Positions 1 through 64,000 of a stretch of 64,000 bases of DNA are shown here, piece by piece. The translations under genes were made by a program, and so were the position numbers. Source of the DNA: a virus (taxonomy: Duplodnaviria > Caudoviricetes); the IMG/VR virus record IMGVR_UViG_3300033074_000614, positions 9,679 to 73,678 of that record, one strand, 5' to 3'. The notes below the pieces were generated by a model, which made no database searches, was not told the DNA's origin, and was given only the letters and a program-made list of their open reading frames with translations. The number at the start of each line of letters is the position of its first letter. Position 1 is the first letter of the stretch.

Positions 1-354
1 GTCGATCGCGGCGTACTGCGCAGAGCGGTAGGCGATGGTCCTAGCAACGGCAAACGGCGTTGGGGCGGGATCACGGACGAAAAGAAGCGGCAGTACATTC
101 AGGCTCTTGACGTTGCGCTGCGGTTATCACTTGAGAAGAGCGATCAGCGCGGGGTCAATGGGTGTGTAAAGACGCTGGCGATGTTGGAGGGGCAGAATCA
201 GGGCGATGAGCATTTAGAAATACGAATCAAGTCTGAAGCCAAGAACACCGACCGCGACATTATCCGTACCGCACAAGTCGCACTTTCACCCGAACAATCC
301 GACGCGCTCGCAAAGGTTGTCGATGAACTCAGCGGGAAGTTAGGCGATGCGTGA
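1..354 (+). CDS. 5'-truncated ORF in the terminase small subunit position (module A)
   Basis: Frame 1 is open from base 1 to TGA at 352-354, which overlaps the terL GTG (GTGA). Positional call only; it does not resemble the module B terS. Confidence 0.5.
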   Translation, partial: VDRGVLRRAVGDGPSNGKRRWGGITDEKKRQYIQALDVALRLSLEKSDQRGVNGCVKTLAMLEGQNQGDEHLEIRIKSEAKNTDRDIIRTAQVALSPEQSDALAKVVDELSGKLGDA

Positions 355-1814
355 TACTCACACCCGATCAAACTCTCAGGCTGGCGACCGCGCAACTGCC
401 TCACACGATGGCGGAACACTCGACGCGCGGACAGTGGAAGCCCTACCCGTATCTCAAGATGGTTTCTCGCATGATCGCGCGGGCAGTTGCCACTGGTGGA
501 GGACGTTTGATATTCAGCCTGCCACCGCGTACCGGCAAGTCTGAATTGCTCACCCGCCACGTTCCCGCATGGTATCTCGAAAAATACCCGCACCTGAAAG
601 TTATCAACTCTGCCCACAGCGTTGAACTCGCACGCTCACACGGGCGCGCCGTCCGCAATATGTTCAGCGACAACCCGTACTTCACGGTGAAGCTCAGCGA
701 CGATTCGACCAGCGCGAGCCGATGGAACACCGAAGAGGGTGGCGGGATGTTCTGCGCTGGTGTCGGCACCGGCATCATGGGATTTGGCGGGCACCTGATT
801 CTGGTGGACGATCCTTACCCCGGATGGGCAGAAGCCCACAGCCTGCAATACCGCAACAGGGTTCTCAATTGGTTTACGAACGATCTAATGAGCCGCCGCG
901 AACCGGGGGCAACGGTGGTCATTCTGCACCAGCGGATGCACGTAGACGACCTGACGGGCGTTCTAATGCGGGAACAGCCCGAAATCTGGACACACGTATC
1001 CATCCCGGCCATTGCCGAGGAAGGCGATCCATTGGGGCGCGCCGTTGGCGAGGCCATTTGCCCCGATCGGTACACCGTTGACGACCTGAACGCGATCCGC
1101 CGCACCCAAATCGGCGGGGATAGCGGTTGGCTCGCAATGTACCAGCAGCGACCCACACGAATCGGCAGCGGGCTGGCGTACAAGCGGTTTACTGACCGGC
1201 ACATTGACGAGGCGGTTGCGTACAACCCGAACCGGCCACTACAGGTATCTTTCGACTTCAATATCAGCCCCGGCATGTATTGCGAACTCGGCCAGTACGA
1301 TGAACACACCGATCAATTCACGGTTGTGGAAGAGGTGTATGGCGAACGCGCAGACATGATCGAATGTCTCGACAAACTCACCCCGATATTGCTGGCCCAC
1401 AAGTGGCCGGAGATTCAGATATTCGGCGATGCCACGGGCGGGACTCAGCATTCGACTCAGACAGGCCGGACCAACTACGAAATGATCCGCAACCATCTAA
1501 GCCGCGTGGGGATTCACGCCGCTATGTTCCGCGTGCCTCAATCAAACCCGTATGTGATTGAGCGCGTGTCGATCGTGAATGACGCACTTGCCGATTTGGG
1601 TGGGGTCCACCACACCAGAATACACCCGCGATGCACGCGACTCATTCGGGATATGACCGAACTGAAAACCGATGAGCACGGTCACCCGGACAAGTCGAAC
1701 AAAGAACTTTCGCACGCGGCGGACGCCTTCGGCTATCGCGTGTGTTACCAGCGGCCAATCGGCGGGCCAATGATTCAGCAGGTCGGCACGGTACTATTTG
1801 GAAGGGAATATTAA
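351..1814 (+). CDS. terL: Terminase large subunit (module A)
   Basis: Walker A PPRTGKS, Walker B LILVDDP, nuclease motifs SFDFN and HAADAFGY; lies upstream of the portal. Confidence 0.95.
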   Translation: MILTPDQTLRLATAQLPHTMAEHSTRGQWKPYPYLKMVSRMIARAVATGGGRLIFSLPPRTGKSELLTRHVPAWYLEKYPHLKVINSAHSVELARSHGRAVRNMFSDNPYFTVKLSDDSTSASRWNTEEGGGMFCAGVGTGIMGFGGHLILVDDPYPGWAEAHSLQYRNRVLNWFTNDLMSRREPGATVVILHQRMHVDDLTGVLMREQPEIWTHVSIPAIAEEGDPLGRAVGEAICPDRYTVDDLNAIRRTQIGGDSGWLAMYQQRPTRIGSGLAYKRFTDRHIDEAVAYNPNRPLQVSFDFNISPGMYCELGQYDEHTDQFTVVEEVYGERADMIECLDKLTPILLAHKWPEIQIFGDATGGTQHSTQTGRTNYEMIRNHLSRVGIHAAMFRVPQSNPYVIERVSIVNDALADLGGVHHTRIHPRCTRLIRDMTELKTDEHGHPDKSNKELSHAADAFGYRVCYQRPIGGPMIQQVGTVLFGREY

Positions 1815-3206
1815 ATGGGACTACTCAACTTCATTTCTCAAATCACCGGCTTTGGCGGCTCAAAGATCGTGGACACCGCAACGCTTCAGGGCGACAACGT
1901 TGTAATCAGTGGCGGCATCGAACACCACATTAACGAGATTGGCACGTTTGAGGAATACCGGCAGATGCGAACGGGGCCGACCATCGCACTGGCGCGGGCT
2001 ATCACGCACTCGGCTATCCGCTCAGCCGATTGGCTGGTTGAGTCCGACGACGATGTGCCCGAAGAGGTGATTAAAGAGTACAAGGTTTTCTTCGACGGCT
2101 TGCGTACTGAAATGCTCCGCAACATGATGTACTCGCTGGACTACGGGTTCCAAGTGATTCAGATTGTTTGGACGATTGACGACGATGGCGATGCGCAGGT
2201 CCAGCGAATCAAGCCGATCAAGCCCGATCTGGTGGCAAAGATCAATATCTTCGAGAACACCGGCAAGCTGGCGAGTATCGTGCTTGAGGGCGGCAAGGTA
2301 CTTGAGGCTACAGAGGTAGTGCTAGTCACCTACGACAGCGAGGGTAACGACCCGTTCGGGCGCTCACGCTACGAGAACATCCGCATTTACGCTTGGTTGC
2401 CGTGGAAGACAGCGGCCAAGCGCTGCGCCCAATACATGGTGAAAATGGCGGGCGTCCTGCCGATCATCAAATACCCAATGGGCGAGAACAAAACGGCTAA
2501 AGGCGAAACGCTGAACAATGCTGAAATCGCGGGCCGGATGCTCGATGGTCTGCCGCTCGGCAAGGGCATCGCAATTCCCACCGTGCTTATGAACTTCGCG
2601 GGCGATATGAAAAACAGCGGGGCGAAGATCGAAGACCTGATGGCGTGGAAGGTGGAATTTCTCGACGCGAAATCGGGGGCAGGTGCTGAAATCCTCGACG
2701 TTATGAAGCACTACGAGTCGCTCCAAATGCGCGGGCTGTTCGTTCCAGAACGCGCGGCAATTGAGGGCAGCACGGGCACCAAGGCCGAGGCCGAGGCGCA
2801 TGCAAGCGTAATGATCGACACGGCGCAGGAAGACGCTAGCGGGTTTGCAGACACGTTCAATAAGCAATTGGGCGACCGCTGGCTGGTTGAGAACTTCGGC
2901 GAAAGTATGCGGGGCAAAGTGCGGGCAAAGGCTACAGCGATTGCCGATGATCGTCGCGCGGTTCTCGAAACCATCCTGATTAACTACCTGAACAATCCGG
3001 CGAACATCGAAACGGTTGAACAGATTGTTGACTTCGACGCATTGATGGATCAGGCGGACGTGCCCAAGCGGGAGAAGGTTGTAGACGCGGCGGAACCCGT
3101 AGAGGCACCGGCAGAACTTCCCAAGCCCGATCCGGATACCGTCAAGCTCTCTCGCAATGCGAACGCACTGGCGAGGTTTATGCGTCAAATGGTGGCAGAA
3201 GTTTGA
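1815..3206 (+). CDS. Portal protein, DUF935/Mu gp29-like (A)
   Basis: 463 aa after terL; YDSEGNDPFGRSRY and GSTGTKAEAEAH motifs. Confidence 0.88.
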   Translation: MGLLNFISQITGFGGSKIVDTATLQGDNVVISGGIEHHINEIGTFEEYRQMRTGPTIALARAITHSAIRSADWLVESDDDVPEEVIKEYKVFFDGLRTEMLRNMMYSLDYGFQVIQIVWTIDDDGDAQVQRIKPIKPDLVAKINIFENTGKLASIVLEGGKVLEATEVVLVTYDSEGNDPFGRSRYENIRIYAWLPWKTAAKRCAQYMVKMAGVLPIIKYPMGENKTAKGETLNNAEIAGRMLDGLPLGKGIAIPTVLMNFAGDMKNSGAKIEDLMAWKVEFLDAKSGAGAEILDVMKHYESLQMRGLFVPERAAIEGSTGTKAEAEAHASVMIDTAQEDASGFADTFNKQLGDRWLVENFGESMRGKVRAKATAIADDRRAVLETILINYLNNPANIETVEQIVDFDALMDQADVPKREKVVDAAEPVEAPAELPKPDPDTVKLSRNANALARFMRQMVAEV

Positions 3207-4126
3207 ACCGTGCCGCCAAAAAACGAGTCATGGCGATGGACGCCGAACGCGAGGCAGTGGTAGACATTGCACAGCGGATGACGCGCCCGGTTATCGTCCA
3301 ACTTCGGCGCGGACTTATCGAGGCGTTCAAAGATGGCCGCAAGCCTGACAAGGTTTTTGCACAAGCTCGCAAGCAAATCGAGAACATCACAAACGAGGGG
3401 ATGCTCGCGGCACACGTGGCGGCTACGGCCAACACTGCGCAGATGATTGCGAAGGTGCGGGGGATCAAACTTGACCGCACAGCACTATCTCCGATGATGG
3501 ATCGACTCAAGAAAATCGCGGACCTGACCGGCAGCGACTTGAACGAAATCAGGGCGCGGTATGCGGTACGCGCGGCGGATACGAGTGACGATGCGATTGC
3601 AGCGGCTCAGGAATTGATCGGTAGCAAAGCACGCGAGATAGCGGCGAAGGGGCTTGGAACGCGCGACGGTGTATCTGCACTACGCGAGGCGATGGATTCA
3701 GCGGGATTGGGTACGCAAAACCCGCGACTATTGGAAACGGTCTACCGCACAGAGTTCTCGGTTGCTTACAACGGGGCGCGGTTACAGGCGAATGAAGCAC
3801 CGGAGTTGGATGAAATCATCGTGGCTTACCAATACGTCACGGTGGGCGATGATCGGGTGCGTCCGACTCATGCGGCGTTGGATGGTGCAACGTTCGCAAA
3901 GAATGATCCGAAGTGGAAGACGCTTGCTCCACCGAACGGCTGGAACTGCCGTTGTTCATTCATTGAAATATTAGACAACGAAGACTTTACCCCCAACCCA
4001 CCCCCAAAGTTCACCAACGATGGCGGCGTGAAGGTGCCAGTTGTGCCGGATGACGGGTTCGGATTTAACCCTTCATCAATTGGGCGGAACATATCGACCG
4101 GACTCAGTGCAAGAAACGCTCATTGA
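3203..4126 (+). CDS. Mu gpF-like head morphogenesis protein (A)
   Basis: YQYVTVGDDRVRPTHAALDG ... PPNGWNCRC signature. Confidence 0.93.
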   Translation: MNRAAKKRVMAMDAEREAVVDIAQRMTRPVIVQLRRGLIEAFKDGRKPDKVFAQARKQIENITNEGMLAAHVAATANTAQMIAKVRGIKLDRTALSPMMDRLKKIADLTGSDLNEIRARYAVRAADTSDDAIAAAQELIGSKAREIAAKGLGTRDGVSALREAMDSAGLGTQNPRLLETVYRTEFSVAYNGARLQANEAPELDEIIVAYQYVTVGDDRVRPTHAALDGATFAKNDPKWKTLAPPNGWNCRCSFIEILDNEDFTPNPPPKFTNDGGVKVPVVPDDGFGFNPSSIGRNISTGLSARNAH

Positions 4127-4371
4127 GGCTTAGTACAAAAGTCGGCGTGAATTTCAAACTTGAACCGCTCAAGGTGCCGACCGACAAAAACATCCATGCC
4201 GTTGAATTTGTCTATCGACTTCGCGCCGATCGGTATCGGATGCCCGTCCGATCGCAGGTCTTCAACGAACTCTTCCATGTTCCACACCACAAGAGAGAAC
4301 TCGCCCGGCCCCGAAGATTTCTCAAGGTCGGTACGCCATTCAATAATCGTTTTCTCTAGTCCGTGTCCCAT
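4120..4371 (-). CDS. Hypothetical antisense moron
   Basis: ATG at 4371 within ORF 4120..4488; fills a gap that is absent from module B. Confidence 0.5.
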   Translation of the reverse strand: MGHGLEKTIIEWRTDLEKSSGPGEFSLVVWNMEEFVEDLRSDGHPIPIGAKSIDKFNGMDVFVGRHLERFKFEIHADFCTKPQ

Positions 4372-4397
4372 AGATTTAACCCGGCGAATGTGGGGCG

Positions 4398-4598
4398 TTA
4401 GGAAGTTCTCTCTAGTTCCATTGACCAAATCGACATTATAAACAGAAACAGAAATTCCGTGGCAAGCACCTTGAGAACGACCGGGCACTGGCCGGGAAGT
4501 TCGACCGATGCGTCAAACCAAAGCGCATAAATAATCGTTGCAATCATCAGAACACCGCCTGCGACCATGCTCATTTTCAATAGTCTCTTTATGCTCAT
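4398..4598 (-). CDS. Small two-TM membrane protein (antisense moron)
   Basis: Two hydrophobic stretches; TATAGT sits 5 nt before the ATG, suggesting a leaderless transcript. Confidence 0.6.
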   Translation of the reverse strand: MSIKRLLKMSMVAGGVLMIATIIYALWFDASVELPGQCPVVLKVLATEFLFLFIMSIWSMELERTS

Positions 4599-4670
4599 AC
4601 ACAACTATATACCGACCAATGATTAGACAGCCAGCCTAGATTCTAAAAATCTCCCTACACACTATCTGGC

Positions 4671-5747
4671 GTGGAGAAAAACGCCAATCTTCCGCTTGTG
4701 TTCAGTTCTAGCTCGGCAGTTATCGCCATTGGCGAGGCTCGTACCGGCGAGGGCGGTCAACCCGTCCGCACATTCAAGAAGGAAATCGTACAGGCCGGAC
4801 AGTGGCGGCATCCCGCAGACGGTCAGCTAATCGACATTCCGCAGGCTCGCTTGTCACACTGGAAAGCCCAGTTTGATCGGATGGACGCCAACGGCATGAA
4901 GGTCTATGCACCTTCGGACCACACCCGCCAACCAGACGCTAATCGCGGATGGGTTACGGCGATGGAAGTGGTGGACGACAAGCTGGTAGCGACAATGGAT
5001 TTGATCGGCGAGGACGCTATCAAACTCGCAAGCCGTATCGACGTTTCAATTCAAGCCCGCGACCTGAAAGATGGCAAAGGGAACAAATACCCCGACGCTA
5101 TCGAGCATGTCGCATTGGTTGCAGACCCCGTTATCACTGGTCTGGAACCGTTCGTTATTCAGCTTTCACGGGCAAAAACCCTAGGTCTTTCAATCGGAGG
5201 CAGTGCAATGGAATCACTCAAGAAAATCGCCGCAGCTATGGGCATCGAAGCTGGCGAAATGGACGAAAACGACCTTACCGCCGCGATCATGGCTCATTGG
5301 GGAAAGTCCAAGGGCGAGAGCGACAAAATCTCTATGTCCCTGAACAGCGTTCAATCCGAGAACGCCACCCTGAAACTTTCAGCCAAGCCCGTCGAAGTCG
5401 ATCCTGACGTGCTGGAATCAGCCGCAAGTGGCGTAGAAGCCGAACTTTCGATGCTCGTTATGAGCCGCCAAATCACCCCGGCACAGAAGAAACTCTGGTC
5501 TGACCTGCTTTGCGGCACCGAGGCCAATCGCCCCGCGCTCATGCTCAGCCGCAAGGCCGCACAAGCCGCTGGATTTACCGCTCCGCAGTCCAAGCCGATC
5601 CTCGACATTCTCAAACAGGCACCTAAGCCCGATGGCTCTGGCGAAACCCTGTCACTTTCACGCGAAGGCGGCACCGATAGCGACGAACTCAGCAAAGAGG
5701 AAGTCGAGAAGATCAACGCAGACGTTAAAGCCCAACTCGGTCGGTAA
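4671..5747 (+). CDS. Mu gpI-like capsid maturation protease/scaffold (A)
   Basis: DHT..DANRGWV and IEHVALVADPVITGL motifs; internal GGAGG-N7-ATG at 5208 for an in-frame scaffold product. Confidence 0.85.
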   Translation: MEKNANLPLVFSSSSAVIAIGEARTGEGGQPVRTFKKEIVQAGQWRHPADGQLIDIPQARLSHWKAQFDRMDANGMKVYAPSDHTRQPDANRGWVTAMEVVDDKLVATMDLIGEDAIKLASRIDVSIQARDLKDGKGNKYPDAIEHVALVADPVITGLEPFVIQLSRAKTLGLSIGGSAMESLKKIAAAMGIEAGEMDENDLTAAIMAHWGKSKGESDKISMSLNSVQSENATLKLSAKPVEVDPDVLESAASGVEAELSMLVMSRQITPAQKKLWSDLLCGTEANRPALMLSRKAAQAAGFTAPQSKPILDILKQAPKPDGSGETLSLSREGGTDSDELSKEEVEKINADVKAQLGR

Positions 5748-5781
5748 TCAACAAACGCACACACCTCTTGGAGTCTGATTC

Positions 5782-6825
5782 ATGCTTAATAACGCTCCCG
5801 GCATTCCCGGAATCTCAAGTCTCGTAACGGCAGGCTCACGCGAAGTCTGGGCGGGCGATGATCGCCAGTACAAGCCCGGCGTTCACACCATCGACGGTGC
5901 GCTTTCCCGCGATACGGGCAACACCGGCAACCTCGACTTCCTCCGCGCTGGCCTGCTCATGGGCAAGGTTACTTCTGGCGGCAAATATGCCCCGTCGATC
6001 CTTGGTCTGACCGGCACAGCCTACGCATCTGGTACAACCTTGAACCTCGCACCGGCTACCGCCGTTGAATTGGTCCGCCGCGTTGGCGCAACCGGCACTT
6101 TCAAAGTGACCGGCCCACCGTCCGTCGCTGGCACAAGCCGCACCGCAACAGTCGCCTACTCGGCTGTCAATCAGGGCACCGGCGATGTGACAATCACCGC
6201 ACTTGGCGCTGATCAGGTCGAGCGCATCCGCTTCAATATCGCCTCCACTGGCGGCAATCTCCAGTTGAACGTCGCTAAGCCTGACGGCACATTCGTCACA
6301 ACCGCTAACGCCGCTTGGAACGCAACCGACGCGACCTACCTCGCTGCGATCAACTCAGCACTCGACACCGCAACCGGCGTTGTCGGCGGCATCGTCGCTA
6401 CCGCAATCTCGGCCACTGATACTGACCTTGGCATCACCCTCACCTACTCAGGCACCGGCTACGCGGGCCTCGCATGGCGCGCCGCTCAGGTTGTGGTTAT
6501 CCCCACCTCTTCCACCGAAGCCCTCTACGAACCCGTTACTACCGCAGTCCCCCGCGCCTTGGTCGCAGGCTCGCTTGTCCGCCCCACCGATGGCAGCGAA
6601 ACGGCTTTGACATTCATCGACAACGGCGATTATCCGCTCAAGGTCACAGACGTTTACAACGCAAGCATTGACGTTGACTTTGGCCCATTCCCGGTCGGCG
6701 GGTTGGTCACATGCAGCAACTTCATTCACTGGCCTGCCGACACCTCGACCCGCGCCGCTCTCCAAGCTGAATTGAACGCCGTCACTGGCGGACGTTTCCT
6801 GTTCACCGATCGTTACGACGCCTAA
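5782..6825 (+). CDS. Head decoration protein with inserted ~110-aa domain (A)
   Basis: Sits between scaffold and capsid; LRAGLLMGK..GKY ... DGSE.A ... WP core; Thr/Ala/Gly rich. Confidence 0.75.
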   Translation: MLNNAPGIPGISSLVTAGSREVWAGDDRQYKPGVHTIDGALSRDTGNTGNLDFLRAGLLMGKVTSGGKYAPSILGLTGTAYASGTTLNLAPATAVELVRRVGATGTFKVTGPPSVAGTSRTATVAYSAVNQGTGDVTITALGADQVERIRFNIASTGGNLQLNVAKPDGTFVTTANAAWNATDATYLAAINSALDTATGVVGGIVATAISATDTDLGITLTYSGTGYAGLAWRAAQVVVIPTSSTEALYEPVTTAVPRALVAGSLVRPTDGSETALTFIDNGDYPLKVTDVYNASIDVDFGPFPVGGLVTCSNFIHWPADTSTRAALQAELNAVTGGRFLFTDRYDA

Positions 6826-6876
6826 TTAGAACGCACACACGCGGCGCAGGCCGTGCAAATCTCTGGAGTCCCTCGC

Positions 6877-7962
6877 ATGACCGTCAATATGAACACGCTG
6901 ATTGGTACGCCCAAACTGATGGCAACCATCAACAGTCCCGCGATGGGATTGAAGAAAGCCTTTGATGAAAAGTTCTTCTCTCTGCGCGAAAACGCGGATA
7001 GCCAGACTTTCAAATGGGAACAGGTGCCGATTACTCAGACGACCGCTGCCGCCGTTTCCTACGGCTCGCCCGCTCGCCCAGCGCCCAAGACCGATATGAA
7101 CGAACGGGACGGGCGTTGTATCCACCTCTTTGAGTCGTTGACTCACAGCGGCCAGACACTTGTAGACCTGCAAAGCGATGTGCAAGAGACACGCGATCGC
7201 GCGGCCGGCGACTTCACTCGTCAGGCCGTCAACTTCGGTCTGCGGTTCGACAACACCGAAATCGCATCGGTGGCCTCCGTCCTCTCGCAGGGCGTGATCT
7301 ATCAGGGCGCAAACGGTCACATTCAGCTTACATCATCCGGTGCGGTTCGCACAATCAGCCTCGGTCGTCCGGCAGCCAATATGAATCAGTGCGGCGGACT
7401 TATCACCGCTTCATGGGCAACGGCTGGAACCGACATTCTCGGCAACATTCTCAGCATCCTCTCGGCAATGTCCAACGCTGGCCGTCCGTGCAAGAAGATC
7501 ATGTACGGCACGAACATCCCCGGCTACATGCGTGGCAATACCGCAATCAGCGGCATGTCCTCAAAGAGTTCGTGGCTTGCCGATCAACTCGCACAGTCAC
7601 GCCTCCCCGTTGGATTCGGCGATCCCGCCAATCAGGTCGTTTGGGAACCAATCTGGAACTCATTCTTCAAGGATGCAAGCGGCACAACCCGCACATTCTT
7701 CGATGGCGACGCTGTTCTCTTCCTGCCGGAAGTCGATAAGACTTGGTACACGATGGTTGACGGTGCGGCGATTGTCCCGACCAAGGTCGGACTCGCTGGT
7801 AACCCCGCAGAAGCCGCCGCAAGCCTCAAGAAGGTTCGCGGTAAGTTCAGCTATGCACGAATCAACGACAATCCCGTGAGCGTCGATCAATTCTTCGGTC
7901 ACTCATTCCTTCCCGTCCTGCTCGATCCTGCGGCGTTCTACACCGCTGACGTTATTCCCTAA
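6877..7962 (+). CDS. Major capsid protein, lambda gpE-like (A)
   Basis: Position, size and close paralog in B; GGAG SD before ATG 6877; followed by a terminator. Confidence 0.85.
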   Translation: MTVNMNTLIGTPKLMATINSPAMGLKKAFDEKFFSLRENADSQTFKWEQVPITQTTAAAVSYGSPARPAPKTDMNERDGRCIHLFESLTHSGQTLVDLQSDVQETRDRAAGDFTRQAVNFGLRFDNTEIASVASVLSQGVIYQGANGHIQLTSSGAVRTISLGRPAANMNQCGGLITASWATAGTDILGNILSILSAMSNAGRPCKKIMYGTNIPGYMRGNTAISGMSSKSSWLADQLAQSRLPVGFGDPANQVVWEPIWNSFFKDASGTTRTFFDGDAVLFLPEVDKTWYTMVDGAAIVPTKVGLAGNPAEAAASLKKVRGKFSYARINDNPVSVDQFFGHSFLPVLLDPAAFYTADVIP

Positions 7963-7998
7963 TTGATTCTTCCCGGCTAGGCCGGACCTTTCCTCCGT

Positions 7999-8033
7999 GC
8001 CCCGCTGGTCAAACTGGCGGGGCATTTGTTTTT
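7999..8033 (+). terminator. Rho-independent terminator after the capsid gene (A)
   Basis: GCCCCGCTGG-TCAAA-CTGGCGGGGC stem then ATTTGTTTTT; conserved in B. Confidence 0.75.
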
Positions 8034-8462
8034 ATGGGCACATACGCATCACAATCCGATTTAGAGTCCGTGTTCGGCACGGTGAATATCGCCAAGTGGT
8101 CGCAGCTTGACGCGACGACTGACAACACCACGGCGGACACCGTGAGAATTGCGGCGGCTATCGCCTATGCCGAGAGCGAAATAAACGACCGCTTTCGCAC
8201 CTCTCGCTATCAGGTTCCGCTGGTCGCCAATTCCACCATGCCGCGTTCGCTAGTCCATTGGGTTTGCGTTGGCGCTGGCCTCTGGCTCTACCGATCCAAA
8301 AACATGGATTCCTCAAGCGATCAGGCGTCTACGTACGAGTCGATGGAATTGCGGGTAAACGACGAAATCAACTCATATCTCAGCGGGCAGCGGGAACTTG
8401 ATTGTGTGAGTAAGTCCAGCGGGGGCAGCAGGATGACAGCAGCCCCAACGGTGTTTATGTGA
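8034..8462 (+). CDS. Mu gp36/DUF1320-like head-tail adaptor (A)
   Basis: MGTYASQSDL...AESEIND....RYQVPL pattern immediately after the capsid gene. Confidence 0.85.
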   Translation: MGTYASQSDLESVFGTVNIAKWSQLDATTDNTTADTVRIAAAIAYAESEINDRFRTSRYQVPLVANSTMPRSLVHWVCVGAGLWLYRSKNMDSSSDQASTYESMELRVNDEINSYLSGQRELDCVSKSSGGSRMTAAPTVFM

Positions 8463-9214
8463 TAAAGGTTCGCGTTGACATTTCCAAGGCAATCACCGTC
8501 CCGGCAGATTTGCGGGCGGCGATGGCCGCGCAGGTCAATGGCACCGCGTCCGGTCCATTCGCCGACATGTTCAACCAATGGGCGAAGGTCTATGAGGTAG
8601 AGTGTCGTCGGCATTTCGTGCAGGCTGGCGCTGGCGGCGCAGACTGGGCACCTCTCGCGGTAAGCACGATCCTCAAACGCCGCGTCAAGGGCGGGGGAAC
8701 CCGCAGGCAGGCACGCGGGGCACTTGCAACCAAGTTACGCGGCTTGAAAGAGAAGTCGGCTGTACGGGCCACTGGCGCGGTTCGTGGAGAACGCCTAAAG
8801 AAGCAACTCGCCAACAATCTCAAGGCCAATCTGCACAATGAGCGGGTAGCGTCGAAGCGATCCGCGATAAAGAAAAAGATAGCGGCACTGACCAGCGCGG
8901 CGGGCACCACAATCCTCCGCGATACCGGGGCATTGTTCAACGCTACCGCTATCGGCGGGCCGGGGAACCTGCTCCAACGTGGCCGTGCCTCAATCTCTTT
9001 CGGGTTCCAGTCGGTTCCCCACAAAGGCCGGTCTAAATCGAAACCATCGCTTGCACGAATTGCCGCTTGGCATGATGCTGGCGGCGGCAACCTCCCGCGC
9101 CGTCGAATCCTGATCGACCCAAGCGCCCAAACGATCCGCACGTTCGAGACATTGGGCCGCAGGGCCGTCGATAAGGTGCTGGCACAGACCAGCGCAAAGA
9201 ACGGGGGCCGCTGA
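8459..9214 (+). CDS. Virion morphogenesis protein, Mu gpG-like, with basic insert (A)
   Basis: WAPLA.STI ... ILRDTG.L and LPRRRIL motifs. Confidence 0.75.
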   Translation: MIKVRVDISKAITVPADLRAAMAAQVNGTASGPFADMFNQWAKVYEVECRRHFVQAGAGGADWAPLAVSTILKRRVKGGGTRRQARGALATKLRGLKEKSAVRATGAVRGERLKKQLANNLKANLHNERVASKRSAIKKKIAALTSAAGTTILRDTGALFNATAIGGPGNLLQRGRASISFGFQSVPHKGRSKSKPSLARIAAWHDAGGGNLPRRRILIDPSAQTIRTFETLGRRAVDKVLAQTSAKNGGR

Positions 9215-9717
9215 TGCCGCAAAGCGACGACAACCCGTTCAAGGTCATTGAACGCGGGCTATGGACGCTGCTCGAAGCGAACGCCCAATTCGCGGACCTT
9301 GTGAAATTGCAGAACCGAATCAAATACAGCGTAACGGCTCAGCCTAATCCCGGCGCTGATGCCCGGCTCGATAGCGAACTCCCCGAAGTGTCGCTGCGGC
9401 CAAACGGTTGCAAGTGGTCGAATCGTGGCAGCAACAGCACGGTGATCGACCAGACTTTTGCGATCGACGTTTTGACCGGCGACAAGCGCACAACGTGGTA
9501 TTACTCGGATGTGAAATGGGCGTTGATTCAGGTTGTGGTGAAATCGCTGCGAACCTTGCCCAGTTGGTCGATGCCAACCGGCTGCACATTGCTCAAAGTC
9601 TGGTACGACGGGTCAACAGACGAGCTTGAAGCGGGCGAAGGCATCCGCGACGGCTGGACCATGCTCATGAATATCACCGTTTCCTTCCACATGAATGAAA
9701 CAACGGCGGCTCCATAA
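9214..9717 (+). CDS. Putative tail terminator/completion protein (A)
   Basis: Position before the tail tube; paralog in B. Confidence 0.6.
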   Translation: MPQSDDNPFKVIERGLWTLLEANAQFADLVKLQNRIKYSVTAQPNPGADARLDSELPEVSLRPNGCKWSNRGSNSTVIDQTFAIDVLTGDKRTTWYYSDVKWALIQVVVKSLRTLPSWSMPTGCTLLKVWYDGSTDELEAGEGIRDGWTMLMNITVSFHMNETTAAP

Positions 9718-9727
9718 GGGGATTTAG

Positions 9728-10585
9728 ATGGCAACTATCAGCGGAAAAAACGGCGCGGTATCATCGGCTGGGACTGAATTGCAGTCCGTGACCGATTGGA
9801 AAGTCACGTACGACGCCTCAAACGCTCGCGGCGTGGCGTCTGGCACGAGCGGCGGCACGATTACAACCGCAGGCGTGAAGGACTGGAAGGGTTCTTTCGG
9901 CGCTTATGGCAAGAATCCGCCACTTGTGCCGGGTGCGTCCAGTGCTTTCATTGGCGACACCGGGGCATCGAAGGCAAGCGGCACGATATTCATGGCCTCG
10001 GCATCGCTGGCGATCGACTACGACCAAGGCGCGTACCTGAAATGGGATTGTGCGTTTGAGGGCAGCGGGGCACTGACACTCGCAAGCACCACAAGCGAAG
10101 TTGATGCGGGCGCGCCCCTGTTCTTTACCGCATTGGGCGGGAAACTTCGCTGGCAACCGATCGTTAGCGGCACACTTGGCACGTTGGCTGACCTGCCGAC
10201 CTGCAAAGAGGCGAGTTTCGGCATGACCTGCAAGATTGAGGCGTACACCGAGAAGGGCGTAAGCGTTCGGTCGAAGCTGGCGAGCCACCCGGACTTCAGT
10301 GCAAGTTGCACGATTCTTGACGCGGCACTGGGCGCGGTATCGGCGGCGGGAACCAACTACGAACCCGGCACTCAGGGCGTTTTGCATATCTACGTGAACG
10401 CTACAGAGTTTTTCAGCATGAGCTACATGACCGTCAAATCGGTTGAGCCATACTGCGATATTGAAACAGGCGCGATCGTCGGCCAGACCGTCAACTTTGA
10501 ATGGTCAGCCTATGCCGTTATCAGTGCAACTCAAACCAAAGGCTCGATTATCGCGCCTTCAACAACCGTTCTATGGGGCAGCTAA
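9728..10585 (+). CDS. Major tail tube protein, apparently two tandem tube folds (A)
   Basis: SGKNGAVS...VTDWKV...GVKDWKGSF pattern in the first ~125 aa; the second half repeats the beta pattern. Confidence 0.7.
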   Translation: MATISGKNGAVSSAGTELQSVTDWKVTYDASNARGVASGTSGGTITTAGVKDWKGSFGAYGKNPPLVPGASSAFIGDTGASKASGTIFMASASLAIDYDQGAYLKWDCAFEGSGALTLASTTSEVDAGAPLFFTALGGKLRWQPIVSGTLGTLADLPTCKEASFGMTCKIEAYTEKGVSVRSKLASHPDFSASCTILDAALGAVSAAGTNYEPGTQGVLHIYVNATEFFSMSYMTVKSVEPYCDIETGAIVGQTVNFEWSAYAVISATQTKGSIIAPSTTVLWGS

Positions 10586-10729
10586 TTAGCAGACGCGGTA
10601 GTAGACGACGCAAGCGATGATTACAAACACCAACATCCCGGCGACGATCAAGACTGAACGAACGCTGTCCTTGCGCCGCTTGGTTGTATCCGCTTTCGAC
10701 AACGCATCTTCAATATCTTTGGTACTCAT
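10586..10729 (-). CDS. Small single-TM protein in antisense at the tail-chaperone locus (A)
   Basis: MSTKDIED...SVLIVAGMLVFVIIACVVYY; TAGAAT 7 nt before the ATG. Confidence 0.6.
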   Translation of the reverse strand: MSTKDIEDALSKADTTKRRKDSVRSVLIVAGMLVFVIIACVVYYRVC

Positions 10730-10767
10730 AGCGGCAATTCTATGCCCCGGCGAAATGGGGGCGTTCA

Positions 10768-11727
10768 ATGGCTGATGGCCGCACAAAAATCACGTTTGAG
10801 GCAGACCCGAAACCAGCGGTAGACGCCTCGAAAAAGGTAGAAGATTCGCTTAAAAAGGTGGACAAATCCGGCGGCGGCAAGACCGTCGGCGAGCAATTCC
10901 AGCAATCAACCGGCAAGATTCTCGGCGTGGCAGGGGCAGTCGGCGCGGTAGTCGCCGCATTGTCGAAAGCCTACGACGGGATCAAGAATTTCACCAATGC
11001 TGCGGGCAAGCTGAATAGCGAACTCAAGGAAATCGGCGATGCTCAGCGGATCAACACCACCGAAGGATTGACCGGACAGCAACAGGCGATTGTCAACGCC
11101 AACAAAATAGCGGAGCAACAGAAGGCCGCGTTGCAGTTGAAGATCGAAGAACGAAACCTGATCGAAGATGCTGTTGCTGCATCGACCGGATACGCCGAAG
11201 ATCAGTTGAAACTTCAGCAGATTGAAACAGAGCGGCTTAGTGCATTGGAACAGATCGAAGTCCGCGAGCGGAATATAGCGGACTTCAAAAAGAAACAGGT
11301 TGAGGATGAGCGTCGGGCGTTGGTGTTCAAAAACGAAGGGATGCGGGCAAGCCTTCAGGGTGAGGAAGCCAAGACTCGTTTCGATAACGAAATGAAGCTG
11401 CTGGAAATTCTGCGCCAATCTTTCGCCGAGATGGATGCCACCAAAAAGCAACTTCTACGCGAGCAATATGACCTTCAGCTTGAACTCAATAACAAAGAAG
11501 CGATGGATCGTTGGGAGAAATGGGCCGACGAACAGAAAAAGAAAAAGGAACAGGCCCAGAAAGATATTGACGACCTGCACAAACGAGAAATGGAAAACCA
11601 AGCCAAACTCCAGAACCAACGAATGAAAGACCTTGCGGAATTGCTCGGCTCGGACACCAACCAACTCGGAGATATTACCTCATTCGGGCGCGGTGCAGCT
11701 CACATCATGCGCGGGGGTGAACGCTAA
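10768..11727 (+). CDS. Short tape-measure-like protein (A, 319 aa)
   Basis: MADG.TKITFEAD N-terminus, hydrophobic helix, long coiled-coil; follows the tube gene. Confidence 0.65.
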   Translation: MADGRTKITFEADPKPAVDASKKVEDSLKKVDKSGGGKTVGEQFQQSTGKILGVAGAVGAVVAALSKAYDGIKNFTNAAGKLNSELKEIGDAQRINTTEGLTGQQQAIVNANKIAEQQKAALQLKIEERNLIEDAVAASTGYAEDQLKLQQIETERLSALEQIEVRERNIADFKKKQVEDERRALVFKNEGMRASLQGEEAKTRFDNEMKLLEILRQSFAEMDATKKQLLREQYDLQLELNNKEAMDRWEKWADEQKKKKEQAQKDIDDLHKREMENQAKLQNQRMKDLAELLGSDTNQLGDITSFGRGAAHIMRGGER

Positions 11728-12596
11728 TGGCCGATCCCGTTGTCACAATGGAGGCTTTCGGCGGACTTCCCTCGAAGGATGCGAACGGTTCGGGACTCAC
11801 CCCAATCGTCTGGCTTGTCACCGGCGTAGTCGGCGGCGATAACCCGCTGGAAGCAATGGGCGTTCCTAAGCGCGGGAACATCATCACCCTGTTTGGCACG
11901 GCTTACACCTGCGACAAGGTTGATACGCCGCAACAGATCAACGATAACGCCTATCGCGTGCAAACTTGGTTCTCGACCGATGGCCGCTGGGACGTTTTGA
12001 CCCCGCCAAAACTGGGCGACGACGAGCGAAACTTCCAACTCGGCTACAAGAAAGTCACCATTTCCGCGCCCACATTCCGCAAGACAATCGAGAAAGCGAT
12101 CCAACCCGAAGGCGGAGCGGCGATTGATAAGGTGAAATGGGAGCGCGAGGATAAAGAGTTTCCGATCGAATGGCGCACGCTCTCAATCAACGTGGTAGTC
12201 GAAGCGACGACTGATCAGCAAATCTTGGCGATTATCTCGGCTACCGAATTGCAAGAGAACCACATCCACATTTTCCCATACAATCCGACAAAGTTGTGGA
12301 GGATGCTGACTTGCGAGATTCAGCGACGCGGCGATAAGGTAAGTATTGGGTACACATGGGAATCTGACCCCGGCAATGGGCCGATCAAGATTCCAAACCT
12401 TGACGGCGTGACTGACGCCGATATGGTGTATCCAACCGTCTCCCGCGCACCGTTCACGGTCTATCACGTTATGAGTCCGCTCGCTACGGACCCGGACAAG
12501 AAGCCGCGAATCTGGCACGTTGAATTGTTCCCAACTGCAAACAATCCGTACTACACGCCAAACGGCTGGCAGAACCTACCGGGGACGCCAATCTAA
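11727..12596 (+). CDS. Putative distal tail/hub protein (A)
   Basis: First gene after the tape measure; clear paralog at 48593. Confidence 0.5.
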   Translation: MADPVVTMEAFGGLPSKDANGSGLTPIVWLVTGVVGGDNPLEAMGVPKRGNIITLFGTAYTCDKVDTPQQINDNAYRVQTWFSTDGRWDVLTPPKLGDDERNFQLGYKKVTISAPTFRKTIEKAIQPEGGAAIDKVKWEREDKEFPIEWRTLSINVVVEATTDQQILAIISATELQENHIHIFPYNPTKLWRMLTCEIQRRGDKVSIGYTWESDPGNGPIKIPNLDGVTDADMVYPTVSRAPFTVYHVMSPLATDPDKKPRIWHVELFPTANNPYYTPNGWQNLPGTPI

Positions 12597-12913
12597 TGCC
12601 TTCACAAGCCCCAACTTCGCTCGTATCGACACCGGCGGCGTTCGACCCGCCGAAGTTCGCTCAGGTCTACGGCTCTCGCGGATCGCCTGATTTCCGCCAG
12701 AACTTGCGGTTTGATATTCGCGTGACTTTTTGGAGTGGGCGGCAGCAGGAATACCCGGATATGAAAACCGCAACGATTCCCCCCGCCGAATACGCCGACG
12801 TGCATTTCATCGGCGCGGGTCCGGGGCAGGGAGTCGGCATCGGCTACGTTGGGGACGATATGGTCTTCTATGTCCCTATCTGGCCCAAATTGACGGAGTG
12901 TGAAGGCCAATGA
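12596..12913 (+). CDS. Small tail-tip protein (A)
   Basis: Translationally coupled; paralog at 49453 (TFWSG.Q, GYxGD, LTECEGQ). Confidence 0.6.
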   Translation: MPSQAPTSLVSTPAAFDPPKFAQVYGSRGSPDFRQNLRFDIRVTFWSGRQQEYPDMKTATIPPAEYADVHFIGAGPGQGVGIGYVGDDMVFYVPIWPKLTECEGQ

Positions 12914-13221
12914 ATCTACCGATGCACACATTACAATCGCTTACGGCAAGCGTGCGGACGGTCTGGGAGGCTCCCGAATCCGGCTCATGCGTGATTCAAG
13001 CTGACTCGCCGGTAACGTGGCCTGCCTCGCTTGTGCTTGACGTGCAAACCGGGGCGAACGGGCATGATTTTTACTACCCTGCGGGCTTTACAAGTCTGCA
13101 ATTTTCAGCAAACGGACGGTGTAGCCCGTTCATGGTTCGCAAAGGTGAACTAATATCGGTGTCTGTCAACACGGTTTCGGCAACGGATGCGCTCATAGAG
13201 CTTACTCCGTCCATCGGATAA
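12910..13221 (+). CDS. Small tail-tip protein (A)
   Basis: Paralog at 49764 (TWP.SLVLDV.T, YPAGFTSLQFSA, TPSI). Confidence 0.6.
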   Translation: MNLPMHTLQSLTASVRTVWEAPESGSCVIQADSPVTWPASLVLDVQTGANGHDFYYPAGFTSLQFSANGRCSPFMVRKGELISVSVNTVSATDALIELTPSIG

Positions 13222-13231
13222 GGGGCTTTCA

Positions 13232-14104
13232 ATGGCGAATAAATGGTTTTTGGCACTCTCTGGCGACACGAACGATACAAACAACTGGGCCACCACAATG
13301 GACGGCGCGGGCGGCACAGGCACACCTGTTGACGGCGATGCCGTTTTCTTCTACAAGGGCGTCCAGAATATCACAGCCTTCGACCATTCCGCGATTGAAT
13401 TGCTCTCGCTGAACTTCCTCGGCGGATTTGGCTACCCGGCTGGACAGGAAAACCCCGTTTTCGGTCTTCGGGTTGGCGATGCCGATGGCACGCCGCTCAA
13501 GTGGGACGCCACCACGCTCAATATCGACAACATGATCTATCAGAATTGGTACCTGCACGGTGAATTTACCACCGTCAACGTTCGCAACTTTGCGGTAGGC
13601 GGCAACCTCTACCTGCAGGGGGCGGGGGTCGTCACGCTGAACGCTGGCACCAACGGCACGGCTCATATGGCGGTCAATTCGCCAATCACCACCATCGAAT
13701 CGTCCGGCATGGGCGTCAAGTTGGGAACATCAACCAGCAACCCCGGCCTTATGTGCTATCTCTCGCAAGGCGCGGTCGTCGAATCGCGGCGACAGGTACT
13801 CGGCGGCGTGATCGGCGGCAACCTGATTCTGCGCGACGAGGCAACAGTACCGGCATCGGGCAACTTCACGATCGCAAACGGCGGAACAATGGACTGCCGA
13901 CAGACCGGCGCGATCGGCGCAAGTGCAAACGATGGAACGATCCGAATTGAGAAGGGCGGCACGTTCACCTGTGAACGGGCTAAGACCAATTTCACGGTCA
14001 ACACCACAATCAAGCGGCACGTTGGTAGCAACTATCGCGTTCCATCGACTATCACCGTTGCGGGCACGATCACTGACGTTGGCTTGGTTGGGGTTGGCGT
14101 GTGA
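13232..14104 (+). CDS. Beta-solenoid-like tail protein (A)
   Basis: NW...G..P.DGD.V.F motif and Gly-rich beta rungs; paralog at 50088. Confidence 0.55.
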   Translation: MANKWFLALSGDTNDTNNWATTMDGAGGTGTPVDGDAVFFYKGVQNITAFDHSAIELLSLNFLGGFGYPAGQENPVFGLRVGDADGTPLKWDATTLNIDNMIYQNWYLHGEFTTVNVRNFAVGGNLYLQGAGVVTLNAGTNGTAHMAVNSPITTIESSGMGVKLGTSTSNPGLMCYLSQGAVVESRRQVLGGVIGGNLILRDEATVPASGNFTIANGGTMDCRQTGAIGASANDGTIRIEKGGTFTCERAKTNFTVNTTIKRHVGSNYRVPSTITVAGTITDVGLVGVGV

Positions 14105-15408
14105 ACCCGCTAAAGTTGGCGAATGGTCTGGTTAAGGTAGGGCACGCGCTCGCCAAGGCCACCGCTGCCTGCATCGCGCGGTGTTGCCGACGTTGCCCCG
14201 GTCCAGTCCTGCGCCGCAAGTGCGATAGGTACTGCCCTGACACCACTACCGCCTACGGGTTCTACCGAATTGACCTAGACGCGCTGATTGCGCCGGGCGG
14301 TATCACTTGGCGGCAATGGATCGCGGATAACGACGCGGCTCTTACGCCGTGTAGGTTGATTCAATTCGGAACCGATCCCGAAAACTGCTACGTCCTCGAC
14401 CGCAACTGCTCGCGGTGCTTTTGGTCAGGCTGCAATTACTCGCTCGACATTCCATCGCTGCCGGTTGTGCCGACAACGTGGGCCAACCCGCGCCTAGCGA
14501 CCTGCGACGATTGCATTCTCTGCCAAGAGTGCTGCGCGTCGATGGTGTGGCGCGATTGTTCCGGCATGGATCGGTGTTATGAGTGTGGTTCAAACTATCG
14601 CCTCACGACTTCGATGGAATTGCGCTCGACCTATCAGACGTGGGGCCGCACATCGCTCGGCCAGATTCATCTCGCATACGACGAGACGATCGACAAATCA
14701 ATCACTCAGGAAACCGAGTGGCTATGCGTTGATACCGACCCGGTGACGGGCCGCTGCAATACCTCGACCATGCGGGATACATACACCGCCAACTGGAATA
14801 CGCACGCGCGGTTTACTACCTCGACGCCGGGCGGCGCGGGGCAACCGCCAATTCTCACCTATCACGATATTGACGGAGCGATAGCGAATCCCCCGGCCGT
14901 GACACCAACCGCCTGCGGTCAGATTCTTCGCTTCTGGCAGTTGATCGAGACGCCGTACATCGGGACACCACCCGCGCTTTCGGCGTTGACGACCCCCGCT
15001 CAGGTTGCTCTCATGCCGGTTCGCGGCGGCGGAACCATCCCCAACACCACGCCATACCTGCCTATGCGGGCGAATTGTGCGGGGTCGATCTACATTCCAA
15101 CCTTCTTCCCGGCATCAACCACCCTAAGCACGGAGGAACGCCGTACGTGGGCCGTGACCTTCAACGGGTCCAGCGGCTCAGTCACCTACACCTACGACCG
15201 CAAGACCTACGCATGGCCTTCAGGTCAACAGCCATATCTGGCCTCTCACAACGTCGCCACGATGACCCGCTCGTTTCAATTCCACCGCATTGCCCGTTGT
15301 GCGCCCGATGCCCCGCTCGGCTGCGATGACCTTGACCGGCGCAAGCGGGGCGATGCTGGCGGGATCGGCAACGGGGCGAGAGACGCGGGGGGCATCATTG
15401 GCGGATAA
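14101..15408 (+). CDS. Cys-rich tail-tip/receptor-binding candidate (A)
   Basis: About 25 Cys counted by eye; N-terminus shared with 51308. Confidence 0.5.
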   Translation: MNPLKLANGLVKVGHALAKATAACIARCCRRCPGPVLRRKCDRYCPDTTTAYGFYRIDLDALIAPGGITWRQWIADNDAALTPCRLIQFGTDPENCYVLDRNCSRCFWSGCNYSLDIPSLPVVPTTWANPRLATCDDCILCQECCASMVWRDCSGMDRCYECGSNYRLTTSMELRSTYQTWGRTSLGQIHLAYDETIDKSITQETEWLCVDTDPVTGRCNTSTMRDTYTANWNTHARFTTSTPGGAGQPPILTYHDIDGAIANPPAVTPTACGQILRFWQLIETPYIGTPPALSALTTPAQVALMPVRGGGTIPNTTPYLPMRANCAGSIYIPTFFPASTTLSTEERRTWAVTFNGSSGSVTYTYDRKTYAWPSGQQPYLASHNVATMTRSFQFHRIARCAPDAPLGCDDLDRRKRGDAGGIGNGARDAGGIIGG

Positions 15409-15757
15409 CTGTTGTAATGGCGATTGTTCACTTGACCAGCGGGAAGTCGCTGCAATGTGCTACGCCTGTGCCGACTCAGAAACGGGCATGGTCGATGGCG
15501 TGAAAGTTACAGCCTGCACAATTGACCGGATGGAAGTGAGCGGTCGAAAGACCTGCCCGCGCGATAAGTTCCGGGAAGGCACAGGATTAACCCAAAGCCT
15601 CGGCCTGACGTGCTACCGCGTTCCGATGGATACAAGGCTTTGGATATGGCTACGCCACCCGGCCCATCCACACCCGTCTAGCTTTCGAGGTTGTGGCTGC
15701 TGGAAGTGGGCGCGGGATTTGTGGGAGCGGGCGGCTTCATCGTCACAAGTCCAGTAA
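15398..15757 (+). CDS. Small Cys-rich protein ending the tail module (A)
   Basis: TTG start in frame with ORF 15290; CxxC, CTID..CP..KF and HP.P..F.GCGC motifs shared with 52493. Confidence 0.6.
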   Translation: MADNCCNGDCSLDQREVAAMCYACADSETGMVDGVKVTACTIDRMEVSGRKTCPRDKFREGTGLTQSLGLTCYRVPMDTRLWIWLRHPAHPHPSSFRGCGCWKWARDLWERAASSSQVQ

Positions 15758-16193
15758 GCGTGAACTGGTATTCGTGCGGACCACAATCGTGCGTGCGTTG
15801 AATCAGCATTTCGCCGCGATAGTAATCGAACTGGTCAAACGGTCCATCGTGGGTAGTCGTCACCGTTCCCATTAACTTAGGTTTCGGCGGCGGATTACAT
15901 TCCTGACACTTGCAGTTTTTGCACATATTAATTCCTCAAGGGCTGCTGGGATCAAGCAGGCCCACGATCGCGGCCTTCTGCGAAGCGAGAAGGGGCGCAG
16001 GTGGTGAGAATCGTAAGCGTCCCTTGGCGGGTATGCCCTCAACAAAACCAGCGTGTTCGTTGAAGTCAAACTCGATTCCGGCTATGTCCATGATGCGTTT
16101 GAGTCTTTCCGCGTCGTCTTTGGTCATGTTGATAATGATCGAAAAACGATCTTTCTTGGAATCGTAACCCATGCCGCTAAATTCGTTTTCCAT
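15678..16193 (-). other. Two small leftward hypothetical genes (15678..15926, 15936..16193)
   Basis: ORF track; end of the leftward operon, converging on the tail module. Confidence 0.5.
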
Positions 16194-16259
16194 GATTCAC
16201 CTCTGAACTTGCTTAAGCGGACTCGGCGCGAGGGTGGTAATAGGTTTGGCGTTTCATCG

Positions 16260-16571
16260 TTATCGCCTTGGTGCCTGAAATATCGGCCCGCTTCCACCAA
16301 TCGACGTTAGATTCTCGACCATCGAATCCGATTCGATAATGATCGTCGCGCCGGGGAACGCTTTCAGGTCTACCACCTTGCCGCTGATTCGCACGGTTCC
16401 ACCAGTCACCACAAGAGACGTAACGGTAGTTCTAGGCATTTCAATGTGTCCGCCTTTGAATACTGGATTCGGCGTAGGCGTTGGTTCTGCCTTCGCTTGC
16501 TTGCCCCACGGCAGCGCAAACGCCGCTGCTACTGCGGAGAGGGATTGGAGAAATGTGCGGCGCGTATTCAT
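16260..16571 (-). CDS. Tat-signal secreted protein
   Basis: MNTRRTFLQSLSAVAAAFALPWGKQAKA: twin-arginine motif with an AxA cleavage site. Confidence 0.7.
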   Translation of the reverse strand: MNTRRTFLQSLSAVAAAFALPWGKQAKAEPTPTPNPVFKGGHIEMPRTTVTSLVVTGGTVRISGKVVDLKAFPGATIIIESDSMVENLTSIGGSGPIFQAPRR

Positions 16572-17356
16572 TGTGCCTCGACTTTCTTTACGATCCAATA
16601 CCCGCCACTAGACGGTTCGCCTGCCGCGCGGACATACTCAAGTGCTGCCCATAGCGGACCCTTGAAAGCGTAGACCGTCGCGTTATTCGAGTGGGCGACG
16701 GTGTGGAGTTCCATGCGGGATTCTACTTCGCAACCGGCTTGCACAACGTCTGAAAGCGCGTCGTTACTGCGCTCAAGCAACTTGTGTATCGGTAGGTCGC
16801 CCCACTCTCCGAGAAGTAATTTAGCTTTTTCGTACACGCTCATTTATCGCACCTCACCTTTCTCAACAACTCCGCAAACACCTCATGCCCGTGAGTAGCA
16901 AGCCACGATTCAAACTTACCCCGCTCGTGTGGGTCTTTGCTGTCGCGCAGGCGGGCCATTTCTTTGATTTGGTCGGTGGTCATTGTGACACCACCTTGAT
17001 AATTACGCCGACGACAGCGAACGCCATAAGTATTGCAAACGCGCACGCTATAACCGTAATTGCAAAACACGCTATCGAAAAACACAAGTCGTCAAACTTT
17101 TTCATTCCACTTCCTCCAAACAACTTTCTACTCGGCTTACCCAGTGGGCTTCGGCTGCGAGTTTGGCGAGTTCAATATTCTCACACTTTCCACGGCCTAC
17201 CACCCGTCCAAACGATAGACCCTCCCACGAATACCCATAGTCACCAACGGTTAAGGCGACTTTGTATATTCCGATTTCCGTTGTGGCGACGATCCCCGCA
17301 TCGTGTTGGTTGTCACCCCACACCAATTTCCGAATCCGATAGAGTTTGTCGCTCAT
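16568..17356 (-). other. Chain of small leftward hypothetical genes (16568..16843, ~16840..17085, 17102..17356)
   Basis: Overlapping stop/start codons; no recognised family. Confidence 0.5.
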
Positions 17357-17847
17357 TTGGTCCCTTCCGCGCGGGCGATGGCGGCTACCGCAAGTTGATG
17401 GTTTTTCGTCTTGAGGTTTTGATTGTTGCGAATCTGGAACGCTACGAACGCTTTGCACGCCGCGAGCAGGTCGGGTGCTGCTGCGACAAGTCGAGCGTTG
17501 TCCTCGTTGTCGCAAATTGCCGGTATCGCTACCCATTCCGCGCCGTCTTCGATGGGTCCAATAATTGCAAAATTTTCGTTATAAAATGATGGCGTGTTTG
17601 GATCGCGTCCACCTCTCGCAGTCCAAGGTCCGGGTGTGTGACCATCGCCTTTCTTTGGGGATATTGGCCGACCAGTTTCCTTCTCGAATGCAGTCTCCAT
17701 AATCCCGGCAAGAGCGCGCAGTTTGGCACACGCTTCGGGGACATTGTATCGAGGTTCACCGTCTTTAATGTCCATCCCAATACATCCGCACGCCGCCAGA
17801 ACCCCCATAATTGCCACGGTTGGATTCTCGTATTTAGTGTGTCCCAT
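17353..17847 (-). CDS. Phage protein with HTPGPW...NARL.AAAPDLL module
   Basis: GGAG SD before ATG 17847; motif shared with 58884 and 62477. Confidence 0.65.
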   Translation of the reverse strand: MGHTKYENPTVAIMGVLAACGCIGMDIKDGEPRYNVPEACAKLRALAGIMETAFEKETGRPISPKKGDGHTPGPWTARGGRDPNTPSFYNENFAIIGPIEDGAEWVAIPAICDNEDNARLVAAAPDLLAACKAFVAFQIRNNQNLKTKNHQLAVAAIARAEGTK

Positions 17848-17908
17848 AAATCCCATTCTCCCCGGAGGGGTTATTCCCGCCAAAACCGTGGCGGTCGGTA
17901 ATTGCCGT

Positions 17909-17939
17909 ACTCTTTCGAGTGCGGCGGGGTGGGTTAGAT
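17909..17939. repeat. 31-bp boundary repeat, copy 1 (identical to 59627..59657)
   Basis: ACTCTTTCGAGTGCGGCGGGGTGGGTTAGAT; on the minus strand it forms a GAAA-tetraloop hairpin. Confidence 0.9.
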
Positions 17940-18274
17940 CAGTCGGCCCATCTGACCGGGGAGAGTTCGCTGGTGCGGTTTGACATTCTGCCACCGCTGA
18001 ACACGCTCCATTGCCCGTTTTCCTGTTGCTTCACAAAGGGCAGGAACTTGTGGAACATCTTGCCGGTGCGGTAGCGGCCAAGCACGGTTGCGGTCTTGAT
18101 CTGCCATTCGCAGCCCATCGAGCCGTTGCGGAACTCTTTGCCGTCGATCTTGACTACGCGGCGGATTTCAACGTTCCGGGTTACGCAACCGATTGAGATT
18201 GCCACGGTCTGAACTTCATACTCGAAGGTGCCGTTTGTGCTGGTGGTCGTTTCGGTTGTAATCGTTGCGTTCAT
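17939..18274 (-). CDS. First gene of the leftward early operon (MNAT..., 111 aa)
   Basis: AGGAG SD; strong promoter upstream. Confidence 0.7.
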   Translation of the reverse strand: MNATITTETTTSTNGTFEYEVQTVAISIGCVTRNVEIRRVVKIDGKEFRNGSMGCEWQIKTATVLGRYRTGKMFHKFLPFVKQQENGQWSVFSGGRMSNRTSELSPVRWAD

Positions 18275-18298
18275 CGTAATTCTCCTAGTCAGGCAACA
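18264..18298. repeat. 35-bp leader/RBS repeat, copy 1 (59839..59873, 1 mismatch)
   Basis: GTTGCGTTCATCGT(A/G)ATTCTCCTAGTCAGGCAACA. Confidence 0.9.
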
Positions 18299-18312
18299 TG
18301 CCCGACTCAATA

Positions 18313-18340
18313 AGTATACCAGTTAGTCGGTTAAGTGCAA
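18313..18340 (-). promoter_or_regulatory. Leftward sigma70-type promoter
   Basis: Minus strand TTGCAC-N16-TATACT with extended TG; mirrored at 59888..59915. Confidence 0.7.
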
Positions 18341-18514
18341 CTTTGATTTCACTTAATCGCAAAGATCTTGCAGATTGTGTACTAACCGTGTCCTAACCAG
18401 ATCGTATCTGCCGTTATTTCAAGGGTTTACGTCGATTCTGGCGGATTCTTTTATTTTACGCTTGATAAGGTGAAACGTTTGTCTTATTCTTCCCCATAAC
18501 CCAACGGAGGTATC

Positions 18515-18700
18515 ATGCTCACAGTCTCACAGATAGCCAAAGAATACAGCCTGCCCCTCGGCACGGTCAACAGCCGAATCAGAATCCTTGGCGTGCAAGC
18601 CGATCGCAAGACCGGAAACGTCAGGCAGTATGGCGTGAAGAGTGTAAAGCGGATTGTGTCTGCGATGAAAAAGGGAAGACCGCTCAAGTCGCTGGCGTAA
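18515..18700 (+). CDS. Small HTH DNA-binding (excisionase/Cro-like) protein
   Basis: MLTVSQIAKEYSLPLGTVNSRI HTH; paralog at 58693. Confidence 0.65.
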   Translation: MLTVSQIAKEYSLPLGTVNSRIRILGVQADRKTGNVRQYGVKSVKRIVSAMKKGRPLKSLA

Positions 18701-18745
18701 ACAGCCGATGAGTTACAGCCGCGATAGTGCGGCAGGAGAATTGAA

Positions 18746-19078
18746 ATGAACGACGAAATTATGACAGGCCGCAACCCTTCCGCAGATCAAGCCCTCGCCC
18801 GCGACCTTGGCGTGACGCTCTCGCCAGAGCAGGATGAGGTAACGCCGCTTGTGGCGATTGGCCCCGCTGGTTACACGGTGGACGCGAGCGGTTCGCCCGT
18901 CGATATTATCCGCTCCGAGAACAATGCCTCACTTCTCGCTATCGGCTACGTCCGTGGCATCGAAGGCGTGCGCGGCGTGTTGAAGAAGTACGGCGTAGAA
19001 ATCCCGATACCCGCATTGCTTGACGTTCTTGACCTGACGATGAACAGCCGCGAGAACTCTGCGAAAGGACCGAAATGA
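18746..19078 (+). CDS. Hypothetical early protein
   Basis: Paralog of 62770 lacking its internal insertion. Confidence 0.65.
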   Translation: MNDEIMTGRNPSADQALARDLGVTLSPEQDEVTPLVAIGPAGYTVDASGSPVDIIRSENNASLLAIGYVRGIEGVRGVLKKYGVEIPIPALLDVLDLTMNSRENSAKGPK

Positions 19079-19299
19079 TCCCCGCCACCATTTACAAACA
19101 CACCCGCCTAACCGCCTCGCAGCAAGCCGAGGACCGCGCCTGCCCCGATGGCGCTCCTGACGTTGAACTGTGCGACTGCGGCGAGGTTGCAACTCTCAAG
19201 TGTGGAACTACGCCGGTGTGTTCGGCGTGCAACTTGGTCAGTGCGATTGACGAAACTGGGGTGAGGGCGGATTACGCGGAATGTGAAGGGGCGGACTGA
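19075..19299 (+). CDS. Small Cys (zinc-finger-like) protein
   Basis: CDCG...C...CSAC; near-identical paralog at 63741. Confidence 0.65.
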   Translation: MIPATIYKHTRLTASQQAEDRACPDGAPDVELCDCGEVATLKCGTTPVCSACNLVSAIDETGVRADYAECEGAD

Positions 19300-19334
19300 T
19301 GAAGCGTAGATCGTGCTTCCTGAACGAAAGCGAC
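19192..19334. repeat. Direct repeat of 63858..64000 (offset 44,666 bp)
   Basis: 143 nt with one mismatch; the match runs to the window edge. Confidence 0.95.
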
Positions 19335-19407
19335 TCGCCGGACTTAACGGTTCGGCCCGTCGATTGTGTTGAAGTGTCCAGTTGTTTTTTGAATGAAGGA
19401 GAACGAA

Positions 19408-20361
19408 ATGTTCGTAAAAGCCGAGAAGTCGCAATCGAGATTGAGGATGGCCCTGATAGCACCGAGCGGGGCGGGAAAGACCTACACCGCGCTGAAGCTC
19501 GCCAAAGAACTGGCGGGGGAGGGCAAGGTGGCGGTCATTGACAGCGAGCGGGGATCGGCGTCGAAGTACGCCGACGAGTTCGACTTCGATGTAGTAAACC
19601 TCGAATCGTTCTCGCCGGAGACTTACACCGCAGCAATTGAAGCGGCGGGTGCGGATGGCTATGCCGTGCTGATCGTGGACTCACTTACCCACGCATGGAG
19701 CGGCAAGGACGGCGCGCTTGAACAGGTTGACAAGGCTGTAGCGCGGCAACGTGGCGGGAGCGGTAACACTTTCACCGCTTGGCGCGAAGTGACACCCATG
19801 CACAACGCGCTTATCGACGCGATGCTGCGATCACCCTGTCACGTAATCGGGACGCTGCGAACCAAGACAGAGTACGTGCTTGAGGAAAACGAGAAGGGTA
19901 AGAAGGTTCCCCGCAAGGTTGGCATGGCCCCGATCCAGCGCGACGGTATGGAATACGAGTTCGACGTTGTGGCCGATATGGACATTGACCACAAGATGAT
20001 CATCAGCAAGACGCGATGCTCCGCGCTTGACGGTGGCGTATTCAAGAAGCCCGGCAAGGAAGTTGCCGACACGCTCAAGGCGTGGCTTGGTACGGGCAAG
20101 GCGATACCCACACCACCCGCGCCGACTCCAAAGGTGCTGACACCACGCGAAGAGTTTGTAACGCTCTTGGCGAAGTGGTCCGGCATCGACCCCGCCACTG
20201 ACAAGGTGGGATTCAAGGCGGCGGGAATCTCGATCATCGAAAAGTGTGGACTTGACAAAGGCGAGAAGTTGACCGACGACATGGCGACTACCGCGATCGT
20301 CAAGATCAAATCTTGGATGGAAACCAAAACCGACTTCATGGAGATTGTCAATGGACATTGA
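19408..20361 (+). CDS. AAA ATPase (Sak4/AAA_24-like recombination protein)
   Basis: Walker A APSGAGKT, Walker B LIVDSLTH, adjacent to ssb. Confidence 0.85.
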   Translation: MFVKAEKSQSRLRMALIAPSGAGKTYTALKLAKELAGEGKVAVIDSERGSASKYADEFDFDVVNLESFSPETYTAAIEAAGADGYAVLIVDSLTHAWSGKDGALEQVDKAVARQRGGSGNTFTAWREVTPMHNALIDAMLRSPCHVIGTLRTKTEYVLEENEKGKKVPRKVGMAPIQRDGMEYEFDVVADMDIDHKMIISKTRCSALDGGVFKKPGKEVADTLKAWLGTGKAIPTPPAPTPKVLTPREEFVTLLAKWSGIDPATDKVGFKAAGISIIEKCGLDKGEKLTDDMATTAIVKIKSWMETKTDFMEIVNGH

Positions 20362-20806
20362 ACTAATTAGCAAGGCTGACGAGGCTATTGCGCTCATCGA
20401 ATCCGGCGAAGCGACCCGCGAGCAGGTGGTAGCTGCAATGGCGTTCGTGGATCGACTGAGCGCGGTACGCACCAACCTCAAGACTCGACTCGATGGCGCG
20501 TGCTTGCAATGGGTGAAACAGAACGGCGAGTTCGACGACGGCGTAAAGAAGTATTACGTCGGCAAGGACAAGACGACAAAGGTTAAAGACCTGCGCCACT
20601 GTGTCCAGACCGCTATGTCTGTGCTTGATGTTGACTCATTCATCCTGTGCCTGAGTACGGGCGCGTTCAAGCCCGCCGCGACTATCAAAGCGTTCGAGGG
20701 TGCTGGACTAGACAAGGAGCAAATCGCAGAACTGTTTGATGTAACCGTGTCCGAAGATCTGAAATTCAAAGCCGTTGACAAGCGGTTTATTGGGGAGAAC
20801 GTTTGA
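20345..20806 (+). CDS. Hypothetical protein in the recombination module
   Basis: Coupled between the ATPase and ssb. Confidence 0.6.
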   Translation: MSMDIELISKADEAIALIESGEATREQVVAAMAFVDRLSAVRTNLKTRLDGACLQWVKQNGEFDDGVKKYYVGKDKTTKVKDLRHCVQTAMSVLDVDSFILCLSTGAFKPAATIKAFEGAGLDKEQIAELFDVTVSEDLKFKAVDKRFIGENV

Positions 20807-21255
20807 TGCCAAACTACAACAAAGTCATGCTCATGGGAAATCTCACACGCGATATTGAGATTCGCCACACCACCGGCAATCAAGCCGTAGCCAACCTGTC
20901 AATGGCGATTAACCGCCGCTGGCGATCCGCTGACGGTCAGGACCGCGAAGAGGTAACTTTCGTGGACTGCGAGGCGTGGGGTAAGACCGCCGAAACCCTT
21001 GCGAAGTACCTGCAAAAGGGCAGGCCGGTGTTTATTGAAGGGCGGTTGAAGCTCGACACTTGGGAGGACAAGGAAGGCAAGAAGCAAAGCAAACTGCGTG
21101 TGGTCGTTGACGGGTTCCAGTTTGTTGACAGCAAGCCGAACGGCGGCGAGGGTGAAAGCGATGCGCCCGCCGCAGACTTATCGAAGTACGACACAACGAA
21201 GGGCGTGTCGAAGCGTTCCGCGCCGACGCCGGAATCAATTGACGTTCCTTGGTAA
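20806..21255 (+). CDS. ssb: Single-stranded DNA-binding protein
   Basis: NKVMLMGNLTRDIE...EGRLKLDTW; acidic tail ending IDVPW. Confidence 0.95.
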   Translation: MPNYNKVMLMGNLTRDIEIRHTTGNQAVANLSMAINRRWRSADGQDREEVTFVDCEAWGKTAETLAKYLQKGRPVFIEGRLKLDTWEDKEGKKQSKLRVVVDGFQFVDSKPNGGEGESDAPAADLSKYDTTKGVSKRSAPTPESIDVPW

Positions 21256-21305
21256 GAAATAACCCACCGCGCAAGCGGCAGCCCTATGGGCGGAAAGTAG
21301 GAAGC

Positions 21306-21659
21306 ATGAAAGATATTACCGTTCAGAGAACAGCCTTGGTTGCGATCCTCAAAGAGAACCGGAAGAAACACGAGGACGCCTACACGTCGGCACTCGCTGC
21401 ATATCGCGCCGCCGCGATTCAGGAACTCAAGAACAATTTGGCGACCGCTCAGAGCAACGGCCCGATTGTTCGACGACTGGAAGCTTGCGAACCGCAAACA
21501 TTCGTCAAGGACTACAACCGCGCTATCGGGATGCTTGAGCTTTGCACTGATGATGAGATCGAACTGAGCGAACACGACTACTCGCAATTCGTTGAGGACC
21601 AGTGGGGATGGTCTGGACAATTTGCGACAACCACGATGAGCTACAACGCAAAGACATAG
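21306..21659 (+). CDS. Conserved helical phage protein
   Basis: LKENRKKHE...DYNRAIGMLE...DQWGW pattern. Confidence 0.65.
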   Translation: MKDITVQRTALVAILKENRKKHEDAYTSALAAYRAAAIQELKNNLATAQSNGPIVRRLEACEPQTFVKDYNRAIGMLELCTDDEIELSEHDYSQFVEDQWGWSGQFATTTMSYNAKT

Positions 21660-21998
21660 GAACAGGTGGCCCGTTCCTGTCAGCGAGCCGACTGCATCGG
21701 CCAGACGTTTGGTGTTCATTGACGCGAGGGAATAGACCTCGTGACAGCCGGGAAAGACCGGCTTGCTTGCGTGAAACTCCAAAGTTTTCCCATTTGAAAG
21801 GGGGCCAGCCATGAAGACTAAGTAACAGCTTGCAAGCTAAATGCAATTAGGAATGCCTCTGGATTAATTAGTGTTTCGGTTTACGGCCACTGGACCGCAT
21901 CCAGACCGCTAAGCGGCGCACCGCGACTTTCCCCGCACTGGGTATGTGCAACCCGCCGAAGTCCAACGCACCGCGTCGGATGCTGAGTAGGCGGGATT

Positions 21999-22126
21999 GG
22001 GGTGTCAGCTTGGACGGTGACAAGCAACGCGGTGTAGAGCCGGGCTTAATGCCTACCTCCTTTTGCGAGGGCGTGATGGTCGGATGAACGACACGGTCAT
22101 AGCGGGTTCAATTCCTGCCCACCCCA
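21999..22126 (+). ncRNA. Oversized tRNA-like element (128 nt)
   Basis: GGGGTG/CACCCC acceptor stem, GCTTG/CAAGC D-like arm, GCGGG-TTCAATT-CCTGC T arm; ~76 nt between D and T arms; no encoded CCA. Confidence 0.5.
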
Positions 22127-22143
22127 TTCTCTCTCTTCTCTCG

Positions 22144-22176
22144 CCCCCGGCTCGACCAACGCCGACCGGGGGTTTT
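22144..22176 (+). terminator. Terminator-like hairpin
   Basis: CCCCCGG...CCGGGGG followed by TTTT, just before AAGGAG SD. Confidence 0.6.
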
Positions 22177-22189
22177 AAGGAGCCTCACG

Positions 22190-23224
22190 ATGAACAAGAT
22201 TGATCTTTACAACAGAGCGATTGGGATACTCACAGAAGTTCAGGCACTGCGCGATTTACTTGAGCCTGACGCGAAGGCCGCTGATCCTGTGATTGGTTGG
22301 GTCGCGTGGACGCCCGTTGGATACATCTACGGCGACGACGGGAAGGTCTGCAACGATATTTCAGTCGCGCGAATCTACACCACAGAGGAAGCCGCTGTTC
22401 GCAATACGCGAATGTTCCCAAACGGTCGCGCGGTGAAAGTCCACGTTACGCCAACCGGTTGGAAAGAAGTCGATCCTGTGCCCGCAACTCCCGCGAAGGT
22501 GGAAGCTGGCGCGGCGAAGGTTGAGACTCGCCCGGTGTTCACTTTCGAGCGCGGGGACGTGGTGACGAAAGGAAACACAAACCATTTTCTTTGGCGGGAT
22601 GGAAAGTGGGCTTATTTCAACAACGCACACAACTTTGTTACGCCAGTGGTTTTTGGAGGCGGAACATTTCGCTCCCCGTCAGAAGTTGATCTGACCAATG
22701 AACAGGTCGTCGCCCACCTCAACAAGCATGGTTGGGACGCGAAGTTCCCGGAAGACACCCCCGCAAGCGACTCTGTGAAGGGGGAGAGGGATCGGCATGG
22801 GCGCGAGATTGTGAACCGCGAGGGTCACGCGATGGTGGTGAGGACAGAAGAAGACGATCGACCATATTTGGTCGTTGATGGTGATATGTGGTGGGACGGA
22901 ATCAAGTGGGATTTTGATGTATCAAAAAGCGTGGGGTGTTTCACTCTTGATGAAGCCATGACCGCACTCACCCTTGCCGCCGCCACACCCCTCCCCACAC
23001 CTTCGCCCGCAGCGAGTGAGGCGAGTGAGGACATTACCGACTACGCATGGAACAAGATCGGCAAACACACGAACGGCGAGTCGTTTCTGTACGGCGCGTT
23101 TCGTGGAATGCTCGGACAGATTGACAAACTCAAAGAACAGAATCAATCGCTCACCGCCGACCTCGAACGCTACCGCGTGAGGCTTGCGAGTTTGGAAGCT
23201 AAGTTAAATAAGGGGAACGCATGA
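22190..23224 (+). CDS. Hypothetical protein (344 aa)
   Basis: Strong AAGGAG SD; no family recognised. Confidence 0.7.
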   Translation: MNKIDLYNRAIGILTEVQALRDLLEPDAKAADPVIGWVAWTPVGYIYGDDGKVCNDISVARIYTTEEAAVRNTRMFPNGRAVKVHVTPTGWKEVDPVPATPAKVEAGAAKVETRPVFTFERGDVVTKGNTNHFLWRDGKWAYFNNAHNFVTPVVFGGGTFRSPSEVDLTNEQVVAHLNKHGWDAKFPEDTPASDSVKGERDRHGREIVNREGHAMVVRTEEDDRPYLVVDGDMWWDGIKWDFDVSKSVGCFTLDEAMTALTLAAATPLPTPSPAASEASEDITDYAWNKIGKHTNGESFLYGAFRGMLGQIDKLKEQNQSLTADLERYRVRLASLEAKLNKGNA

Positions 23225-23640
23225 AAGACGAGTTAAAAACCATGTTGAAGTACCTTGAGAAAATGGAGCGCGAGTGCCGCGAGAAGGCTGCAAGCGATGC
23301 GAAGGGAACGTGCTACCACTCCGCCGCATCGTTTGACGATCAGGCGTTGGCATATCGCACGGCTGGATTCTTTGCCTCACAACTTCTCGCCGCCCGCAAA
23401 CCCGCTCGCACTCGCAAGACCGCCAAAGGCGGGGGGGAAGAAATGAGAACTGTAATTTGGCTAGTCGCCAGAACCATCGTCGCCACGGTTTGCACTTTCG
23501 CAACCATCGGATCAATTGCCACAGGTGATACGGGTTGGGCGTGGTGTCACGGAATCTTGGCACTGTTGAACGTACTTGCCGCAGTGGATGACGTGAGGAT
23601 CATCAAGGGGCGACTCGCAGAACAGTCGAGGGCGAACTAA
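23221..23640 (+). CDS. Hypothetical protein, possibly two genes fused across a G7 tract
   Basis: Soluble N half and two-TM C half joined at GGGGGGGAAGAAATGA. Confidence 0.55.
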   Translation: MKDELKTMLKYLEKMERECREKAASDAKGTCYHSAASFDDQALAYRTAGFFASQLLAARKPARTRKTAKGGGEEMRTVIWLVARTIVATVCTFATIGSIATGDTGWAWCHGILALLNVLAAVDDVRIIKGRLAEQSRAN

Positions 23641-24011
23641 TGGCAAGTGTCACCATCGAAATGGCGCACCCGCCGCGATGCCTGTCGCCAAACGGACGGG
23701 CGCACTGGGGGCAGAAGGCGAAGGAAGGCAAGGCGTTTCGCACATTCGCAAGGTACAAATTCAACAAGGCCAGATTGGACCAAACAGTTTGGACCCGCGC
23801 CAGAATGACAATCACTTGGTATCACAAGACATCCCGCTTCCCCGATTCCGACAACGTGATCGGCTCGTGCAAGTGGATCAGGGATGGAATCGCCGACACT
23901 GGCATCGTTGCCAACGACCGGGACATTACGGATATTCGCGTCTTGTTTGTGAAGGACAAGGCGAGGCCGAGGGTTGAGATAACGCTTGAGGAAATTAAGG
24001 AGGCGGCGTAA
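23640..24011 (+). CDS. rusA: RusA-like Holliday junction resolvase
   Basis: SPNGRAHW and PDSDN...K...DGIADTGIVANDR catalytic pattern. Confidence 0.8.
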   Translation: MASVTIEMAHPPRCLSPNGRAHWGQKAKEGKAFRTFARYKFNKARLDQTVWTRARMTITWYHKTSRFPDSDNVIGSCKWIRDGIADTGIVANDRDITDIRVLFVKDKARPRVEITLEEIKEAA

Positions 24012-24334
24012 TGCTCGTACTGACCCGTCAACCAGGCGGCGGCCTCATCCTCAAACTGGAGGACGGTCGCAAGATCAGGATCAAAGTCGTCGGCGTGGAC
24101 TCATGCCAACGGGTGCGACTCGGCATCGACGCGCCAAAGTCGATCAACGTGCTACGCGACGAGGTGAAGGATACGGGGGTGCAGGTTGCTAACCGTGAAA
24201 ATCTTACTTCCGAACGACTTATGCACATCCGAATGAGTTATCCACAATCGTACGAATTTTGCAGTGAATTGTGCCTGAAACTTGCACTCAAAGAAAGATT
24301 TTGTTATAATCCGGTAGACCAAGTTTCGAGATGA
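24011..24334 (+). CDS. csrA: CsrA/RsmA-like translational regulator
   Basis: MLVLTR.PG..LIL....I.IKVV....RVRLGIDAPKSINVLRDEV. Confidence 0.9.
   Translation: MLVLTRQPGGGLILKLEDGRKIRIKVVGVDSCQRVRLGIDAPKSINVLRDEVKDTGVQVANRENLTSERLMHIRMSYPQSYEFCSELCLKLALKERFCYNPVDQVSR
24282..24310 (+). promoter_or_regulatory. Near-consensus sigma70 promoter for the replication genes
   Basis: TTGCAC-N17-TATAAT with extended TG, inside the csrA 3' end. Confidence 0.8.
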
Positions 24335-24366
24335 TGAATGCGTAAACCTTACCTCGACAATCTAAC

Positions 24367-24435
24367 CCTCTGCCCCATCGAGCTTGGTCGCTACGCATTC
24401 GTGTGTATCCCTTCGGGGAACGTCCGGGGCAGAGG
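24367..24435 (+). promoter_or_regulatory. Structured 5' leader of the replication initiator
   Basis: 10-bp stem CCTCTGCCCC/GGGGCAGAGG enclosing two UUCG-loop hairpins. Confidence 0.6.
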
Positions 24436-24461
24436 CTTTGATTGCCGCGTGGAGACATGGA

Positions 24462-25340
24462 TTGTCTAAACCAACCTACATCCCAATTCACTACCAGCCG
24501 TTCATTTCAGACGATCGCGTTCAACTCATGGACGCTGAGCAGGTCGGCGCGTACTTGTTGCTGATGATCGCAGCATGGCAAGGCGACCCACCGTGCAGCC
24601 TGCCAGACAATGAAGCGATGCTCGCAAAGTGGGCGCGTACCAAGTTGCCGCGATGGTCGAAGATCGGTCCTGCCGTTATGGAGTGTTGGCGGCTTGAGAA
24701 TGGCCGCTGGTATCAAGACCGTTTGGCGGCGGAATATTCCAAGTCGATCAAGAGAATGGAGATTGCTCGCAACAACGGAAAGGGCGGCGGACGACCCGGA
24801 AAAAATAACCCAGCGGGTTTACAAAAAGAACCCAGCGGGTTAGCAGATGGTTTACCAGAAATAACCCAACGGGATAGCAGCCGGTTTTCTACAGTAAATC
24901 ATGAGATTGGGAGATTGGGAGATTCTTCAGAAAAGACACCCAAACCCAAAACCCCGCAGGCGGCTACGCCGCTGCTGAGCGATCTCGTTTGGGAGCAATG
25001 CAACTGGCGCAAGGAGGCCAAGGGCAAGGCATACCCCGCGATCGTCAAGGCCATCGGCAAAGTCGCCAACGCCCGGCGATGCACGCCAGAGCAAGCCGCG
25101 CAGTACATCGCGGACAAGGCGGCACAGTACACCAAAGCGACCGAATCGACCGAGCGGCGTTTCAGGCCGCTGCCCGCGAGTTGGATCAATGCCGAGCGGT
25201 ACGATGACGATCCCGCAGACTGGGCCGCGTCCTACGCCCCGCCATTGTCCAGCAAAGAGCAAGCCCAACGTGCCCGCGAATCACGCGAGCCGGAAGAGAA
25301 AATCAAACTTCCAGTGTTCAACTACGGAGAAACAGCATGA
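24462..25340 (+). CDS. Replication initiator, DUF1376/YdaU-like N-terminus
   Basis: FISD..VQLMDAEQVGAYLLLMIAAWQ...LPD motif; TTG start after GGAG; followed by a loader. Confidence 0.8.
   Translation: MSKPTYIPIHYQPFISDDRVQLMDAEQVGAYLLLMIAAWQGDPPCSLPDNEAMLAKWARTKLPRWSKIGPAVMECWRLENGRWYQDRLAAEYSKSIKRMEIARNNGKGGGRPGKNNPAGLQKEPSGLADGLPEITQRDSSRFSTVNHEIGRLGDSSEKTPKPKTPQAATPLLSDLVWEQCNWRKEAKGKAYPAIVKAIGKVANARRCTPEQAAQYIADKAAQYTKATESTERRFRPLPASWINAERYDDDPADWAASYAPPLSSKEQAQRARESREPEEKIKLPVFNYGETA
24807..24875. repeat. Iteron-like palindromic repeats (putative origin)
   Basis: AACCCAGCGGGTT at 24807 and 24829 (22 bp apart); AACCCAACGGGAT at 24863; A-rich spacers inside the initiator gene. Confidence 0.6.
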
Positions 25341-25924
25341 GTCTTACATCCACCATTCCAGTCTCGGTCGAGGGCATCTTGCGCCGCAGCCGCATCCCCG
25401 AACTTCACCTGCAACACCAGCACGCTTGGGGGGAACACGCAAAGTACGACGCGGCAATGACCCACCTTTCCAGTGCGATCAGCCGTGAAAAGTTGTGCGT
25501 TCTCATCGGAGGGAGGGGTACGGGAAAAACTCAAATGGTTGCGCTGTACGCAAGGCGACTTGCCGAACTGTGGAGCGGGATGCAGGCCGAAGACACTCCG
25601 ATCGTCTACAGGACCGCGAAAGAAATGTTGGCCGAAATCCGCATAGGCATCAACGAAACGGGCCAGATGCCAGACCGGTTCGTTAAGGCGAGACTGTTGA
25701 TCGTTGACGAAATCCAGGTGCGGAGCGAAACCGAAGACCAGCGCGACAACCTGACGCTGTTGATCGACAAGCGATACGGCGCGATGAAGGCGACGGTATT
25801 GATCGGGAACTTAAAGCAAGACGAATTGCAGGCCGCGCTTGGGGCGTCGATCTGTGACCGCGTGCGTGATGGCGGGTGTGTAATCCCGTTCACTTGGCAG
25901 AGTTTTCGGGGAGTCGCATCGTGA
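25337..25924 (+). CDS. DnaC/IstB-like helicase loader ATPase
   Basis: Walker A GGRGTGKT, LLIVDE, IDKRY....T.LI.N, ICDRV. Confidence 0.88.
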   Translation: MSLTSTIPVSVEGILRRSRIPELHLQHQHAWGEHAKYDAAMTHLSSAISREKLCVLIGGRGTGKTQMVALYARRLAELWSGMQAEDTPIVYRTAKEMLAEIRIGINETGQMPDRFVKARLLIVDEIQVRSETEDQRDNLTLLIDKRYGAMKATVLIGNLKQDELQAALGASICDRVRDGGCVIPFTWQSFRGVAS

Positions 25925-25970
25925 AGCGAAACGAGTTTGAAATGGTTCTTAGCAACGGAAGGAAGTCGGC

Positions 25971-26966
25971 ATGAGCAATTCTCCTCGCATTATCATCGGC
26001 GACTGCCGCGACGTTCTGCCAACCTTGCCCGATCAGTCCGTGCATTGCTGCGTGACAAGTCCGCCATACTTCGGGCTGCGGGATTACGGAGTGGATGGGC
26101 AGATCGGATTAGAACCCACACCGGATGATTTCGTGGGAGAGATGGTCAAGGTGTTCCGCGAAGTGCGGCGGGTTCTCCGCGAAGATGGGACGCTCTGGTT
26201 GAACCTTGGGGACTCGTACGCCACCGGCACAACCGCAGGACGCCAGCAGTCACCAAATCCCGGTGTCGGCGCAAACAACCCCGATGCACAGAACAGCGTC
26301 GCCAGAATCGGAACGCCGGACGGACTCAAGACCAAAGACCTCATCGGCATCCCTTGGCGCGTCGCGTTCGCATTGCAGGCGGATGGTTGGTATCTTCGGC
26401 AGGACATCATTTGGGCCAAGCCGAACCCCATGCCGGAATCAGTGACCGATCGGTGTACCAAGTCGCATGAATATATCTTCATGCTGTCGAAGTCGGCGCG
26501 GTACTACTACGACTCTGACGCGATCAAAGAACCGGCGATCTATGCGGAGCTGGGGTACAAAGACGCCGAGACTTACGCGGGCAAGCATCACAAGACTGAC
26601 AAGCAGCGGGGCCACTCTCGCCGCCATGCGGGTTTCAGCGACCGTTGGGACTCGATGAGCCGAGAGGAACAGTGTTCAGGAACCCGCAATAAGCGCGACG
26701 TTTGGACGGTGGCAACTAAGCCCTTCCCCGATGCACACTTCGCAACCTTCCCGCCAAAGCTGATTGAGCCGTGCATATTGGCGGGATGTCCTATCGGTGG
26801 CACAGTGTTGGATCCGTTCAACGGCGCGGGAACTACCGGACTTGTCAGCGTCAAGCATGGCCGCAAGTACATCGGCGTCGAGCTGAACCCGGAGTATGCG
26901 GCGATGGCTGAGAAGCGAATCGCGCGGCACATGGACGGGACATTGGAATACGGAGCGGCATCATGA
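25971..26966 (+). CDS. DNA methyltransferase (beta class, SPPY, N4-C/N6-A type)
   Basis: TSPPYF ... HFATFP ... VLDPFNGAGTT. Confidence 0.93.
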   Translation: MSNSPRIIIGDCRDVLPTLPDQSVHCCVTSPPYFGLRDYGVDGQIGLEPTPDDFVGEMVKVFREVRRVLREDGTLWLNLGDSYATGTTAGRQQSPNPGVGANNPDAQNSVARIGTPDGLKTKDLIGIPWRVAFALQADGWYLRQDIIWAKPNPMPESVTDRCTKSHEYIFMLSKSARYYYDSDAIKEPAIYAELGYKDAETYAGKHHKTDKQRGHSRRHAGFSDRWDSMSREEQCSGTRNKRDVWTVATKPFPDAHFATFPPKLIEPCILAGCPIGGTVLDPFNGAGTTGLVSVKHGRKYIGVELNPEYAAMAEKRIARHMDGTLEYGAAS

Positions 26967-28392
26967 CTCACTCGACCGCGCGCGTAGCTCGATCGACTCA
27001 AGGGCCGGGAATCTTTGACACCGGCCTGAGAGTCGCGCGAGGTGCAGCATGAGCAAGGCAGTTGGAAATTTGGAGGAAGTATGACTTTTGACACTAGTAA
27101 GATTGACGAGTGGGATTTGGATACGTGCCGGGATTGGCTGGCGATGAAAGCGGGGTGGGTAGAAACCACGCCTTCGATGCTGGATGGACAGGCCGTGCCT
27201 CTTGGATCGGAATGGCATCGACCAACCGTCAACGGATCACCCGGTTCTTTGACGTGGTGTATCCACCCAATTCCCGCAACTTTTGACGAGGCGGCGAAGC
27301 TGCCGGAGGGGACGCGGTGGCATGGCGGTACTACGTACAGCTCGATGACTGAAAAAATAACTGGATACGAGTGTCGGTCATTAACGACTTGGAAACAAGG
27401 CAACGCCTGCGCTTTCAAAGAATCAAGTGCGTCCGGCGACACTGAACTCCTCGCCCGCTTCCGCCTTCGCTGCAAAGTCGAATCCCGTCCACACTGAGGC
27501 GTCTCGCTTCACTCGACGGGCGAGAACCGACCTCGCCCGGAGAGTCAATCGAGAATAACCGCACCTGAGATGGTGCATACCTCGCAACCGCGAGTTTACT
27601 GAGAGGGTAGTGATGACAGCAATTTGGCGACAAATGACCGACGACGAGAAGCGTGCAGCACTTGCACTTGAGCGGGTGCGGTTCCCCGTGGCCTCGCCGC
27701 CTAAGCGACTTGCGCGGAGTCTGGTGGCACAGGCGAAGCAAGCGGCACCGGAAATCACCGACAATCAAGCGGCGTCAATGTGGGGCATCGTAAATCGTTT
27801 CAGGCGGCAGATAGCGGGAGACATTGTGAAACTTGCACCTGCCGCATCGTCCAGCCCCAAAGCGGGCGGGGAGGCCAAATGAACGTACCCGAAATTTACG
27901 CGAGAGTTTGCGCGGTTTGCCCGGAGGCGAGGGTGAAGGAACTAGGCCGCGAAAAGTTCCTTGGTGAATACTGGACATACTTAGGCGAGTCGATCCATTA
28001 CCGTTTAGCGGGATCCCTCATCGAATCCGCCTGGACGAATCTGCTCAAGCCGTACCACATGCTCCATAAAGACCTGAACGGCGAGTGGGCGATCGTCGTT
28101 ATTCTGTCGAGTCACAACGGCACGCCGCCGCCAAACCCATTCCGCTACGTTGTGAAGTCACACCAAACCAGACTCGAAACACTTGAGGCGTACATCATGG
28201 CAGAACTTGCACCGGAACAAAGGAGCGGGAAGTGAGAGAGAATATTGAAATTGTGAAGGCGATCATTCTGTCCGTCGCAAGTGCGATGCGAGCGAACGCT
28301 CTCATTGCAACCAAAAAGAAAATGCCGGACGTTGCATTGATCTTGCAAACAGAATGCAACAACCTCGAAAACGCATATCAGGAACTCGACCA

Positions 28393-28560
28393 ATGCTCAA
28401 GCTCGTCTGCCGGTTGTGGGGATGCAAGCGATACGACCTCTCATGGACCGTCATCGGCCCCCTGCTCGAATCAGGACTCTGGAAACTTAGCGGCAAAGGA
28501 TTCCACCGTTGCACCCGCTGCGGCGAGTCCCGCGAAGTGGTCGTCGTGTCGAACGAGTAA
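28393..28560 (+). CDS. Small CxxC protein nested in another frame inside 28232..28732
   Basis: AGGA SD; MLKLVCRLWGC...CTRCG. Confidence 0.5.
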   Translation: MLKLVCRLWGCKRYDLSWTVIGPLLESGLWKLSGKGFHRCTRCGESREVVVVSNE

Positions 28561-28931
28561 CCCGCGATGGAGAGGCCACTACCTAACCAGACTTGCGACG
28601 GGCGATAAGACGGTTCAGTCGCTTAACTTCTATTGGACGGGCGGCGGGTGGGAATGTGGCGAAGAAAAAATTACTCCAAGCGAATGGGGCAATTACGAAT
28701 ATTTTGATCACCACCTAATCGGAGACAAGTAATGGCGAAGAAGCAGAAGATCAGGGCGGTCAAGGCGTGGGCGCTTCCGTTGATGGACAAAATAGAAATA
28801 GGCGCGATATGGCCTAGCAAGAGCAGTGCTTGGGAGTACGAAAGAACTGGCGACCCAAGAGTGTACAGCAAGCGGGAACTGTTCAAACTTTTGGTCCCTG
28901 TCACAATCACCCCTCGCAAGAAAGGCGGAAG

Positions 28932-29372
28932 ATGAGATACAAAAGAAAAGCCAATGTGGTCGAAGCGGTTCTTTGGGACGGAAACCGGCTCGCCGAAGTT
29001 CCGCAATGGATCAGCGATGCACTGAATCTTGGTCAGCAAAAGGTTGGCGGTCTATTCAGATGGGCCGACAGTATTCAGATTTTCACGCTTGAGGGTGTGA
29101 TGATCGCCAGCCCCGGCGACTACATCGTTCGTGGCATCGAAGGCGAACTCTACCCGTGCAAGCCAAGCATCTTCCTGAAGAATCACGAGCCGGAACTTGC
29201 CCAACCTCAGCCCGCGCCGGTGGACGCGATGAGGGAGGCGTTGGAGGCACTTGTTGAAACTGGGGAGAAATTGAATCTCAACATTACCGAGGATGGTCAG
29301 GCCGGGCTTGACTTCTTGCGAGCAAAGTTTCAGGCCCGCACCGCGCTCGCAGCCGCGAAGGAGAAAGCATGA
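28932..29372 (+). CDS. Conserved phage protein (PGDYI...YPCKP motif)
   Basis: MRYKRK..VVEAVLWDG ... TLEGVM.ASPGDYIVRGIEGELYPCKP. Confidence 0.75.
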   Translation: MRYKRKANVVEAVLWDGNRLAEVPQWISDALNLGQQKVGGLFRWADSIQIFTLEGVMIASPGDYIVRGIEGELYPCKPSIFLKNHEPELAQPQPAPVDAMREALEALVETGEKLNLNITEDGQAGLDFLRAKFQARTALAAAKEKA

Positions 29373-32300
29373 GTTATTATTATTGCCCAACGTGTGAAAA
29401 AGAAGGACAGATGTATTCTGGTGGAATGGCCCCGCCCGGATGGGGTGATCGAAGCGGAGAGATGAGCTATGAGTGCAAAACGTGCAAACAGTGGGCAACC
29501 GGGCCGGGAACCAGTCCGGGTCTGATTTGCTCATACGGTCCATCGCCGTTCGATCTGTTCGTCGATGGAAACATGTGGTGTGCGACTAGACCAGACTTTA
29601 TCAATTTGCAAGAAAGCACGGCAGGGTTTGGACCCACCAGACCGGAAGCCATAAAAGACTGCATTAAGAACGAAATCGCAACCGCGAAGGAGGGGAAGAA
29701 TGGCTGAGCTAAAGATAATCCCGTATGCGTTGTGGAACGTGCAGCAGGGCTACAAACTTACAGACTTTGACCGCCGAGAGCTAACAAAGGCTTTCGACAA
29801 CCAACAAGCCGAACTCTCCCAACTCCGCAGCGAGCTGGCCGAGGCACAAAAACAAAGAGACCTTTGGCGGTCGGTCTGCGAGAACGATACCGAAAACGAG
29901 GATGTGTGTCTCAAATTGCTTGAGCGGTTCGATGAGAAGAACCCCGAATATCCGACCGGACTTGTCGAACGAGTCGAACTCGCAATGAAGAAACTCACCG
30001 CCTCCGAATCCGCGCGACGGGTGCTGGTGGAGGAGTTCCGCTTGCTACTCGATGCGGTCCCGCGAGATGAAACCGACGAACGGGACGCTGCGAGAAATCG
30101 GGCAGTTCTCTTTCTCGCGCAGTACATCGAGCCGTTTCCAAAACCTTGTCCGCAAGCCGCCGTTGACAGCCTCAAACTGTTGGAGGGAGAGGGATGAAAT
30201 TCTTGCGATGGTTGCGAAGCGTGTTCTGTTGCCCCGGTTGCCCGAAGTGCAAGGCGTGTACTAAGTGCCACCACGAATGGGGAATGTGGGAGCGTTGGGG
30301 AATCACATATCAAAGTCGTCTGTGCAAATTGTGCGGACTTGAAGAAAGGCGGGACCCCTGATATGCAAGATAAAATTGCACACGGAATCAAGGAAATCAT
30401 GGAAGCGGTCGCACTGGTGATTGTCATTCTCGGATTGGTGTTGGCGGTGACTCAGTGCTCACGGTGCGAACGCGAGCAAAGAGTGTTCGAGCGAGACTGG
30501 CAGGAACATGAGAAAGCGAAAGGGACCCAATGACACAGCCGAGTGAGGTGGAAATGTCGTCCAAAGCAAGGTTGATTGAAGGTGTGGGCAGAGTCTTGGA
30601 CCGACTCTATCGCGGGATGTTTATGGGCGCGGGGCTTGTGTGGATAGGGAAAATCCTGTCAGACGACGAGCCTGATACGTGGTTAAGGTTTGTGAAAACC
30701 GTGATGGCGGGATTCCTGATTATTCACGCGGTCTATCCAGAAAGGGGGGCAAGGTGAACACGCCAACCGAATTGGAAATGGCAAAGGCGCGAGAGCTTGT
30801 GAGACAGCTTTACGGCAAATGCGTTGACCCAGAAAAGTTTGCAGACTCCATCGCCCGCGCCCTGCACGATGCCGCGAAGGTGAAGGACGATGAAATCCAG
30901 AAGCTAAAGTCGAGGTGTGCGGATTTGGCGAAGCATACCGATTGTGTCGAAGTTGCCCAAATATGCCTATGCCACCAATGCTCTTCGAGATTTGAGAATG
31001 AGTACAACGAGGCGATAGAAGAATACGAGAAGGGCGAAGCCGCCCAACGCGCAAAGGAGCAACATGAGCAGGATTGAGGAACTGAAAGCGTTGGCGAGGG
31101 TGTGCCATCGAACCGGCACCAGAGGTACGCGAGAAGCGTTTGCTATGGCGGCAATCGAAGCTATCCCCGCACTTCTTGAAATCGCGGAACGGGCGAAGGA
31201 ATACGTAGCCGACAGCAACGCGCGTCGAGACAATTATCGGCGACTGGCCTATTGCACAGAACTTGCCGCCGCACTTGCGAAGTTGGAGGCCACCGATGCT
31301 AAGTGAAACGGAAACACAAAAGGCTGAGCCGCTGACAGCATCCCCGCGCGGCAAGCTCCCCAAATATCGGGACCGCAAACTTCTTTCTGGAAACGAGATG
31401 TATGCCGCGATGTGTGCCACCGGCAAGCACATAACCAAACTCAAGAGGCTCTACGATCGGCTCGAAACGGCGCAGCGTCGCAGGGAGTCGCGTGCCGAAT
31501 CAATGCTCGATGCGTGGAACACCGACCAAGAATTAGCGATGTTGACCGCACAGATCGACATGGATATGACGGACTGGATGAAGCGGACAAAGCCGGTGCT
31601 TGAGGCGGCAGAGGGTGCAAGGGCGTACGCGCCGATTGTGAAGGCTGGTAAGATGCACATGGCTGCGAACATGGAGCGAGCGGAAGAAACGGAGGCGGCG
31701 TGAGTCACAGCAATAGACTGGATAATGGCGTTATCGTGATTTCCAACAGCGACGAGAGCGGTGAGGTGGAGTTCGTGTTCAACGATGGGCGGCGAGTGAC
31801 ATACCGATGGGCAGCGTTGCGATACGGACTCCGAGCATTTAGTGATCCGATACCCGCCAAGCCCTGCGACCAAGACCACCACGATCCAAAGACCCCCGCG
31901 AGCTTTGGCCGGTGCGTGAAGTGCGGCGCGACAGTTAGGAGCGAAGAATGAGCGAGTTTGCAAAGTTCTACCAGAGCGTGATCGGGGCGAGGCCGGAGGC
32001 GAAGGTGCCGGGCATGATCGTCAAAGGCGACCACCTTGTAGGAGAGGATGATGGCGCAAGTGTTGGAGTGTTTGGCGACTACGGGTATGGTGCGTCGTTC
32101 ACCGAAGAAGTAGCCCGCGCGATCTGCTTGCGGCATTGGCTCACGTTGCTGCCAAAATACCACGGCGTGCATCGCGTCGAGAACATCGGCACGACTTACG
32201 AAGTGTGGACGAGATACGGTGAGGCGGATTGGGGAACGCACCCCACCCCCGAAGAGGCTGTTGGAGAATACCTGAAAGCGAACCCCGCGAACCGTGGGGG

Positions 32301-32544
32301 ATAGGCAAACATGGCAATCAAAATGACAGACCACGCAGTCATGCGATTCGTCGAGCGAGTTCTCGGCATCAGCGACAACGAACTACTCGCAATGATGGTG
32401 CCGGAACACACCCGCATGGCGATCAGGGAGTACGGCGACGGCGAGTACGCGATCAGCGAAACGCACAAGGTGGTCGTGCGAAAGAACGTGGTAATCACCG
32501 TGGCACCACGCGGCGAGAAACTTTGACGACTAAAACACGGAAGT

Positions 32545-32573
32545 TTGACACGTAGAAGATTTCCATGTATACT
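32545..32573 (+). promoter_or_regulatory. Consensus sigma70 promoter heading the operon that leads into terS
   Basis: TTGACA-N17-TATACT. Confidence 0.85.
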
Positions 32574-32591
32574 CCCGCCAACGGAGTACGC

Positions 32592-33029
32592 ATGGAAAGC
32601 GGTCAGGTCTCGAACCCGATACACCGGCTCAGTCTCAGCCAGCGCGCCAAGGTCGCAAGCGCACTATTCCGCATACAAATCCCATTCAACGTCCGCGAGC
32701 GTGAAGGCGATCTGAAGGTCATTGCCCAGCGCGATCTATCAATCTGGCTCATCTACCAGCCAATGGCCTCAATGGGATGCCCAACCTTCGGGCAGGTCGA
32801 AAGACTCACCGGCATCGTCCGACACGGGATATTCGCCGTAATCAAGCGAGTCAAGGTCTGGACAGGCGAAGGCAACGCCGAACGCTCAATCTGTGAACGG
32901 TTAATCATCGGCAACCGAAGCCCATTGAGCGACCACGAAATCGCCAAGCTATACGCTGAAATACGCAAAAACCCGTGGCGTAGGGGTGGGCGCAACGAGA
33001 ACGGAAGGCAGGTCCAGATTGACCAGTGA
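32592..33029 (+). CDS. Putative HTH regulator (DnaA domain IV-like pattern)
   Basis: GGAG SD before ATG 32592; R...IWL....PTFGQV.R.TG..H....IKRV pattern. Confidence 0.45.
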   Translation: MESGQVSNPIHRLSLSQRAKVASALFRIQIPFNVREREGDLKVIAQRDLSIWLIYQPMASMGCPTFGQVERLTGIVRHGIFAVIKRVKVWTGEGNAERSICERLIIGNRSPLSDHEIAKLYAEIRKNPWRRGGRNENGRQVQIDQ

Positions 33030-33136
33030 CAACCAAAGCCGTTCACCGATCGCTTGCGAAGTTGACACGGCGCGCAATAAGATCAATTCCTCGTGCGCAG
33101 CGCAGACTCAAATACAAAGTCCTGCGGCGCAGATGA
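33026..33136 (+). CDS. 36-aa arginine-rich peptide (not in the ORF track)
   Basis: GTGA and ATGA overlaps at both ends; 10 Arg, 4 Lys, no acidic residue. Confidence 0.55.
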   Translation: MTTKAVHRSLAKLTRRAIRSIPRAQRRLKYKVLRRR

Positions 33137-33608
33137 CCGCAACCGAGCAGGTTCTTTCAAGGGCGGGAAAACTTGACGGAATCCCGCACAAAACGGTCAT
33201 TTCATCGAACTGGAACTGCTCTCCAGGCGACATAATCGCAGACCTTCAGCGAGCAGCCACCGAAGCCTGCAAAGTGCGAATTATCCCGTCAATAGAGCAG
33301 CAATTTGAAAACGCACGCTCGTGGACGTGGTTCCCAAGGACGCGGTTATTTAGTCACTCAGTCGTCTCCCCCTTCCTAGACCCCGCGCGGAACGGCGGTG
33401 TGCAATGAACTATGACCCGCGCCGTGGACTCTATCTGCCCGACTCAATCCCGCCTAAGGCGCAGGGGTTCCCGCCACACCTCGACATTCCCGATGACGTG
33501 AAAGGGAAGGCAGTCACGCCTCCCGCAAGCGGTCATCAGAACCACGAACTCCACACCGGCAGCGGGTACACCGTCATTCGTCCGCAAGCTGGCAAGGTGC
33601 AACCATGA
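33133..33608 (+). other. Two small coupled hypothetical genes (33133..33408, 33405..33608)
   Basis: ATGA overlaps continue the chain. Confidence 0.55.
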
Positions 33609-35452
33609 GCGACCGTTACTTTGACGCACTCAACGGCGACGACGCGAACAGTGGGCTTACATCGTCCAGCGCGTGGAAGACCTTTGGCGGAGCTGGACCC
33701 GCCGCGTTCATCGCGGCAATGTCCGGTGCCGATCGACTCATCCTCGACACAACCACGATCTTCCGACCGACCATTGCAACGCTTGCAACGTGGGTGGGTA
33801 TCACCGCTTCAGGCGGCGCGACAATCGTGCCAAACTCAACAAGCGAACGGTTCAAGATTCAGGGTTGCGCCCAGGTCCCAACCGGATGGTCCGATCAGGG
33901 CGGGGGCCGCTATCGCAAGTTTATCGGCACTGGCCTCTCAATCGGCTCAATCCTGTTTGGCGTCAACGAAACGTACTTCATGGGCGGACTTACCGGAAAC
34001 ACCCCGCTTCGGCAGGGCTTGCTTGTGGCGGGCACCTACGGCTCTTGTGCGGACAATGAAGGCGCGTATGACAGCGCGAGCGGAACACTCGAAGTCAACG
34101 TCGGCGAAGACCCACTTGACGGCGTGTACGTGACCAAAGACGCCGGACAGGCGTTGATCATCGTCGGCGGCGGCAGCCCGTCTCTGATCGAGGGGTTTGA
34201 CCTCGCGGTTGCTGGCAAGCTGAACGCGGCGAAGACGACGTATTGCATCCAAGGGCAGGGTTGCTCAGGCTCGATATTCCAAGACGGCATCGCCCAAATG
34301 GGCACCAACCACTGCGCGGGATTCACCTCTGGACTCTGCACCGACAACCTGTTCAAGAACGTGGTAGTTGCGGGCGGCGACAATCTCGCCACCCTGTTCA
34401 TCAACCACAGTGCAAGCGCGGGCAATACCAGCGGGAAGCTCAACGGCTGCACCGCTCACGTTATGGGACACTACGGGCACCACGGACAGCCGAACGTTGC
34501 TAACTCAGCGGTGGCCGGTTACTACGCCCATTGCGACAGCAGCGTAATCACCGACCTCGAATATCGGGCGTGCAACGCAATTGGCTACGGACCATCGAAC
34601 GAGGCGCGTGGGTTCGTTGCGCTGGGCGCAACTTCGGAGCTTGCGGCTTACGCGGGCACGCGATACAGCACGGCTGGCCGCGCACTTCGGTACATCGAAT
34701 GTGAGGGGTGGGGCCTGTCCTACCAGTCGATCAACGGCGCGCCTCTATTCCAGCGTTGCCGCATGAGATTCAGTCAGGCCGGACCATCGGGCGCGGCGGT
34801 CACTTACGGCACGCTTAGGCTCAACGGTTCGGCCGGCAGCGGATGCCCCGCACTTCCCCTGTTTGACTCGTGTGAGATTACGGCCAACCTCGACAACGCT
34901 TCCTCGACCATCGCACTGTTTCAGGCCCGCAACGTTGTGGCGATTCAGGCGGGCGAGGGGCCAACGCTGCTCAACTGCTCGGTGTTTGAGACTTCGACGG
35001 GATCGAACACGCCCAAGCTCATCGACACGCAGGGTAACGCGAACTTCACGGCGGCGGCTCAGGGTTGCGTATTTGGCGCAAGCCAATCGGGTCGATCGGT
35101 CAAGCTGCTCGGCAACGACAGCGGACGACTGGCGAGCCTCTACCCGTTCGTGGGCAACCGATACAGCGGCATCGGCGCGGCGATTTACAGCGACGATGCA
35201 AGCCGCAATACGTTCGCGGAGTTCCAGTCAACGGTCGATACCACCGGCGCGGAAATCAGCAACACCAACCTGCGACTGACCGAACCCAACGCGGACATGA
35301 AGCCAAAGTCAGGGTCGCACCTGTTCCGCGCCAACCGCACCGCTCAGCACACATCCAAGGGCATCAATCGTCAGCCGTACGTCGGGTCTACCGGCGCGTG
35401 GCAACGCCCATCAACCGCAGCCCGTTACAAGGTTCTCATCGAAGAGGAATAA
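33605..35452 (+). CDS. Right-handed beta-helix (pectate-lyase-like) depolymerase/spike candidate
   Basis: YFDALNGDDANSGLTSSSAWKT N-terminal motif; Gly/Asn/Ser beta rungs; C-terminal IGA-like STGAWQ. Confidence 0.7.
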   Translation: MSDRYFDALNGDDANSGLTSSSAWKTFGGAGPAAFIAAMSGADRLILDTTTIFRPTIATLATWVGITASGGATIVPNSTSERFKIQGCAQVPTGWSDQGGGRYRKFIGTGLSIGSILFGVNETYFMGGLTGNTPLRQGLLVAGTYGSCADNEGAYDSASGTLEVNVGEDPLDGVYVTKDAGQALIIVGGGSPSLIEGFDLAVAGKLNAAKTTYCIQGQGCSGSIFQDGIAQMGTNHCAGFTSGLCTDNLFKNVVVAGGDNLATLFINHSASAGNTSGKLNGCTAHVMGHYGHHGQPNVANSAVAGYYAHCDSSVITDLEYRACNAIGYGPSNEARGFVALGATSELAAYAGTRYSTAGRALRYIECEGWGLSYQSINGAPLFQRCRMRFSQAGPSGAAVTYGTLRLNGSAGSGCPALPLFDSCEITANLDNASSTIALFQARNVVAIQAGEGPTLLNCSVFETSTGSNTPKLIDTQGNANFTAAAQGCVFGASQSGRSVKLLGNDSGRLASLYPFVGNRYSGIGAAIYSDDASRNTFAEFQSTVDTTGAEISNTNLRLTEPNADMKPKSGSHLFRANRTAQHTSKGINRQPYVGSTGAWQRPSTAARYKVLIEEE

Positions 35453-35454
35453 TC

Positions 35455-36105
35455 ATGGCACGCTCAGCACACCAACGCCGTTACCTTCAGACCAACAGCC
35501 CGCAGACAGGCTTCGAGATTACGGCGGGGCGCAAGGCCCTCAACGTCGGCTTTGAGATTACGGCTACCGGCATCCTGCAACTCAAGGGCGGAACATGGAG
35601 CGAACATCACGAGATGATCCCGCTCGATTCGTACCGTGGCATTGAGTTTGAACCCTTCGGCACTGGTGCTGATAACTCGACGTTCAACTATCGCATGTGG
35701 CTGGTCGTTGGTCACTTTGCCAGTGGCACCGCTCAGGAGTTCCCAAAGCTCAGCCAATTGCTCGATATTGAACTGCTTTGTTTTGTCGCAGACACCTCGA
35801 CGGTAACGCTCTCCGCCGCGTTCGGCGTGGGTGCTGCCGGTTCTACCGACTCGCAGATCCTGACCACAGAACGCATCGGCGATGGCCTGACCTGCACGCT
35901 GGCGACGGACGCAACATCGCCCAAGGGACCGGCGACGGCCTTCCAGAACGCATACACGCTCGGCGATGTTACCGCGTACAGCCCGGCAGACGACACGCCT
36001 AGCCGGTTGATTGTCCCTGACTTCGGGTGCGCTCTCGGCGTGATTCCCGAAATGGACCTGACCGGCGCGACCGGCGCGAACTGGATGTTCAAGCTCAACA
36101 AGTAA
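35455..36105 (+). CDS. Hypothetical virion-like beta protein
   Basis: GAGG SD before ATG 35455, within ORF 35065..36105. Confidence 0.6.
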   Translation: MARSAHQRRYLQTNSPQTGFEITAGRKALNVGFEITATGILQLKGGTWSEHHEMIPLDSYRGIEFEPFGTGADNSTFNYRMWLVVGHFASGTAQEFPKLSQLLDIELLCFVADTSTVTLSAAFGVGAAGSTDSQILTTERIGDGLTCTLATDATSPKGPATAFQNAYTLGDVTAYSPADDTPSRLIVPDFGCALGVIPEMDLTGATGANWMFKLNK

Positions 36106-36113
36106 GGGGAGCG

Positions 36114-36616
36114 ATGGAAGTAGACTCGACCAAACTGCCGACGCCAGAATCAGACCACCCAACTCTGTACGAGAAGTACGAGGTTCGCAATTCAGACGAA
36201 CAGGTCTTGTTCGGCCCCGGTCCATTGTGGGCCGCGTTTATCTATCTCAAATTGGAAACATCGCAGACCCGTCGCAGACTGGTGAGTGTCAAATGAACGC
36301 CGCCGAAATATCCATCCAGCTCACGATCATCGAAGAGAACGCACGCGCGGCACGCTTGGCGATTGCGCAGGCGATGGTGCTACGTCCGCACATCAAGGGC
36401 GACGGCAATACAAAGCCAATCCTCGACGCGAATGGACAGGTGGCGAACACTGAGCAGCTTCAAATCGAAGCCGCTTACAAGCACCACAATACAGCGTCAA
36501 TGGGGCACACCAACTCACTCATCAACCAAGCCGCGCACCTCCAACAGACCATCGAGGCGTCGAACAAGCCCGCAGAACCTGAGACGAAGCTCAAGTTGGC
36601 TGGAGAGGCGGGGTGA
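36114..36616 (+). other. Two small hypothetical genes (36114..36296, 36293..36616)
   Basis: SD and ATGA overlap; directly precede terS. Confidence 0.55.
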
Positions 36617-37105
36617 TTGACAGGAAGGCCCTCAAACTTCGATCCCGCGAAATGTGCGAAGATCATCGAGTACGTCCTCGCCGGTAATCCACTCAAGGTA
36701 GCGGCTCAAGCTGTCGGCGTTCCTAAAGCAACGATGAACTTCTGGCGGAAGTTGGGCCGCGATTATTTGGACGCGGTAGACACAGGAAAGACACCCAACC
36801 CCGCGCATGAGCAACACGCAGAGTTCTACCTTGCCGTCGATCAAGCCAAGGGTGAACAGGTCGTCAATCTCAACGCCAAACTGAACGACAATGAAACGCG
36901 GAACATCAACGCCCATATGTGGAGAATGCAGGTATTGCGGCCAGACATTTACGGCGACAAGACTGGGCGGAATCCGCTGAACGATCGCATTGCCGAAGCT
37001 AATCGGATGCGCGAAGCACGCGAGGCGGCGACGTACAACCCACAACTAGGCAGCGACCTTGACGCGATGGCTGAACGCATGAGCGGAAGTTTGGGTGAAC
37101 CTTGA
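36617..37105 (+). CDS. terS: Terminase small subunit (module B)
   Basis: GRPS.F...IIE...G..LKVAAQAVGV...W HTH; overlaps the terL start. Confidence 0.75.
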   Translation: MTGRPSNFDPAKCAKIIEYVLAGNPLKVAAQAVGVPKATMNFWRKLGRDYLDAVDTGKTPNPAHEQHAEFYLAVDQAKGEQVVNLNAKLNDNETRNINAHMWRMQVLRPDIYGDKTGRNPLNDRIAEANRMREAREAATYNPQLGSDLDAMAERMSGSLGEP

Positions 37106-38577
37106 CAACCACCCTTCCCAGACTATCTCGCTCCCAAATGCTCAAGATAGTTTCCGCGCGGATGCCCCACACCCTTGCCGAACATTCGACGCAGGGCGAG
37201 TGGAAGCCATACGACTATCTCCGCATGATGGGCAGGCTCATCGCTCAGACTGTCCGCAACGGCGGCGGTAATCTGATCTTCAACGCCCCGCCCGGACACG
37301 GTAAGTCGTTCTTCCTTGCTCGTCAGGTTCCGACTTGGTACCTCGAAAACTTCCCGCAGAATCGAGTCATCAACGCCGCACACGGCCACAGCCTCGCGTG
37401 CGATCATGGCCGGTATGTCCGCAACACCTTCGCGGGCAATGAGTACTTCACCACCAAGCTCAGGCAGGATTCCAAGGCGGCAGACCGTTGGCACACCGAG
37501 GAAGGCGGTGGGATGCAGTGCGCGGGCATCGGCTCGAACATCATGGGATGGCGCGGGCACTTGCTATTGCTCGACGATCCCTATGGCAGTTGGGCGGACG
37601 CTCATTCAACGACTCAGCGGCGAACCGTTCTCGACTGGTTTATCAACACGTTTCTATCACGCCGCGAACCGGGGGCGACCACCGTTGTACTCATGCAGCG
37701 GATGCACGTTGAAGACCTGACGGGCGTGCTGATGAAAGAGCAGCCCGACCAGTGGAAACAGCTTTCGTTCCCGGCGATTGCCGAACAGGACGACCCGCTT
37801 GGACGACAGGAAGGCGAGCCACTTTGCCCAGACCGCTTCGACGTTCCCGCGCTGCAGGCGATTCGTCGCAGTCAGATCGGCGGGGATTTCGGCTGGCTTG
37901 CGATGTACCAGCAGCGCCCGCAGAGTATCGGCACCGGCATCGCCTACCGCAGATTCTCTCCCCTTCACGTTGAAGACGACGTTGTGTTTGACCCGCGCAG
38001 GCCGCTACAGATTTCATTCGACTTCAATATCAAGCCCGGCATGTACGCAATGTGCGGGCAATACAACCCGCTCACAGATCAATTTACGGTGGTGAAGGAA
38101 ATCCACGGCGAGGGAATGGACCTCATCGCGTGTATGAACGCATTGACACCGATTATCACGCTTCACCCTTGGCCGGAAATACATATCTTCGGCGACCCAA
38201 CAGGCGGAACCGTTCGCAACACTCAGAACAGCCATTACAACTTCGACCTAGTTCTCAATCACTTCAAGCGGATTCCCGACCTTCGTGTAGTTCCGACACT
38301 AAAGACAACCAAAGCCCCGCCCCGCGTGCTTGATCGCGTGGCAACCGTAAACGACGCGCTCGCAGACCTTGGCGGCGTGCACCATGTTCGCATTCACTCA
38401 AAGTGCGAAATACTCACCAAAGACCTTTCAGAACTCAGGCTTGACGACGACGGGCAACCGGACAAGGCGGACAAGACCATGACCCACGCATCGGATGCAA
38501 TGGGTTACTGGGTTCACTACCAACGCCCAATCGGTGGGCCAGTCATTCAAACACGCTCGGCGTTCGTCATCGGATAA
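37102..38577 (+). CDS. terL: Terminase large subunit (B)
   Basis: PPGHGKS, LLLLDDP, SFDFN, HASDAMGY. Confidence 0.95.
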   Translation: MTTTLPRLSRSQMLKIVSARMPHTLAEHSTQGEWKPYDYLRMMGRLIAQTVRNGGGNLIFNAPPGHGKSFFLARQVPTWYLENFPQNRVINAAHGHSLACDHGRYVRNTFAGNEYFTTKLRQDSKAADRWHTEEGGGMQCAGIGSNIMGWRGHLLLLDDPYGSWADAHSTTQRRTVLDWFINTFLSRREPGATTVVLMQRMHVEDLTGVLMKEQPDQWKQLSFPAIAEQDDPLGRQEGEPLCPDRFDVPALQAIRRSQIGGDFGWLAMYQQRPQSIGTGIAYRRFSPLHVEDDVVFDPRRPLQISFDFNIKPGMYAMCGQYNPLTDQFTVVKEIHGEGMDLIACMNALTPIITLHPWPEIHIFGDPTGGTVRNTQNSHYNFDLVLNHFKRIPDLRVVPTLKTTKAPPRVLDRVATVNDALADLGGVHHVRIHSKCEILTKDLSELRLDDDGQPDKADKTMTHASDAMGYWVHYQRPIGGPVIQTRSAFVIG

Positions 38578-38586
38578 GGAACACCA

Positions 38587-39957
38587 ATGGGACTCATTGA
38601 CACAATCAAGAACCTACTCGGAACCGCAAGCACTACCACGATCTACGGGAGTTCCGCACAGGTCGGCAGCGGCTATGAGCGATACGAGAACACCATCGGA
38701 TCGTTCGACGACTACCGCGAGATGCGAAAGAGTCCGACACTGGCGATGGCGCGGGCAATTGCCAATAGCGCGATCCGCTCGGCAGAGTGGATAGTCGAGG
38801 CCGACGACGACGCGGTTGCTGGCGCGAAGGAAGCGGTGGACAGTTTCACGAACAATCTGCGCCCTCACCTGATCGACCTGTACCAGTACGCACTCGACTA
38901 CGGGTTCCAAGCGGCACGCACCCCGTGGACGATGGATGAAAATGGGCAAATGGTCGTCGAGCGAGTCAAGTCGATCAAGCCCGAAGATGTGAAGCAAATT
39001 GAAATCTTCGAGAACAGCGGCAAGATTGCCAGTGTGAAGCTCGACAAGAACGAGAAGATCGAGGCCGAAAACGTTCTGGTGTTGACCTACGACGGTGAGG
39101 GCGGCGACCCGTTTGGCCGCAGTCGCTTCGAGAACATCCGCACCTATGCGTTTATCCCTTGGCGCGACTGGATCAAGAAGATGGGCCAGTACGCGAACAA
39201 GGCGGCGGGCGTGATTCCGATTATCACGTTTCCCCCCGGCACTTCGATTGACGAGAATGGGCAGGTGATTAACAACAGCGTGGTAGCCCGCAAGCTGCTC
39301 GACAACCTGCCGCTTGGTAAGGGCGTGGCGATCCCGATTGAACTGGTCCCGTTCGCTCAGGAAATGATGAAGATGGGCATGAAGTACGAAGACCTTATGG
39401 CGTGGAAGATCACGATTCTCGACGCCAAGAGCGGGTTCGGCGGCGAGGCTCTTTCCACCGTCCAGCACTTCGAGGCGCTGCAGATGCGCGGGTTCTTGCT
39501 GCCAGAACGCACCGCACTTGAGGGGACGACTGGCACCAAGGCCGAGGCGGGCGAACACGCCGACATAATGATCGCAACGGCGGAAGAGAACTCCGAGGAC
39601 TTCGTACGCCAGATCAGCGACCAGCTTGTGCAGCGGTTTGTTGTCTACAACTTCGGCGAGTCGCAGCGTACCAAGATCAGGCTCAAGGCCGCACCGATCA
39701 ACGATGAAGCCCGCGCGATCATCAAAGAAATCCTTGTGCCGTATCTCGCCGCGAACTCCGATGTTCTGGAAACGGCGGCGGATGTCAATGACATGATGGA
39801 CCGGCTCGGCATCCCGAAGAAGGTTGAGGTTGTGGACGTTTCGCAGGGCGCGCCGACTGAACCGACCGCGCCAATTGAACCCACACCGACCACCAAACTC
39901 TCTCGCGTCGGGCGCGGCATTGTGGACTTCCTCAAGCGGACGGAGGCGACGGTATGA
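38587..39957 (+). CDS. Portal protein, DUF935-like (B)
   Basis: Paralog of 1815..3206. Confidence 0.88.
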   Translation: MGLIDTIKNLLGTASTTTIYGSSAQVGSGYERYENTIGSFDDYREMRKSPTLAMARAIANSAIRSAEWIVEADDDAVAGAKEAVDSFTNNLRPHLIDLYQYALDYGFQAARTPWTMDENGQMVVERVKSIKPEDVKQIEIFENSGKIASVKLDKNEKIEAENVLVLTYDGEGGDPFGRSRFENIRTYAFIPWRDWIKKMGQYANKAAGVIPIITFPPGTSIDENGQVINNSVVARKLLDNLPLGKGVAIPIELVPFAQEMMKMGMKYEDLMAWKITILDAKSGFGGEALSTVQHFEALQMRGFLLPERTALEGTTGTKAEAGEHADIMIATAEENSEDFVRQISDQLVQRFVVYNFGESQRTKIRLKAAPINDEARAIIKEILVPYLAANSDVLETAADVNDMMDRLGIPKKVEVVDVSQGAPTEPTAPIEPTPTTKLSRVGRGIVDFLKRTEATV

Positions 39958-40232
39958 CAGATAGCAGACACTGCAAACGATGCTCGCCCGATTCAAACGT
40001 ACAGCAGCAATTGTGCGGCAAGTGCGAGGCTGATGATCGTAATGCCCAAATGATCGCGGGGGCTTCAAGCCCGATCGGGTTGCGTGATTACTTCGCGGCG
40101 CATGCCACCGAAGAGGACTGTAAATACGCGGCTCAGATTTGGATGGAACAAAACAACGCTGAAACGTGCCAGCGACAGGTGGCGAGGTTCGCGCACGCCG
40201 ACGCCATGCTTGAAGCTAGAAAACTTACATGA
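39954..40232 (+). CDS. Inserted small protein (LRDYFAA...ADAML.AR family)
   Basis: Coupled at both ends; absent from A; paralog at 63460. Confidence 0.7.
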   Translation: MTDSRHCKRCSPDSNVQQQLCGKCEADDRNAQMIAGASSPIGLRDYFAAHATEEDCKYAAQIWMEQNNAETCQRQVARFAHADAMLEARKLT

Positions 40233-41134
40233 CCACCCGCGCCGCCCAAATCGCCGAACAGGTTGCAGTCTACGAACTCGACCGTGAGCAAGTGGTCGCT
40301 ATCAGCGCGCGTGAATCCCGCCCAGTTCTCCGCAAACTTCGCACCAGCCTAATCACCGCGTTCAAGCAAGGCGGCGGATCGGCTCAGGCGTTTAAGACGG
40401 CGCAGAAGCAAATCGCGGTACTCGTGCGCGACGGGATGCTGGCGAGTCACGTAGCGGCCACAGCACAGACCTACGAGATGATCCGCAAGATTCGCGGGAT
40501 CAAGCTGGACCGATCACCCTACTCATCCATGCTCGACAATCTGCAACGGGCCGCAAACTTGAGCGGGCCGGACCTCGACGCGCTCAGGGCGAGGTACGAG
40601 GTTGTTGCGAAAGAGTCGAGCGAAGAGGCGATCAAAGCCGCGCAGGAAATCATGGGCGCGAAGGCGCGCGAGATTGCGGCCAGTGGCATCGGCACTAAGG
40701 ACGGGGTGCGCGTTCTACGCGAGGCTATGGACTCGGCAGGATTGGGCGTGCAGAAGTCGCACTTGCTCGAAACGGTTTACCGCACGGAGTTTCAGACCGC
40801 GTATTCGGGCGCGCGGTTGCAGGCCGACGAAGACCCTGCGATTCAGGAAATTTTGTGGGGCTACGAATATGTCACGGTTGGCGATGATCGGGTGAGGCCG
40901 ACGCACGCGGCATTGGACGGGACTCGATTCGAGAAGGACGATCCGCAGTGGCAGAAGCTTGCGCCGCCCAATGGATGGGGTTGTCGCTGTTCGTTCGTCA
41001 AGATATTCAAAGACGACACCGCACTGGCATCGCCAAACCCACCGCCAAAGTTCGTGAACGATGGCGGCGTGAAAGTCCGCGTTGCGCCCGATGAAGGATT
41101 TGACTTCTTCCCCGCCGACATCGCCCGTTTGTAA
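40229..41134 (+). CDS. Mu gpF-like head morphogenesis protein (B)
   Basis: YVTVGDDRVRPTHAALDG...PPNGWGCRC. Confidence 0.93.
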   Translation: MTTRAAQIAEQVAVYELDREQVVAISARESRPVLRKLRTSLITAFKQGGGSAQAFKTAQKQIAVLVRDGMLASHVAATAQTYEMIRKIRGIKLDRSPYSSMLDNLQRAANLSGPDLDALRARYEVVAKESSEEAIKAAQEIMGAKAREIAASGIGTKDGVRVLREAMDSAGLGVQKSHLLETVYRTEFQTAYSGARLQADEDPAIQEILWGYEYVTVGDDRVRPTHAALDGTRFEKDDPQWQKLAPPNGWGCRCSFVKIFKDDTALASPNPPPKFVNDGGVKVRVAPDEGFDFFPADIARL

Positions 41135-41184
41135 GTGTTCACAGATCGGTTGTTGACTGTTTCCACGCCACGTTCTATATCGGC

Positions 41185-42249
41185 GTGAAGGTAAACGCAA
41201 ATCTTCCGCTCGTGTTTTCTGCCGCTCCCGCAGTGGCCGTTGGTGAACCACGCGAAGAGAACGGCCAGCCCGTTCGCACCTTCAAGAAAGAAATCGTGCA
41301 GGCTGGTAAGTGGCGGCACCCCGCAGACGGTCAGCTTATCGACATTCCGCAGGCACGGCTCTCGCACTGGAACAGCCAGTTCCAAGCGATGAAGGCCAAC
41401 GGGATGAAGGTGTACGTCCCCGAAGATCACACCCGCAACCCGGACGCTAATCGCGGATGGGTTACTGACATGGAAGTCGTTGGCGACAAGCTCGTGGCGA
41501 CTATGGACCTGATCGGAGAGGACGCGATCAAGCTCGCAAGCCGTATCGACGTTTCAATCCAAGCGCGCGATCTTGTGGACGGCAAGGGCAACAGATACCC
41601 CGACGCGATCGAACACACCGCGCTAGTCGCAGACCCGGTTATCACCGGACTCAACAAATTCGTCATTCAGCTTTCAAGGGCCAAGACCCTCGGACTTTCA
41701 ATCGGAGGCAGTTCAATGGAATCACTCAAGAAGATCGCGGCATCCCTCGGTATCGAAGCCGGTGAAATGGACGAGGCCGCACTAGAAGCCGCGATTCTCG
41801 CCGCTTGTGGCAAGCTCAGGGCGGGAAACGAGGAGGCCGCGACTTCACTGTCTGCCGCTCAATCCGAACTCGCCACCCTGAGACTTTCAGCCAAGCCTGT
41901 CGATGTCGATCCTGACCTGCTCGAACACGCGGCGGGGAATATTTCCTCGCAGCTTGAAGTCCTCACCATGTCACGCCAGATCACGCCCGCGTTCCGCGAC
42001 AAGGCGAAGGTCGTTCTCTGTGGCGCGGATGCCACCAAACGCCCCATCGTAATGCTCAGCCGCAAGGCCGCAACCGCTGCCGGGTTCTCCGGCGCACTCG
42101 CTCAGCCGTTCATCGACCTGCTCAAAGAACTTCCTAAGCCCGAAGGCGATGGCACAACCACCACGCTCTCACGCGAGGGCGGACCCAAAGAAGGCGAAGT
42201 TGACCAGAAGCAAATCGACGCGGTTATTGAAAAGCACGTCGGACGCTGA
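41185..42249 (+). CDS. Mu gpI-like protease/scaffold (B)
   Basis: Paralog of 4671; internal GGAGG SD before ATG 41716. Confidence 0.85.
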   Translation: MKVNANLPLVFSAAPAVAVGEPREENGQPVRTFKKEIVQAGKWRHPADGQLIDIPQARLSHWNSQFQAMKANGMKVYVPEDHTRNPDANRGWVTDMEVVGDKLVATMDLIGEDAIKLASRIDVSIQARDLVDGKGNRYPDAIEHTALVADPVITGLNKFVIQLSRAKTLGLSIGGSSMESLKKIAASLGIEAGEMDEAALEAAILAACGKLRAGNEEAATSLSAAQSELATLRLSAKPVDVDPDLLEHAAGNISSQLEVLTMSRQITPAFRDKAKVVLCGADATKRPIVMLSRKAATAAGFSGALAQPFIDLLKELPKPEGDGTTTTLSREGGPKEGEVDQKQIDAVIEKHVGR

Positions 42250-42283
42250 TTCACCCACACGCACACCTCTCGGAGTTTGAAAA

Positions 42284-43327
42284 ATGATCAATCTTGCACC
42301 AGGTACCCCCGGCATCTCAAGTCAGTACACCGCAGGCTTCCGCAGCGTGTGGGGTTCTGCCAATGACAAGCAGTACAAGCCGGGGATGCACACCATCAAC
42401 GGCTCGCTTTCACGCGACAACACAAACACCGGCAACCTCGACTTCCTCCAAGCTGGTCTGCTCATGGGCAAGATCACTTCCACCGGCAAGTATGCCACCT
42501 CGATTCTCGGTCTGACCGGCACCGCATACGCATCGGGTACAACCCTGAACGTTGCGGCCTCTACCGCTGTCGAAATCGCACGCCGCATCGGAACCTCTGG
42601 CACATTCAAAGTCACAGGCCCACCGTCCGCCGCTGGCACCGTTCGCACCGCGACCGTGACGTTCTCGGCGGTCAACACCTCCACCGGCGACGTGACTATT
42701 ACCGCGCTTGGTGCCGATCAGGTTGAACGCATCCGATTCAACATCGCCTCGACTGGCGGCAACTTGCAGTTGAACGTTGCCAAGCCCGACGGAACTCGCG
42801 TTACCACGGCCAACGCCGCTTGGAACGCGACGGACGCGACTTACCTTGCCTCGATCAACTCCGCACTCGACACCGCAACTGGTGTCACTGGCGGCATCGT
42901 TGCAACTGCTATCTCTGCAACAGACACCGATCTTGGCATCACGCTCACCTACAGCGGCACCGGCTACGCGGGCCTGACACACGCTCGCGCGGAAGTGGTG
43001 GTTATCCCCACCTCCTCGACCGAAGCACTCTACGAGCCTGTCACAACCGCCGTGGCCCGCGCCCTTGTGGCCGGTTCACTGGTTCGCCCCACCGATGGCA
43101 GCGAAACCGCTCTCACCTTCATTGACGAAGGCGATCCAATCAAGGTCACTGACGCATTCGGCACCAGCATGGATGTGGACTTTGGCCCGCTCCCGATCGG
43201 CGGAATTGTGCTTGCAACCAACCTCATCAACTGGCCCGCAGATACGTCCACCCGCGCCGCGCTTCAGGCTGAACTCAACAGCACCAGCGGCGGTCGCTTC
43301 TCGTTTGTTGATCGTTACAACGCCTAA
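42284..43327 (+). CDS. Head decoration protein with inserted domain (B)
   Basis: Same length (347 aa) as 5782..6825 and highly similar. Confidence 0.75.
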   Translation: MINLAPGTPGISSQYTAGFRSVWGSANDKQYKPGMHTINGSLSRDNTNTGNLDFLQAGLLMGKITSTGKYATSILGLTGTAYASGTTLNVAASTAVEIARRIGTSGTFKVTGPPSAAGTVRTATVTFSAVNTSTGDVTITALGADQVERIRFNIASTGGNLQLNVAKPDGTRVTTANAAWNATDATYLASINSALDTATGVTGGIVATAISATDTDLGITLTYSGTGYAGLTHARAEVVVIPTSSTEALYEPVTTAVARALVAGSLVRPTDGSETALTFIDEGDPIKVTDAFGTSMDVDFGPLPIGGIVLATNLINWPADTSTRAALQAELNSTSGGRFSFVDRYNA

Positions 43328-43375
43328 TCGAAACGCACATAAGCGGCGAAGGCCGCGACACCCGGAGTCTTGCAC

Positions 43376-44461
43376 ATGACAGTCAATTACAACACGCTGA
43401 TCGGCACACCCAAGCTGATGGCATCCATCAACAGTCCCGCGATTGGACTGCCCAAGGCATTCAACCCCGCGTTCTACACGCTTCGTACAGACTCCGACGA
43501 CCAGACCTTCAAATGGGAACAAACGCCCATTACGCAGACCACCGCCGCAGCCGTTTCGTTCGGCTCGCCCGCGATCCCCGCACCAAAGACGAACCTGAAT
43601 GAGCGCGATGGTCGCTGCATTCACTTGTTCGAGTCGATCACACACAACGGCCAGACCCTTCTCGACCTTCAAAGCGACAACCAAGAGACTCGCACCCGCG
43701 CGTCGGACGACTTCGTTCGTCAGGCTGCAAACTTCGGTATGCGGTTCGACAACACTGAAATCGCATCGCTGGCCTCCGCTCTTTCACAGGGCATCATCTA
43801 CCTCGGCAGCAACGGTCAGATTCAGCTTACATCATCCGGCGCGGCTCGCACAATCGACCTCGGCGTTCCCGCCGCGAACAAGAACCAGTGCGGCGGCAAG
43901 ATCACCGCATCATGGGCAACAGCCGGAACCGACGTCCTCGGCAATATCTACGCGATTCTCAAGGCGATGGCACAGGCCGGTCGTCCTTGCGAGAAGATCA
44001 TGTACGGCTCAGACGTGCCCGGCTACCTCCGTGGCAACACCGCGATCAGCGGCATGATGAGCAAGAGTTCATTCCTTGCTGATCAGCTTGCACAAGGCCG
44101 GTTGCCCAACGGGTTCGGCGATCCTTCAAATCAGGTAGTTTGGGAACCGATCTGGAACTCATTCTTTGTTGACTCAGGCGGCACAACCCGCGAGTTCTTC
44201 GGCGGCGATGCAGTTCTCTTCCTGCCCAAAGTCGATCGCACTTGGTACACGATGGTTGACGGTGCGGCGGTCATTCCTTCCAAGGTTGGCATCGCATCGA
44301 ATCCAGCAGAGGCCGCAAGCAGCTTGCAGAAGGTTCGCGGTAAGTTCAGCTATGCACGCATCAACGACAATCCTGTGAGCGTGGACCAGTTCTGCGGCCA
44401 CTCGTTCCTTCCTGTGTTCCTTGATCCCTCAGCGTTCTACATCGCTGACGTTGTTCCTTAA
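43376..44461 (+). CDS. Major capsid protein, lambda gpE-like (B)
   Basis: Close paralog of 6877..7962. Confidence 0.85.
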   Translation: MTVNYNTLIGTPKLMASINSPAIGLPKAFNPAFYTLRTDSDDQTFKWEQTPITQTTAAAVSFGSPAIPAPKTNLNERDGRCIHLFESITHNGQTLLDLQSDNQETRTRASDDFVRQAANFGMRFDNTEIASLASALSQGIIYLGSNGQIQLTSSGAARTIDLGVPAANKNQCGGKITASWATAGTDVLGNIYAILKAMAQAGRPCEKIMYGSDVPGYLRGNTAISGMMSKSSFLADQLAQGRLPNGFGDPSNQVVWEPIWNSFFVDSGGTTREFFGGDAVLFLPKVDRTWYTMVDGAAVIPSKVGIASNPAEAASSLQKVRGKFSYARINDNPVSVDQFCGHSFLPVFLDPSAFYIADVVP

Positions 44462-44496
44462 TTCAAATTCTCCCGGCTAGGGCCGGAAACTACTCC

Positions 44497-44534
44497 GTGC
44501 CCCGCTGGACCACTCGGCGGGGTACTTGTTTTTT
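44497..44534 (+). terminator. Rho-independent terminator after the capsid gene (B)
   Basis: GTGCCCCGCTGG-ACCAC-TCGGCGGGGTAC then TTGTTTTTT. Confidence 0.75.
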
Positions 44535-44966
44535 ATGGGCACATACGCGAGCCAATCCGACCTCACGACACGCTTCGGCACGACGAACATCGGTAAGTGG
44601 AGTCAGACCGACCCCACTACTGATAGTGACACTATCGACACGGCGGCGGTTGCAGAGGCTATCGCGGATGCAGAGGCACGCATCAACGACCGCATGAGGC
44701 CGTCAAGGTATCAGTTGCCGCTCACGGCGAACAGTTCCGGCGCGCTGCAGGCGGTCAAGCGTTGGACCTGCAACTACGCGGCGGCGTGGCTCTACCAGTC
44801 TCGCCCCGCTGGTATCACCACTGATACGGCTTCGATGATCGAATCGCTCGAACTCAAGACCAACGACGAAATTGACGCGGTAGTTTCCGGCAGCACGCAC
44901 CTTGACTGCCCGCTCAAAACTGGCGGCTATGGGTATACGGCGACATCGCCAACGGTGGTTATGTGA
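44535..44966 (+). CDS. Mu gp36-like head-tail adaptor (B)
   Basis: Paralog of 8034. Confidence 0.85.
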   Translation: MGTYASQSDLTTRFGTTNIGKWSQTDPTTDSDTIDTAAVAEAIADAEARINDRMRPSRYQLPLTANSSGALQAVKRWTCNYAAAWLYQSRPAGITTDTASMIESLELKTNDEIDAVVSGSTHLDCPLKTGGYGYTATSPTVVM

Positions 44967-45715
44967 ACACAACCGTAACCGTGGACATATCGAAAGCCTT
45001 GCGAGTCCCGCAGGGGTTGAAGGCGGCGGTTGAGGCGCAGCTCGACAATAACGGGCCGGGTCCATTCACTGACATGAAAACCCAGTGGGTCCACATCTAC
45101 CAGAACGCGGCACTTCGGCACTTTGACCGGGCGTCGCGCGGCGGGTCAGACTGGGCACCGTTGACACTCGCCACGATTCTCAGCCGTAAGGCGGCGAAGG
45201 GGCCGGGTACGCGCGGACAGCAGCGGGCGGCGGCTAGGAGCCAACTTCGCGGCGTACGCGATATGAAGGCGGCACGGGCGTCGGGCGCAACGCTCAGCAT
45301 CCGCAACCGTCAGCAGGTCAAGAACAACATCAAGGCGGCGTTGCACAACGAACGCAGCGCGGCAAAGCGCACCACGCTCAAGAACAAGATCGCGGCACTC
45401 AGCGGACACGCAGGCGTTGTCATCCTCAAAGACACCGGCGCACTTCGCAACGCGCTTGTCATCGGGCAGGCGGGATCGGTCATTACTCGCGGGCGGGCGT
45501 CGATCACGTTTGGGTTCGCACCCGTCCCACACGTTGGCGGCAGCGCGACACTCGCGGAAATCGCGGGCTGGCACAACACCGGCGCGGGCCACAATCCAAA
45601 ACGCACGATCTTGATTGCCCCCGATGCCTCGACCGTTCGCCAGATGGTGGCGGCTACGCAGGCCGCGACCGACAAGGTTATTGCGAACATCCGCAGACAG
45701 AACGGGGGTAGCTAA
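44963..45715 (+). CDS. Virion morphogenesis protein, gpG-like (B)
   Basis: WAPLT.ATIL...ILKDTGAL. Confidence 0.75.
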   Translation: MNTTVTVDISKALRVPQGLKAAVEAQLDNNGPGPFTDMKTQWVHIYQNAALRHFDRASRGGSDWAPLTLATILSRKAAKGPGTRGQQRAAARSQLRGVRDMKAARASGATLSIRNRQQVKNNIKAALHNERSAAKRTTLKNKIAALSGHAGVVILKDTGALRNALVIGQAGSVITRGRASITFGFAPVPHVGGSATLAEIAGWHNTGAGHNPKRTILIAPDASTVRQMVAATQAATDKVIANIRRQNGGS

Positions 45716-46221
45716 TGGCCGACCCGTTCACGCAAACCGAACTCGGTCTTTGGATCGAACTTGAGGCGTACACGCCTTTCACTTCGCTGGTCCGCACCGG
45801 TAACCGGATCAAGTTTTGTGTTGAGGCCAAGCCCGATCCTGAGAAGGACCAGATTGCCGACAACGACATGCCGGAAGTGTCGATCCAGCCAACGACAAGT
45901 TCGTGGGAGGCGCGCGGCTCGAATTGCACGATCTGGCAACAGACGTATGCGATCACGATTCGCACCGGCGATAAGCGCACGTCCCGAAATTACAACCCGC
46001 TCAAGTGGGCGATCCTCCGCGCGGTCGTCAAGACCTTCGCAAAGAACCTCGACACGCTCACCACAACTTGGGGTATGCCAACCGGGACCAAGCTCATGCG
46101 AGTTTGGCCGGGGACTTCCAACGACGGCAAGGCATCGGGCGAGGGAATCCGCGAGGGTTGGGCGTGCCTCTGCCTCGTAAACGTCAGTTTCGCAATGGAT
46201 GAATCGGTCGTAACGGCCTGA
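45715..46221 (+). CDS. Putative tail terminator (B)
   Basis: Paralog of 9214. Confidence 0.6.
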   Translation: MADPFTQTELGLWIELEAYTPFTSLVRTGNRIKFCVEAKPDPEKDQIADNDMPEVSIQPTTSSWEARGSNCTIWQQTYAITIRTGDKRTSRNYNPLKWAILRAVVKTFAKNLDTLTTTWGMPTGTKLMRVWPGTSNDGKASGEGIREGWACLCLVNVSFAMDESVVTA

Positions 46222-46231
46222 AGGGTTTTAT

Positions 46232-47089
46232 ATGGCAGTTCACAGCGGCAAACTCGGAGCGATCAGCTACAACGGCTCAGCCGTTTCAACTATCGGCGAA
46301 TGGAACTGGGCCGAGGAAAGCGCGAACACCGAGGCCACGGCCTCGAACACCGTCGGCGCGCCCATTCAGATTGCGGGCATGAAGGACTCGAAGGGGTCGT
46401 TTGCCGCCTTCGGCAAGAACCCGCCTTTGTTCCCCGGCGTGGCAAGTGCGACACTCATAGGTGACACCGGCTTCGGCAAGATCAGCGGGTCGGCGTTCAT
46501 CACCGCCGCAAAACTCTCGATCGACCTCGAATCGTTCAAGCCCCTCGAATGGTCGGTTGAGTTTGAGGGCAGCGGCGCGATTACCCCGCTAAGCACCAGC
46601 AGCGTTACCGACTCAAGCACGCCCGCGATGTTCTCGCCGCAGGGCGGGAAGATTCGCTGGCAGCCGATTGTGTCCGGCACGCTCGGCACGATGGCGGACC
46701 TGCCCACACCCCGCAACATCGAACTTGGCTATTCGATCCCGTTGGATGGCTACACGCACACCGATGGATGGCGGCGCAAGCTCTACGCCACCCCGCTCAA
46801 GTTGAGTATCACGACCAATCTGTACGACGACGCATTCGCCGCGATCGACGCGGCTGGCACCCAGTATCAGGTTGGCACCACCGGCATCCTGCACGCTTAC
46901 ATCAACGCGAGCGAGTATTACACGATCAAGTACGCAACGGTTCGCAGCGTCGGCACAACGGTTGACGCGAAGACCGGCAAACTCACGGTTCAATCAATCA
47001 CTTGGGACTGGTCAGCGTGGGGCCTGCTCACGGCTGGCTACGACCGTGGCACGCTTATCTCGCCAGACGCGACGGTGCTTTGGAGTTAA
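46232..47089 (+). CDS. Major tail tube protein (B)
   Basis: 285 aa like A; shared GGK.RWQPIVSGTLGT.ADLPT. Confidence 0.7.
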   Translation: MAVHSGKLGAISYNGSAVSTIGEWNWAEESANTEATASNTVGAPIQIAGMKDSKGSFAAFGKNPPLFPGVASATLIGDTGFGKISGSAFITAAKLSIDLESFKPLEWSVEFEGSGAITPLSTSSVTDSSTPAMFSPQGGKIRWQPIVSGTLGTMADLPTPRNIELGYSIPLDGYTHTDGWRRKLYATPLKLSITTNLYDDAFAAIDAAGTQYQVGTTGILHAYINASEYYTIKYATVRSVGTTVDAKTGKLTVQSITWDWSAWGLLTAGYDRGTLISPDATVLWS

Positions 47090-47100
47090 GTATGAAGCTA

Positions 47101-47430
47101 TCAACTAAACATCTTGTGGATAACGCCTGTGAAAAGCAGGACCAGAACCGCAATCACGATCGGTATCAGAGACGCCAACAGGATTCCAAAGGCGATCGTC
47201 CAGATTGTCGGTATTCGCTTCTCGATTCGATCAAGTCTGTCTTCGATGGTTACCGCCGCAACCGGCAAATGTTCGCTTTCGGGCGCGACACAAAGGTCCT
47301 CCGAACCAACCACCAAGTGCCCCTCGTTAATCGTGCGGATTTTGGCGTTCTCGTAGTTCTTTGCCTCAACCAATTGGGTGTATTTCTTTCCAGTCTTCCG
47401 GTCCGCACACTCAATTTCATGCGTTGGCAT
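47101..47430 (-). CDS. Antisense single-TM moron at the tail-chaperone locus (B)
   Basis: AAGGAG SD; C-terminal TM helix; candidate own promoter TTGGAC-N17-CAGAAT; 17-bp palindrome at 47524..47540. Confidence 0.7.
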   Translation of the reverse strand: MPTHEIECADRKTGKKYTQLVEAKNYENAKIRTINEGHLVVGSEDLCVAPESEHLPVAAVTIEDRLDRIEKRIPTIWTIAFGILLASLIPIVIAVLVLLFTGVIHKMFS

Positions 47431-47555
47431 CTCGTAACTCCTTTAGGTTCATCTGGATTCTGCCAGATATTCCGCGAACGTCCAAGGCGTAATTGGGAAA
47501 TTCCTCTCAAAAACACACACACTAGCGCGAATTTCGCGCTTATCGGAGCATAAAA

Positions 47556-48593
47556 GTGGCCGATGGCGATGCCAAAATCACGATTTCGGGGGACGCGACA
47601 AGCCTTAAGTCGGCCTCAAATGAAGCGAATGCAGCCCTAAACAAGGTCGCCAGCACTGCGAAAAGTGCCGGTGCGGCCGGTGAGAAGATGGCTGGATGGG
47701 GGGAGATCGCCAAGAAGGCAGCGGGCGCAGTCGGACTTGGTGGTTTAGCCGAAGCCGCCGAAAAAGCAGTGTTTGCTTTCAAAGGTCTCGCCTCCGCGAC
47801 GGGGCCGGTTGGTGTAGCGATACTCGCACTTGTAACCGCTCTGGGATATTTGTACACAAAACTTCGGGCGGCGTCTGAAGAGACAAAGAAATTAGAAGAA
47901 ACCAGCGATGCCGCGGCTAAAAAGGTTGACAATCTTAAGAAGGCCCTGCTCGGTCTGGAATTGACCGGAACGGCGAAAGCCATCGAGGAACTGCGCGAAG
48001 CCGAAAAGGCCAACCTTGATTCTCTTATTGCGAAGTTGCAGCAATACGGATGGACTACTGAGGCTATTGAAAAGGTGAGGCTTGTCAGACTTAAGGAAAG
48101 CGCCGACACCCTTGAACAGATTTTTGCAAGACAGAAAAAGATTGCAGAGGAACAAAAAAAAGAATCGGAGTCGGCCGGGCGATTCGACCTGATTAAGAAA
48201 ATAGAAATCATGAAGGCCCAGCTTCGCGGTGACGAAGCAAAGGCGCGGGCCGAAGACGAATTTAAGCTCTTAGAAATTCAAAGACAAATTCTCAATTCTC
48301 TCTCGGAAGACAGGAAGAAGCTGCTCCGCGAAGAATATGAACTCCAACGAAAACTTAATGCGGAAGCGGCCGAGGATCGCCAAAAGGAACGCGAGAAAGA
48401 AGCCGCAGAAAATAAAAAGGAATTAGACGCGGCGACCGCCAAAGAACTCGAAGCCCGCAAGAAAGCCGCGCGTGAACTTGTCGAGTACGAGGCCAAACTC
48501 CGCGAGGACATGCTCGGCAGCTTGCACGGCGACTTAGGCGGCATCGAGTATTCAGGGCGCGGTTCGGTCACAAACTGGGGGTCTGAACGCTAA
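47556..48593 (+). CDS. Short tape-measure-like protein (B, 345 aa)
   Basis: MADG.AKITISGD, hydrophobic helix, coiled-coil; C-terminal part alignable with A. Confidence 0.65.
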   Translation: MADGDAKITISGDATSLKSASNEANAALNKVASTAKSAGAAGEKMAGWGEIAKKAAGAVGLGGLAEAAEKAVFAFKGLASATGPVGVAILALVTALGYLYTKLRAASEETKKLEETSDAAAKKVDNLKKALLGLELTGTAKAIEELREAEKANLDSLIAKLQQYGWTTEAIEKVRLVRLKESADTLEQIFARQKKIAEEQKKESESAGRFDLIKKIEIMKAQLRGDEAKARAEDEFKLLEIQRQILNSLSEDRKKLLREEYELQRKLNAEAAEDRQKEREKEAAENKKELDAATAKELEARKKAARELVEYEAKLREDMLGSLHGDLGGIEYSGRGSVTNWGSER

Positions 48594-49453
48594 TGGCGGG
48601 ACCGACTGTCATCATGGATGCCTTGACGCCCGCTCCGATTCTGGACAATGCGGGCGCGGCTCTCACGCCGATTGATTGGATTGTCGAGGGCGTTCCCGCT
48701 GGCGACGACCCGATGAAGGTACCGGGCGTGCCCATGCGTGGCAGTCCGATCACGATGTTTGGAACGGTGTTCACCTGTGACCGGCTCGACACGCCGACGC
48801 GCATTCGCGCGGATGCCTACCGCATTCGCAGCTATTTCTCGACCGATGGCCGGTGGGAAGTTCTCACGCCACCCCGTCGCGGCGAGGACGTTCGCAACTT
48901 TGAACTGGGCTATCGCAAGGTAAAGATCGAAGCACCTTCGTTTATCAAGACGACCGAGACTCGCACAGAACCGGGCGGGGAAGTCACGCACAAGGTATGG
49001 AAGCGGCAGGACATCCCGCGCACGCTCGAATGGCGCACGCTCTCAATCGACGTGACAATTGAAGTCGCAAACGATCAACAGATTTTGGCGGCGATTACGG
49101 CCACCGAATTACAGGAAGGCCACATCCATCGCTTTCCGTACAACCCAAACAAGTTGTGGCTCATGCTCACCTGTGGCATCAAGCGGCGCGGCGACAAGAT
49201 GGATATTCGGTATACGTGGGAGTCAGATCCCGGCAACGGGCCAATGGAAATTCCAGACCTGACCGGCGTTCTGTTCACCGACAAGATACAGCCGCCCGCG
49301 CGCTCTCCGTTTCACGTCTACACGGTCATGCCGCCCGAAGCTGGCGACGCTGACAAGAAGCCGCGAATCTGGACCGCGAACCTGTTCCCTCAAACCAACA
49401 ACCCGTTCTACACGCCAAACGGCTACGTCGGGCTACCGGGGAACCCAATCTAA
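48593..49453 (+). CDS. Putative distal tail/hub protein (B)
   Basis: Paralog of 11727. Confidence 0.5.
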   Translation: MAGPTVIMDALTPAPILDNAGAALTPIDWIVEGVPAGDDPMKVPGVPMRGSPITMFGTVFTCDRLDTPTRIRADAYRIRSYFSTDGRWEVLTPPRRGEDVRNFELGYRKVKIEAPSFIKTTETRTEPGGEVTHKVWKRQDIPRTLEWRTLSIDVTIEVANDQQILAAITATELQEGHIHRFPYNPNKLWLMLTCGIKRRGDKMDIRYTWESDPGNGPMEIPDLTGVLFTDKIQPPARSPFHVYTVMPPEAGDADKKPRIWTANLFPQTNNPFYTPNGYVGLPGNPI

Positions 49454-49767
49454 TGTCGAAGCAAGCCGACGAACTTGTGGTGAAGCAACCAGCCGACGCC
49501 GTGAAAGAGGCGCACGTTGTAAGCGTGCAGAACTCGCCGGGGCCGCTCACTGGTCTGCGGTGGAGTGTTCGCCTGACCTATTGGAGCGGGCACCAGCAAG
49601 TAGAAACCAACGTCAAAAACAGCCGCGTCTTTCCACCTGAATACTCCGACCTCGACATGCACGGCGACGGGCCGGGCGGACACGTTGCGATCGGCTACGC
49701 GGGCGATTCGCTTGTGTATTTCATCCAGTGCTACCCGGTGTTAACCGACTGCGAGGGCCAACCTTGA
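49453..49767 (+). CDS. Small tail-tip protein (B)
   Basis: Paralog of 12596. Confidence 0.6.
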   Translation: MSKQADELVVKQPADAVKEAHVVSVQNSPGPLTGLRWSVRLTYWSGHQQVETNVKNSRVFPPEYSDLDMHGDGPGGHVAIGYAGDSLVYFIQCYPVLTDCEGQP

Positions 49768-50075
49768 ACCTCCAAACCCAATACATCCTCTCGACAACTG
49801 CAGGCTTGTACGTCAAGTGGCGTGCGCCGAAGTCTGGCATGTGCCGGATACAGGTCCGCTCGCCGCACACCTGGCCTTCTCTGCTCGTGCTGGACGTGAA
49901 AACAAGTGTTGTCGGAATGGGACCGGCATATCCCGCAGGTTTCACCTCGCTGCAATTCTCGGCAGCCGGAATCTGCAATCCGTTTTACGTCCACGAGGGC
50001 ATGGAAATTTGGGTCTTAGTCAACACATTGAGCGGGACATCCGCAGACATTGAAACAACTCCGTCGATCGAATAA
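49764..50075 (+). CDS. Small tail-tip protein (B)
   Basis: TTG start; paralog of 12910. Confidence 0.6.
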   Translation: MNLQTQYILSTTAGLYVKWRAPKSGMCRIQVRSPHTWPSLLVLDVKTSVVGMGPAYPAGFTSLQFSAAGICNPFYVHEGMEIWVLVNTLSGTSADIETTPSIE

Positions 50076-50087
50076 GGAATCTGTGTC

Positions 50088-51308
50088 ATGGCAAATAAAT
50101 TCTACATCGGGGCGAATCCGGCCAACTTCTTAGACACCGTGAACTGGTCGCTCACTCACGGCGGCGCGGGCGGGCAAACACTCTCCAATGGAGACACCGC
50201 GTACGTCGATTACAGCGCGTCCAACATCGACGGCTATGACGCCTCGGCTGTCACGCTCGCGGCGTTGTATATCACCAAGGGCTACGGGCGTCCAGTCGGC
50301 AGCGCGAACCCAGTCTTCGGACTTCGCATCGGCGGAACCAGCGGCAGCGGCAGTACGCCACTCAAGATCAACGCCACAAACGTCTACATCGAAACCGACT
50401 GTATCGACACGATCATCCTGTACGGCACGTTCACCAACGTCTACGCGCGGCTGCTCGCTCCCGGCAGCAACCTTTATCTTCAGGGCGGCGGACCGACCAA
50501 CATCGAGGCTGGCACCAACGGCACGATCACGGTTGAGAACGATGTTCCGGTATCTCGCATCGAAACGCTTGGTGCGGCGATCAAACTTGGAACATACGCA
50601 ACCCTTCCACCCGTGCTTGAAGTCAACTGCTCAAAGGGCGCAAAGATCGAATCCAATCGCCGCGTTACTCACGGCGAGGTCAATGGACACCTCTGGATGC
50701 GCGAAGGCGGGGCACTCGCAAGCGTCAATCAGGTCGAAAAGATCGGCTTTGACGCGGCGTCAACGGGTGGCAACCTTCGCCTGACGATCCAGAAGCCTGA
50801 CGGGACGTTTGCGACTACCGCAAACATCGCGTGGAACGCCACCGACGCAACGTATTTGGCGGCGATTAACTCCGCGTTGGACACATCCAGCGGCGTTGTC
50901 GGCGGGATCGTGGCGACTGCCACGGCTGGCGTCGATCCTGATTTGGGATTTACCCTCACGTATTCGGGAACGGGCTACGCGGGCTTGTCTTGGTCCAAGG
51001 CGGCGGTTCACACCTACCCGACGACTTCGACGCTGGCGACTTACACGCCTGTCCGTGTGGCGGGTTCTCGGATCGTTATTCCAAGCGGCGGCGTTCTCCA
51101 GTACGACGGGTACAGCGACATTGGCGCAACTTCCGCTGACATCATCCGCACTATGAGCGGCGGATTGTTCGATGCCTCTCGCGTCATTACAGCCGTGGCG
51201 TTGAAATCCCAGATTATCTCGATGGGTGCTTACCGCCTATCAGGAAGCATTACGCAGACCACTACTCCGCGACAGCCAAGCGATGTTATGGGCGGCGTTG
51301 GTGCCTGA
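50088..51308 (+). CDS. Beta-solenoid-like tail protein carrying a decoration-protein domain (B)
   Basis: Paralog of 13232 with a ~113-aa insertion at ~50724-51060. Confidence 0.6.
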   Translation: MANKFYIGANPANFLDTVNWSLTHGGAGGQTLSNGDTAYVDYSASNIDGYDASAVTLAALYITKGYGRPVGSANPVFGLRIGGTSGSGSTPLKINATNVYIETDCIDTIILYGTFTNVYARLLAPGSNLYLQGGGPTNIEAGTNGTITVENDVPVSRIETLGAAIKLGTYATLPPVLEVNCSKGAKIESNRRVTHGEVNGHLWMREGGALASVNQVEKIGFDAASTGGNLRLTIQKPDGTFATTANIAWNATDATYLAAINSALDTSSGVVGGIVATATAGVDPDLGFTLTYSGTGYAGLSWSKAAVHTYPTTSTLATYTPVRVAGSRIVIPSGGVLQYDGYSDIGATSADIIRTMSGGLFDASRVITAVALKSQIISMGAYRLSGSITQTTTPRQPSDVMGGVGA

Positions 51309-52492
51309 TGTCACTTCTCCGCAAAGGTCGGGCACTGGTCAAGGTCGGGCGTGCGCTCGCCAAGGCCACCGCCGCGTGTATCGCGCGGTGTTGCGGCGCG
51401 TCCACCCTCTACTACACACTCAACCTCTGCCACACGGCAAACGCACCCCCCGAAGTCCCGCGCCGAATTGCAGTCCCCTTGCCGTTCACCTGCGGCGGAT
51501 GTCCCCTGTCATCGCGTCGAATCGTCATCTATCGCGGGTACTGCTACGAGGCCGCGCCCAACTTTGACGGCGCGTGTACCCCATTGCCATGCGCGGGCGG
51601 CGACTGCGAATCGCCCCCAGTGCCCCGTAGTGCCGTTGGGAACGATCCGATTGTGAACCCCGGCGAGTTGCAGTGCAAGCCGCTGGACGCCACCTGCTCG
51701 ACCGTGCCTTGCGTACCAGAGGAACCGGGGTGCTGCTCAGAGTCCGACCGGCGAGACTGCCCCGATGGCTCGTTCGTGGTCTGCAACCGGCCTAAGCGGT
51801 TCCGCGTGGTGCGCTTTGGCGAACACACCCTCAAGTCTTGGTGTTCCGACAGTCCAGCCGATTGCCGAACATGGGCGATGGTCGAGGACGTCAAGATCAA
51901 ATGGAACTTCTGGCACGAATACCAGTGCGAGGAAACGGGCGGGGATCGCACGCAAGCGACTTGCCAAGCGGCGGGCGGGTCTATCAGCGTGTCCGGCGCG
52001 ATCAACTGGATTCAGGGCAATGTTCCTTCCCCGCTCAATGGCGAGTGGCGCGCGACTTGCCAAGGGTTCGAGCGTGGCGGCGACGTTTCTAGTGCAAGTG
52101 TCCTGCTCTACGCAATGGGCCAAGTTCGACCCTGCGGCGGCGGGTATCTTGGCGATGAGTGTGTCACCGATGAGTTCGACAGTTGCGCGGATGGCAGGCG
52201 ATTCCATCGGCGGACAGTTTCAGGGTGTGAGACGGGCGGCTCGCTCAGCGAGTCCAGCTATTCCGATTGCAATTACGCAATGTCGCGGCTGAAGTACCGC
52301 ACGTTTGACTTTCCTACGCGATGCACCGGCCAGCCTACCACCGTTCAAGACTTCGCGGACGATGAGCAGTACGTATTCGTGACCGCCTGCCCCGGCGATC
52401 CGCCGCAAGCACCCTTACCGGATGAAGCGCGTGCGTTTATGCCGTTGCCGAAACGCACACCCCCCCCCCAATCGACGGGAGAAATGTTCTAG
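51308..52492 (+). CDS. Cys-rich tail-tip/receptor-binding candidate (B)
   Basis: About 29 Cys by eye; N-terminus LVKVG.ALAKATAACIARCC shared with 14101. Confidence 0.5.
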   Translation: MSLLRKGRALVKVGRALAKATAACIARCCGASTLYYTLNLCHTANAPPEVPRRIAVPLPFTCGGCPLSSRRIVIYRGYCYEAAPNFDGACTPLPCAGGDCESPPVPRSAVGNDPIVNPGELQCKPLDATCSTVPCVPEEPGCCSESDRRDCPDGSFVVCNRPKRFRVVRFGEHTLKSWCSDSPADCRTWAMVEDVKIKWNFWHEYQCEETGGDRTQATCQAAGGSISVSGAINWIQGNVPSPLNGEWRATCQGFERGGDVSSASVLLYAMGQVRPCGGGYLGDECVTDEFDSCADGRRFHRRTVSGCETGGSLSESSYSDCNYAMSRLKYRTFDFPTRCTGQPTTVQDFADDEQYVFVTACPGDPPQAPLPDEARAFMPLPKRTPPPQSTGEMF

Positions 52493-52876
52493 ATGGCGTG
52501 TGGCTGCAACAAATCGACGGTATCGCCTGACCTGTCAAAGGCCATTGCTTGCCATATGTGCATCTACGCCGAGCATGGGCCTAGTGCAATGAACGATGGC
52601 GCGGTGTCCTGCACAATTGACGGGAAGCCCGTATGCGGGCGCGTGGCGTGTCCCAAGGGAAAGTTTGGGGCCAACGGCCTGATTAAGTCGCTCGGCGTGT
52701 GGCACTACGGCGCGGCGTACTGGCAGCGTGTTATCGTGTGGGCGTTGAAGCGGACGCATCCAAAACCGGGAGCATTTCCGTTTTGCGGGTGCGTCAAGGT
52801 TCTGCGCGATTGGTGGGACTCAACTAAAACCCAATCTGTGAACGCAACCACCGCCAATACCACGCCCCAACTGTAA
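52493..52876 (+). CDS. Small Cys-rich protein (B)
   Basis: Paralog of 15398. Confidence 0.6.
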   Translation: MACGCNKSTVSPDLSKAIACHMCIYAEHGPSAMNDGAVSCTIDGKPVCGRVACPKGKFGANGLIKSLGVWHYGAAYWQRVIVWALKRTHPKPGAFPFCGCVKVLRDWWDSTKTQSVNATTANTTPQL

Positions 52877-52906
52877 TCTCAAAACTCACGTCCCCTTCAA
52901 TAGCCC

Positions 52907-53740
52907 ATGAAATATGCACCCACCTTGCGCGGCTTTGTCGTAGGCGTTGCCCTGTTCTGCATGGTGGGTGTGACGTGGGGCTGCTTTGGCAGGCCCGACA
53001 TTGGCCGCATCCGCATCGACCCCGAAACCGGCAGCGAACTGGTCGAGAACTTCAAAGATAAGCCGTTCAGCGTTAAAGAGTTGGTCGATGCTGGAATGTC
53101 AGAGGATGCCGCTCGCAAGTTGCTTGGGCCTCCAAAACCCGGCTCGCCCGACTTCGTTGGTCCAATCGACCCGTCCACCGACCCCACCTTCAAAGAGGGC
53201 AAGGCGGCGGCAAAGCAGGACTTCAACCGCACGGTCTCTTGGGCAACCTCAATCGCCCTCTGGATTTTCATCCCCCTAGCGATCATCGTCGCGCTCGCCT
53301 CGTTCGTGGTGCCGTGGATTCCAACCAAAGCGGCGATCTATTGCGCGGCGTCAGCGTGTGCCGTGGTGGGCATCCGCTATGCACTCTTGACGTTTGGCAC
53401 CATTGCGGTCGATTGGGCGGTGTATATCAGCGCGGCTTCTGCGATCGTCGTGGTGCTTGTGGTTGGCCTGCCGATGGCGATTGCTTGGGTGAAGCGGAAT
53501 ACGTGGAAGCGTGCTGTCACTCTCGCGGCGGAAGGCGAACACATCGACGGCGCGGTTGCGCTCGCGGCATCGGTGGACCCTGTCATTGACAAGCAAAGGT
53601 CGGACGTAAAGGTCTGGCTCGACACGGTTCACAATGAACCACCCGCCGATCTTCCCCTGAACGACAAACTGTGGGACAAGTGGCGAGAGGCCCGCATGCA
53701 GCTTGTGAAGCTCGGCGTGCTGAAACCGGGGGATAAATGA
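52907..53740 (+). CDS. Membrane protein with lipoprotein-like signal and three TM helices
   Basis: Hydrophobic N-terminus ending TWG-C; three later hydrophobic segments. Confidence 0.65.
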   Translation: MKYAPTLRGFVVGVALFCMVGVTWGCFGRPDIGRIRIDPETGSELVENFKDKPFSVKELVDAGMSEDAARKLLGPPKPGSPDFVGPIDPSTDPTFKEGKAAAKQDFNRTVSWATSIALWIFIPLAIIVALASFVVPWIPTKAAIYCAASACAVVGIRYALLTFGTIAVDWAVYISAASAIVVVLVVGLPMAIAWVKRNTWKRAVTLAAEGEHIDGAVALAASVDPVIDKQRSDVKVWLDTVHNEPPADLPLNDKLWDKWREARMQLVKLGVLKPGDK

Positions 53741-54369
53741 GCACTTGGTCAGTCACACAAGGCGATTGCCTCGAACTGCTGAAGTCGCTCCCTAGTGGCA
53801 GCGTGGATGCGGTGGTTACTGATCCGCCGTATGGGATTGGTTACGTGGCGTCTCGGTATCGTGGGGCCAAGTTCAGCGGCGTTATTCATGGCGACGACAG
53901 CCCATTCGATCCTTCGGCTCTGTTAAGCATCGGCGTTCCGACAATCATGTGGGGTGGGAACAACTTTGCAAACTCGCTTCCTCGCGGTGGGTGGCTCTGT
54001 TGGGATAAACGGTGCTGCGAGGAAGCGGATCGGATTCACGGAAGTCCATTTGAATTAGCGTGGGTTTCAGACTGCGCCAAGTTCAAGATGAAACGTCTAC
54101 AGCATTGCGGCGCGGTAAGCGCAGACAGAACCGCTCGCGTACACCCAACCCAAAAACCCATTGAACTTATGCGGTGGTGTTTGGATTTGCTTGGCATACC
54201 AGAAGGCGCAACCGTTCTCGATCCGTATTGCGGCTCAGGCACCACCGGAGTCGCGTGCGTTCAAACAGGCCGCAACTTCATCGGCTACGAAATCGACCCG
54301 AAGTACTGCGAGATTGCACGGCGGAGGATTGAGGCAGCGGTTCCACTATTCGCGGAGGTTGCACAATGA
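53737..54369 (+). CDS. DNA methyltransferase (DPPY, N6-A type)
   Basis: VTDPPYG, HPTQKP, VLDPYCGSGTT. Confidence 0.93.
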   Translation: MSTWSVTQGDCLELLKSLPSGSVDAVVTDPPYGIGYVASRYRGAKFSGVIHGDDSPFDPSALLSIGVPTIMWGGNNFANSLPRGGWLCWDKRCCEEADRIHGSPFELAWVSDCAKFKMKRLQHCGAVSADRTARVHPTQKPIELMRWCLDLLGIPEGATVLDPYCGSGTTGVACVQTGRNFIGYEIDPKYCEIARRRIEAAVPLFAEVAQ

Positions 54370-55286
54370 CCCAAACCCCCCGCCCACCGCGCATCAAACC
54401 ACCGACCACTCCGCGTCAAACGCCCAACGTGAGTTTCGGCGCGAGGCCAGGAGCGGTGTCGAGTCGCCCGCCTACAACCGGCAACTACATCATGTTTTCG
54501 GGCACAACTACCGACCGAAAAACAAAGTGTCTAGACGCGCCGCTTCTCCAGCACGGTTTGCTTGAATACGTGCGGACCATCGTGATTCCGCGAGCGGTGC
54601 CCAAGCGTTCCGCACATTCAATCTGGAAGCTCCCTCATGGCCATAGCTGCTCACCTAAAGGCGCGATGGAGTGGGACGCGAGGCGGCGTCTGCGAAGCAT
54701 CATGCCTGCCCGCAAAGACCTGTGGGGCGTGGCGGACTTCAAGAACGCGGTTGCCGAATACGAGGCCGCTGTCGGACACAAGCCCGCGATCTATGTAGGC
54801 GCGTTGGACATTGACGGCAGGCTCTACGAAATTGAGGCTAAGAGCGGGTTCGAGGAGGTCAAGAAGGCTGTAATGGCCGAGCTTGGCATGTATACCCGCC
54901 TTGGTTGCCCGCTGATCTTCGACGCCGTGGGCGATCTGCCAAACACCAGCGTCGGCGTACGCATAGTCAAGTGGCTGGTCGAAAGCGATCAGGTGCCGTG
55001 GGTTGGCGTAGAGCCAAAGATTTGCCCCGGTTCCGATCTGTTGCTATTGGGCGACAAGGTGAAATGCTTTCTCATCGCGCGTACGTGGCTCAGACAGGGC
55101 GGCGCACCGGCCCCAGTGTGGAACGCTGTAAGCGATGAGGCGTTGTCTCAGGCTGGCGTCGAGCTTGTCATCTTGGACGAGGGCACAACAGCCGAGGAGC
55201 GGGTAAGCATTCTCAACGCGACACACACGATCATGCGCGGACTGGGCGATACGTGGGTGAACGCTGAGCCTGTGGGGGACGCATGA
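54366..55286 (+). CDS. Hypothetical protein (306 aa)
   Basis: Pro-rich N-terminus, then an alpha/beta pattern; no family assigned. Confidence 0.6.
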   Translation: MTQTPRPPRIKPPTTPRQTPNVSFGARPGAVSSRPPTTGNYIMFSGTTTDRKTKCLDAPLLQHGLLEYVRTIVIPRAVPKRSAHSIWKLPHGHSCSPKGAMEWDARRRLRSIMPARKDLWGVADFKNAVAEYEAAVGHKPAIYVGALDIDGRLYEIEAKSGFEEVKKAVMAELGMYTRLGCPLIFDAVGDLPNTSVGVRIVKWLVESDQVPWVGVEPKICPGSDLLLLGDKVKCFLIARTWLRQGGAPAPVWNAVSDEALSQAGVELVILDEGTTAEERVSILNATHTIMRGLGDTWVNAEPVGDA

Positions 55287-55558
55287 ACGAGCCGCGCCTA
55301 ATCGCCCGAAACTTCGTCGGTGGTCCGTGGGATGGGCACATTGACGCGTTGCTTGAACACGACCAATACCTCCGCGCGACCGACCTCGTATTCTCGAAGG
55401 TGTTGCTCAATATCGGTGGGCAACCAAAGACGATAGACGTCGCATCGCCAATTCACTTTATTTACGAACTCGACAGCGACGGTGACATGGTGTGTTTAGT
55501 CGCGGGGACGCGGCTTGAATGTGAAACCGCAATGGCGCGAAAGTTGGCGGAGGAATAA
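55283..55558 (+). CDS. Small GGPxDG-motif protein
   Basis: FVGGPWDG; paralog motif FSGGPLDG at 57106. Confidence 0.6.
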   Translation: MNEPRLIARNFVGGPWDGHIDALLEHDQYLRATDLVFSKVLLNIGGQPKTIDVASPIHFIYELDSDGDMVCLVAGTRLECETAMARKLAEE

Positions 55559-55568
55559 AGGTTTTTCT

Positions 55569-55910
55569 ATGAGCGAAATCACACAACTACGCGAGCACTT
55601 CGACATGCGATGCAATTCGCAGGACGCGAAACTTGACAACCTCCTGCTCGCCATTCGCGGCAATGGCATGGACGGACCTACCAAAGTTACGGGCCTTGTG
55701 GCGAGAACAGACAAGCACGACCACGACATAAACAACTTGAAGCAAGTGGTCCCGGCACTTGGGCAGCGGATGGATGTTGTGGAAGATCGCACGAAAATCC
55801 TATGGACAGCCCACAAGGAACGCAGGAAACTAACGTGGATTGTGTTCAGTAGCGCGGTGGCATCAATATGTGCGGCGTTCTGGGCGTGGGCGACAAAGGG
55901 CCATCTTTGA
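55569..55910 (+). CDS. Coiled-coil plus C-terminal TM protein (XhlA/holin-like candidate)
   Basis: IRGNG...GLVAR...; terminal hydrophobic helix. Confidence 0.5.
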   Translation: MSEITQLREHFDMRCNSQDAKLDNLLLAIRGNGMDGPTKVTGLVARTDKHDHDINNLKQVVPALGQRMDVVEDRTKILWTAHKERRKLTWIVFSSAVASICAAFWAWATKGHL

Positions 55911-56038
55911 AACTCCGCCGCTTCGCAATTCCCGCACTCGCCTTCCTCGCCGGCTTCGCGCTCGCGTTCGTCCTCGTCATCCACTATCGCGGCACGTCCG
56001 AGCGGGTCTGGCGTGCGATTACAGAGGACCATCCTTGA
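55907..56038 (+). CDS. 43-aa single-TM peptide (not in the ORF track)
   Basis: MKLRRFAIPALAFLAGFALAFVLVIHY...; TTGA overlaps at both ends. Confidence 0.55.
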   Translation: MKLRRFAIPALAFLAGFALAFVLVIHYRGTSERVWRAITEDHP

Positions 56039-57090
56039 AAGCCGCAACCGACATCCTCATCGGCGACAGGCCCTACCCGGCGAGCCTGCTCATGTCGCAG
56101 ACTTCGCCCACATCGGTAGGCGCGGATCAAACGCCGTGGGACATTGGCTATTCGTCCACGGTCCTTGCAACAAGCTCGGCCGCCTACAGCATCGGCGGGT
56201 TTGCCAATCCCTTCCCCGGTCGCTCATTCAAGATCCACAACAGCGGCTCGTACGTCCTTCGCATCAAGCACCAAGACGCATCGACTACGGCGGCGTGCCG
56301 GACGATCTGCCCATATGGGTTAGACTGGCCGCTTGCGCCGGGCATGACCTTTGAGTTCTGGTACGACGCCACCGCCCAACGCTATCGGCTTGTCAACGGT
56401 TGGGACCGGGTACTCAAAGACCCGCAGTACGGCATGGAGTTCCTTGACGACTTCATTACCGGCTCAACAGCCGTTACAACATCGGGCATCGTCAATTGGG
56501 GTGCGACTGTCAGCGGCGCGTCAGCGTCGATTCAAGGGAACCAGAACGGCAACAACAACGGCTACGGGTTTGCCAAACTGAACTGCCAGACAGTTGCCCA
56601 CTACTCGCGTCTCACCTCGCCGTTCATCACGCGCATCCGGCACGGCTTCATGTTCGAGACTCAATTGCGGGTTGAGACGCTATCCACGGTGGCAGAACGG
56701 GCGAACTACCTTGTGGGCATGGCGACACCAGCGGCGACGACGTTGACCCCCGCCGATGGCATCTTCTTCTTCTACGACAAGAACGTCAGCGACAACATCC
56801 AATGCGGCACGATGGCTTCAAGCTCGCCAACAACGGTTGATTCGCTGGTCCCGGTCACAACCTCGCACCAAGTTCTGCGCTGGGTGCTGAACTCAGCCCA
56901 CAGCAGCGTCGATTTCTTCATCGGCGACATGGCGACACCTGTGGCGACGATCACCGGCACGATACCAACGGCGGCGACGGCGTTGCACCCGTTCGCGCTG
57001 TATCTCAAGGCTCTCGGATCAGCCACGTTCAACAGCATCTATCTCGACAGTTGGCACATGCTCAGGGTTGATTACGCGGCGAGATATTGA
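56035..57090 (+). CDS. Putative tail fibre/receptor-binding protein with lectin-like C-terminus
   Basis: GR.F.IHNSGS...WYD....RYR motif, then EFLDDF and a beta-sandwich ending V.FFI....VATITGTIPT; TTG start after GAGG. Confidence 0.55.
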   Translation: MKAATDILIGDRPYPASLLMSQTSPTSVGADQTPWDIGYSSTVLATSSAAYSIGGFANPFPGRSFKIHNSGSYVLRIKHQDASTTAACRTICPYGLDWPLAPGMTFEFWYDATAQRYRLVNGWDRVLKDPQYGMEFLDDFITGSTAVTTSGIVNWGATVSGASASIQGNQNGNNNGYGFAKLNCQTVAHYSRLTSPFITRIRHGFMFETQLRVETLSTVAERANYLVGMATPAATTLTPADGIFFFYDKNVSDNIQCGTMASSSPTTVDSLVPVTTSHQVLRWVLNSAHSSVDFFIGDMATPVATITGTIPTAATALHPFALYLKALGSATFNSIYLDSWHMLRVDYAARY

Positions 57091-57105
57091 GTGGTATGAT
57101 CTGGC

Positions 57106-57423
57106 ATGAGGATCACTCCCGGCAACCTTGACGCATTCATTGAGTCGGTGCGAAACTCTGAGCCAATTCGATTCAGCGGCGGGCCTCTAGACGGCCATGC
57201 GGTTCCGGCCAGTTTGGATATTGGAAAACAGTACATGCACCTGTTCATTGAACCCGCGAATCGGGAGCTTTTCCATCGTGGCACAAAGCACACGATCCGC
57301 GATGACCGAACAATGCTGGCGATATACGAGAGGACCGAAGACGGTGCGCCTCTGATTCTGCTTGGCTTGTCCAGTGACTGCAAAAAGGTGGCAGAGTCGC
57401 TTGAAGCTTCCGGGGGGATTTAA
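57106..57423 (+). CDS. Small GGPxDG-motif protein
   Basis: FSGGPLDG. Confidence 0.6.
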   Translation: MRITPGNLDAFIESVRNSEPIRFSGGPLDGHAVPASLDIGKQYMHLFIEPANRELFHRGTKHTIRDDRTMLAIYERTEDGAPLILLGLSSDCKKVAESLEASGGI

Positions 57424-57821
57424 TGGAACGCCGCTCATTCCTCAAAGTAATCGGTGCCGCAATCGGCTCGCTGTTCATTGGGATTCGCGCGAAGGCACGC
57501 GAGCCAAAGGTCTGCGAGTTCAAAGCAGTTCCGGGCGTGAATCCAAACGACTGGTACGATCCTCGCAACTGGGCGACAACGGGCGGGCACGTTCCGCAGG
57601 CTGGTGACACGGTGGTAATCAATCATGGCGCGGTGTGTTGGGAAAGTGCGAGAATGCACACCGACTTTGAGGGGAACATAATCACCGAAGTCAGCAACGA
57701 TGGCGAGCACTGGACTCGCGTGAACAATCTGACGGAAATGAAGATTCTGCCAGGCTTCACCGTCCCCGCCGAACACCGCCACCAACTCGACGGGCAAGTC
57801 GTTCCTTGGAGCAACGTATGA
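57423..57821 (+). CDS. Tat-signal secreted protein
   Basis: MERRSFLKVIGAAIGSLFIGIRAKA. Confidence 0.75.
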   Translation: MERRSFLKVIGAAIGSLFIGIRAKAREPKVCEFKAVPGVNPNDWYDPRNWATTGGHVPQAGDTVVINHGAVCWESARMHTDFEGNIITEVSNDGEHWTRVNNLTEMKILPGFTVPAEHRHQLDGQVVPWSNV

Positions 57822-57844
57822 CCCACCGCCAACGAATCACCGGC

Positions 57845-58084
57845 TCATGAAACGGGCGGCGGGTCGATAGGCTTTTCATCCACCGGCTTAGGCGGCATCG
57901 GCCCCAAGAACCCCATCTGCTCGCACACGCCGCGAACCAGTTCCTCCGCGAAATCTGGATTCTGCAAATCCGCCAACAGCAGGGGGTCCGGCGTTTCGCC
58001 CGGTGCCAAATTCTGCAACTTGTCCAGCTTCGCCAGAGTTTCCGCGACTTCCGGCTGACTCATCGGTTTCACTTTTTTCGCCAT
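57845..58084 (-). CDS. Leaderless hypothetical protein with its own promoter
   Basis: Minus strand TTGCAC-N18-TACATT, then 6 nt to the ATG. Confidence 0.6.
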   Translation of the reverse strand: MAKKVKPMSQPEVAETLAKLDKLQNLAPGETPDPLLLADLQNPDFAEELVRGVCEQMGFLGPMPPKPVDEKPIDPPPVS

Positions 58085-58204
58085 GCGGGTAATGTAGCGA
58101 GTTTTTGGCGGGGCGTGCAAGGCGATTTGCGGGCCGATAACATATCGTTGGGCGTGAACGAACTCCTCCTACCCATCACCCTCGCTCTCGGGACTTGGCT
58201 GGCT

Positions 58205-58221
58205 GTCAGGATTTGGCCGGA
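58205..58221. repeat. 17-bp direct repeat copy 1 (copy 2 at 58408..58424)
   Basis: GTCAGGATTTGGCCGGA, exact, 203 bp apart. Confidence 0.9.
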
Positions 58222-58250
58222 CAAAAGAAAAACCCCGGTTTGATCCGGGG
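58221..58250 (-). terminator. Rho-independent terminator
   Basis: Minus strand ACCCCGG-ATCAAA-CCGGGGT-TTTCTTTTGT. Confidence 0.85.
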
Positions 58251-58284
58251 TCTTCCGCGTTCAATCCGAACGGCGTCTCAACAA

Positions 58285-58345
58285 TAGCGTGGGCTTGGAC
58301 TCGAACCAAGCGACTGCCCGCCCTCTGCCACTGAGTTACCACGCA
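58285..58345 (-). ncRNA. tRNA-like RNA lacking an anticodon arm
   Basis: GCGTGG/CCACGC acceptor; TA-ACTC-AGTGGCA-GAG D arm; GCTTGG-TTCGAGT-CCAAGC T arm; only ~11 nt between D and T arms; no CCA. Confidence 0.7.
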
Positions 58346-58397
58346 TGGTGGTGAGCATAGGGGGCATTGCTGCAATTCCTACCCCACCGTGAGCCAC

Positions 58398-58406
58398 ATT
58401 ATACCA
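58398..58406 (-). promoter_or_regulatory. Extended -10 promoter for the tRNA-like RNA
   Basis: Minus strand TG-G-TATAAT. Confidence 0.7.
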
Positions 58407-58408
58407 CG

Positions 58409-58696
58409 TCAGGATTTGGCCGGAGCGGGGCGAGGTGGTGGATTAGCCGGCTGGCGCGCGTGGTTCAATCTGACCAGTGAAAACGTATTCGTTTCGAGCT
58501 TGGTCAGTTCCCGGCTGTAGTACACCAATCCATGCGGGTAGTCCGGATGCTTCGCCGCTTCGCTGGTTTCGAGTCGGCATAGATACCCGTCGCGCGGGAT
58601 GGTAAACCCCGGATGCGTCGGGCGCAACGTGGCGGCGTACTGGAACACTGGTCCGGTGTGTTCATCAAGCCAAACTATCGGGCGGTATTCGCTCAT
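58409..58696 (-). CDS. DarA C-terminal-domain-like small protein
   Basis: Y...LRP...G...P..G....HG.V.Y.R.LT..E...F.L pattern recognised from memory. Confidence 0.5.
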   Translation of the reverse strand: MSEYRPIVWLDEHTGPVFQYAATLRPTHPGFTIPRDGYLCRLETSEAAKHPDYPHGLVYYSRELTKLETNTFSLVRLNHARQPANPPPRPAPAKS

Positions 58697-58887
58697 CGCT
58701 TCCCCTTCGGCCCCGGCTTCGCAGGCTTCATCCGCGCGATTGCCACGGCCTGCACTTCGGTCAACTGGAACGAGCCGTCGACCATCTTTGGACGATCCTC
58801 GACGTTAGGCCACAGACGCTTGATTCGCACGTTGACGCTGTTGCGGGTGAGGTTGAGTTCTGCGGCTAGTTGGGGGACGGTTTTCAT
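58693..58887 (-). CDS. Small HTH DNA-binding protein
   Basis: MKTVPQLAAELNLTRNSVNVRI; paralog of 18515. Confidence 0.65.
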   Translation of the reverse strand: MKTVPQLAAELNLTRNSVNVRIKRLWPNVEDRPKMVDGSFQLTEVQAVAIARMKPAKPGPKGKR

Positions 58888-59240
58888 TGCTTGCCCTCGG
58901 CTTTTGCGATGGCGGCGTTGAGTTGAGTAAACGCCGCATGTTCATCGTCGCCCCATGAATCGGGAGCGTTACCGCCAACAAACTGGCGGCGCATTGTCGA
59001 GTGTGTCAGCTTACACGCCGCGAGCAGGTCGGGCGCGGCGGACTGCAAACGCCACTGCTTTTGACGATCTTCAGATTCTTTTTCCCACTTTGCTTGCTGT
59101 TTTTCCTGCCTCGCCTTTCGCTTATCCGGGTCATGTGTACCACAGTACCACTTCCCGTTACGCTCGACCTTGGCGGCGTTTTTGCACGGGTATGTCACTT
59201 GGAAATCACCGTGAATTGTCTTGCAGCACTTGTTTCCCAT
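58884..59240 (-). CDS. Cys/His N-terminus plus AAPDLLAACK...AAIAKAEG module
   Basis: AAGGAG SD before ATG 59240. Confidence 0.65.
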   Translation of the reverse strand: MGNKCCKTIHGDFQVTYPCKNAAKVERNGKWYCGTHDPDKRKARQEKQQAKWEKESEDRQKQWRLQSAAPDLLAACKLTHSTMRRQFVGGNAPDSWGDDEHAAFTQLNAAIAKAEGKQ

Positions 59241-59292
59241 CGCAAATCTCCTTGTTATTCGACAATCCAATCCACCCGCGCTAGCAGGGGAG

Positions 59293-59592
59293 TTATCTGA
59301 TCCAGTTCCCCGCGTCAAGTGCCATCGGGCAACCGCGCGTGTACAGAATCTTCTCGCTGTCGTCCACGATGTTGCCCTCAAGTTCTTTGCCGCTCTTGTC
59401 GAGTTCCATCTTCCAAACGCGAGACTCGACCACGATCGCAACCTCATCGGAATCGGCGTCAAGCTCGTATGCAGCCGCTTCTTTGAGACACCGCTCGCGG
59501 TCGTCGGAATCGTTCTGCACGTCGTCAATTACATCGCCGAAGGCGTCTATCACCATCACGCGATACTCGGTCTTTCGTGCTGTCTTGGTCAT
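59293..59592 (-). CDS. Acidic hypothetical protein
   Basis: AAGGAG SD before ATG 59592. Confidence 0.65.
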   Translation of the reverse strand: MTKTARKTEYRVMVIDAFGDVIDDVQNDSDDRERCLKEAAAYELDADSDEVAIVVESRVWKMELDKSGKELEGNIVDDSEKILYTRGCPMALDAGNWIR

Positions 59593-59626
59593 TCCAATCT
59601 CCTTAGTTTCGGGCAAGCCGCGCCGG

Positions 59627-59657
59627 ACTCTTTCGAGTGCGGCGGGGTGGGTTAGAT
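59627..59657. repeat. 31-bp boundary repeat, copy 2
   Basis: Identical to 17909..17939; contains the TAA stop of 59652..59849. Confidence 0.9.
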
Positions 59658-59849
59658 GCGGACTGGTTTGTTGTCGATGATCTGGTGTGAGGCCCGCACC
59701 ATCTTGCGGCCAGCGGACGAAGGAAGGTCGGAATCGGCGACACGGGCAACCGCTTCGGCTGGTGTTGCAGCTTCGATCTGGACCGATCCCCAGTCGCCGC
59801 CCTTGGCTGGATATTCGACACGGTAAGTATTGAGTTCTGTTGCGTTCAT
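59652..59849 (-). CDS. First gene of the leftward early operon (MNAT..., 65 aa)
   Basis: Same leader and first four codons as 17939..18274; unrelated body. Confidence 0.7.
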   Translation of the reverse strand: MNATELNTYRVEYPAKGGDWGSVQIEAATPAEAVARVADSDLPSSAGRKMVRASHQIIDNKPVRI

Positions 59850-59887
59850 CGTGATTCTCCTAGTCAGGCAACACGCCTGTATCATTA

Positions 59888-59915
59888 ATGATACACACTT
59901 AATCGGAACTTTCAA
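59888..59915 (-). promoter_or_regulatory. Leftward sigma70-type promoter overlapped by a 12-bp palindrome
   Basis: Minus strand TTGAAA-N16-TATCAT; ATCATTAATGAT at 59881..59892. Confidence 0.65.
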
Positions 59916-60079
59916 GCGTTTGATTTCACATTCCGCAAAGATTTTCTTAATCGCCACCATTCTAAATAACAGATTGCCCAAGTTATCAGACACCCCGCGC
60001 ACGCCCTGCGTCCCATAAGTGAGAATCGGGGAAGTTTCCCCGGTTTCCTGAATCTCAGCCGTCAAGACTGGTACAAGCG

Positions 60080-61495
60080 GTGGTGCCAAGGGAGCTTTTG
60101 ATGCCAGATTGGACAATTACCGTTCGGCTATCGGACGGATGCGTGAAAATTGACTTGCAATTGCCGCAGGAACTTGCTAAGAACGGGATTATGGAATCAA
60201 TCCAACCGGCGCAAGTGGCGGACACGCCGCCAGTTACGTTGCCATTTCCATCTACCGACCAGTCCGAACTCGCACGCGATACCGATGCGTGGGGGGCTTA
60301 CTTGCGCGGGATTGGCCGGAAAGCCTCGACGATCGCCGCGTATCGCAAGACAGTGGGCGAGGCGGCGGCAGCTAAGGGGTGGACGCGGTTGTCGCAGGTG
60401 TCTCTCGACGCCGTGAGCGCGTATCTGTGCGAGCGGCGGGAGCGGCTTGGGTGGACCGGATCGACGTTTAACCGGAACATGGCGGCGTTTACCAACCTCA
60501 CCCGGTGGGCCAAGAAGACGCGGCGGACTGCAGAGAACGTGCTGGAGGACGTAGACCACGCCAAAGACTCCCACGGGGCCGGGGTGGGGCCGCTATCGCT
60601 ACTGCAGGTCGAGAGGCTAATGAGCTACACAACGACCCGGCAGGCCCTAGACAAGCGTTCTAGGACGAACCGCGTGCTTTATTGGTATTGGTTGATACTC
60701 GCCGGGATGAGGTTCAGCGAGCCTGCAGCGTTCAAGTGGAAGAATCTTCTGCTATCAGAGGAAATCCCGCTGTTCAGTTGGGAAGGGGCGATGCAGAAAA
60801 ACGGCAAGCGGTGCGAAATCGCCATTCACCCGGCACTTGTGCCAATGATCCTCGCCCACCGCGAAACCGTACCCCATGAGCCAAACGACCCCGTATTCCC
60901 CGGCACGCCCGCCCGCGAGACATTCCGAGCCGACTGCAGAGCTGCAGGTATTCCAGCCAAGGATTCGCGGGGTAGGCCCCTTAGTTGTCATTCGGCGCGC
61001 AAATTTTTCAGGTCGCACCTGGCCGAATTGGGTGCGTCTGGCGAGGTTATTGACTACCTAATGCGGCACGCGCGGGGCGTTTCTGACCGATACAACGTCA
61101 TTTCGCCGGTCGCGCAAGTGGCGGTGCTGTCAATGGTTAAGATAAATATTCGCGGAATCGTGGAAGAAAGTGTTGCAAATGGGGGAGAAATCCCGAATAA
61201 TGTATCTACCACCGAGCAGAAAGAAAGCATGCATACGATTTCCTATAACCCAGCTTTGACGACCGGCGAGGCATGCAAGTCTTCTGACGGTGGTACGTTC
61301 GGCGACAAATCTAACTCGCCGGTCCTTAAAACTGGGTTGGAAGAATCAGGCGACGAAGTTTCGACCAGCGCAAAGTCTCTGCCGCGCTTTGACCTGCGCG
61401 GCATACAAGCCTCCGATGGCATGAAGACTGCCGCCGCCGCGCTCTTGCGAGCCGCCGCTGACTTGCTCGACGCCTCGCGGGGGGTGTCAAAGTGA
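60080..61495 (+). CDS. int: Tyrosine recombinase/integrase (start uncertain)
   Basis: GMRFSE, HSARK, LMRH and DRY catalytic residues; N-terminal SAM-like domain; long C-terminal extension. Confidence 0.9.
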   Translation: MVPRELLMPDWTITVRLSDGCVKIDLQLPQELAKNGIMESIQPAQVADTPPVTLPFPSTDQSELARDTDAWGAYLRGIGRKASTIAAYRKTVGEAAAAKGWTRLSQVSLDAVSAYLCERRERLGWTGSTFNRNMAAFTNLTRWAKKTRRTAENVLEDVDHAKDSHGAGVGPLSLLQVERLMSYTTTRQALDKRSRTNRVLYWYWLILAGMRFSEPAAFKWKNLLLSEEIPLFSWEGAMQKNGKRCEIAIHPALVPMILAHRETVPHEPNDPVFPGTPARETFRADCRAAGIPAKDSRGRPLSCHSARKFFRSHLAELGASGEVIDYLMRHARGVSDRYNVISPVAQVAVLSMVKINIRGIVEESVANGGEIPNNVSTTEQKESMHTISYNPALTTGEACKSSDGGTFGDKSNSPVLKTGLEESGDEVSTSAKSLPRFDLRGIQASDGMKTAAAALLRAAADLLDASRGVSK

Positions 61496-62142
61496 CTACC
61501 TACCGCGTTGAACAAGGTGACTGCCTCGAATTGCTCAAGAGCCTTCCCGCTGGCAGCGTGGACGCCGTTATCACCGATCCGCCGTATGGAATCGCGCGAG
61601 TTTGGAAGGGTGGATCGGGAAGCGGATGGGGCAAGGCACGCGAACAGACCGCCGATCGCAATGCGTGGGATGCCACAGCCCCCGACCTTTCGGCGTTTCT
61701 CGCCCTTGACGTTCCGATGGCTGTTTGGGGCGGCAACTACTTCGACCTGCCCATATCACGCGGCTGGCTTGTGTGGAACAAGCCCGAAAGGAACTTCTCG
61801 CTTTCAGAGGCCGAGATTGCTTGGACAAATCAGGACGCGCCCATCCGCGTGTGTGATTGTCATCGCTCCGATTCGGGTCGGATACATCCAACGCAAAAGC
61901 CGCTGCAGCTCATGCGGTGGACTCTCGACAAAATGAATATTCCGGTTGGTGCAACCGTTCTCGATCCCTATTGCGGTTCAGGAACTACGGGGGTCGCTTG
62001 CGTTGAAATGGGAATCAACTTCATCGGCTTCGAGCTAGACCCCGACTACTGCACCATCGCCCGCCGTCGCATCGCCGAGGCTGTCCCGCTGTGGACGCCA
62101 GCACCAACACCCGCGCCAATTCAAGGGGAGATGTTCGCATGA
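61492..62142 (+). CDS. DNA methyltransferase (DPPY, N6-A type)
   Basis: ITDPPYG, HPTQKP, VLDPYCGSGTT; paralog of 53737. Confidence 0.93.
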   Translation: MTTYRVEQGDCLELLKSLPAGSVDAVITDPPYGIARVWKGGSGSGWGKAREQTADRNAWDATAPDLSAFLALDVPMAVWGGNYFDLPISRGWLVWNKPERNFSLSEAEIAWTNQDAPIRVCDCHRSDSGRIHPTQKPLQLMRWTLDKMNIPVGATVLDPYCGSGTTGVACVEMGINFIGFELDPDYCTIARRRIAEAVPLWTPAPTPAPIQGEMFA

Positions 62143-62480
62143 TCTACCGCGCAACCACAGACGCCCCCCTCTTCACCTTCGAGGGCGTAGAAACCCGCAC
62201 CACAGAAGCGTGCCAACGGCTCTCGACCCAATACCTCGACATCTTCAACCTGATGCGCGACGGCCAGTTTCGCACGTTGAAAGAGATCGAAACCGCGCTG
62301 AACGGTCGCTACCCGCAGGCGTCGATTTCCGCCCAGCTTCGCCATATGCGTAAAAGGCGATTCGGCTCGCACCAGATCGCCCGCAAGTCGCTTGGCGGCG
62401 GGCTGCACAGTTACCAACTCACGGTGAACGTAGACGCGCCGTTGGTTCTTAGTCCCGCGAATAAAGGAGAATTGGAGTGA
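62139..62480 (+). CDS. Winged-helix DNA-binding protein
   Basis: DG.FRTL.EI.....P.ASISAQLR..RK.RFG.H pattern. Confidence 0.65.
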   Translation: MIYRATTDAPLFTFEGVETRTTEACQRLSTQYLDIFNLMRDGQFRTLKEIETALNGRYPQASISAQLRHMRKRRFGSHQIARKSLGGGLHSYQLTVNVDAPLVLSPANKGELE

Positions 62481-62773
62481 ACACGCACACGCCCGGACCT
62501 TGGAAGATTGATAGCACTGTCGGCGGTTCGCTCGGCGACAAAGTTACTGCATCGGACGGCTTGACGGTTTGCAGAACGTCGCTCGAACGCTCACCTGAAC
62601 ACCGAGAAGCCAACGCGCGCCTAATCGCCGCCGCGCCAAGTCTGCTTGAAGTATGCAAAGCGGTCGCTACCCACATTGATCCTGATGCCCCCTGCGCCAC
62701 TACGAGCAGGAAAGAAGTCATGATGCAACTTCGCGCCGCAATTGAACTCGCAACCAAAGGAGCCTCGAAATGA
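62477..62773 (+). CDS. HTPGPW...ANARLIAAAP family phage protein
   Basis: Motifs seen directly. Confidence 0.7.
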   Translation: MNTHTPGPWKIDSTVGGSLGDKVTASDGLTVCRTSLERSPEHREANARLIAAAPSLLEVCKAVATHIDPDAPCATTSRKEVMMQLRAAIELATKGASK

Positions 62774-63387
62774 ACGAACTAATGACCGGCCTCAACCCGA
62801 AAGCAGACGACCGACTCGCAGCCGAGCTTGGCGTGACACTATTGCCAGAAGACTTTGTAAACCAGACCGCCTTTGCGCCCAACGGGCGAGACTGCACCAC
62901 CGTTATCGTTTCCAACGGGAAACGATTTCGACGCGGCGACTTGGTTCGTCCCGATGGATCATACGAAATTATCTTCGTCTCGTCTGTCAGCGGCAACGTC
63001 CTCACGGTCGTTCGTCGATACGGCGGCTCTGAACCGTTTTCTCTTGCCAATGGCACAAGGCTTATCAACACCGGAAACGCGACGCTCTCGCCTGAGCAGG
63101 ATGAGATTACGCCGACGTTCCACACCTCCGACTTCGCAGGCCCGCCAGTGAAGCTTGGGAATCGCGGATACGAGACTGACGCGAGCGGGAAGGCGATTGA
63201 AGTGCCAAACCCAATGTCGAAGTTCTGGCGCACCTTATATGACTCGCAGACGTTCACCGAAAAATGTGCGTTCGTGCAGGGCATGATCTACGCCCGCAAC
63301 TTATTGATCGGTAAGAAGATTGCAAACTGGGACGACGCGCACGACGTGATCGAAGCTGAAACAGAACGACTCCGTGACCTCAAGTAA
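62770..63387 (+). CDS. Paralog of 18746 with an inserted beta domain
   Basis: Shared N-terminus and SPEQDE..GY..DASG; ~82 extra codons. Confidence 0.7.
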   Translation: MNELMTGLNPKADDRLAAELGVTLLPEDFVNQTAFAPNGRDCTTVIVSNGKRFRRGDLVRPDGSYEIIFVSSVSGNVLTVVRRYGGSEPFSLANGTRLINTGNATLSPEQDEITPTFHTSDFAGPPVKLGNRGYETDASGKAIEVPNPMSKFWRTLYDSQTFTEKCAFVQGMIYARNLLIGKKIANWDDAHDVIEAETERLRDLK

Positions 63388-63459
63388 CTTCGCGCGTTGC
63401 GAACTGCCGCGCCTTGTTTTAGGACGCAAGGCGCGACGGTACTCAACGAAAGGAAAGAT

Positions 63460-63744
63460 GTGGACAGCTCAAAGAAAATTGACGATGGTGGACCGGCGTT
63501 CCCAATTCCGGTGGCAATGTGTCAAAACGTGAACGGCGAGGCGATCGTAATTGACTCCCAAGATCGTTGCGTTGGTGGCCTTTCACTCCGCGACTACTTC
63601 GCGGCGAAGGCGATGGCCGCGATGATAGACAGTTCGGTTCATTCTGAATCGTTCGCGGACTTTCATGATGGAAGCGCACAGACCTACGCGGCGAAAGCGT
63701 ACATCATGGCCGACGCCATGCTCTTAGCAAGGAAGTCGCAGTGA
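63460..63744 (+). CDS. GPAFP...LRDYFAA...ADAML family phage protein
   Basis: Motifs seen directly; AGGA SD before GTG. Confidence 0.7.
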   Translation: MDSSKKIDDGGPAFPIPVAMCQNVNGEAIVIDSQDRCVGGLSLRDYFAAKAMAAMIDSSVHSESFADFHDGSAQTYAAKAYIMADAMLLARKSQ

Positions 63745-63965
63745 CCCGCGTTTCCATGTATCGCCACGTCCGACTCACAGCCTCGCAGCAGGCCGAGGAC
63801 GACGCCTGCCCCGATGGCGCGCCTGACGTTGATATGTGCGACTGCGGCGAGGTTGCGACTCTCAAGTGTGGAACTACGCCGGTGTGTTCGGCGTGCAACT
63901 TGGTCAGTGCGATTGACGAAACCGGGGTGAGGGCGGATTACGCGGAATGTGAAGGGGCGGACTGA
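63741..63965 (+). CDS. Small Cys protein, paralog of 19075
   Basis: Diverged 5' end; near-identical 3' two-thirds. Confidence 0.65.
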   Translation: MTRVSMYRHVRLTASQQAEDDACPDGAPDVDMCDCGEVATLKCGTTPVCSACNLVSAIDETGVRADYAECEGAD

Positions 63966-64000
63966 TGAAGCGTAGATCGTGCTTCCTGAACGAAAGCGAC
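63858..64000. repeat. Direct repeat of 19192..19334
   Basis: One mismatch; runs to the window end. Confidence 0.95.

Follow-up and report, generated by a model that had tools for sequence, protein, structure and literature searches.

The 64,000-nucleotide stretch analyzed here (the window; positions 9,679 to 73,678 of IMG/VR record IMGVR_UViG_3300033074_000614) carries two diverged sets of virion genes one after the other, and raises the question whether a single virus could build two kinds of particles. The original prediction read it as a phage heterodimer or a tandem lysogen, in which a relative had been joined to a full genome by a single crossover in a small Cys gene, and held an assembly artefact to be equally possible. 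In this study, we propose that the contig is an assembly chimera of two mosaic relatives, which we call phages A and B, and assign to this reading a probability of about 80%. The contig most likely consists of 28.9 kb of A, a shared block (S) and one full turn of B, and its two virion gene sets are most likely no evidence for a virus that builds two particle kinds.

The duplication itself is as had been described. The genes from terL to the distal Cys-rich protein occur twice in the same order, forming 15 colinear pairs (351-15408 versus 37102-52492) with global amino acid identities, in pair order, of 57, 46, 58, 68, 81, 78, 51, 51, 46, 45, 31, 60, 42, 29 and 22%. The last Cys-rich ORFs (15290-15757 and 52493-52876) share 36% identity over 114 amino acids. 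Comparable DNA identity (65-82%) is confined to the head genes. To call these close paralogs is too strong: with head genes 70-82% identical in DNA, A and B are different species-level phages. A homodimer or concatemer of one genome was rejected, as the two units are 19-78% different at the protein level. For module A, the Pfam names Portal_Mu, Phage_Mu_F and Mu_Gp36 were transferred from a relative, Logan contig L019 (PF06074, PF04233, PF07030), and module B was named after its PHROG and Pfam matches (phrog_38, terL; phrog_113, portal; phrog_220, minor head protein; phrog_195, adaptor; phrog_29 and PF03864, major capsid protein). The small terminase candidates of A and B (g012 versus g064) gave no hit between them.

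Outside the virion modules, the leftward operons of A and B do share a similar layout, as had been pointed out, yet their common sequence is limited to a 56-nt patch in the promoter region (A 18264-18319 = B 59839-59894) and one 31-mer (A 17909 = B 59627). A Pfam search with the leftward genes of A gave no hits. Two of the rightward genes that follow the tail genes of B have homologues located 5' of terL in A. A promoter and terminator scan of 15400-22300 returned no more sites than shuffled sequence, and ARAGORN and Rfam found nothing on the window. The features of both phages are collected in the table.

Table. Features of the window and of the adjoining contig sequence (coordinates refer to the window).
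Feature	Position	Strand	Remarks
A upstream DNA	9,678 bases before position 1		PDDEXK nuclease gene, methylases, 658-aa protein
A gene 5' of terL (3' end)	1-354	+	136 aa; probable small terminase by position
A virion module	351-15757	+	terL, Mu-type portal, MuF-like protein, two unnamed head proteins, lambda-E-type major capsid protein, adaptor; in the 3' part unnamed tail genes, Cys-rich proteins last; pairwise identity to module B 22-81%
A leftward small genes	15678-18310	-	Divergent promoter region to their right
A rightward small genes	18515-19299	+	Last is the 74-aa Cys-rich gene (19075-19299)
Shared block S	19192-21648	+	2,457 nt; 3' end of Cys gene, Sak4-like AAA_24 ATPase (19408-20361), 153-aa ORF, SSB (20803-21255), 136-aa ORF; Logan unitig L011 is the same stretch at 100%, with the same start and end
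Internal 77-mer copy	19258-19334	+	Read as a graph vertex visited twice by the path
B early and middle genes	21649-37105	+	DUF1376 primosomal-like protein, IstB/DnaC-like ATPase, N6/N4 methylase, many small ORFs, 615-aa protein; Logan unitig L013 equals 21619-28235 at 100%
B terS	36617-37105	+	No similarity to the small terminase candidate of A
B virion module	37102-52876	+	Colinear with that of A
B rightward genes after tail genes	52907-57821	+	Methylase at 53737-54369
B leftward small genes	57845-60116	-	One with a weak HTH match
B rightward operon	60080-63965	+	Tyrosine integrase, methylase, four small genes, Cys gene
Tyrosine integrase	60080-61495	+	PF00589; 2.3 kb from the repeat
Methylase of B rightward operon	61492-62142	+	
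B Cys gene	63741-63965	+	
Second entry into S	63858-64000	+	65 exact nt, C/T difference at 63923, exact 77-mer to the contig end

Phage B, which extends from 19192 to 63857 (44,666 bp), behaves as one closed, complete genome of 44.7 kb. The late sequence of B (B-late) re-enters S, which leads into its early genes (B-early) and so closes a circle, bearing out the proposal that this interval is one full genome. The integrase is indeed present only once, as a single PF00589 gene; a third contig of 10-20 kb was counted as a carrier of this integrase together with gene g099. In the rightward operon, the contig is matched at 100% identity by Logan unitigs L015 and L016, the former of which stops 30 nt inside S, at 63887.

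The late sequences of A and B both lead into S. A-specific sequence stops at 19191, and the repeat that starts at 19192/63858 (19192-19334 versus 63858-64000) comprises 143 nt at a spacing of 44,666 bp, identical bar one base (T19257/C63923) and preceded by differing 5' ends of the Cys genes, exactly as reported before. Directly 5' of the repeat the identity is about 95% and is then lost within the 5' part of the 74-aa Cys gene; the Cys proteins of A and B are 86% identical. Within S, the Sak4-like ATPase matches PF13479 (AAA_24, E 6e-27) and phrog_124 ('Sak4-like', E 6.5e-11), with a better hit to the unnamed phrog_1366, and the SSB (PF00436, E 2.5e-33; phrog_44) is encoded one gene downstream. 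With a core-only RecA-like ATPase and a phage SSB nearby, S is a putative Sak4-SSB recombination module.

Read graphs branch on both sides of this block. Logan unitigs (which we take to be built with k=31) from runs SRR32380200 and SRR32380201 match the contig at 100% identity, and their breaks, at 17909/59627, 19192/63858 and 28206-28235, all coincide with sites at which A-type and B-type DNA have at least 30-31 exact bases in common. Breaks at 31-mers common to A and B mean that both phages are present in these read sets, which are public runs and may not be the source of the contig itself; SRR32380201 holds A-late (L014), B-late (L016) and S (L011), thus both genomes in the same data. Unitig L014 stops at 19221, 30 nt into S, and the unitig after S starts at 21619, so that S is unbranched for 2,457 nt and followed by a further branch at its right end. 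This branch at 21648, a second exit from S, is presumably that of A, but it could be that of another strain. As 2,457 nt exceed short-read inserts, entry to and exit from S cannot be phased, and the join thus lies in sequence common to both genomes and too long to be phased. A relative does enter at the small Cys gene, as originally stated, but the notion of a single point crossover there does not hold, since the identity in the Cys gene marks where a 2,457-nt block starts on the left, and independent read graphs branch on either side of this block.

The 73,678-bp contig physically ends at window position 64000, and it holds 9,678 further bases of A 5' of window position 1. The final 77 nt (63924-64000) are an exact copy of 19258-19334, with a mismatch directly before; numbered backwards from the contig end, mismatches occur at offsets 77 and 143 and are dense beyond. 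The end of the contig therefore overlaps with its interior over the length of a single k-mer, delimited by a mismatch. The length of this repeat suggests that the contig was assembled with k=77, a standard k of SPAdes. An exact 77-mer stop is what a path through a k=77 de Bruijn graph leaves on re-entering a used vertex, and a natural contig end at exactly that offset would be a coincidence.

In addition, phage A appears to have an early region of its own. The JGI contig L012 (Ga0364574_11713) corresponds to contig positions 1-8073 at 99.95% and runs 5.4 kb further to the left, into genes that are colinear with those of B at 28232-31306 and only 27-37% identical to them. We estimate the genome of A, which is incomplete in this contig, at about 43 kb.

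As far as their DNA was read, the relatives found show a single virion module each: these are two IMG/VR contigs (G001 and G002), which encode proteins 97-100% identical to those of module A, and a 42,138-bp Logan contig (L019/L030, of which 27.6 of 42.1 kb were read). All three are mosaic between A and B. The A-type portal, head protein and 658-aa protein belong to 90%-identity clusters of 6-9 members (JGI, Logan, ENA), and the B-type proteins are singletons in the same clustering. No second two-module contig was found in IMG/VR, INPHARED, GTDB genomes or a 15-billion-protein collection by searches that reach close relatives only, and the architecture did not recur in the parts read of these three relatives. 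Nor did a contig turn up that runs from A-late across S to A-early, or from B-late across S to B-early. Both halves were compared by Megablast with 50,697 phage records, with no match. IMG/VR scans with the terL of B or with the Cys protein returned nothing, and those with the terL of A, with the major capsid protein and with terL alignments returned the A-like fragments G001 and G002 and distant hits only. A metagenome scan with the Cys protein yielded a single distant contig of 6.6 kb, which showed no similarity at the DNA level. Relatives of the Sak4-like protein in IMG/VR (42-61% identity) were dropped, their virion genes being unrelated. GTDB genome scans with the major capsid protein gave first nothing and then only MAG contigs that were hit weakly (21-30%), of which two were from Planctomycetota; these might provide a weak lead to the host.

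According to the mechanism that we propose, the contig would not be a single molecule but a walk, in the shape of a lollipop, through a de Bruijn graph of short reads. Two related, mosaic temperate phages would have been together in one sample with a near-identical 2.4-kb block S in common. The assembler would then have followed 28.9 kb of A, entered S and left it along the branch of B, gone once round the circular (or circularly permuted) genome of B and halted on reaching, for the second time, the 77-mer vertex that lies at the entry to S. Presumably, A-late, S and B-early do not occur on one and the same molecule. The 77-mer stop, the branches on both sides of S, the early genes of A on L012 and the one-module relatives favor such a graph join over a heterodimer or tandem lysogen, so that the artefact, rightly named as a live alternative, now takes precedence over the two readings with which it had been ranked equal.

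The graph leaves some room for a real cointegrate, in which one homologous crossover in S joins circular A and B into a circle of about 89 kb with both virion modules and two copies of S, be it a replication or recombination intermediate, a plasmid-like form (episome) or a prophage. Its topology, with two entries into S, is compatible with this, and two entries and the presumed two exits fit an 89-kb circle that contains S twice equally well as they fit the chimera. S itself encodes a Sak4-like annealase and an SSB, types of proteins that promote phage DNA recombination (PMC5928155; PMC5499656). CheckV completeness values of 83% for this contig and 32% for G001 imply an expected genome near 89 kb, about 2 x 44.7 kb; this figure may have its origin in remote references, for instance Streptomyces phage ZL12 (90 kb), whose terL is hit at 36%. 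Assemblers also rarely cross an unresolvable repeat unsupported, and read-pair or coverage evidence for a passage from A-late to B-early may have existed. We nevertheless consider a cointegrate unlikely. The exact 77-mer stop shows merely that a path re-entered S, and 89 kb are probably unpackageable in a capsid of a 361-369-aa lambda-E-type protein, given a complete genome of 44.7 kb here and a relative of at least 42 kb. The unrelated terS candidates suggest that each half would be cut and packaged separately, A-type lineages are found without B-type proteins, and no second two-module contig was found in the four collections searched. It is equally improbable that the order A-S-B reflects an approximately 89-kb product of one crossover in the Sak4-SSB block that lasts as a prophage or episome.

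Somewhat different is the possibility that A truly continues through S into B-type early genes as a genuine unit-length recombinant, with a longer region common to A and B and a switch that lies to the right of 21648 or is absent. The contig itself bears no mark of a switch between A and B inside or after S, and mosaic exchange is pervasive among A, B and a relative, C. Yet the read graphs branch at 21648, the A-type sequence at the left end of L012 is already unlike B, and S is visited twice, which requires at least two molecule types or two copies of S; we judge this reading very unlikely. A tandem double lysogen, in which one attachment site would hold two adjacent related prophages and the repeat would be a hybrid att core, is hardly credible. 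Although tandem polylysogeny of related temperate phages is known and the only integrase is situated close to the repeat, the common sequence is a coding block of 2,457 nt instead of a short att-like core, and B-late re-enters S towards B-early, closing the circle before host DNA is reached. There is no host gene and no tRNA in the 73.7 kb, and the left end of A runs into phage early genes, which together contradict this arrangement.

Under the preferred assembly chimera, the biology left as real is ordinary: A, B and their relatives would represent at least four co-occurring mosaic temperate phages of an uncultured lineage that have recently exchanged the 2.4-kb recombination block. It is advisable to handle the record as a composite, with 28.9 kb from phage A and the complete 44,666-bp phage B; left uncorrected, it would distort statistics on genome length, completeness, clustering and gene content. 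An exact repeat of k length between the end and the interior of a contig offers a simple test for lollipop contigs. If the join were real, one replicon would hold two diverged, intact virion sets, which bears on phage host switching and module exchange, and one induced cell would make two capsid and tail types that differ in receptor and packaging specificities.

When compared to known systems, A and B resemble temperate phages that combine a Mu-type portal and a MuF head module with a lambda-E-type capsid and a Sak4-SSB pair (PF06074, PF04233 and PF07030 in L019; PF03864, PF13479 and PF00436 in the window). Their best terL identity to a cultured phage is about 36%, none being close, the tail genes of B gave no match in a PHROG search, and no gene of tape-measure size is among the genes present. 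Concatemers and duplicated genomes, which are flagged by CheckV, contain repeats of one same genome; the present contig also exceeds one genome unit and has a repeat at unit spacing, whereas its units differ by 19-78% at the protein level. Tandem polylysogens at one attB likewise have two related genomes head to tail with a repeat in between, but here the repeat is a 2.4-kb gene block, host flanks are absent, there is one integrase and the second unit closes on itself. Phage dimers and cointegrates, e.g., circular dimers of lambda, arise by homologous recombination, and a single crossover in a common block, here one encoding a Sak4-like annealase and an SSB, would give this gene order. Known dimers are transient and have units that are identical or nearly so; they are resolved, or else cut during packaging, and we know of no stable heterodimer with two diverged virion modules. 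Repeat-mediated chimeric contigs between genomes have been benchmarked for short-read viromes and metagenomes (Roux et al., 2017, PeerJ; PMC5610896). As in those, two co-existing viruses with a highly similar region are joined inside the common region, and the contig ends at repeat re-entry with an exact k-length overlap, the genomes being otherwise colinear and intact. The present case departs from the usual chimera in that one partner was crossed as a complete circle (lollipop) and in that both partners have fully colinear virion modules, so that the product mimics a duplicated genome.

The 73,678-bp IMG/VR record, classed as a linear virus contig, is most plausibly a composite (probability about 0.8) in which part of one phage (A) and the whole of a second phage (B) were joined by the assembler through a shared 2.4-kb block, S. 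The contig holds 9,678 bases to the left of the window and no N runs. Since the window covers positions 9679-73678 of the record, window position 64000 is the physical end of the contig. Neither closure at about 81 kb nor passage into host DNA beyond this point, both raised as points to check in the original prediction, takes place: the contig stops there, free of host DNA.

The duplication itself is real in the record. An all-against-all comparison of 101 ORFs, called with guidance from codon usage, gave 15 colinear gene pairs with 22-81% amino acid identity, in agreement with the two same-order virion gene sets that had been proposed. By global alignment, modules A and B are 57% identical in terL, 46% in the portal, 58% in the MuF-like protein, 68 and 81% in two head proteins, 78% in the major capsid protein and 51% in the adaptor. 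Identity falls to 22-60% in the tail genes and is 36% in the final Cys-rich ORFs, and DNA identity (65-82%) is limited to head genes. PHROG and Pfam recognized terS, terL, portal, minor head protein, a lambda-E-type capsid (PF03864) and the adaptor in B; the tail genes had no match in PHROG or Pfam.

The right end of the contig repeats 143 nt of its interior, 44,666 bp apart and with one difference, exactly as claimed. Compared leftward from the contig end, the terminal and internal copies first differ at offset 77 and differ again at offset 143. The terminal 77-mer is an exact internal copy and directly follows the sole base separating the A-linked from the B-linked repeat copy. For k=77, a standard SPAdes value, the de Bruijn graph has this 77-mer as the first vertex common to the edges entering S from A and from B (A-late and B-late). 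The path would have led from A-late through this vertex, onward and around to B-late and back to the same vertex, stopping since the next edge was already used. A path re-entering a used vertex leaves exactly this terminal signature. On this basis the contig represents a walk that passes twice through the same vertex and consists of a 28.9-kb tail (A) and a 44,666-bp loop (B); closure of the loop on the terminal vertex upholds the reading of 44,666 bp as one full B genome.

Contigs derived from Logan unitigs of runs SRR32380200 and SRR32380201, found by exact-protein look-up, are all 100% identical to the record. The Logan graph (k=31) gives 30-nt overlaps at branch nodes, and at every unitig break that could be checked A and B agree exactly over at least 30-31 nt, which places both phages in these read sets. 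S remains unbranched for 2,457 nt from both entries until a new branch at 21648, whose partner is presumably A's own continuation. The point in the 74-aa Cys gene that had been taken for a single crossover is the left edge of S: identity is lost leftward of the repeat inside this gene, and the shared sequence runs on for 2,457 nt. Short-read pairs cannot phase an identical block of 2.4 kb, and the order A-S-B is one of two pairings equally compatible with the graph. An ORF-free gap of about 520 nt begins right at the right-hand boundary of S.

Coordinates of the features discussed (window positions unless marked)
Feature	Position	Remark
Colinear pairs, module A	351-15408	
Colinear pairs, module B	37102-52492	
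Repeat, internal copy	19192-19334	T19257
Repeat, terminal copy	63858-64000	C63923
Internal copy of terminal 77-mer	19258-19334	
L014, Logan contig (A-late)	17910-19221	ends 30 nt inside S
L015, Logan contig (B-late)	59628-63887	ends 30 nt inside S
L011, Logan contig	19192-21648	equals S
L013, Logan contig	21619-28235	begins 30 nt before L011 end
Unitig breaks	17909/59627; 19192/63858; 28206-28235	last: match with A-type contig L012
ORF-free gap	21660-22176	no ARAGORN or Rfam match (gathering threshold), nor at 58205-58424
B early genes colinear with L012	28232-31306	
B post-tail genes	52907-55286	
B tyrosine integrase	60080-61495	
B methyltransferase genes	25971-26966; 53737-54369; 61492-62142	N6/N4 DNA
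A methyltransferase genes	L004:616-1296; L004:8334-9629	L004, contig start
60-nt stretch in methylase genes	contig 621; contig 63423	exact, one A and one B gene
Operator-like motifs	L004:1-620 (left of the window)	
347-aa head protein copies and tail protein sharing ~128 aa	5782-6825; 42284-43327; 50088-51308; L019:16303-17514	L019, 42-kb relative
Distal Cys-rich virion proteins	14101-15757; 51308-52876	25 Cys/435 aa; 29 Cys/394 aa

Phage A can also be followed outside the record. The 13,444-bp JGI contig Ga0364574_11713 (L012; sample 3300033075) matches contig positions 1-8073 with four mismatches and runs 5,371 bp further left. Its extension carries rightward early genes colinear with B genes and 27-37% identical to them, with short patches of near-identity. 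With an early region of its own, A stands as a genome parallel to B rather than a module added to it. Summing 28,869, 2,457 and 5,371 bp and the gap (the matching B stretch is about 6.5 kb), the A genome would be near 43 kb, like B. Gene order differs as well: in both A and the A-like fragment G001, homologues of the B post-tail genes precede terL.

Two A-like IMG/VR fragments, G001 (28.6 kb) and G002 (15.7 kb), with DNA 84-96% identical, have one virion module each. A 42,138-bp Logan contig from the unrelated run SRR23217750 also has a single module, an A/B mosaic over the 27.6 of 42.1 kb compared: its terL is 80% identical to A and 58% to B, and one tail protein 69% to B and 45% to A. Convergent early genes follow the module, and the remaining 14.6 kb, starting with a homologue of A's 658-aa protein, is shorter than the 15.4-kb virion module. 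Searches, which reach close relatives only, found no second two-module contig. In a collection of 15 billion proteins, the A-type portal, head protein and 658-aa protein fall into 90%-identity clusters of 6-9 members (JGI, Logan, ENA, MetaClust), and the B-type portal, head protein, Sak4-like protein and g042 product are singletons. The capsid-protein profile gave only weak genome matches (21-30%), in GTDB MAG contigs (L036, L037), two labelled Planctomycetota, a weak lead to the host. Window G+C is 53-61%.

The original prediction held heterodimer and graph artefact to be equal options; the assembly join is now favored. A real cointegrate through one crossover in S would give a graph identical to that of the chimera, yet it could hardly be packaged, as the complete genome with this capsid system measures 44.7 kb here and the relative at least 42 kb. 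Moreover, its halves differ in packaging specificity; the small-terminase candidates of A and B are unrelated. We thus regard a cointegrate as quite unlikely and, if real, as a transient intermediate at most. A homodimer was ruled out by the sequence divergence of the two units. Two prophages integrated in tandem, as also proposed, are contradicted by a repeat that is a coding block instead of an att core, by the return of B-late to the block preceding the early region of B, and by the absence of host DNA, tRNAs and Rfam matches. CheckV completeness (83% for this record, 32% for G001, 34% for G002) implies lengths of about 89, 89 and 46 kb, inconsistent among close relatives; the 89-kb values may stem from a remote reference of 90 kb, for instance Streptomyces phage ZL12 (terL match of 36%).

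Several further features accompany this probable composite of A and B. The 347-aa head protein encoded beside the capsid gene, 81% identical in the two phages, contains a stretch of about 128 amino acids that is found again, at 62-66% identity, in the 406-aa tail protein of B and in the corresponding tail protein of the 42-kb relative, and is absent from the 290-aa A homologue; it resembles a surface or decoration-like domain common to head and tail. Small ORFs with 9-10 Cys follow the very Cys-rich distal virion proteins. Neither module has a gene long enough for a tape measure and none of their tail genes matched a PHROG family, which suggests a short or otherwise unusual tail. Methyltransferase genes are numerous: B carries three, and the A part carries at least two, including a ParB-N-like/methylase fusion immediately upstream of the terminase genes. 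At its left end the contig begins within a PDDEXK_14 nuclease gene that points leftward; in the interval separating this gene from a rightward methylase gene, repeated CTACTACCTGT(A/G)GTA motifs resemble the operators of a divergent promoter region.

The integrase is single, as predicted, and heads a rightward operon continuing to the Cys gene and to recombination and replication genes; no att site was found, nor a recognizable attP beside it. S encodes a Sak4-like AAA_24 ATPase, a 153-aa ORF, an SSB and a 136-aa ORF. Sak4 with its cognate SSB constitutes a phage single-strand-annealing system (PMC5928155), and phage mosaicism has been linked to recombinases of the Sak4/SSB type (PMC5499656).

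Follow-up and report, generated by a model that had tools for sequence, protein, structure and literature searches.

A self-contained phage cassette for a tRNA-shaped RNA without an anticodon arm, and its place among similar elements in viral genomes

The DNA analysed here (the window) is a stretch of 64,000 nt, corresponding to positions 9,679-73,678 of the IMG/VR record IMGVR_UViG_3300033074_000614 (73.7 kb), and all coordinates below are those of the window. The record contains two related phage genomes in tandem, approximately 65-75% identical over the structural genes; the phage that carries the cassette is temperate and uncultured. The cassette is situated in the second genome, as part of a leftward-transcribed operon made up of small ORFans, which runs divergently from a tyrosine integrase gene (60080-61495, plus strand; 1.7 kb from the cassette), and no counterpart of the cassette region was found in the first genome of the record. 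The nearest protein clusters of the integrase were mostly from Verrucomicrobiota, which is only a lead to a possible host. All features of the cassette lie on the minus strand. The last operon gene before it encodes a 95-aa ORFan protein (58409-58696), was found by public gene callers and has no homologues, and its final four codons and TGA stop codon (58409-58411) are contained in the first copy of a direct repeat, TCCGGCCAAATCCTGAC (58408-58424). The second copy (58205-58221) directly follows the tail of the cassette terminator, and a gene for a 79-aa ORFan protein (57845-58084, minus strand) lies approximately 120 nt beyond it. Every part that a sequence-only reading had placed in 58205-58424 was located there on the minus strand, including the two exact 17-mers at a spacing of 203 bp and the overlap of the first with the final codons of the upstream gene. 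A separate Logan contig (L002, 5,328 bp) was 100% identical across the cassette and gave identical gene calls, and because this independent assembly agrees, the cassette is not a local assembly slip. The ORFs that overlap the cassette had no PHROG matches, and a protein-coding reading of them was rejected on this ground.

Within the repeats, the cassette starts with an extended -10 element (TGgTATAAT, 58398-58406), which is accompanied by a poor -35 region; transcription is predicted to start at approximately 58390-58395. The motif TGNTATAAT was matched twice in the window against 0.42 matches expected (both strands, 128 kb), the second copy standing in front of an ORF; the motif is rare and suitably positioned in the cassette, and a two-hexamer promoter scan did not list the cassette promoter. 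The leader, approximately 45 nt in total, contains a hairpin (58350-58388; -16.4 kcal/mol; z of -2.7 against local windows and -0.45 against shuffles) that ends 4 nt short of a tRNA-like body of 61 nt (58285-58345). The body is followed by a small hairpin with a 5-bp stem (CGTTC-GGATT-GAACG, 58258-58272) and then by a strong intrinsic terminator (58222-58256; z of -3.2 by folding), which consists of a 12-bp stem (58256-58227) with seven G-C pairs, a 6-nt loop and a T-rich tail with a T run. Promoter, leader hairpin, small hairpin and terminator had each been proposed from the letters and each held on analysis. Because the promoter and the terminator are both private to the unit, the RNA itself is the likely product. 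The morons of temperate phages are promoter-gene-terminator inserts between conserved genes, and the classic ones encode proteins. The cassette resembles them as a self-contained unit inserted between two operon genes with its own promoter and its own terminator, both predicted signals, and differs from them in its predicted RNA product and in the 17-bp flanking duplication, which lies outside the definition of a moron.

The tRNA-like body was identified by sequence anatomy, folding and comparison with the class model R1 described below. From its 5′ end it comprises an acceptor stem of 6 bp (GCGUGG/CCACGC, 58344-58339 with 58292-58287), U8 (58338) and A9 (58337), a D arm with the loop AGTGGCA and a stem of 3 bp plus A.G (58336-58322), a linker (58322-58312), and a T arm with a 6-bp stem (GCTTGG/CCAAGC) and the loop TTCGAGT (58311-58293). 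The linker, which is 11-12 nt long or may form a 3-bp mini-hairpin with a 5-nt loop, stands where the anticodon and variable arms would be, as had been noted, and within the 11-12 nt from D stem to T stem an anticodon stem-loop with a 7-nt loop is absent. The conserved tRNA nucleotides U8, A14, G18G19, A21, T54, T55, C56, R57 and A58 are present. An earlier description of the arms as textbook overstated the acceptor arm, the stem of which has 6 and not 7 bp, and the D arm. The two helices of 6 + 6 bp depart from the canonical 7-bp acceptor and 5-bp T stem, and their sum of 12 bp is kept; position 1 of the body is unpaired in a 7-bp acceptor register, and in the 6/6 register the acceptor end reads G1-C72, C2-G71, G3-C70 and U73, the discriminator being U58286 and CCA not being encoded.

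Folded alone, the 61 nt gave a four-way cloverleaf in 75% of the ensemble, and competing folds were predicted for the full 196-nt transcript. Since the fold energy of the body was no better than that of shuffles (z of -0.7), it is the tRNA signature and the exact position of each stem that give the fold its significance. ARAGORN found no tRNA genes in the record, relaxed settings included, and Rfam gave no match to the cassette at the gathering score, with RF00005 and RF02553 giving none even at E<=10; the lack of a canonical tRNA call had been predicted. As the fold has no anticodon arm, the RNA of the cassette is tRNA-shaped but unable to decode, and the description of the product as a non-translating tRNA-shaped RNA is upheld.

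The 17-mer is exact in both copies, no other close copy of it was found in the window, and none of 100 shuffles gave three matches; both the 17-mer and the cassette, which is present in one copy, are confined to this locus in the record. We estimate that about one in a thousand such stretches would contain an exact 17-bp repeat with its copies no more than a few hundred bases apart. The insert begins with the base that follows the stop-codon repeat and closes with the final base of the T tract in the terminator, and because of these boundaries and of the rarity of the repeat, the insertion of a complete unit with duplication at the junction is a fair reading. The stronger proposal that the cassette is mobile or can be excised did not fare as well: its evidence is the 17-bp direct repeat, which is not a feature of the class and is found at this locus alone among class members, and inverted repeats are absent from the cassette ends. 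Mobility of the cassette is a hypothesis at this stage. A MITE, IS or other transposable element was rejected, as the ends have no inverted repeats and the record holds a single copy. Short collinear matches at spacings of 204 and 210 were seen around the 17-mers, and a larger ancient tandem duplication was rejected because a gapped alignment outside the 17-mer was no better than shuffles.

Relatives of the locus were sought at several levels. A blastn search of 50,697 phage records with the cassette, a search of viral contigs with an exact 32-mer spanning linker and T arm, and searches of genome and metagenome contigs with semi-specific patterns yielded none, and the 95-aa and 79-aa flanking proteins and the integrase had no relatives in the collections searched. 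A single metagenome match to a semi-specific pattern was the locus L118, an unrelated member of the class. When a full anticodon arm was allowed between the same D and T arms, no full-length parent was found in viral contigs, and assignment of an isotype to a parent tRNA from the D arm was rejected because the identical D arm occurs in many isotypes. As no homologue was present in the viral, metagenome and genome collections, covariation and conservation could be read from the class and not from the element itself.

To collect the class, the D and T loops of this element were turned into a search pattern, namely TCAGTGGNAGAG, a gap of 8-20 nt and GGTTCGANTCC. The corresponding gap in a normal tRNA is 26-27 nt by standard tRNA numbering, and the pattern is for this reason unable to match a normal tRNA. 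At least 115 viral loci were matched, with 74 distinct elements among those listed. The search pattern left out the acceptor stem and most of the T stem; six or seven of the seven acceptor pairs were formed in 60, and a perfect 5-bp T stem in 66, of the 74 distinct elements listed, the sequences of which are very different. In alignment A1 the tRNA-like structure was paired in 92% of the cells, as compared with 39-52% when the partners were slid, all seven acceptor pairs vary on both sides, and the observed values were reached by none of 500 shuffles. Loci L100 and L117, which have in common the element and approximately 40 nt after it in otherwise unrelated flanks, differ by two fully compensatory changes in the T stem, and L035 and L089 by one compensatory acceptor change; in a family of gut phages the stems are kept through wobble and compensatory changes, with linkers of 7-15 nt. 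The longer linkers of the class are often short stems capped by tetraloops. ARAGORN called one of the 115 listed loci, and eight of 12 members tested passed the Rfam tRNA gathering score, with the whole model spanned and the anticodon arm deleted. A scan with a gap of 21-25 nt likewise gave at least 115 loci, with anticodon arms that were shortened or tetraloop-capped, so that the class shades into near-normal tRNAs and the abundances are not comparable. No description of anticodon-arm-less tRNA-like phage genes was found in the open-access full-text papers searched.

To place the element in this class, the covariance model R1 was built from 66 class members with this element left out. The cassette body scored 47.2 bits (E of 5e-15; next best in the record, 11 bits), a score that is inflated because the class was gathered with a pattern from the element's own loops. 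Independently of the pattern, the stems of the element fall in register with R1; its sixth T-stem pair is treated by R1 as an inserted pair, and L088, L100 and L117 have this extra pair as well. Like the class members, it keeps the tRNA order of its acceptor, D and T arms and has at most 20 nt of linker. As a tRNA look-alike it is weak, in that RF00005 did not match it at E<=10, as against the eight of 12 members above the gathering score.

Several known systems were compared with the cassette. The mascRNA, the 3′ module of MALAT1, is approximately 61 nt long with a stunted anticodon arm, is excised by RNase P and RNase Z and is CCA-tailed, and the upstream MALAT1 RNA keeps a protective 3′ structure after its release. 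The cassette body is alike in its tRNA-like fold of about 61 nt, whereas mascRNA is eukaryotic, nuclear and part of a lncRNA, and there is no sequence relation. The t-elements are degenerate tRNA-like folds in plant mitochondrial mRNAs that serve as RNase P and RNase Z substrates (Forner et al. 2007, PMC1920247; PMC5499578). They have acceptor and T arms, and the nad6 t-element is without an anticodon arm; the cassette body is similarly a tRNA-like fold without an anticodon arm or a canonical D arm. In contrast to the cassette, which has its own promoter and terminator and is known from sequence alone, the t-elements are organellar, lie within mRNA precursors and are defined by mapped mRNA ends. 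A tmRNA, which joins a tRNA-like domain to a tag reading frame and pseudoknots, was rejected, since ARAGORN and Rfam found none and the predicted transcript is only about 170 nt long. YrlA RNAs are circularly permuted, with a T arm, a closed acceptor hairpin and a D arm in this order and a Ro-binding stem at the place of the anticodon arm. YrlA and other Y RNAs, which also occur in phages, are non-decoding RNAs in which a D arm and a T arm like those of tRNA are combined with an acceptor-like stem, and they are substrates of tRNA-modifying enzymes (Chen et al. 2014, PMC4201824); the Mycobacterium smegmatis Y RNA is a substrate for RNase P and CCA addition, and the orientation of the arms differs between YrlA and Yrn1 (PMC4201824). 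The cassette has the normal tRNA order and an open acceptor stem, unlike YrlA with its permuted order and neighbouring rsr (Ro60) gene, and no TROVE domain was found in the 73.7-kb record, control genomes being positive. A YrlA/Y RNA (RF02553) was rejected by topology, by the lack of an Rfam match at E<=10 and by the lack of Ro60.

Among phages, the P4 CI, P1/P7 C4 and phi80 M3 RNAs are small RNAs matured by host RNase P (PMC5499578, PMC11143913). They are comparable to the cassette RNA, itself a predicted RNase P substrate, as small phage-encoded RNAs, and CI and C4 regulate in trans; they differ in being hairpin-like with no equivalent of a T loop (PMC5499578), and CI and C4 act by base-pairing. 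The M3 RNA was rejected as a relative, as it is described as having no T loop (PMC5499578). An engineered tRNA-Leu without anticodon and variable arms folds with D/T-loop contacts and is still aminoacylated (PMC9976931). This construct and the cassette body alike have acceptor, D and T arms only, and the former differs as a laboratory construct with leucine identity (A73). We know of no natural gene for a minimal anticodon-arm-less tRNA of this kind. In bacteria, U73 together with G1-C72 and C2-G71 makes up the glycine set, and the toxin TacT recognises U73 and G71 (PMC9976931). The element agrees with bacterial tRNA-Gly in G1-C72, C2-G71, G3-C70 and U73 (6/6 register), in the 7-nt D loop and in the TTCGAGT T loop, and departs from it in having no anticodon arm (no C35/C36), in its 6/6 rather than 7/5 helices and in being missed by ARAGORN and RF00005. 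GlyRS normally needs C35 and C36, and glycine charging of the cassette RNA is for this reason expected to be poor.

Taken with the class, the cassette probably encodes a real, non-decoding tRNA-body RNA that would be matured by tRNA-processing enzymes. Our main reading, to which a probability of roughly 0.45 is given, is that it is a stand-alone small-RNA moron, the product of which, a tRNA body without an anticodon arm, acts in trans via its elbow or acceptor end. We infer that transcription would start a few bases past the extended -10 element and stop at the terminator, yielding a precursor of approximately 165-170 nt. Bacterial RNase P measures the 12-bp stack of acceptor and T stems together with the elbow. 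In the precursor, stacking of the acceptor and T stems, each of 6 bp, would present such a 12-bp helix with a D-loop/T-loop elbow, and because stack and elbow are kept, cleavage is expected between U58345 and G58344 (U-1/G+1). The 3′ trailer would then be trimmed by host nucleases and CCA added by the CCA-adding enzyme, and the end product would be a stable RNA of approximately 60-64 nt with a tRNA elbow and acceptor end and no codon pairing. Such an RNA would act in trans by tying up, or competing for, a factor that reads the tRNA elbow or the acceptor end, candidate targets being a processing or modifying enzyme and an acceptor-end-directed toxin or defence enzyme. We favour action in trans on account of the private promoter and terminator of this copy. 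A much broader proposition, that the class represents widespread, undescribed trans-acting phage RNAs that mature like tRNAs and serve as decoys for readers of the elbow or acceptor end, this copy having a glycine-type end (a TacT-type feature) and being a self-contained cassette that inserts with a 17-bp duplication, is considered a long shot.

The class members occur in three contexts, namely within tRNA arrays, between genes, and as stand-alone units like this cassette, and these bear on a different role, that of a cis-acting processing or stabilising signal. RNase P would here cut the 5′ end of the body in operon read-through transcripts, the leader hairpin would shield the upstream mRNA from 3′ exonucleases, and the tRNA-like piece would be a by-product. 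Intergenic members often follow a strong hairpin immediately, with a start codon 10-90 nt further on, and a strong hairpin or terminator (z<-1.5) lies directly upstream of 41% of the listed members as against 5% directly downstream; the leader hairpin of this locus follows the same trend by its z against local windows. These counts are not independent, and the statistic is driven largely by the one gut phage family that supplies many of them. L093 and L107 each show a large upstream ORF (putative major capsid gene), then a hairpin, the element and the next gene, and in the gut family the element lies 10-35 nt before genes that resemble small-terminase or HNH genes in N-terminal sequence. There are precedents for such a role, in that t-elements, as degenerate tRNAs without an anticodon arm, guide RNase P/Z cleavage to the ends of mRNAs (PMC5499578, PMC1920247) and bacterial RNase P is known to cut mRNA (PMC11143913). 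The contexts in other phages suit a cis-acting RNase P/Z signal about as well as a decoy. At this locus, in contrast, a rare promoter belonging to the cassette lies between the hairpin and the stop codon of the upstream gene, and a terminator of its own follows the body; pure punctuation would require neither. Moreover, 27 of the 115 listed members lie within tRNA arrays, where there is no mRNA to process and a tRNA-sized product is the only sensible output. Other members resemble the cassette in layout: L100 has an 11/12 sigma-70 promoter approximately 60 nt upstream, followed by a leader hairpin, the element and a hairpin, and L011 has a terminator 5 nt downstream of the element. The common denominator of the contexts, as far as arrangement can tell, is a tRNA-sized, tRNA-shaped RNA that would be released by the tRNA-processing machinery. 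On balance, a signal acting in cis is regarded as a somewhat unlikely account of the cassette.

It is also unlikely, and a little more so, that the element is a recently inactivated phage tRNA, probably a tRNA-Gly, from which a single deletion of approximately 12 nt took the anticodon stem-loop, leaving a functionless RNA with a left-over promoter and terminator. The glycine-type acceptor end and the 7-nt D loop would be explained in this way, as would the imperfections of the element (A.G in the D stem, the 6-bp acceptor stem and the missing Rfam tRNA match), and the failure to find relatives means that there is no sign of conservation. The continuum from shortened to near-normal anticodon arms in viral contigs could be a decay series, and the pattern search by design selects copies with perfect D and T loops. 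However, the anticodon arm alone is missing, promoter, terminator, T loop and the GG of the D loop all being intact, the viral contigs hold no full-length parent bearing the same arms, and the extra T-stem pair, which the element has in common with the covarying L100 and L117, indicates design and not damage. Elsewhere in the class, lineages have been without the arm long enough to accumulate compensatory substitutions and linker-length variants, and many members have replaced the arm by tetraloop-capped short stems and not by ragged deletions. The same design in many unrelated phages, the covarying stems and the compensation between homologues make simple decay unlikely as a general explanation, as had been argued beforehand from the intact promoter and terminator.

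tRNA genes are a frequent attachment site for integrases, and an att core normally holds only the 3′ part of a tRNA gene. A DNA-level recombination remnant, that is, an att-site scar of the integrase 1.7 kb away or a captured piece of a host tRNA with the exact 17-bp direct repeats that bracket the unit as cores, is highly improbable, since the tRNA-like body contains neither repeat, the two being placed outside it at distances of 62 and 63 nt, both tRNA halves are present instead of the 3′ part alone, the 17-mer occurs nowhere else in the record, the layout is orderly from promoter to terminator, and the overlapping ORFs have no family matches.

If RNAs of this class are made and stable, phages encode tRNA-shaped molecules outside decoding, and a phage chapter would be added to tRNA mimicry beside tmRNA, Y RNAs, t-elements and mascRNA. 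The class would then offer a handle on how phages deal with the many tRNA-targeting toxins and defence enzymes of the host, and on the cutting and stabilising of polycistronic phage RNAs. It also accounts for a set of 'missing' or 'pseudo' tRNA calls in genome annotation, and some members pass the Rfam tRNA threshold despite having no anticodon. The class is easily testable, as the elements are short and have a simple predicted RNase P site and CCA tail, and some are carried by prophages of cultured bacteria (L136 and L137). The identical pattern matched 83 loci in prokaryote genomes (596 Gb), mostly with poor acceptor pairing, and several of these loci were identical to viral ones.

The 73.7-kb virus record was found to comprise two related phage genomes in tandem arrangement. 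Their structural modules lie ~36.5 kb apart and share 65-75% nucleotide identity, the regions matching at the nucleotide level being window positions 351-15408 and 37102-52492, and a 231-bp stretch at the end of the record matches record bases 28782-29012 at 95% identity. The break points of the Logan contig, a separate assembly of 5,328 bp that includes the cassette, coincide exactly with sequences common to the two genomes. Two prophages lying in tandem or, alternatively, a chimeric assembly could account for this record.

The 7.1-kb accessory region, which contains the cassette, the ORFan operon, and the tyrosine integrase gene, is flanked on both sides by paralogous full-length N6/N4 DNA methyltransferase genes (window 53737-54369 and 61492-62142, both on the plus strand; 51% amino-acid identity). 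The first of the two tandem genomes contains DNA similar to one of these methyltransferase genes, and a 3.1-kb stretch of the second genome, integrase included, is matched in position by only ~440 bp in the first.

A second, weak tRNA-like match in the window (22073-22127, plus strand; 11.2 bits, E 0.15) was obtained with model R1, a covariance model built from 66 anticodon-arm-less phage elements. Its T arm (GCGGG/TTCAATT/CCTGC) is good and the 3′ strand of the acceptor is present, but its 5′ half is poor; the flanking ORFs gave no family matches. Because this match resembles the 3′ portion of a tRNA gene, it could be the core of an attachment site. The extended -10 motif of the cassette, TGNTATAAT, has a single other copy in the window (24302-24310, plus strand), located ~75 nt upstream of ORF 24384-25340, where it is likely a promoter by prediction.

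At two loci from the pattern scans (L100:2933-3120 and L117:4170-4280), a conserved hairpin lies downstream of an anticodon-less element whose ACCA end is encoded; element and hairpin together form a ~100-bp conserved island between otherwise unrelated flanks. The helices of the element (7 + 6 bp) amount to 13 in all, the helix length of tRNA-Sec.

Among the matches listed from viral contigs (L202-L316), the anticodon arm is shortened (gap between D- and T-arm patterns, 21-25 nt) in many phage tRNA-like genes whose acceptor, D, and T arms are intact; some retain a 5-6 bp stem capped by a 2-4 nt loop, and in several, two-base 'anticodons' are called by ARAGORN. A chromosomal family in Chitinophagaceae and related genomes (L120-L198) consists of a tRNA-type D arm, a linker starting with CAACAG, and a T arm, without acceptor pairing in the tRNA register, and may be a tRNA-like module of some different RNA.
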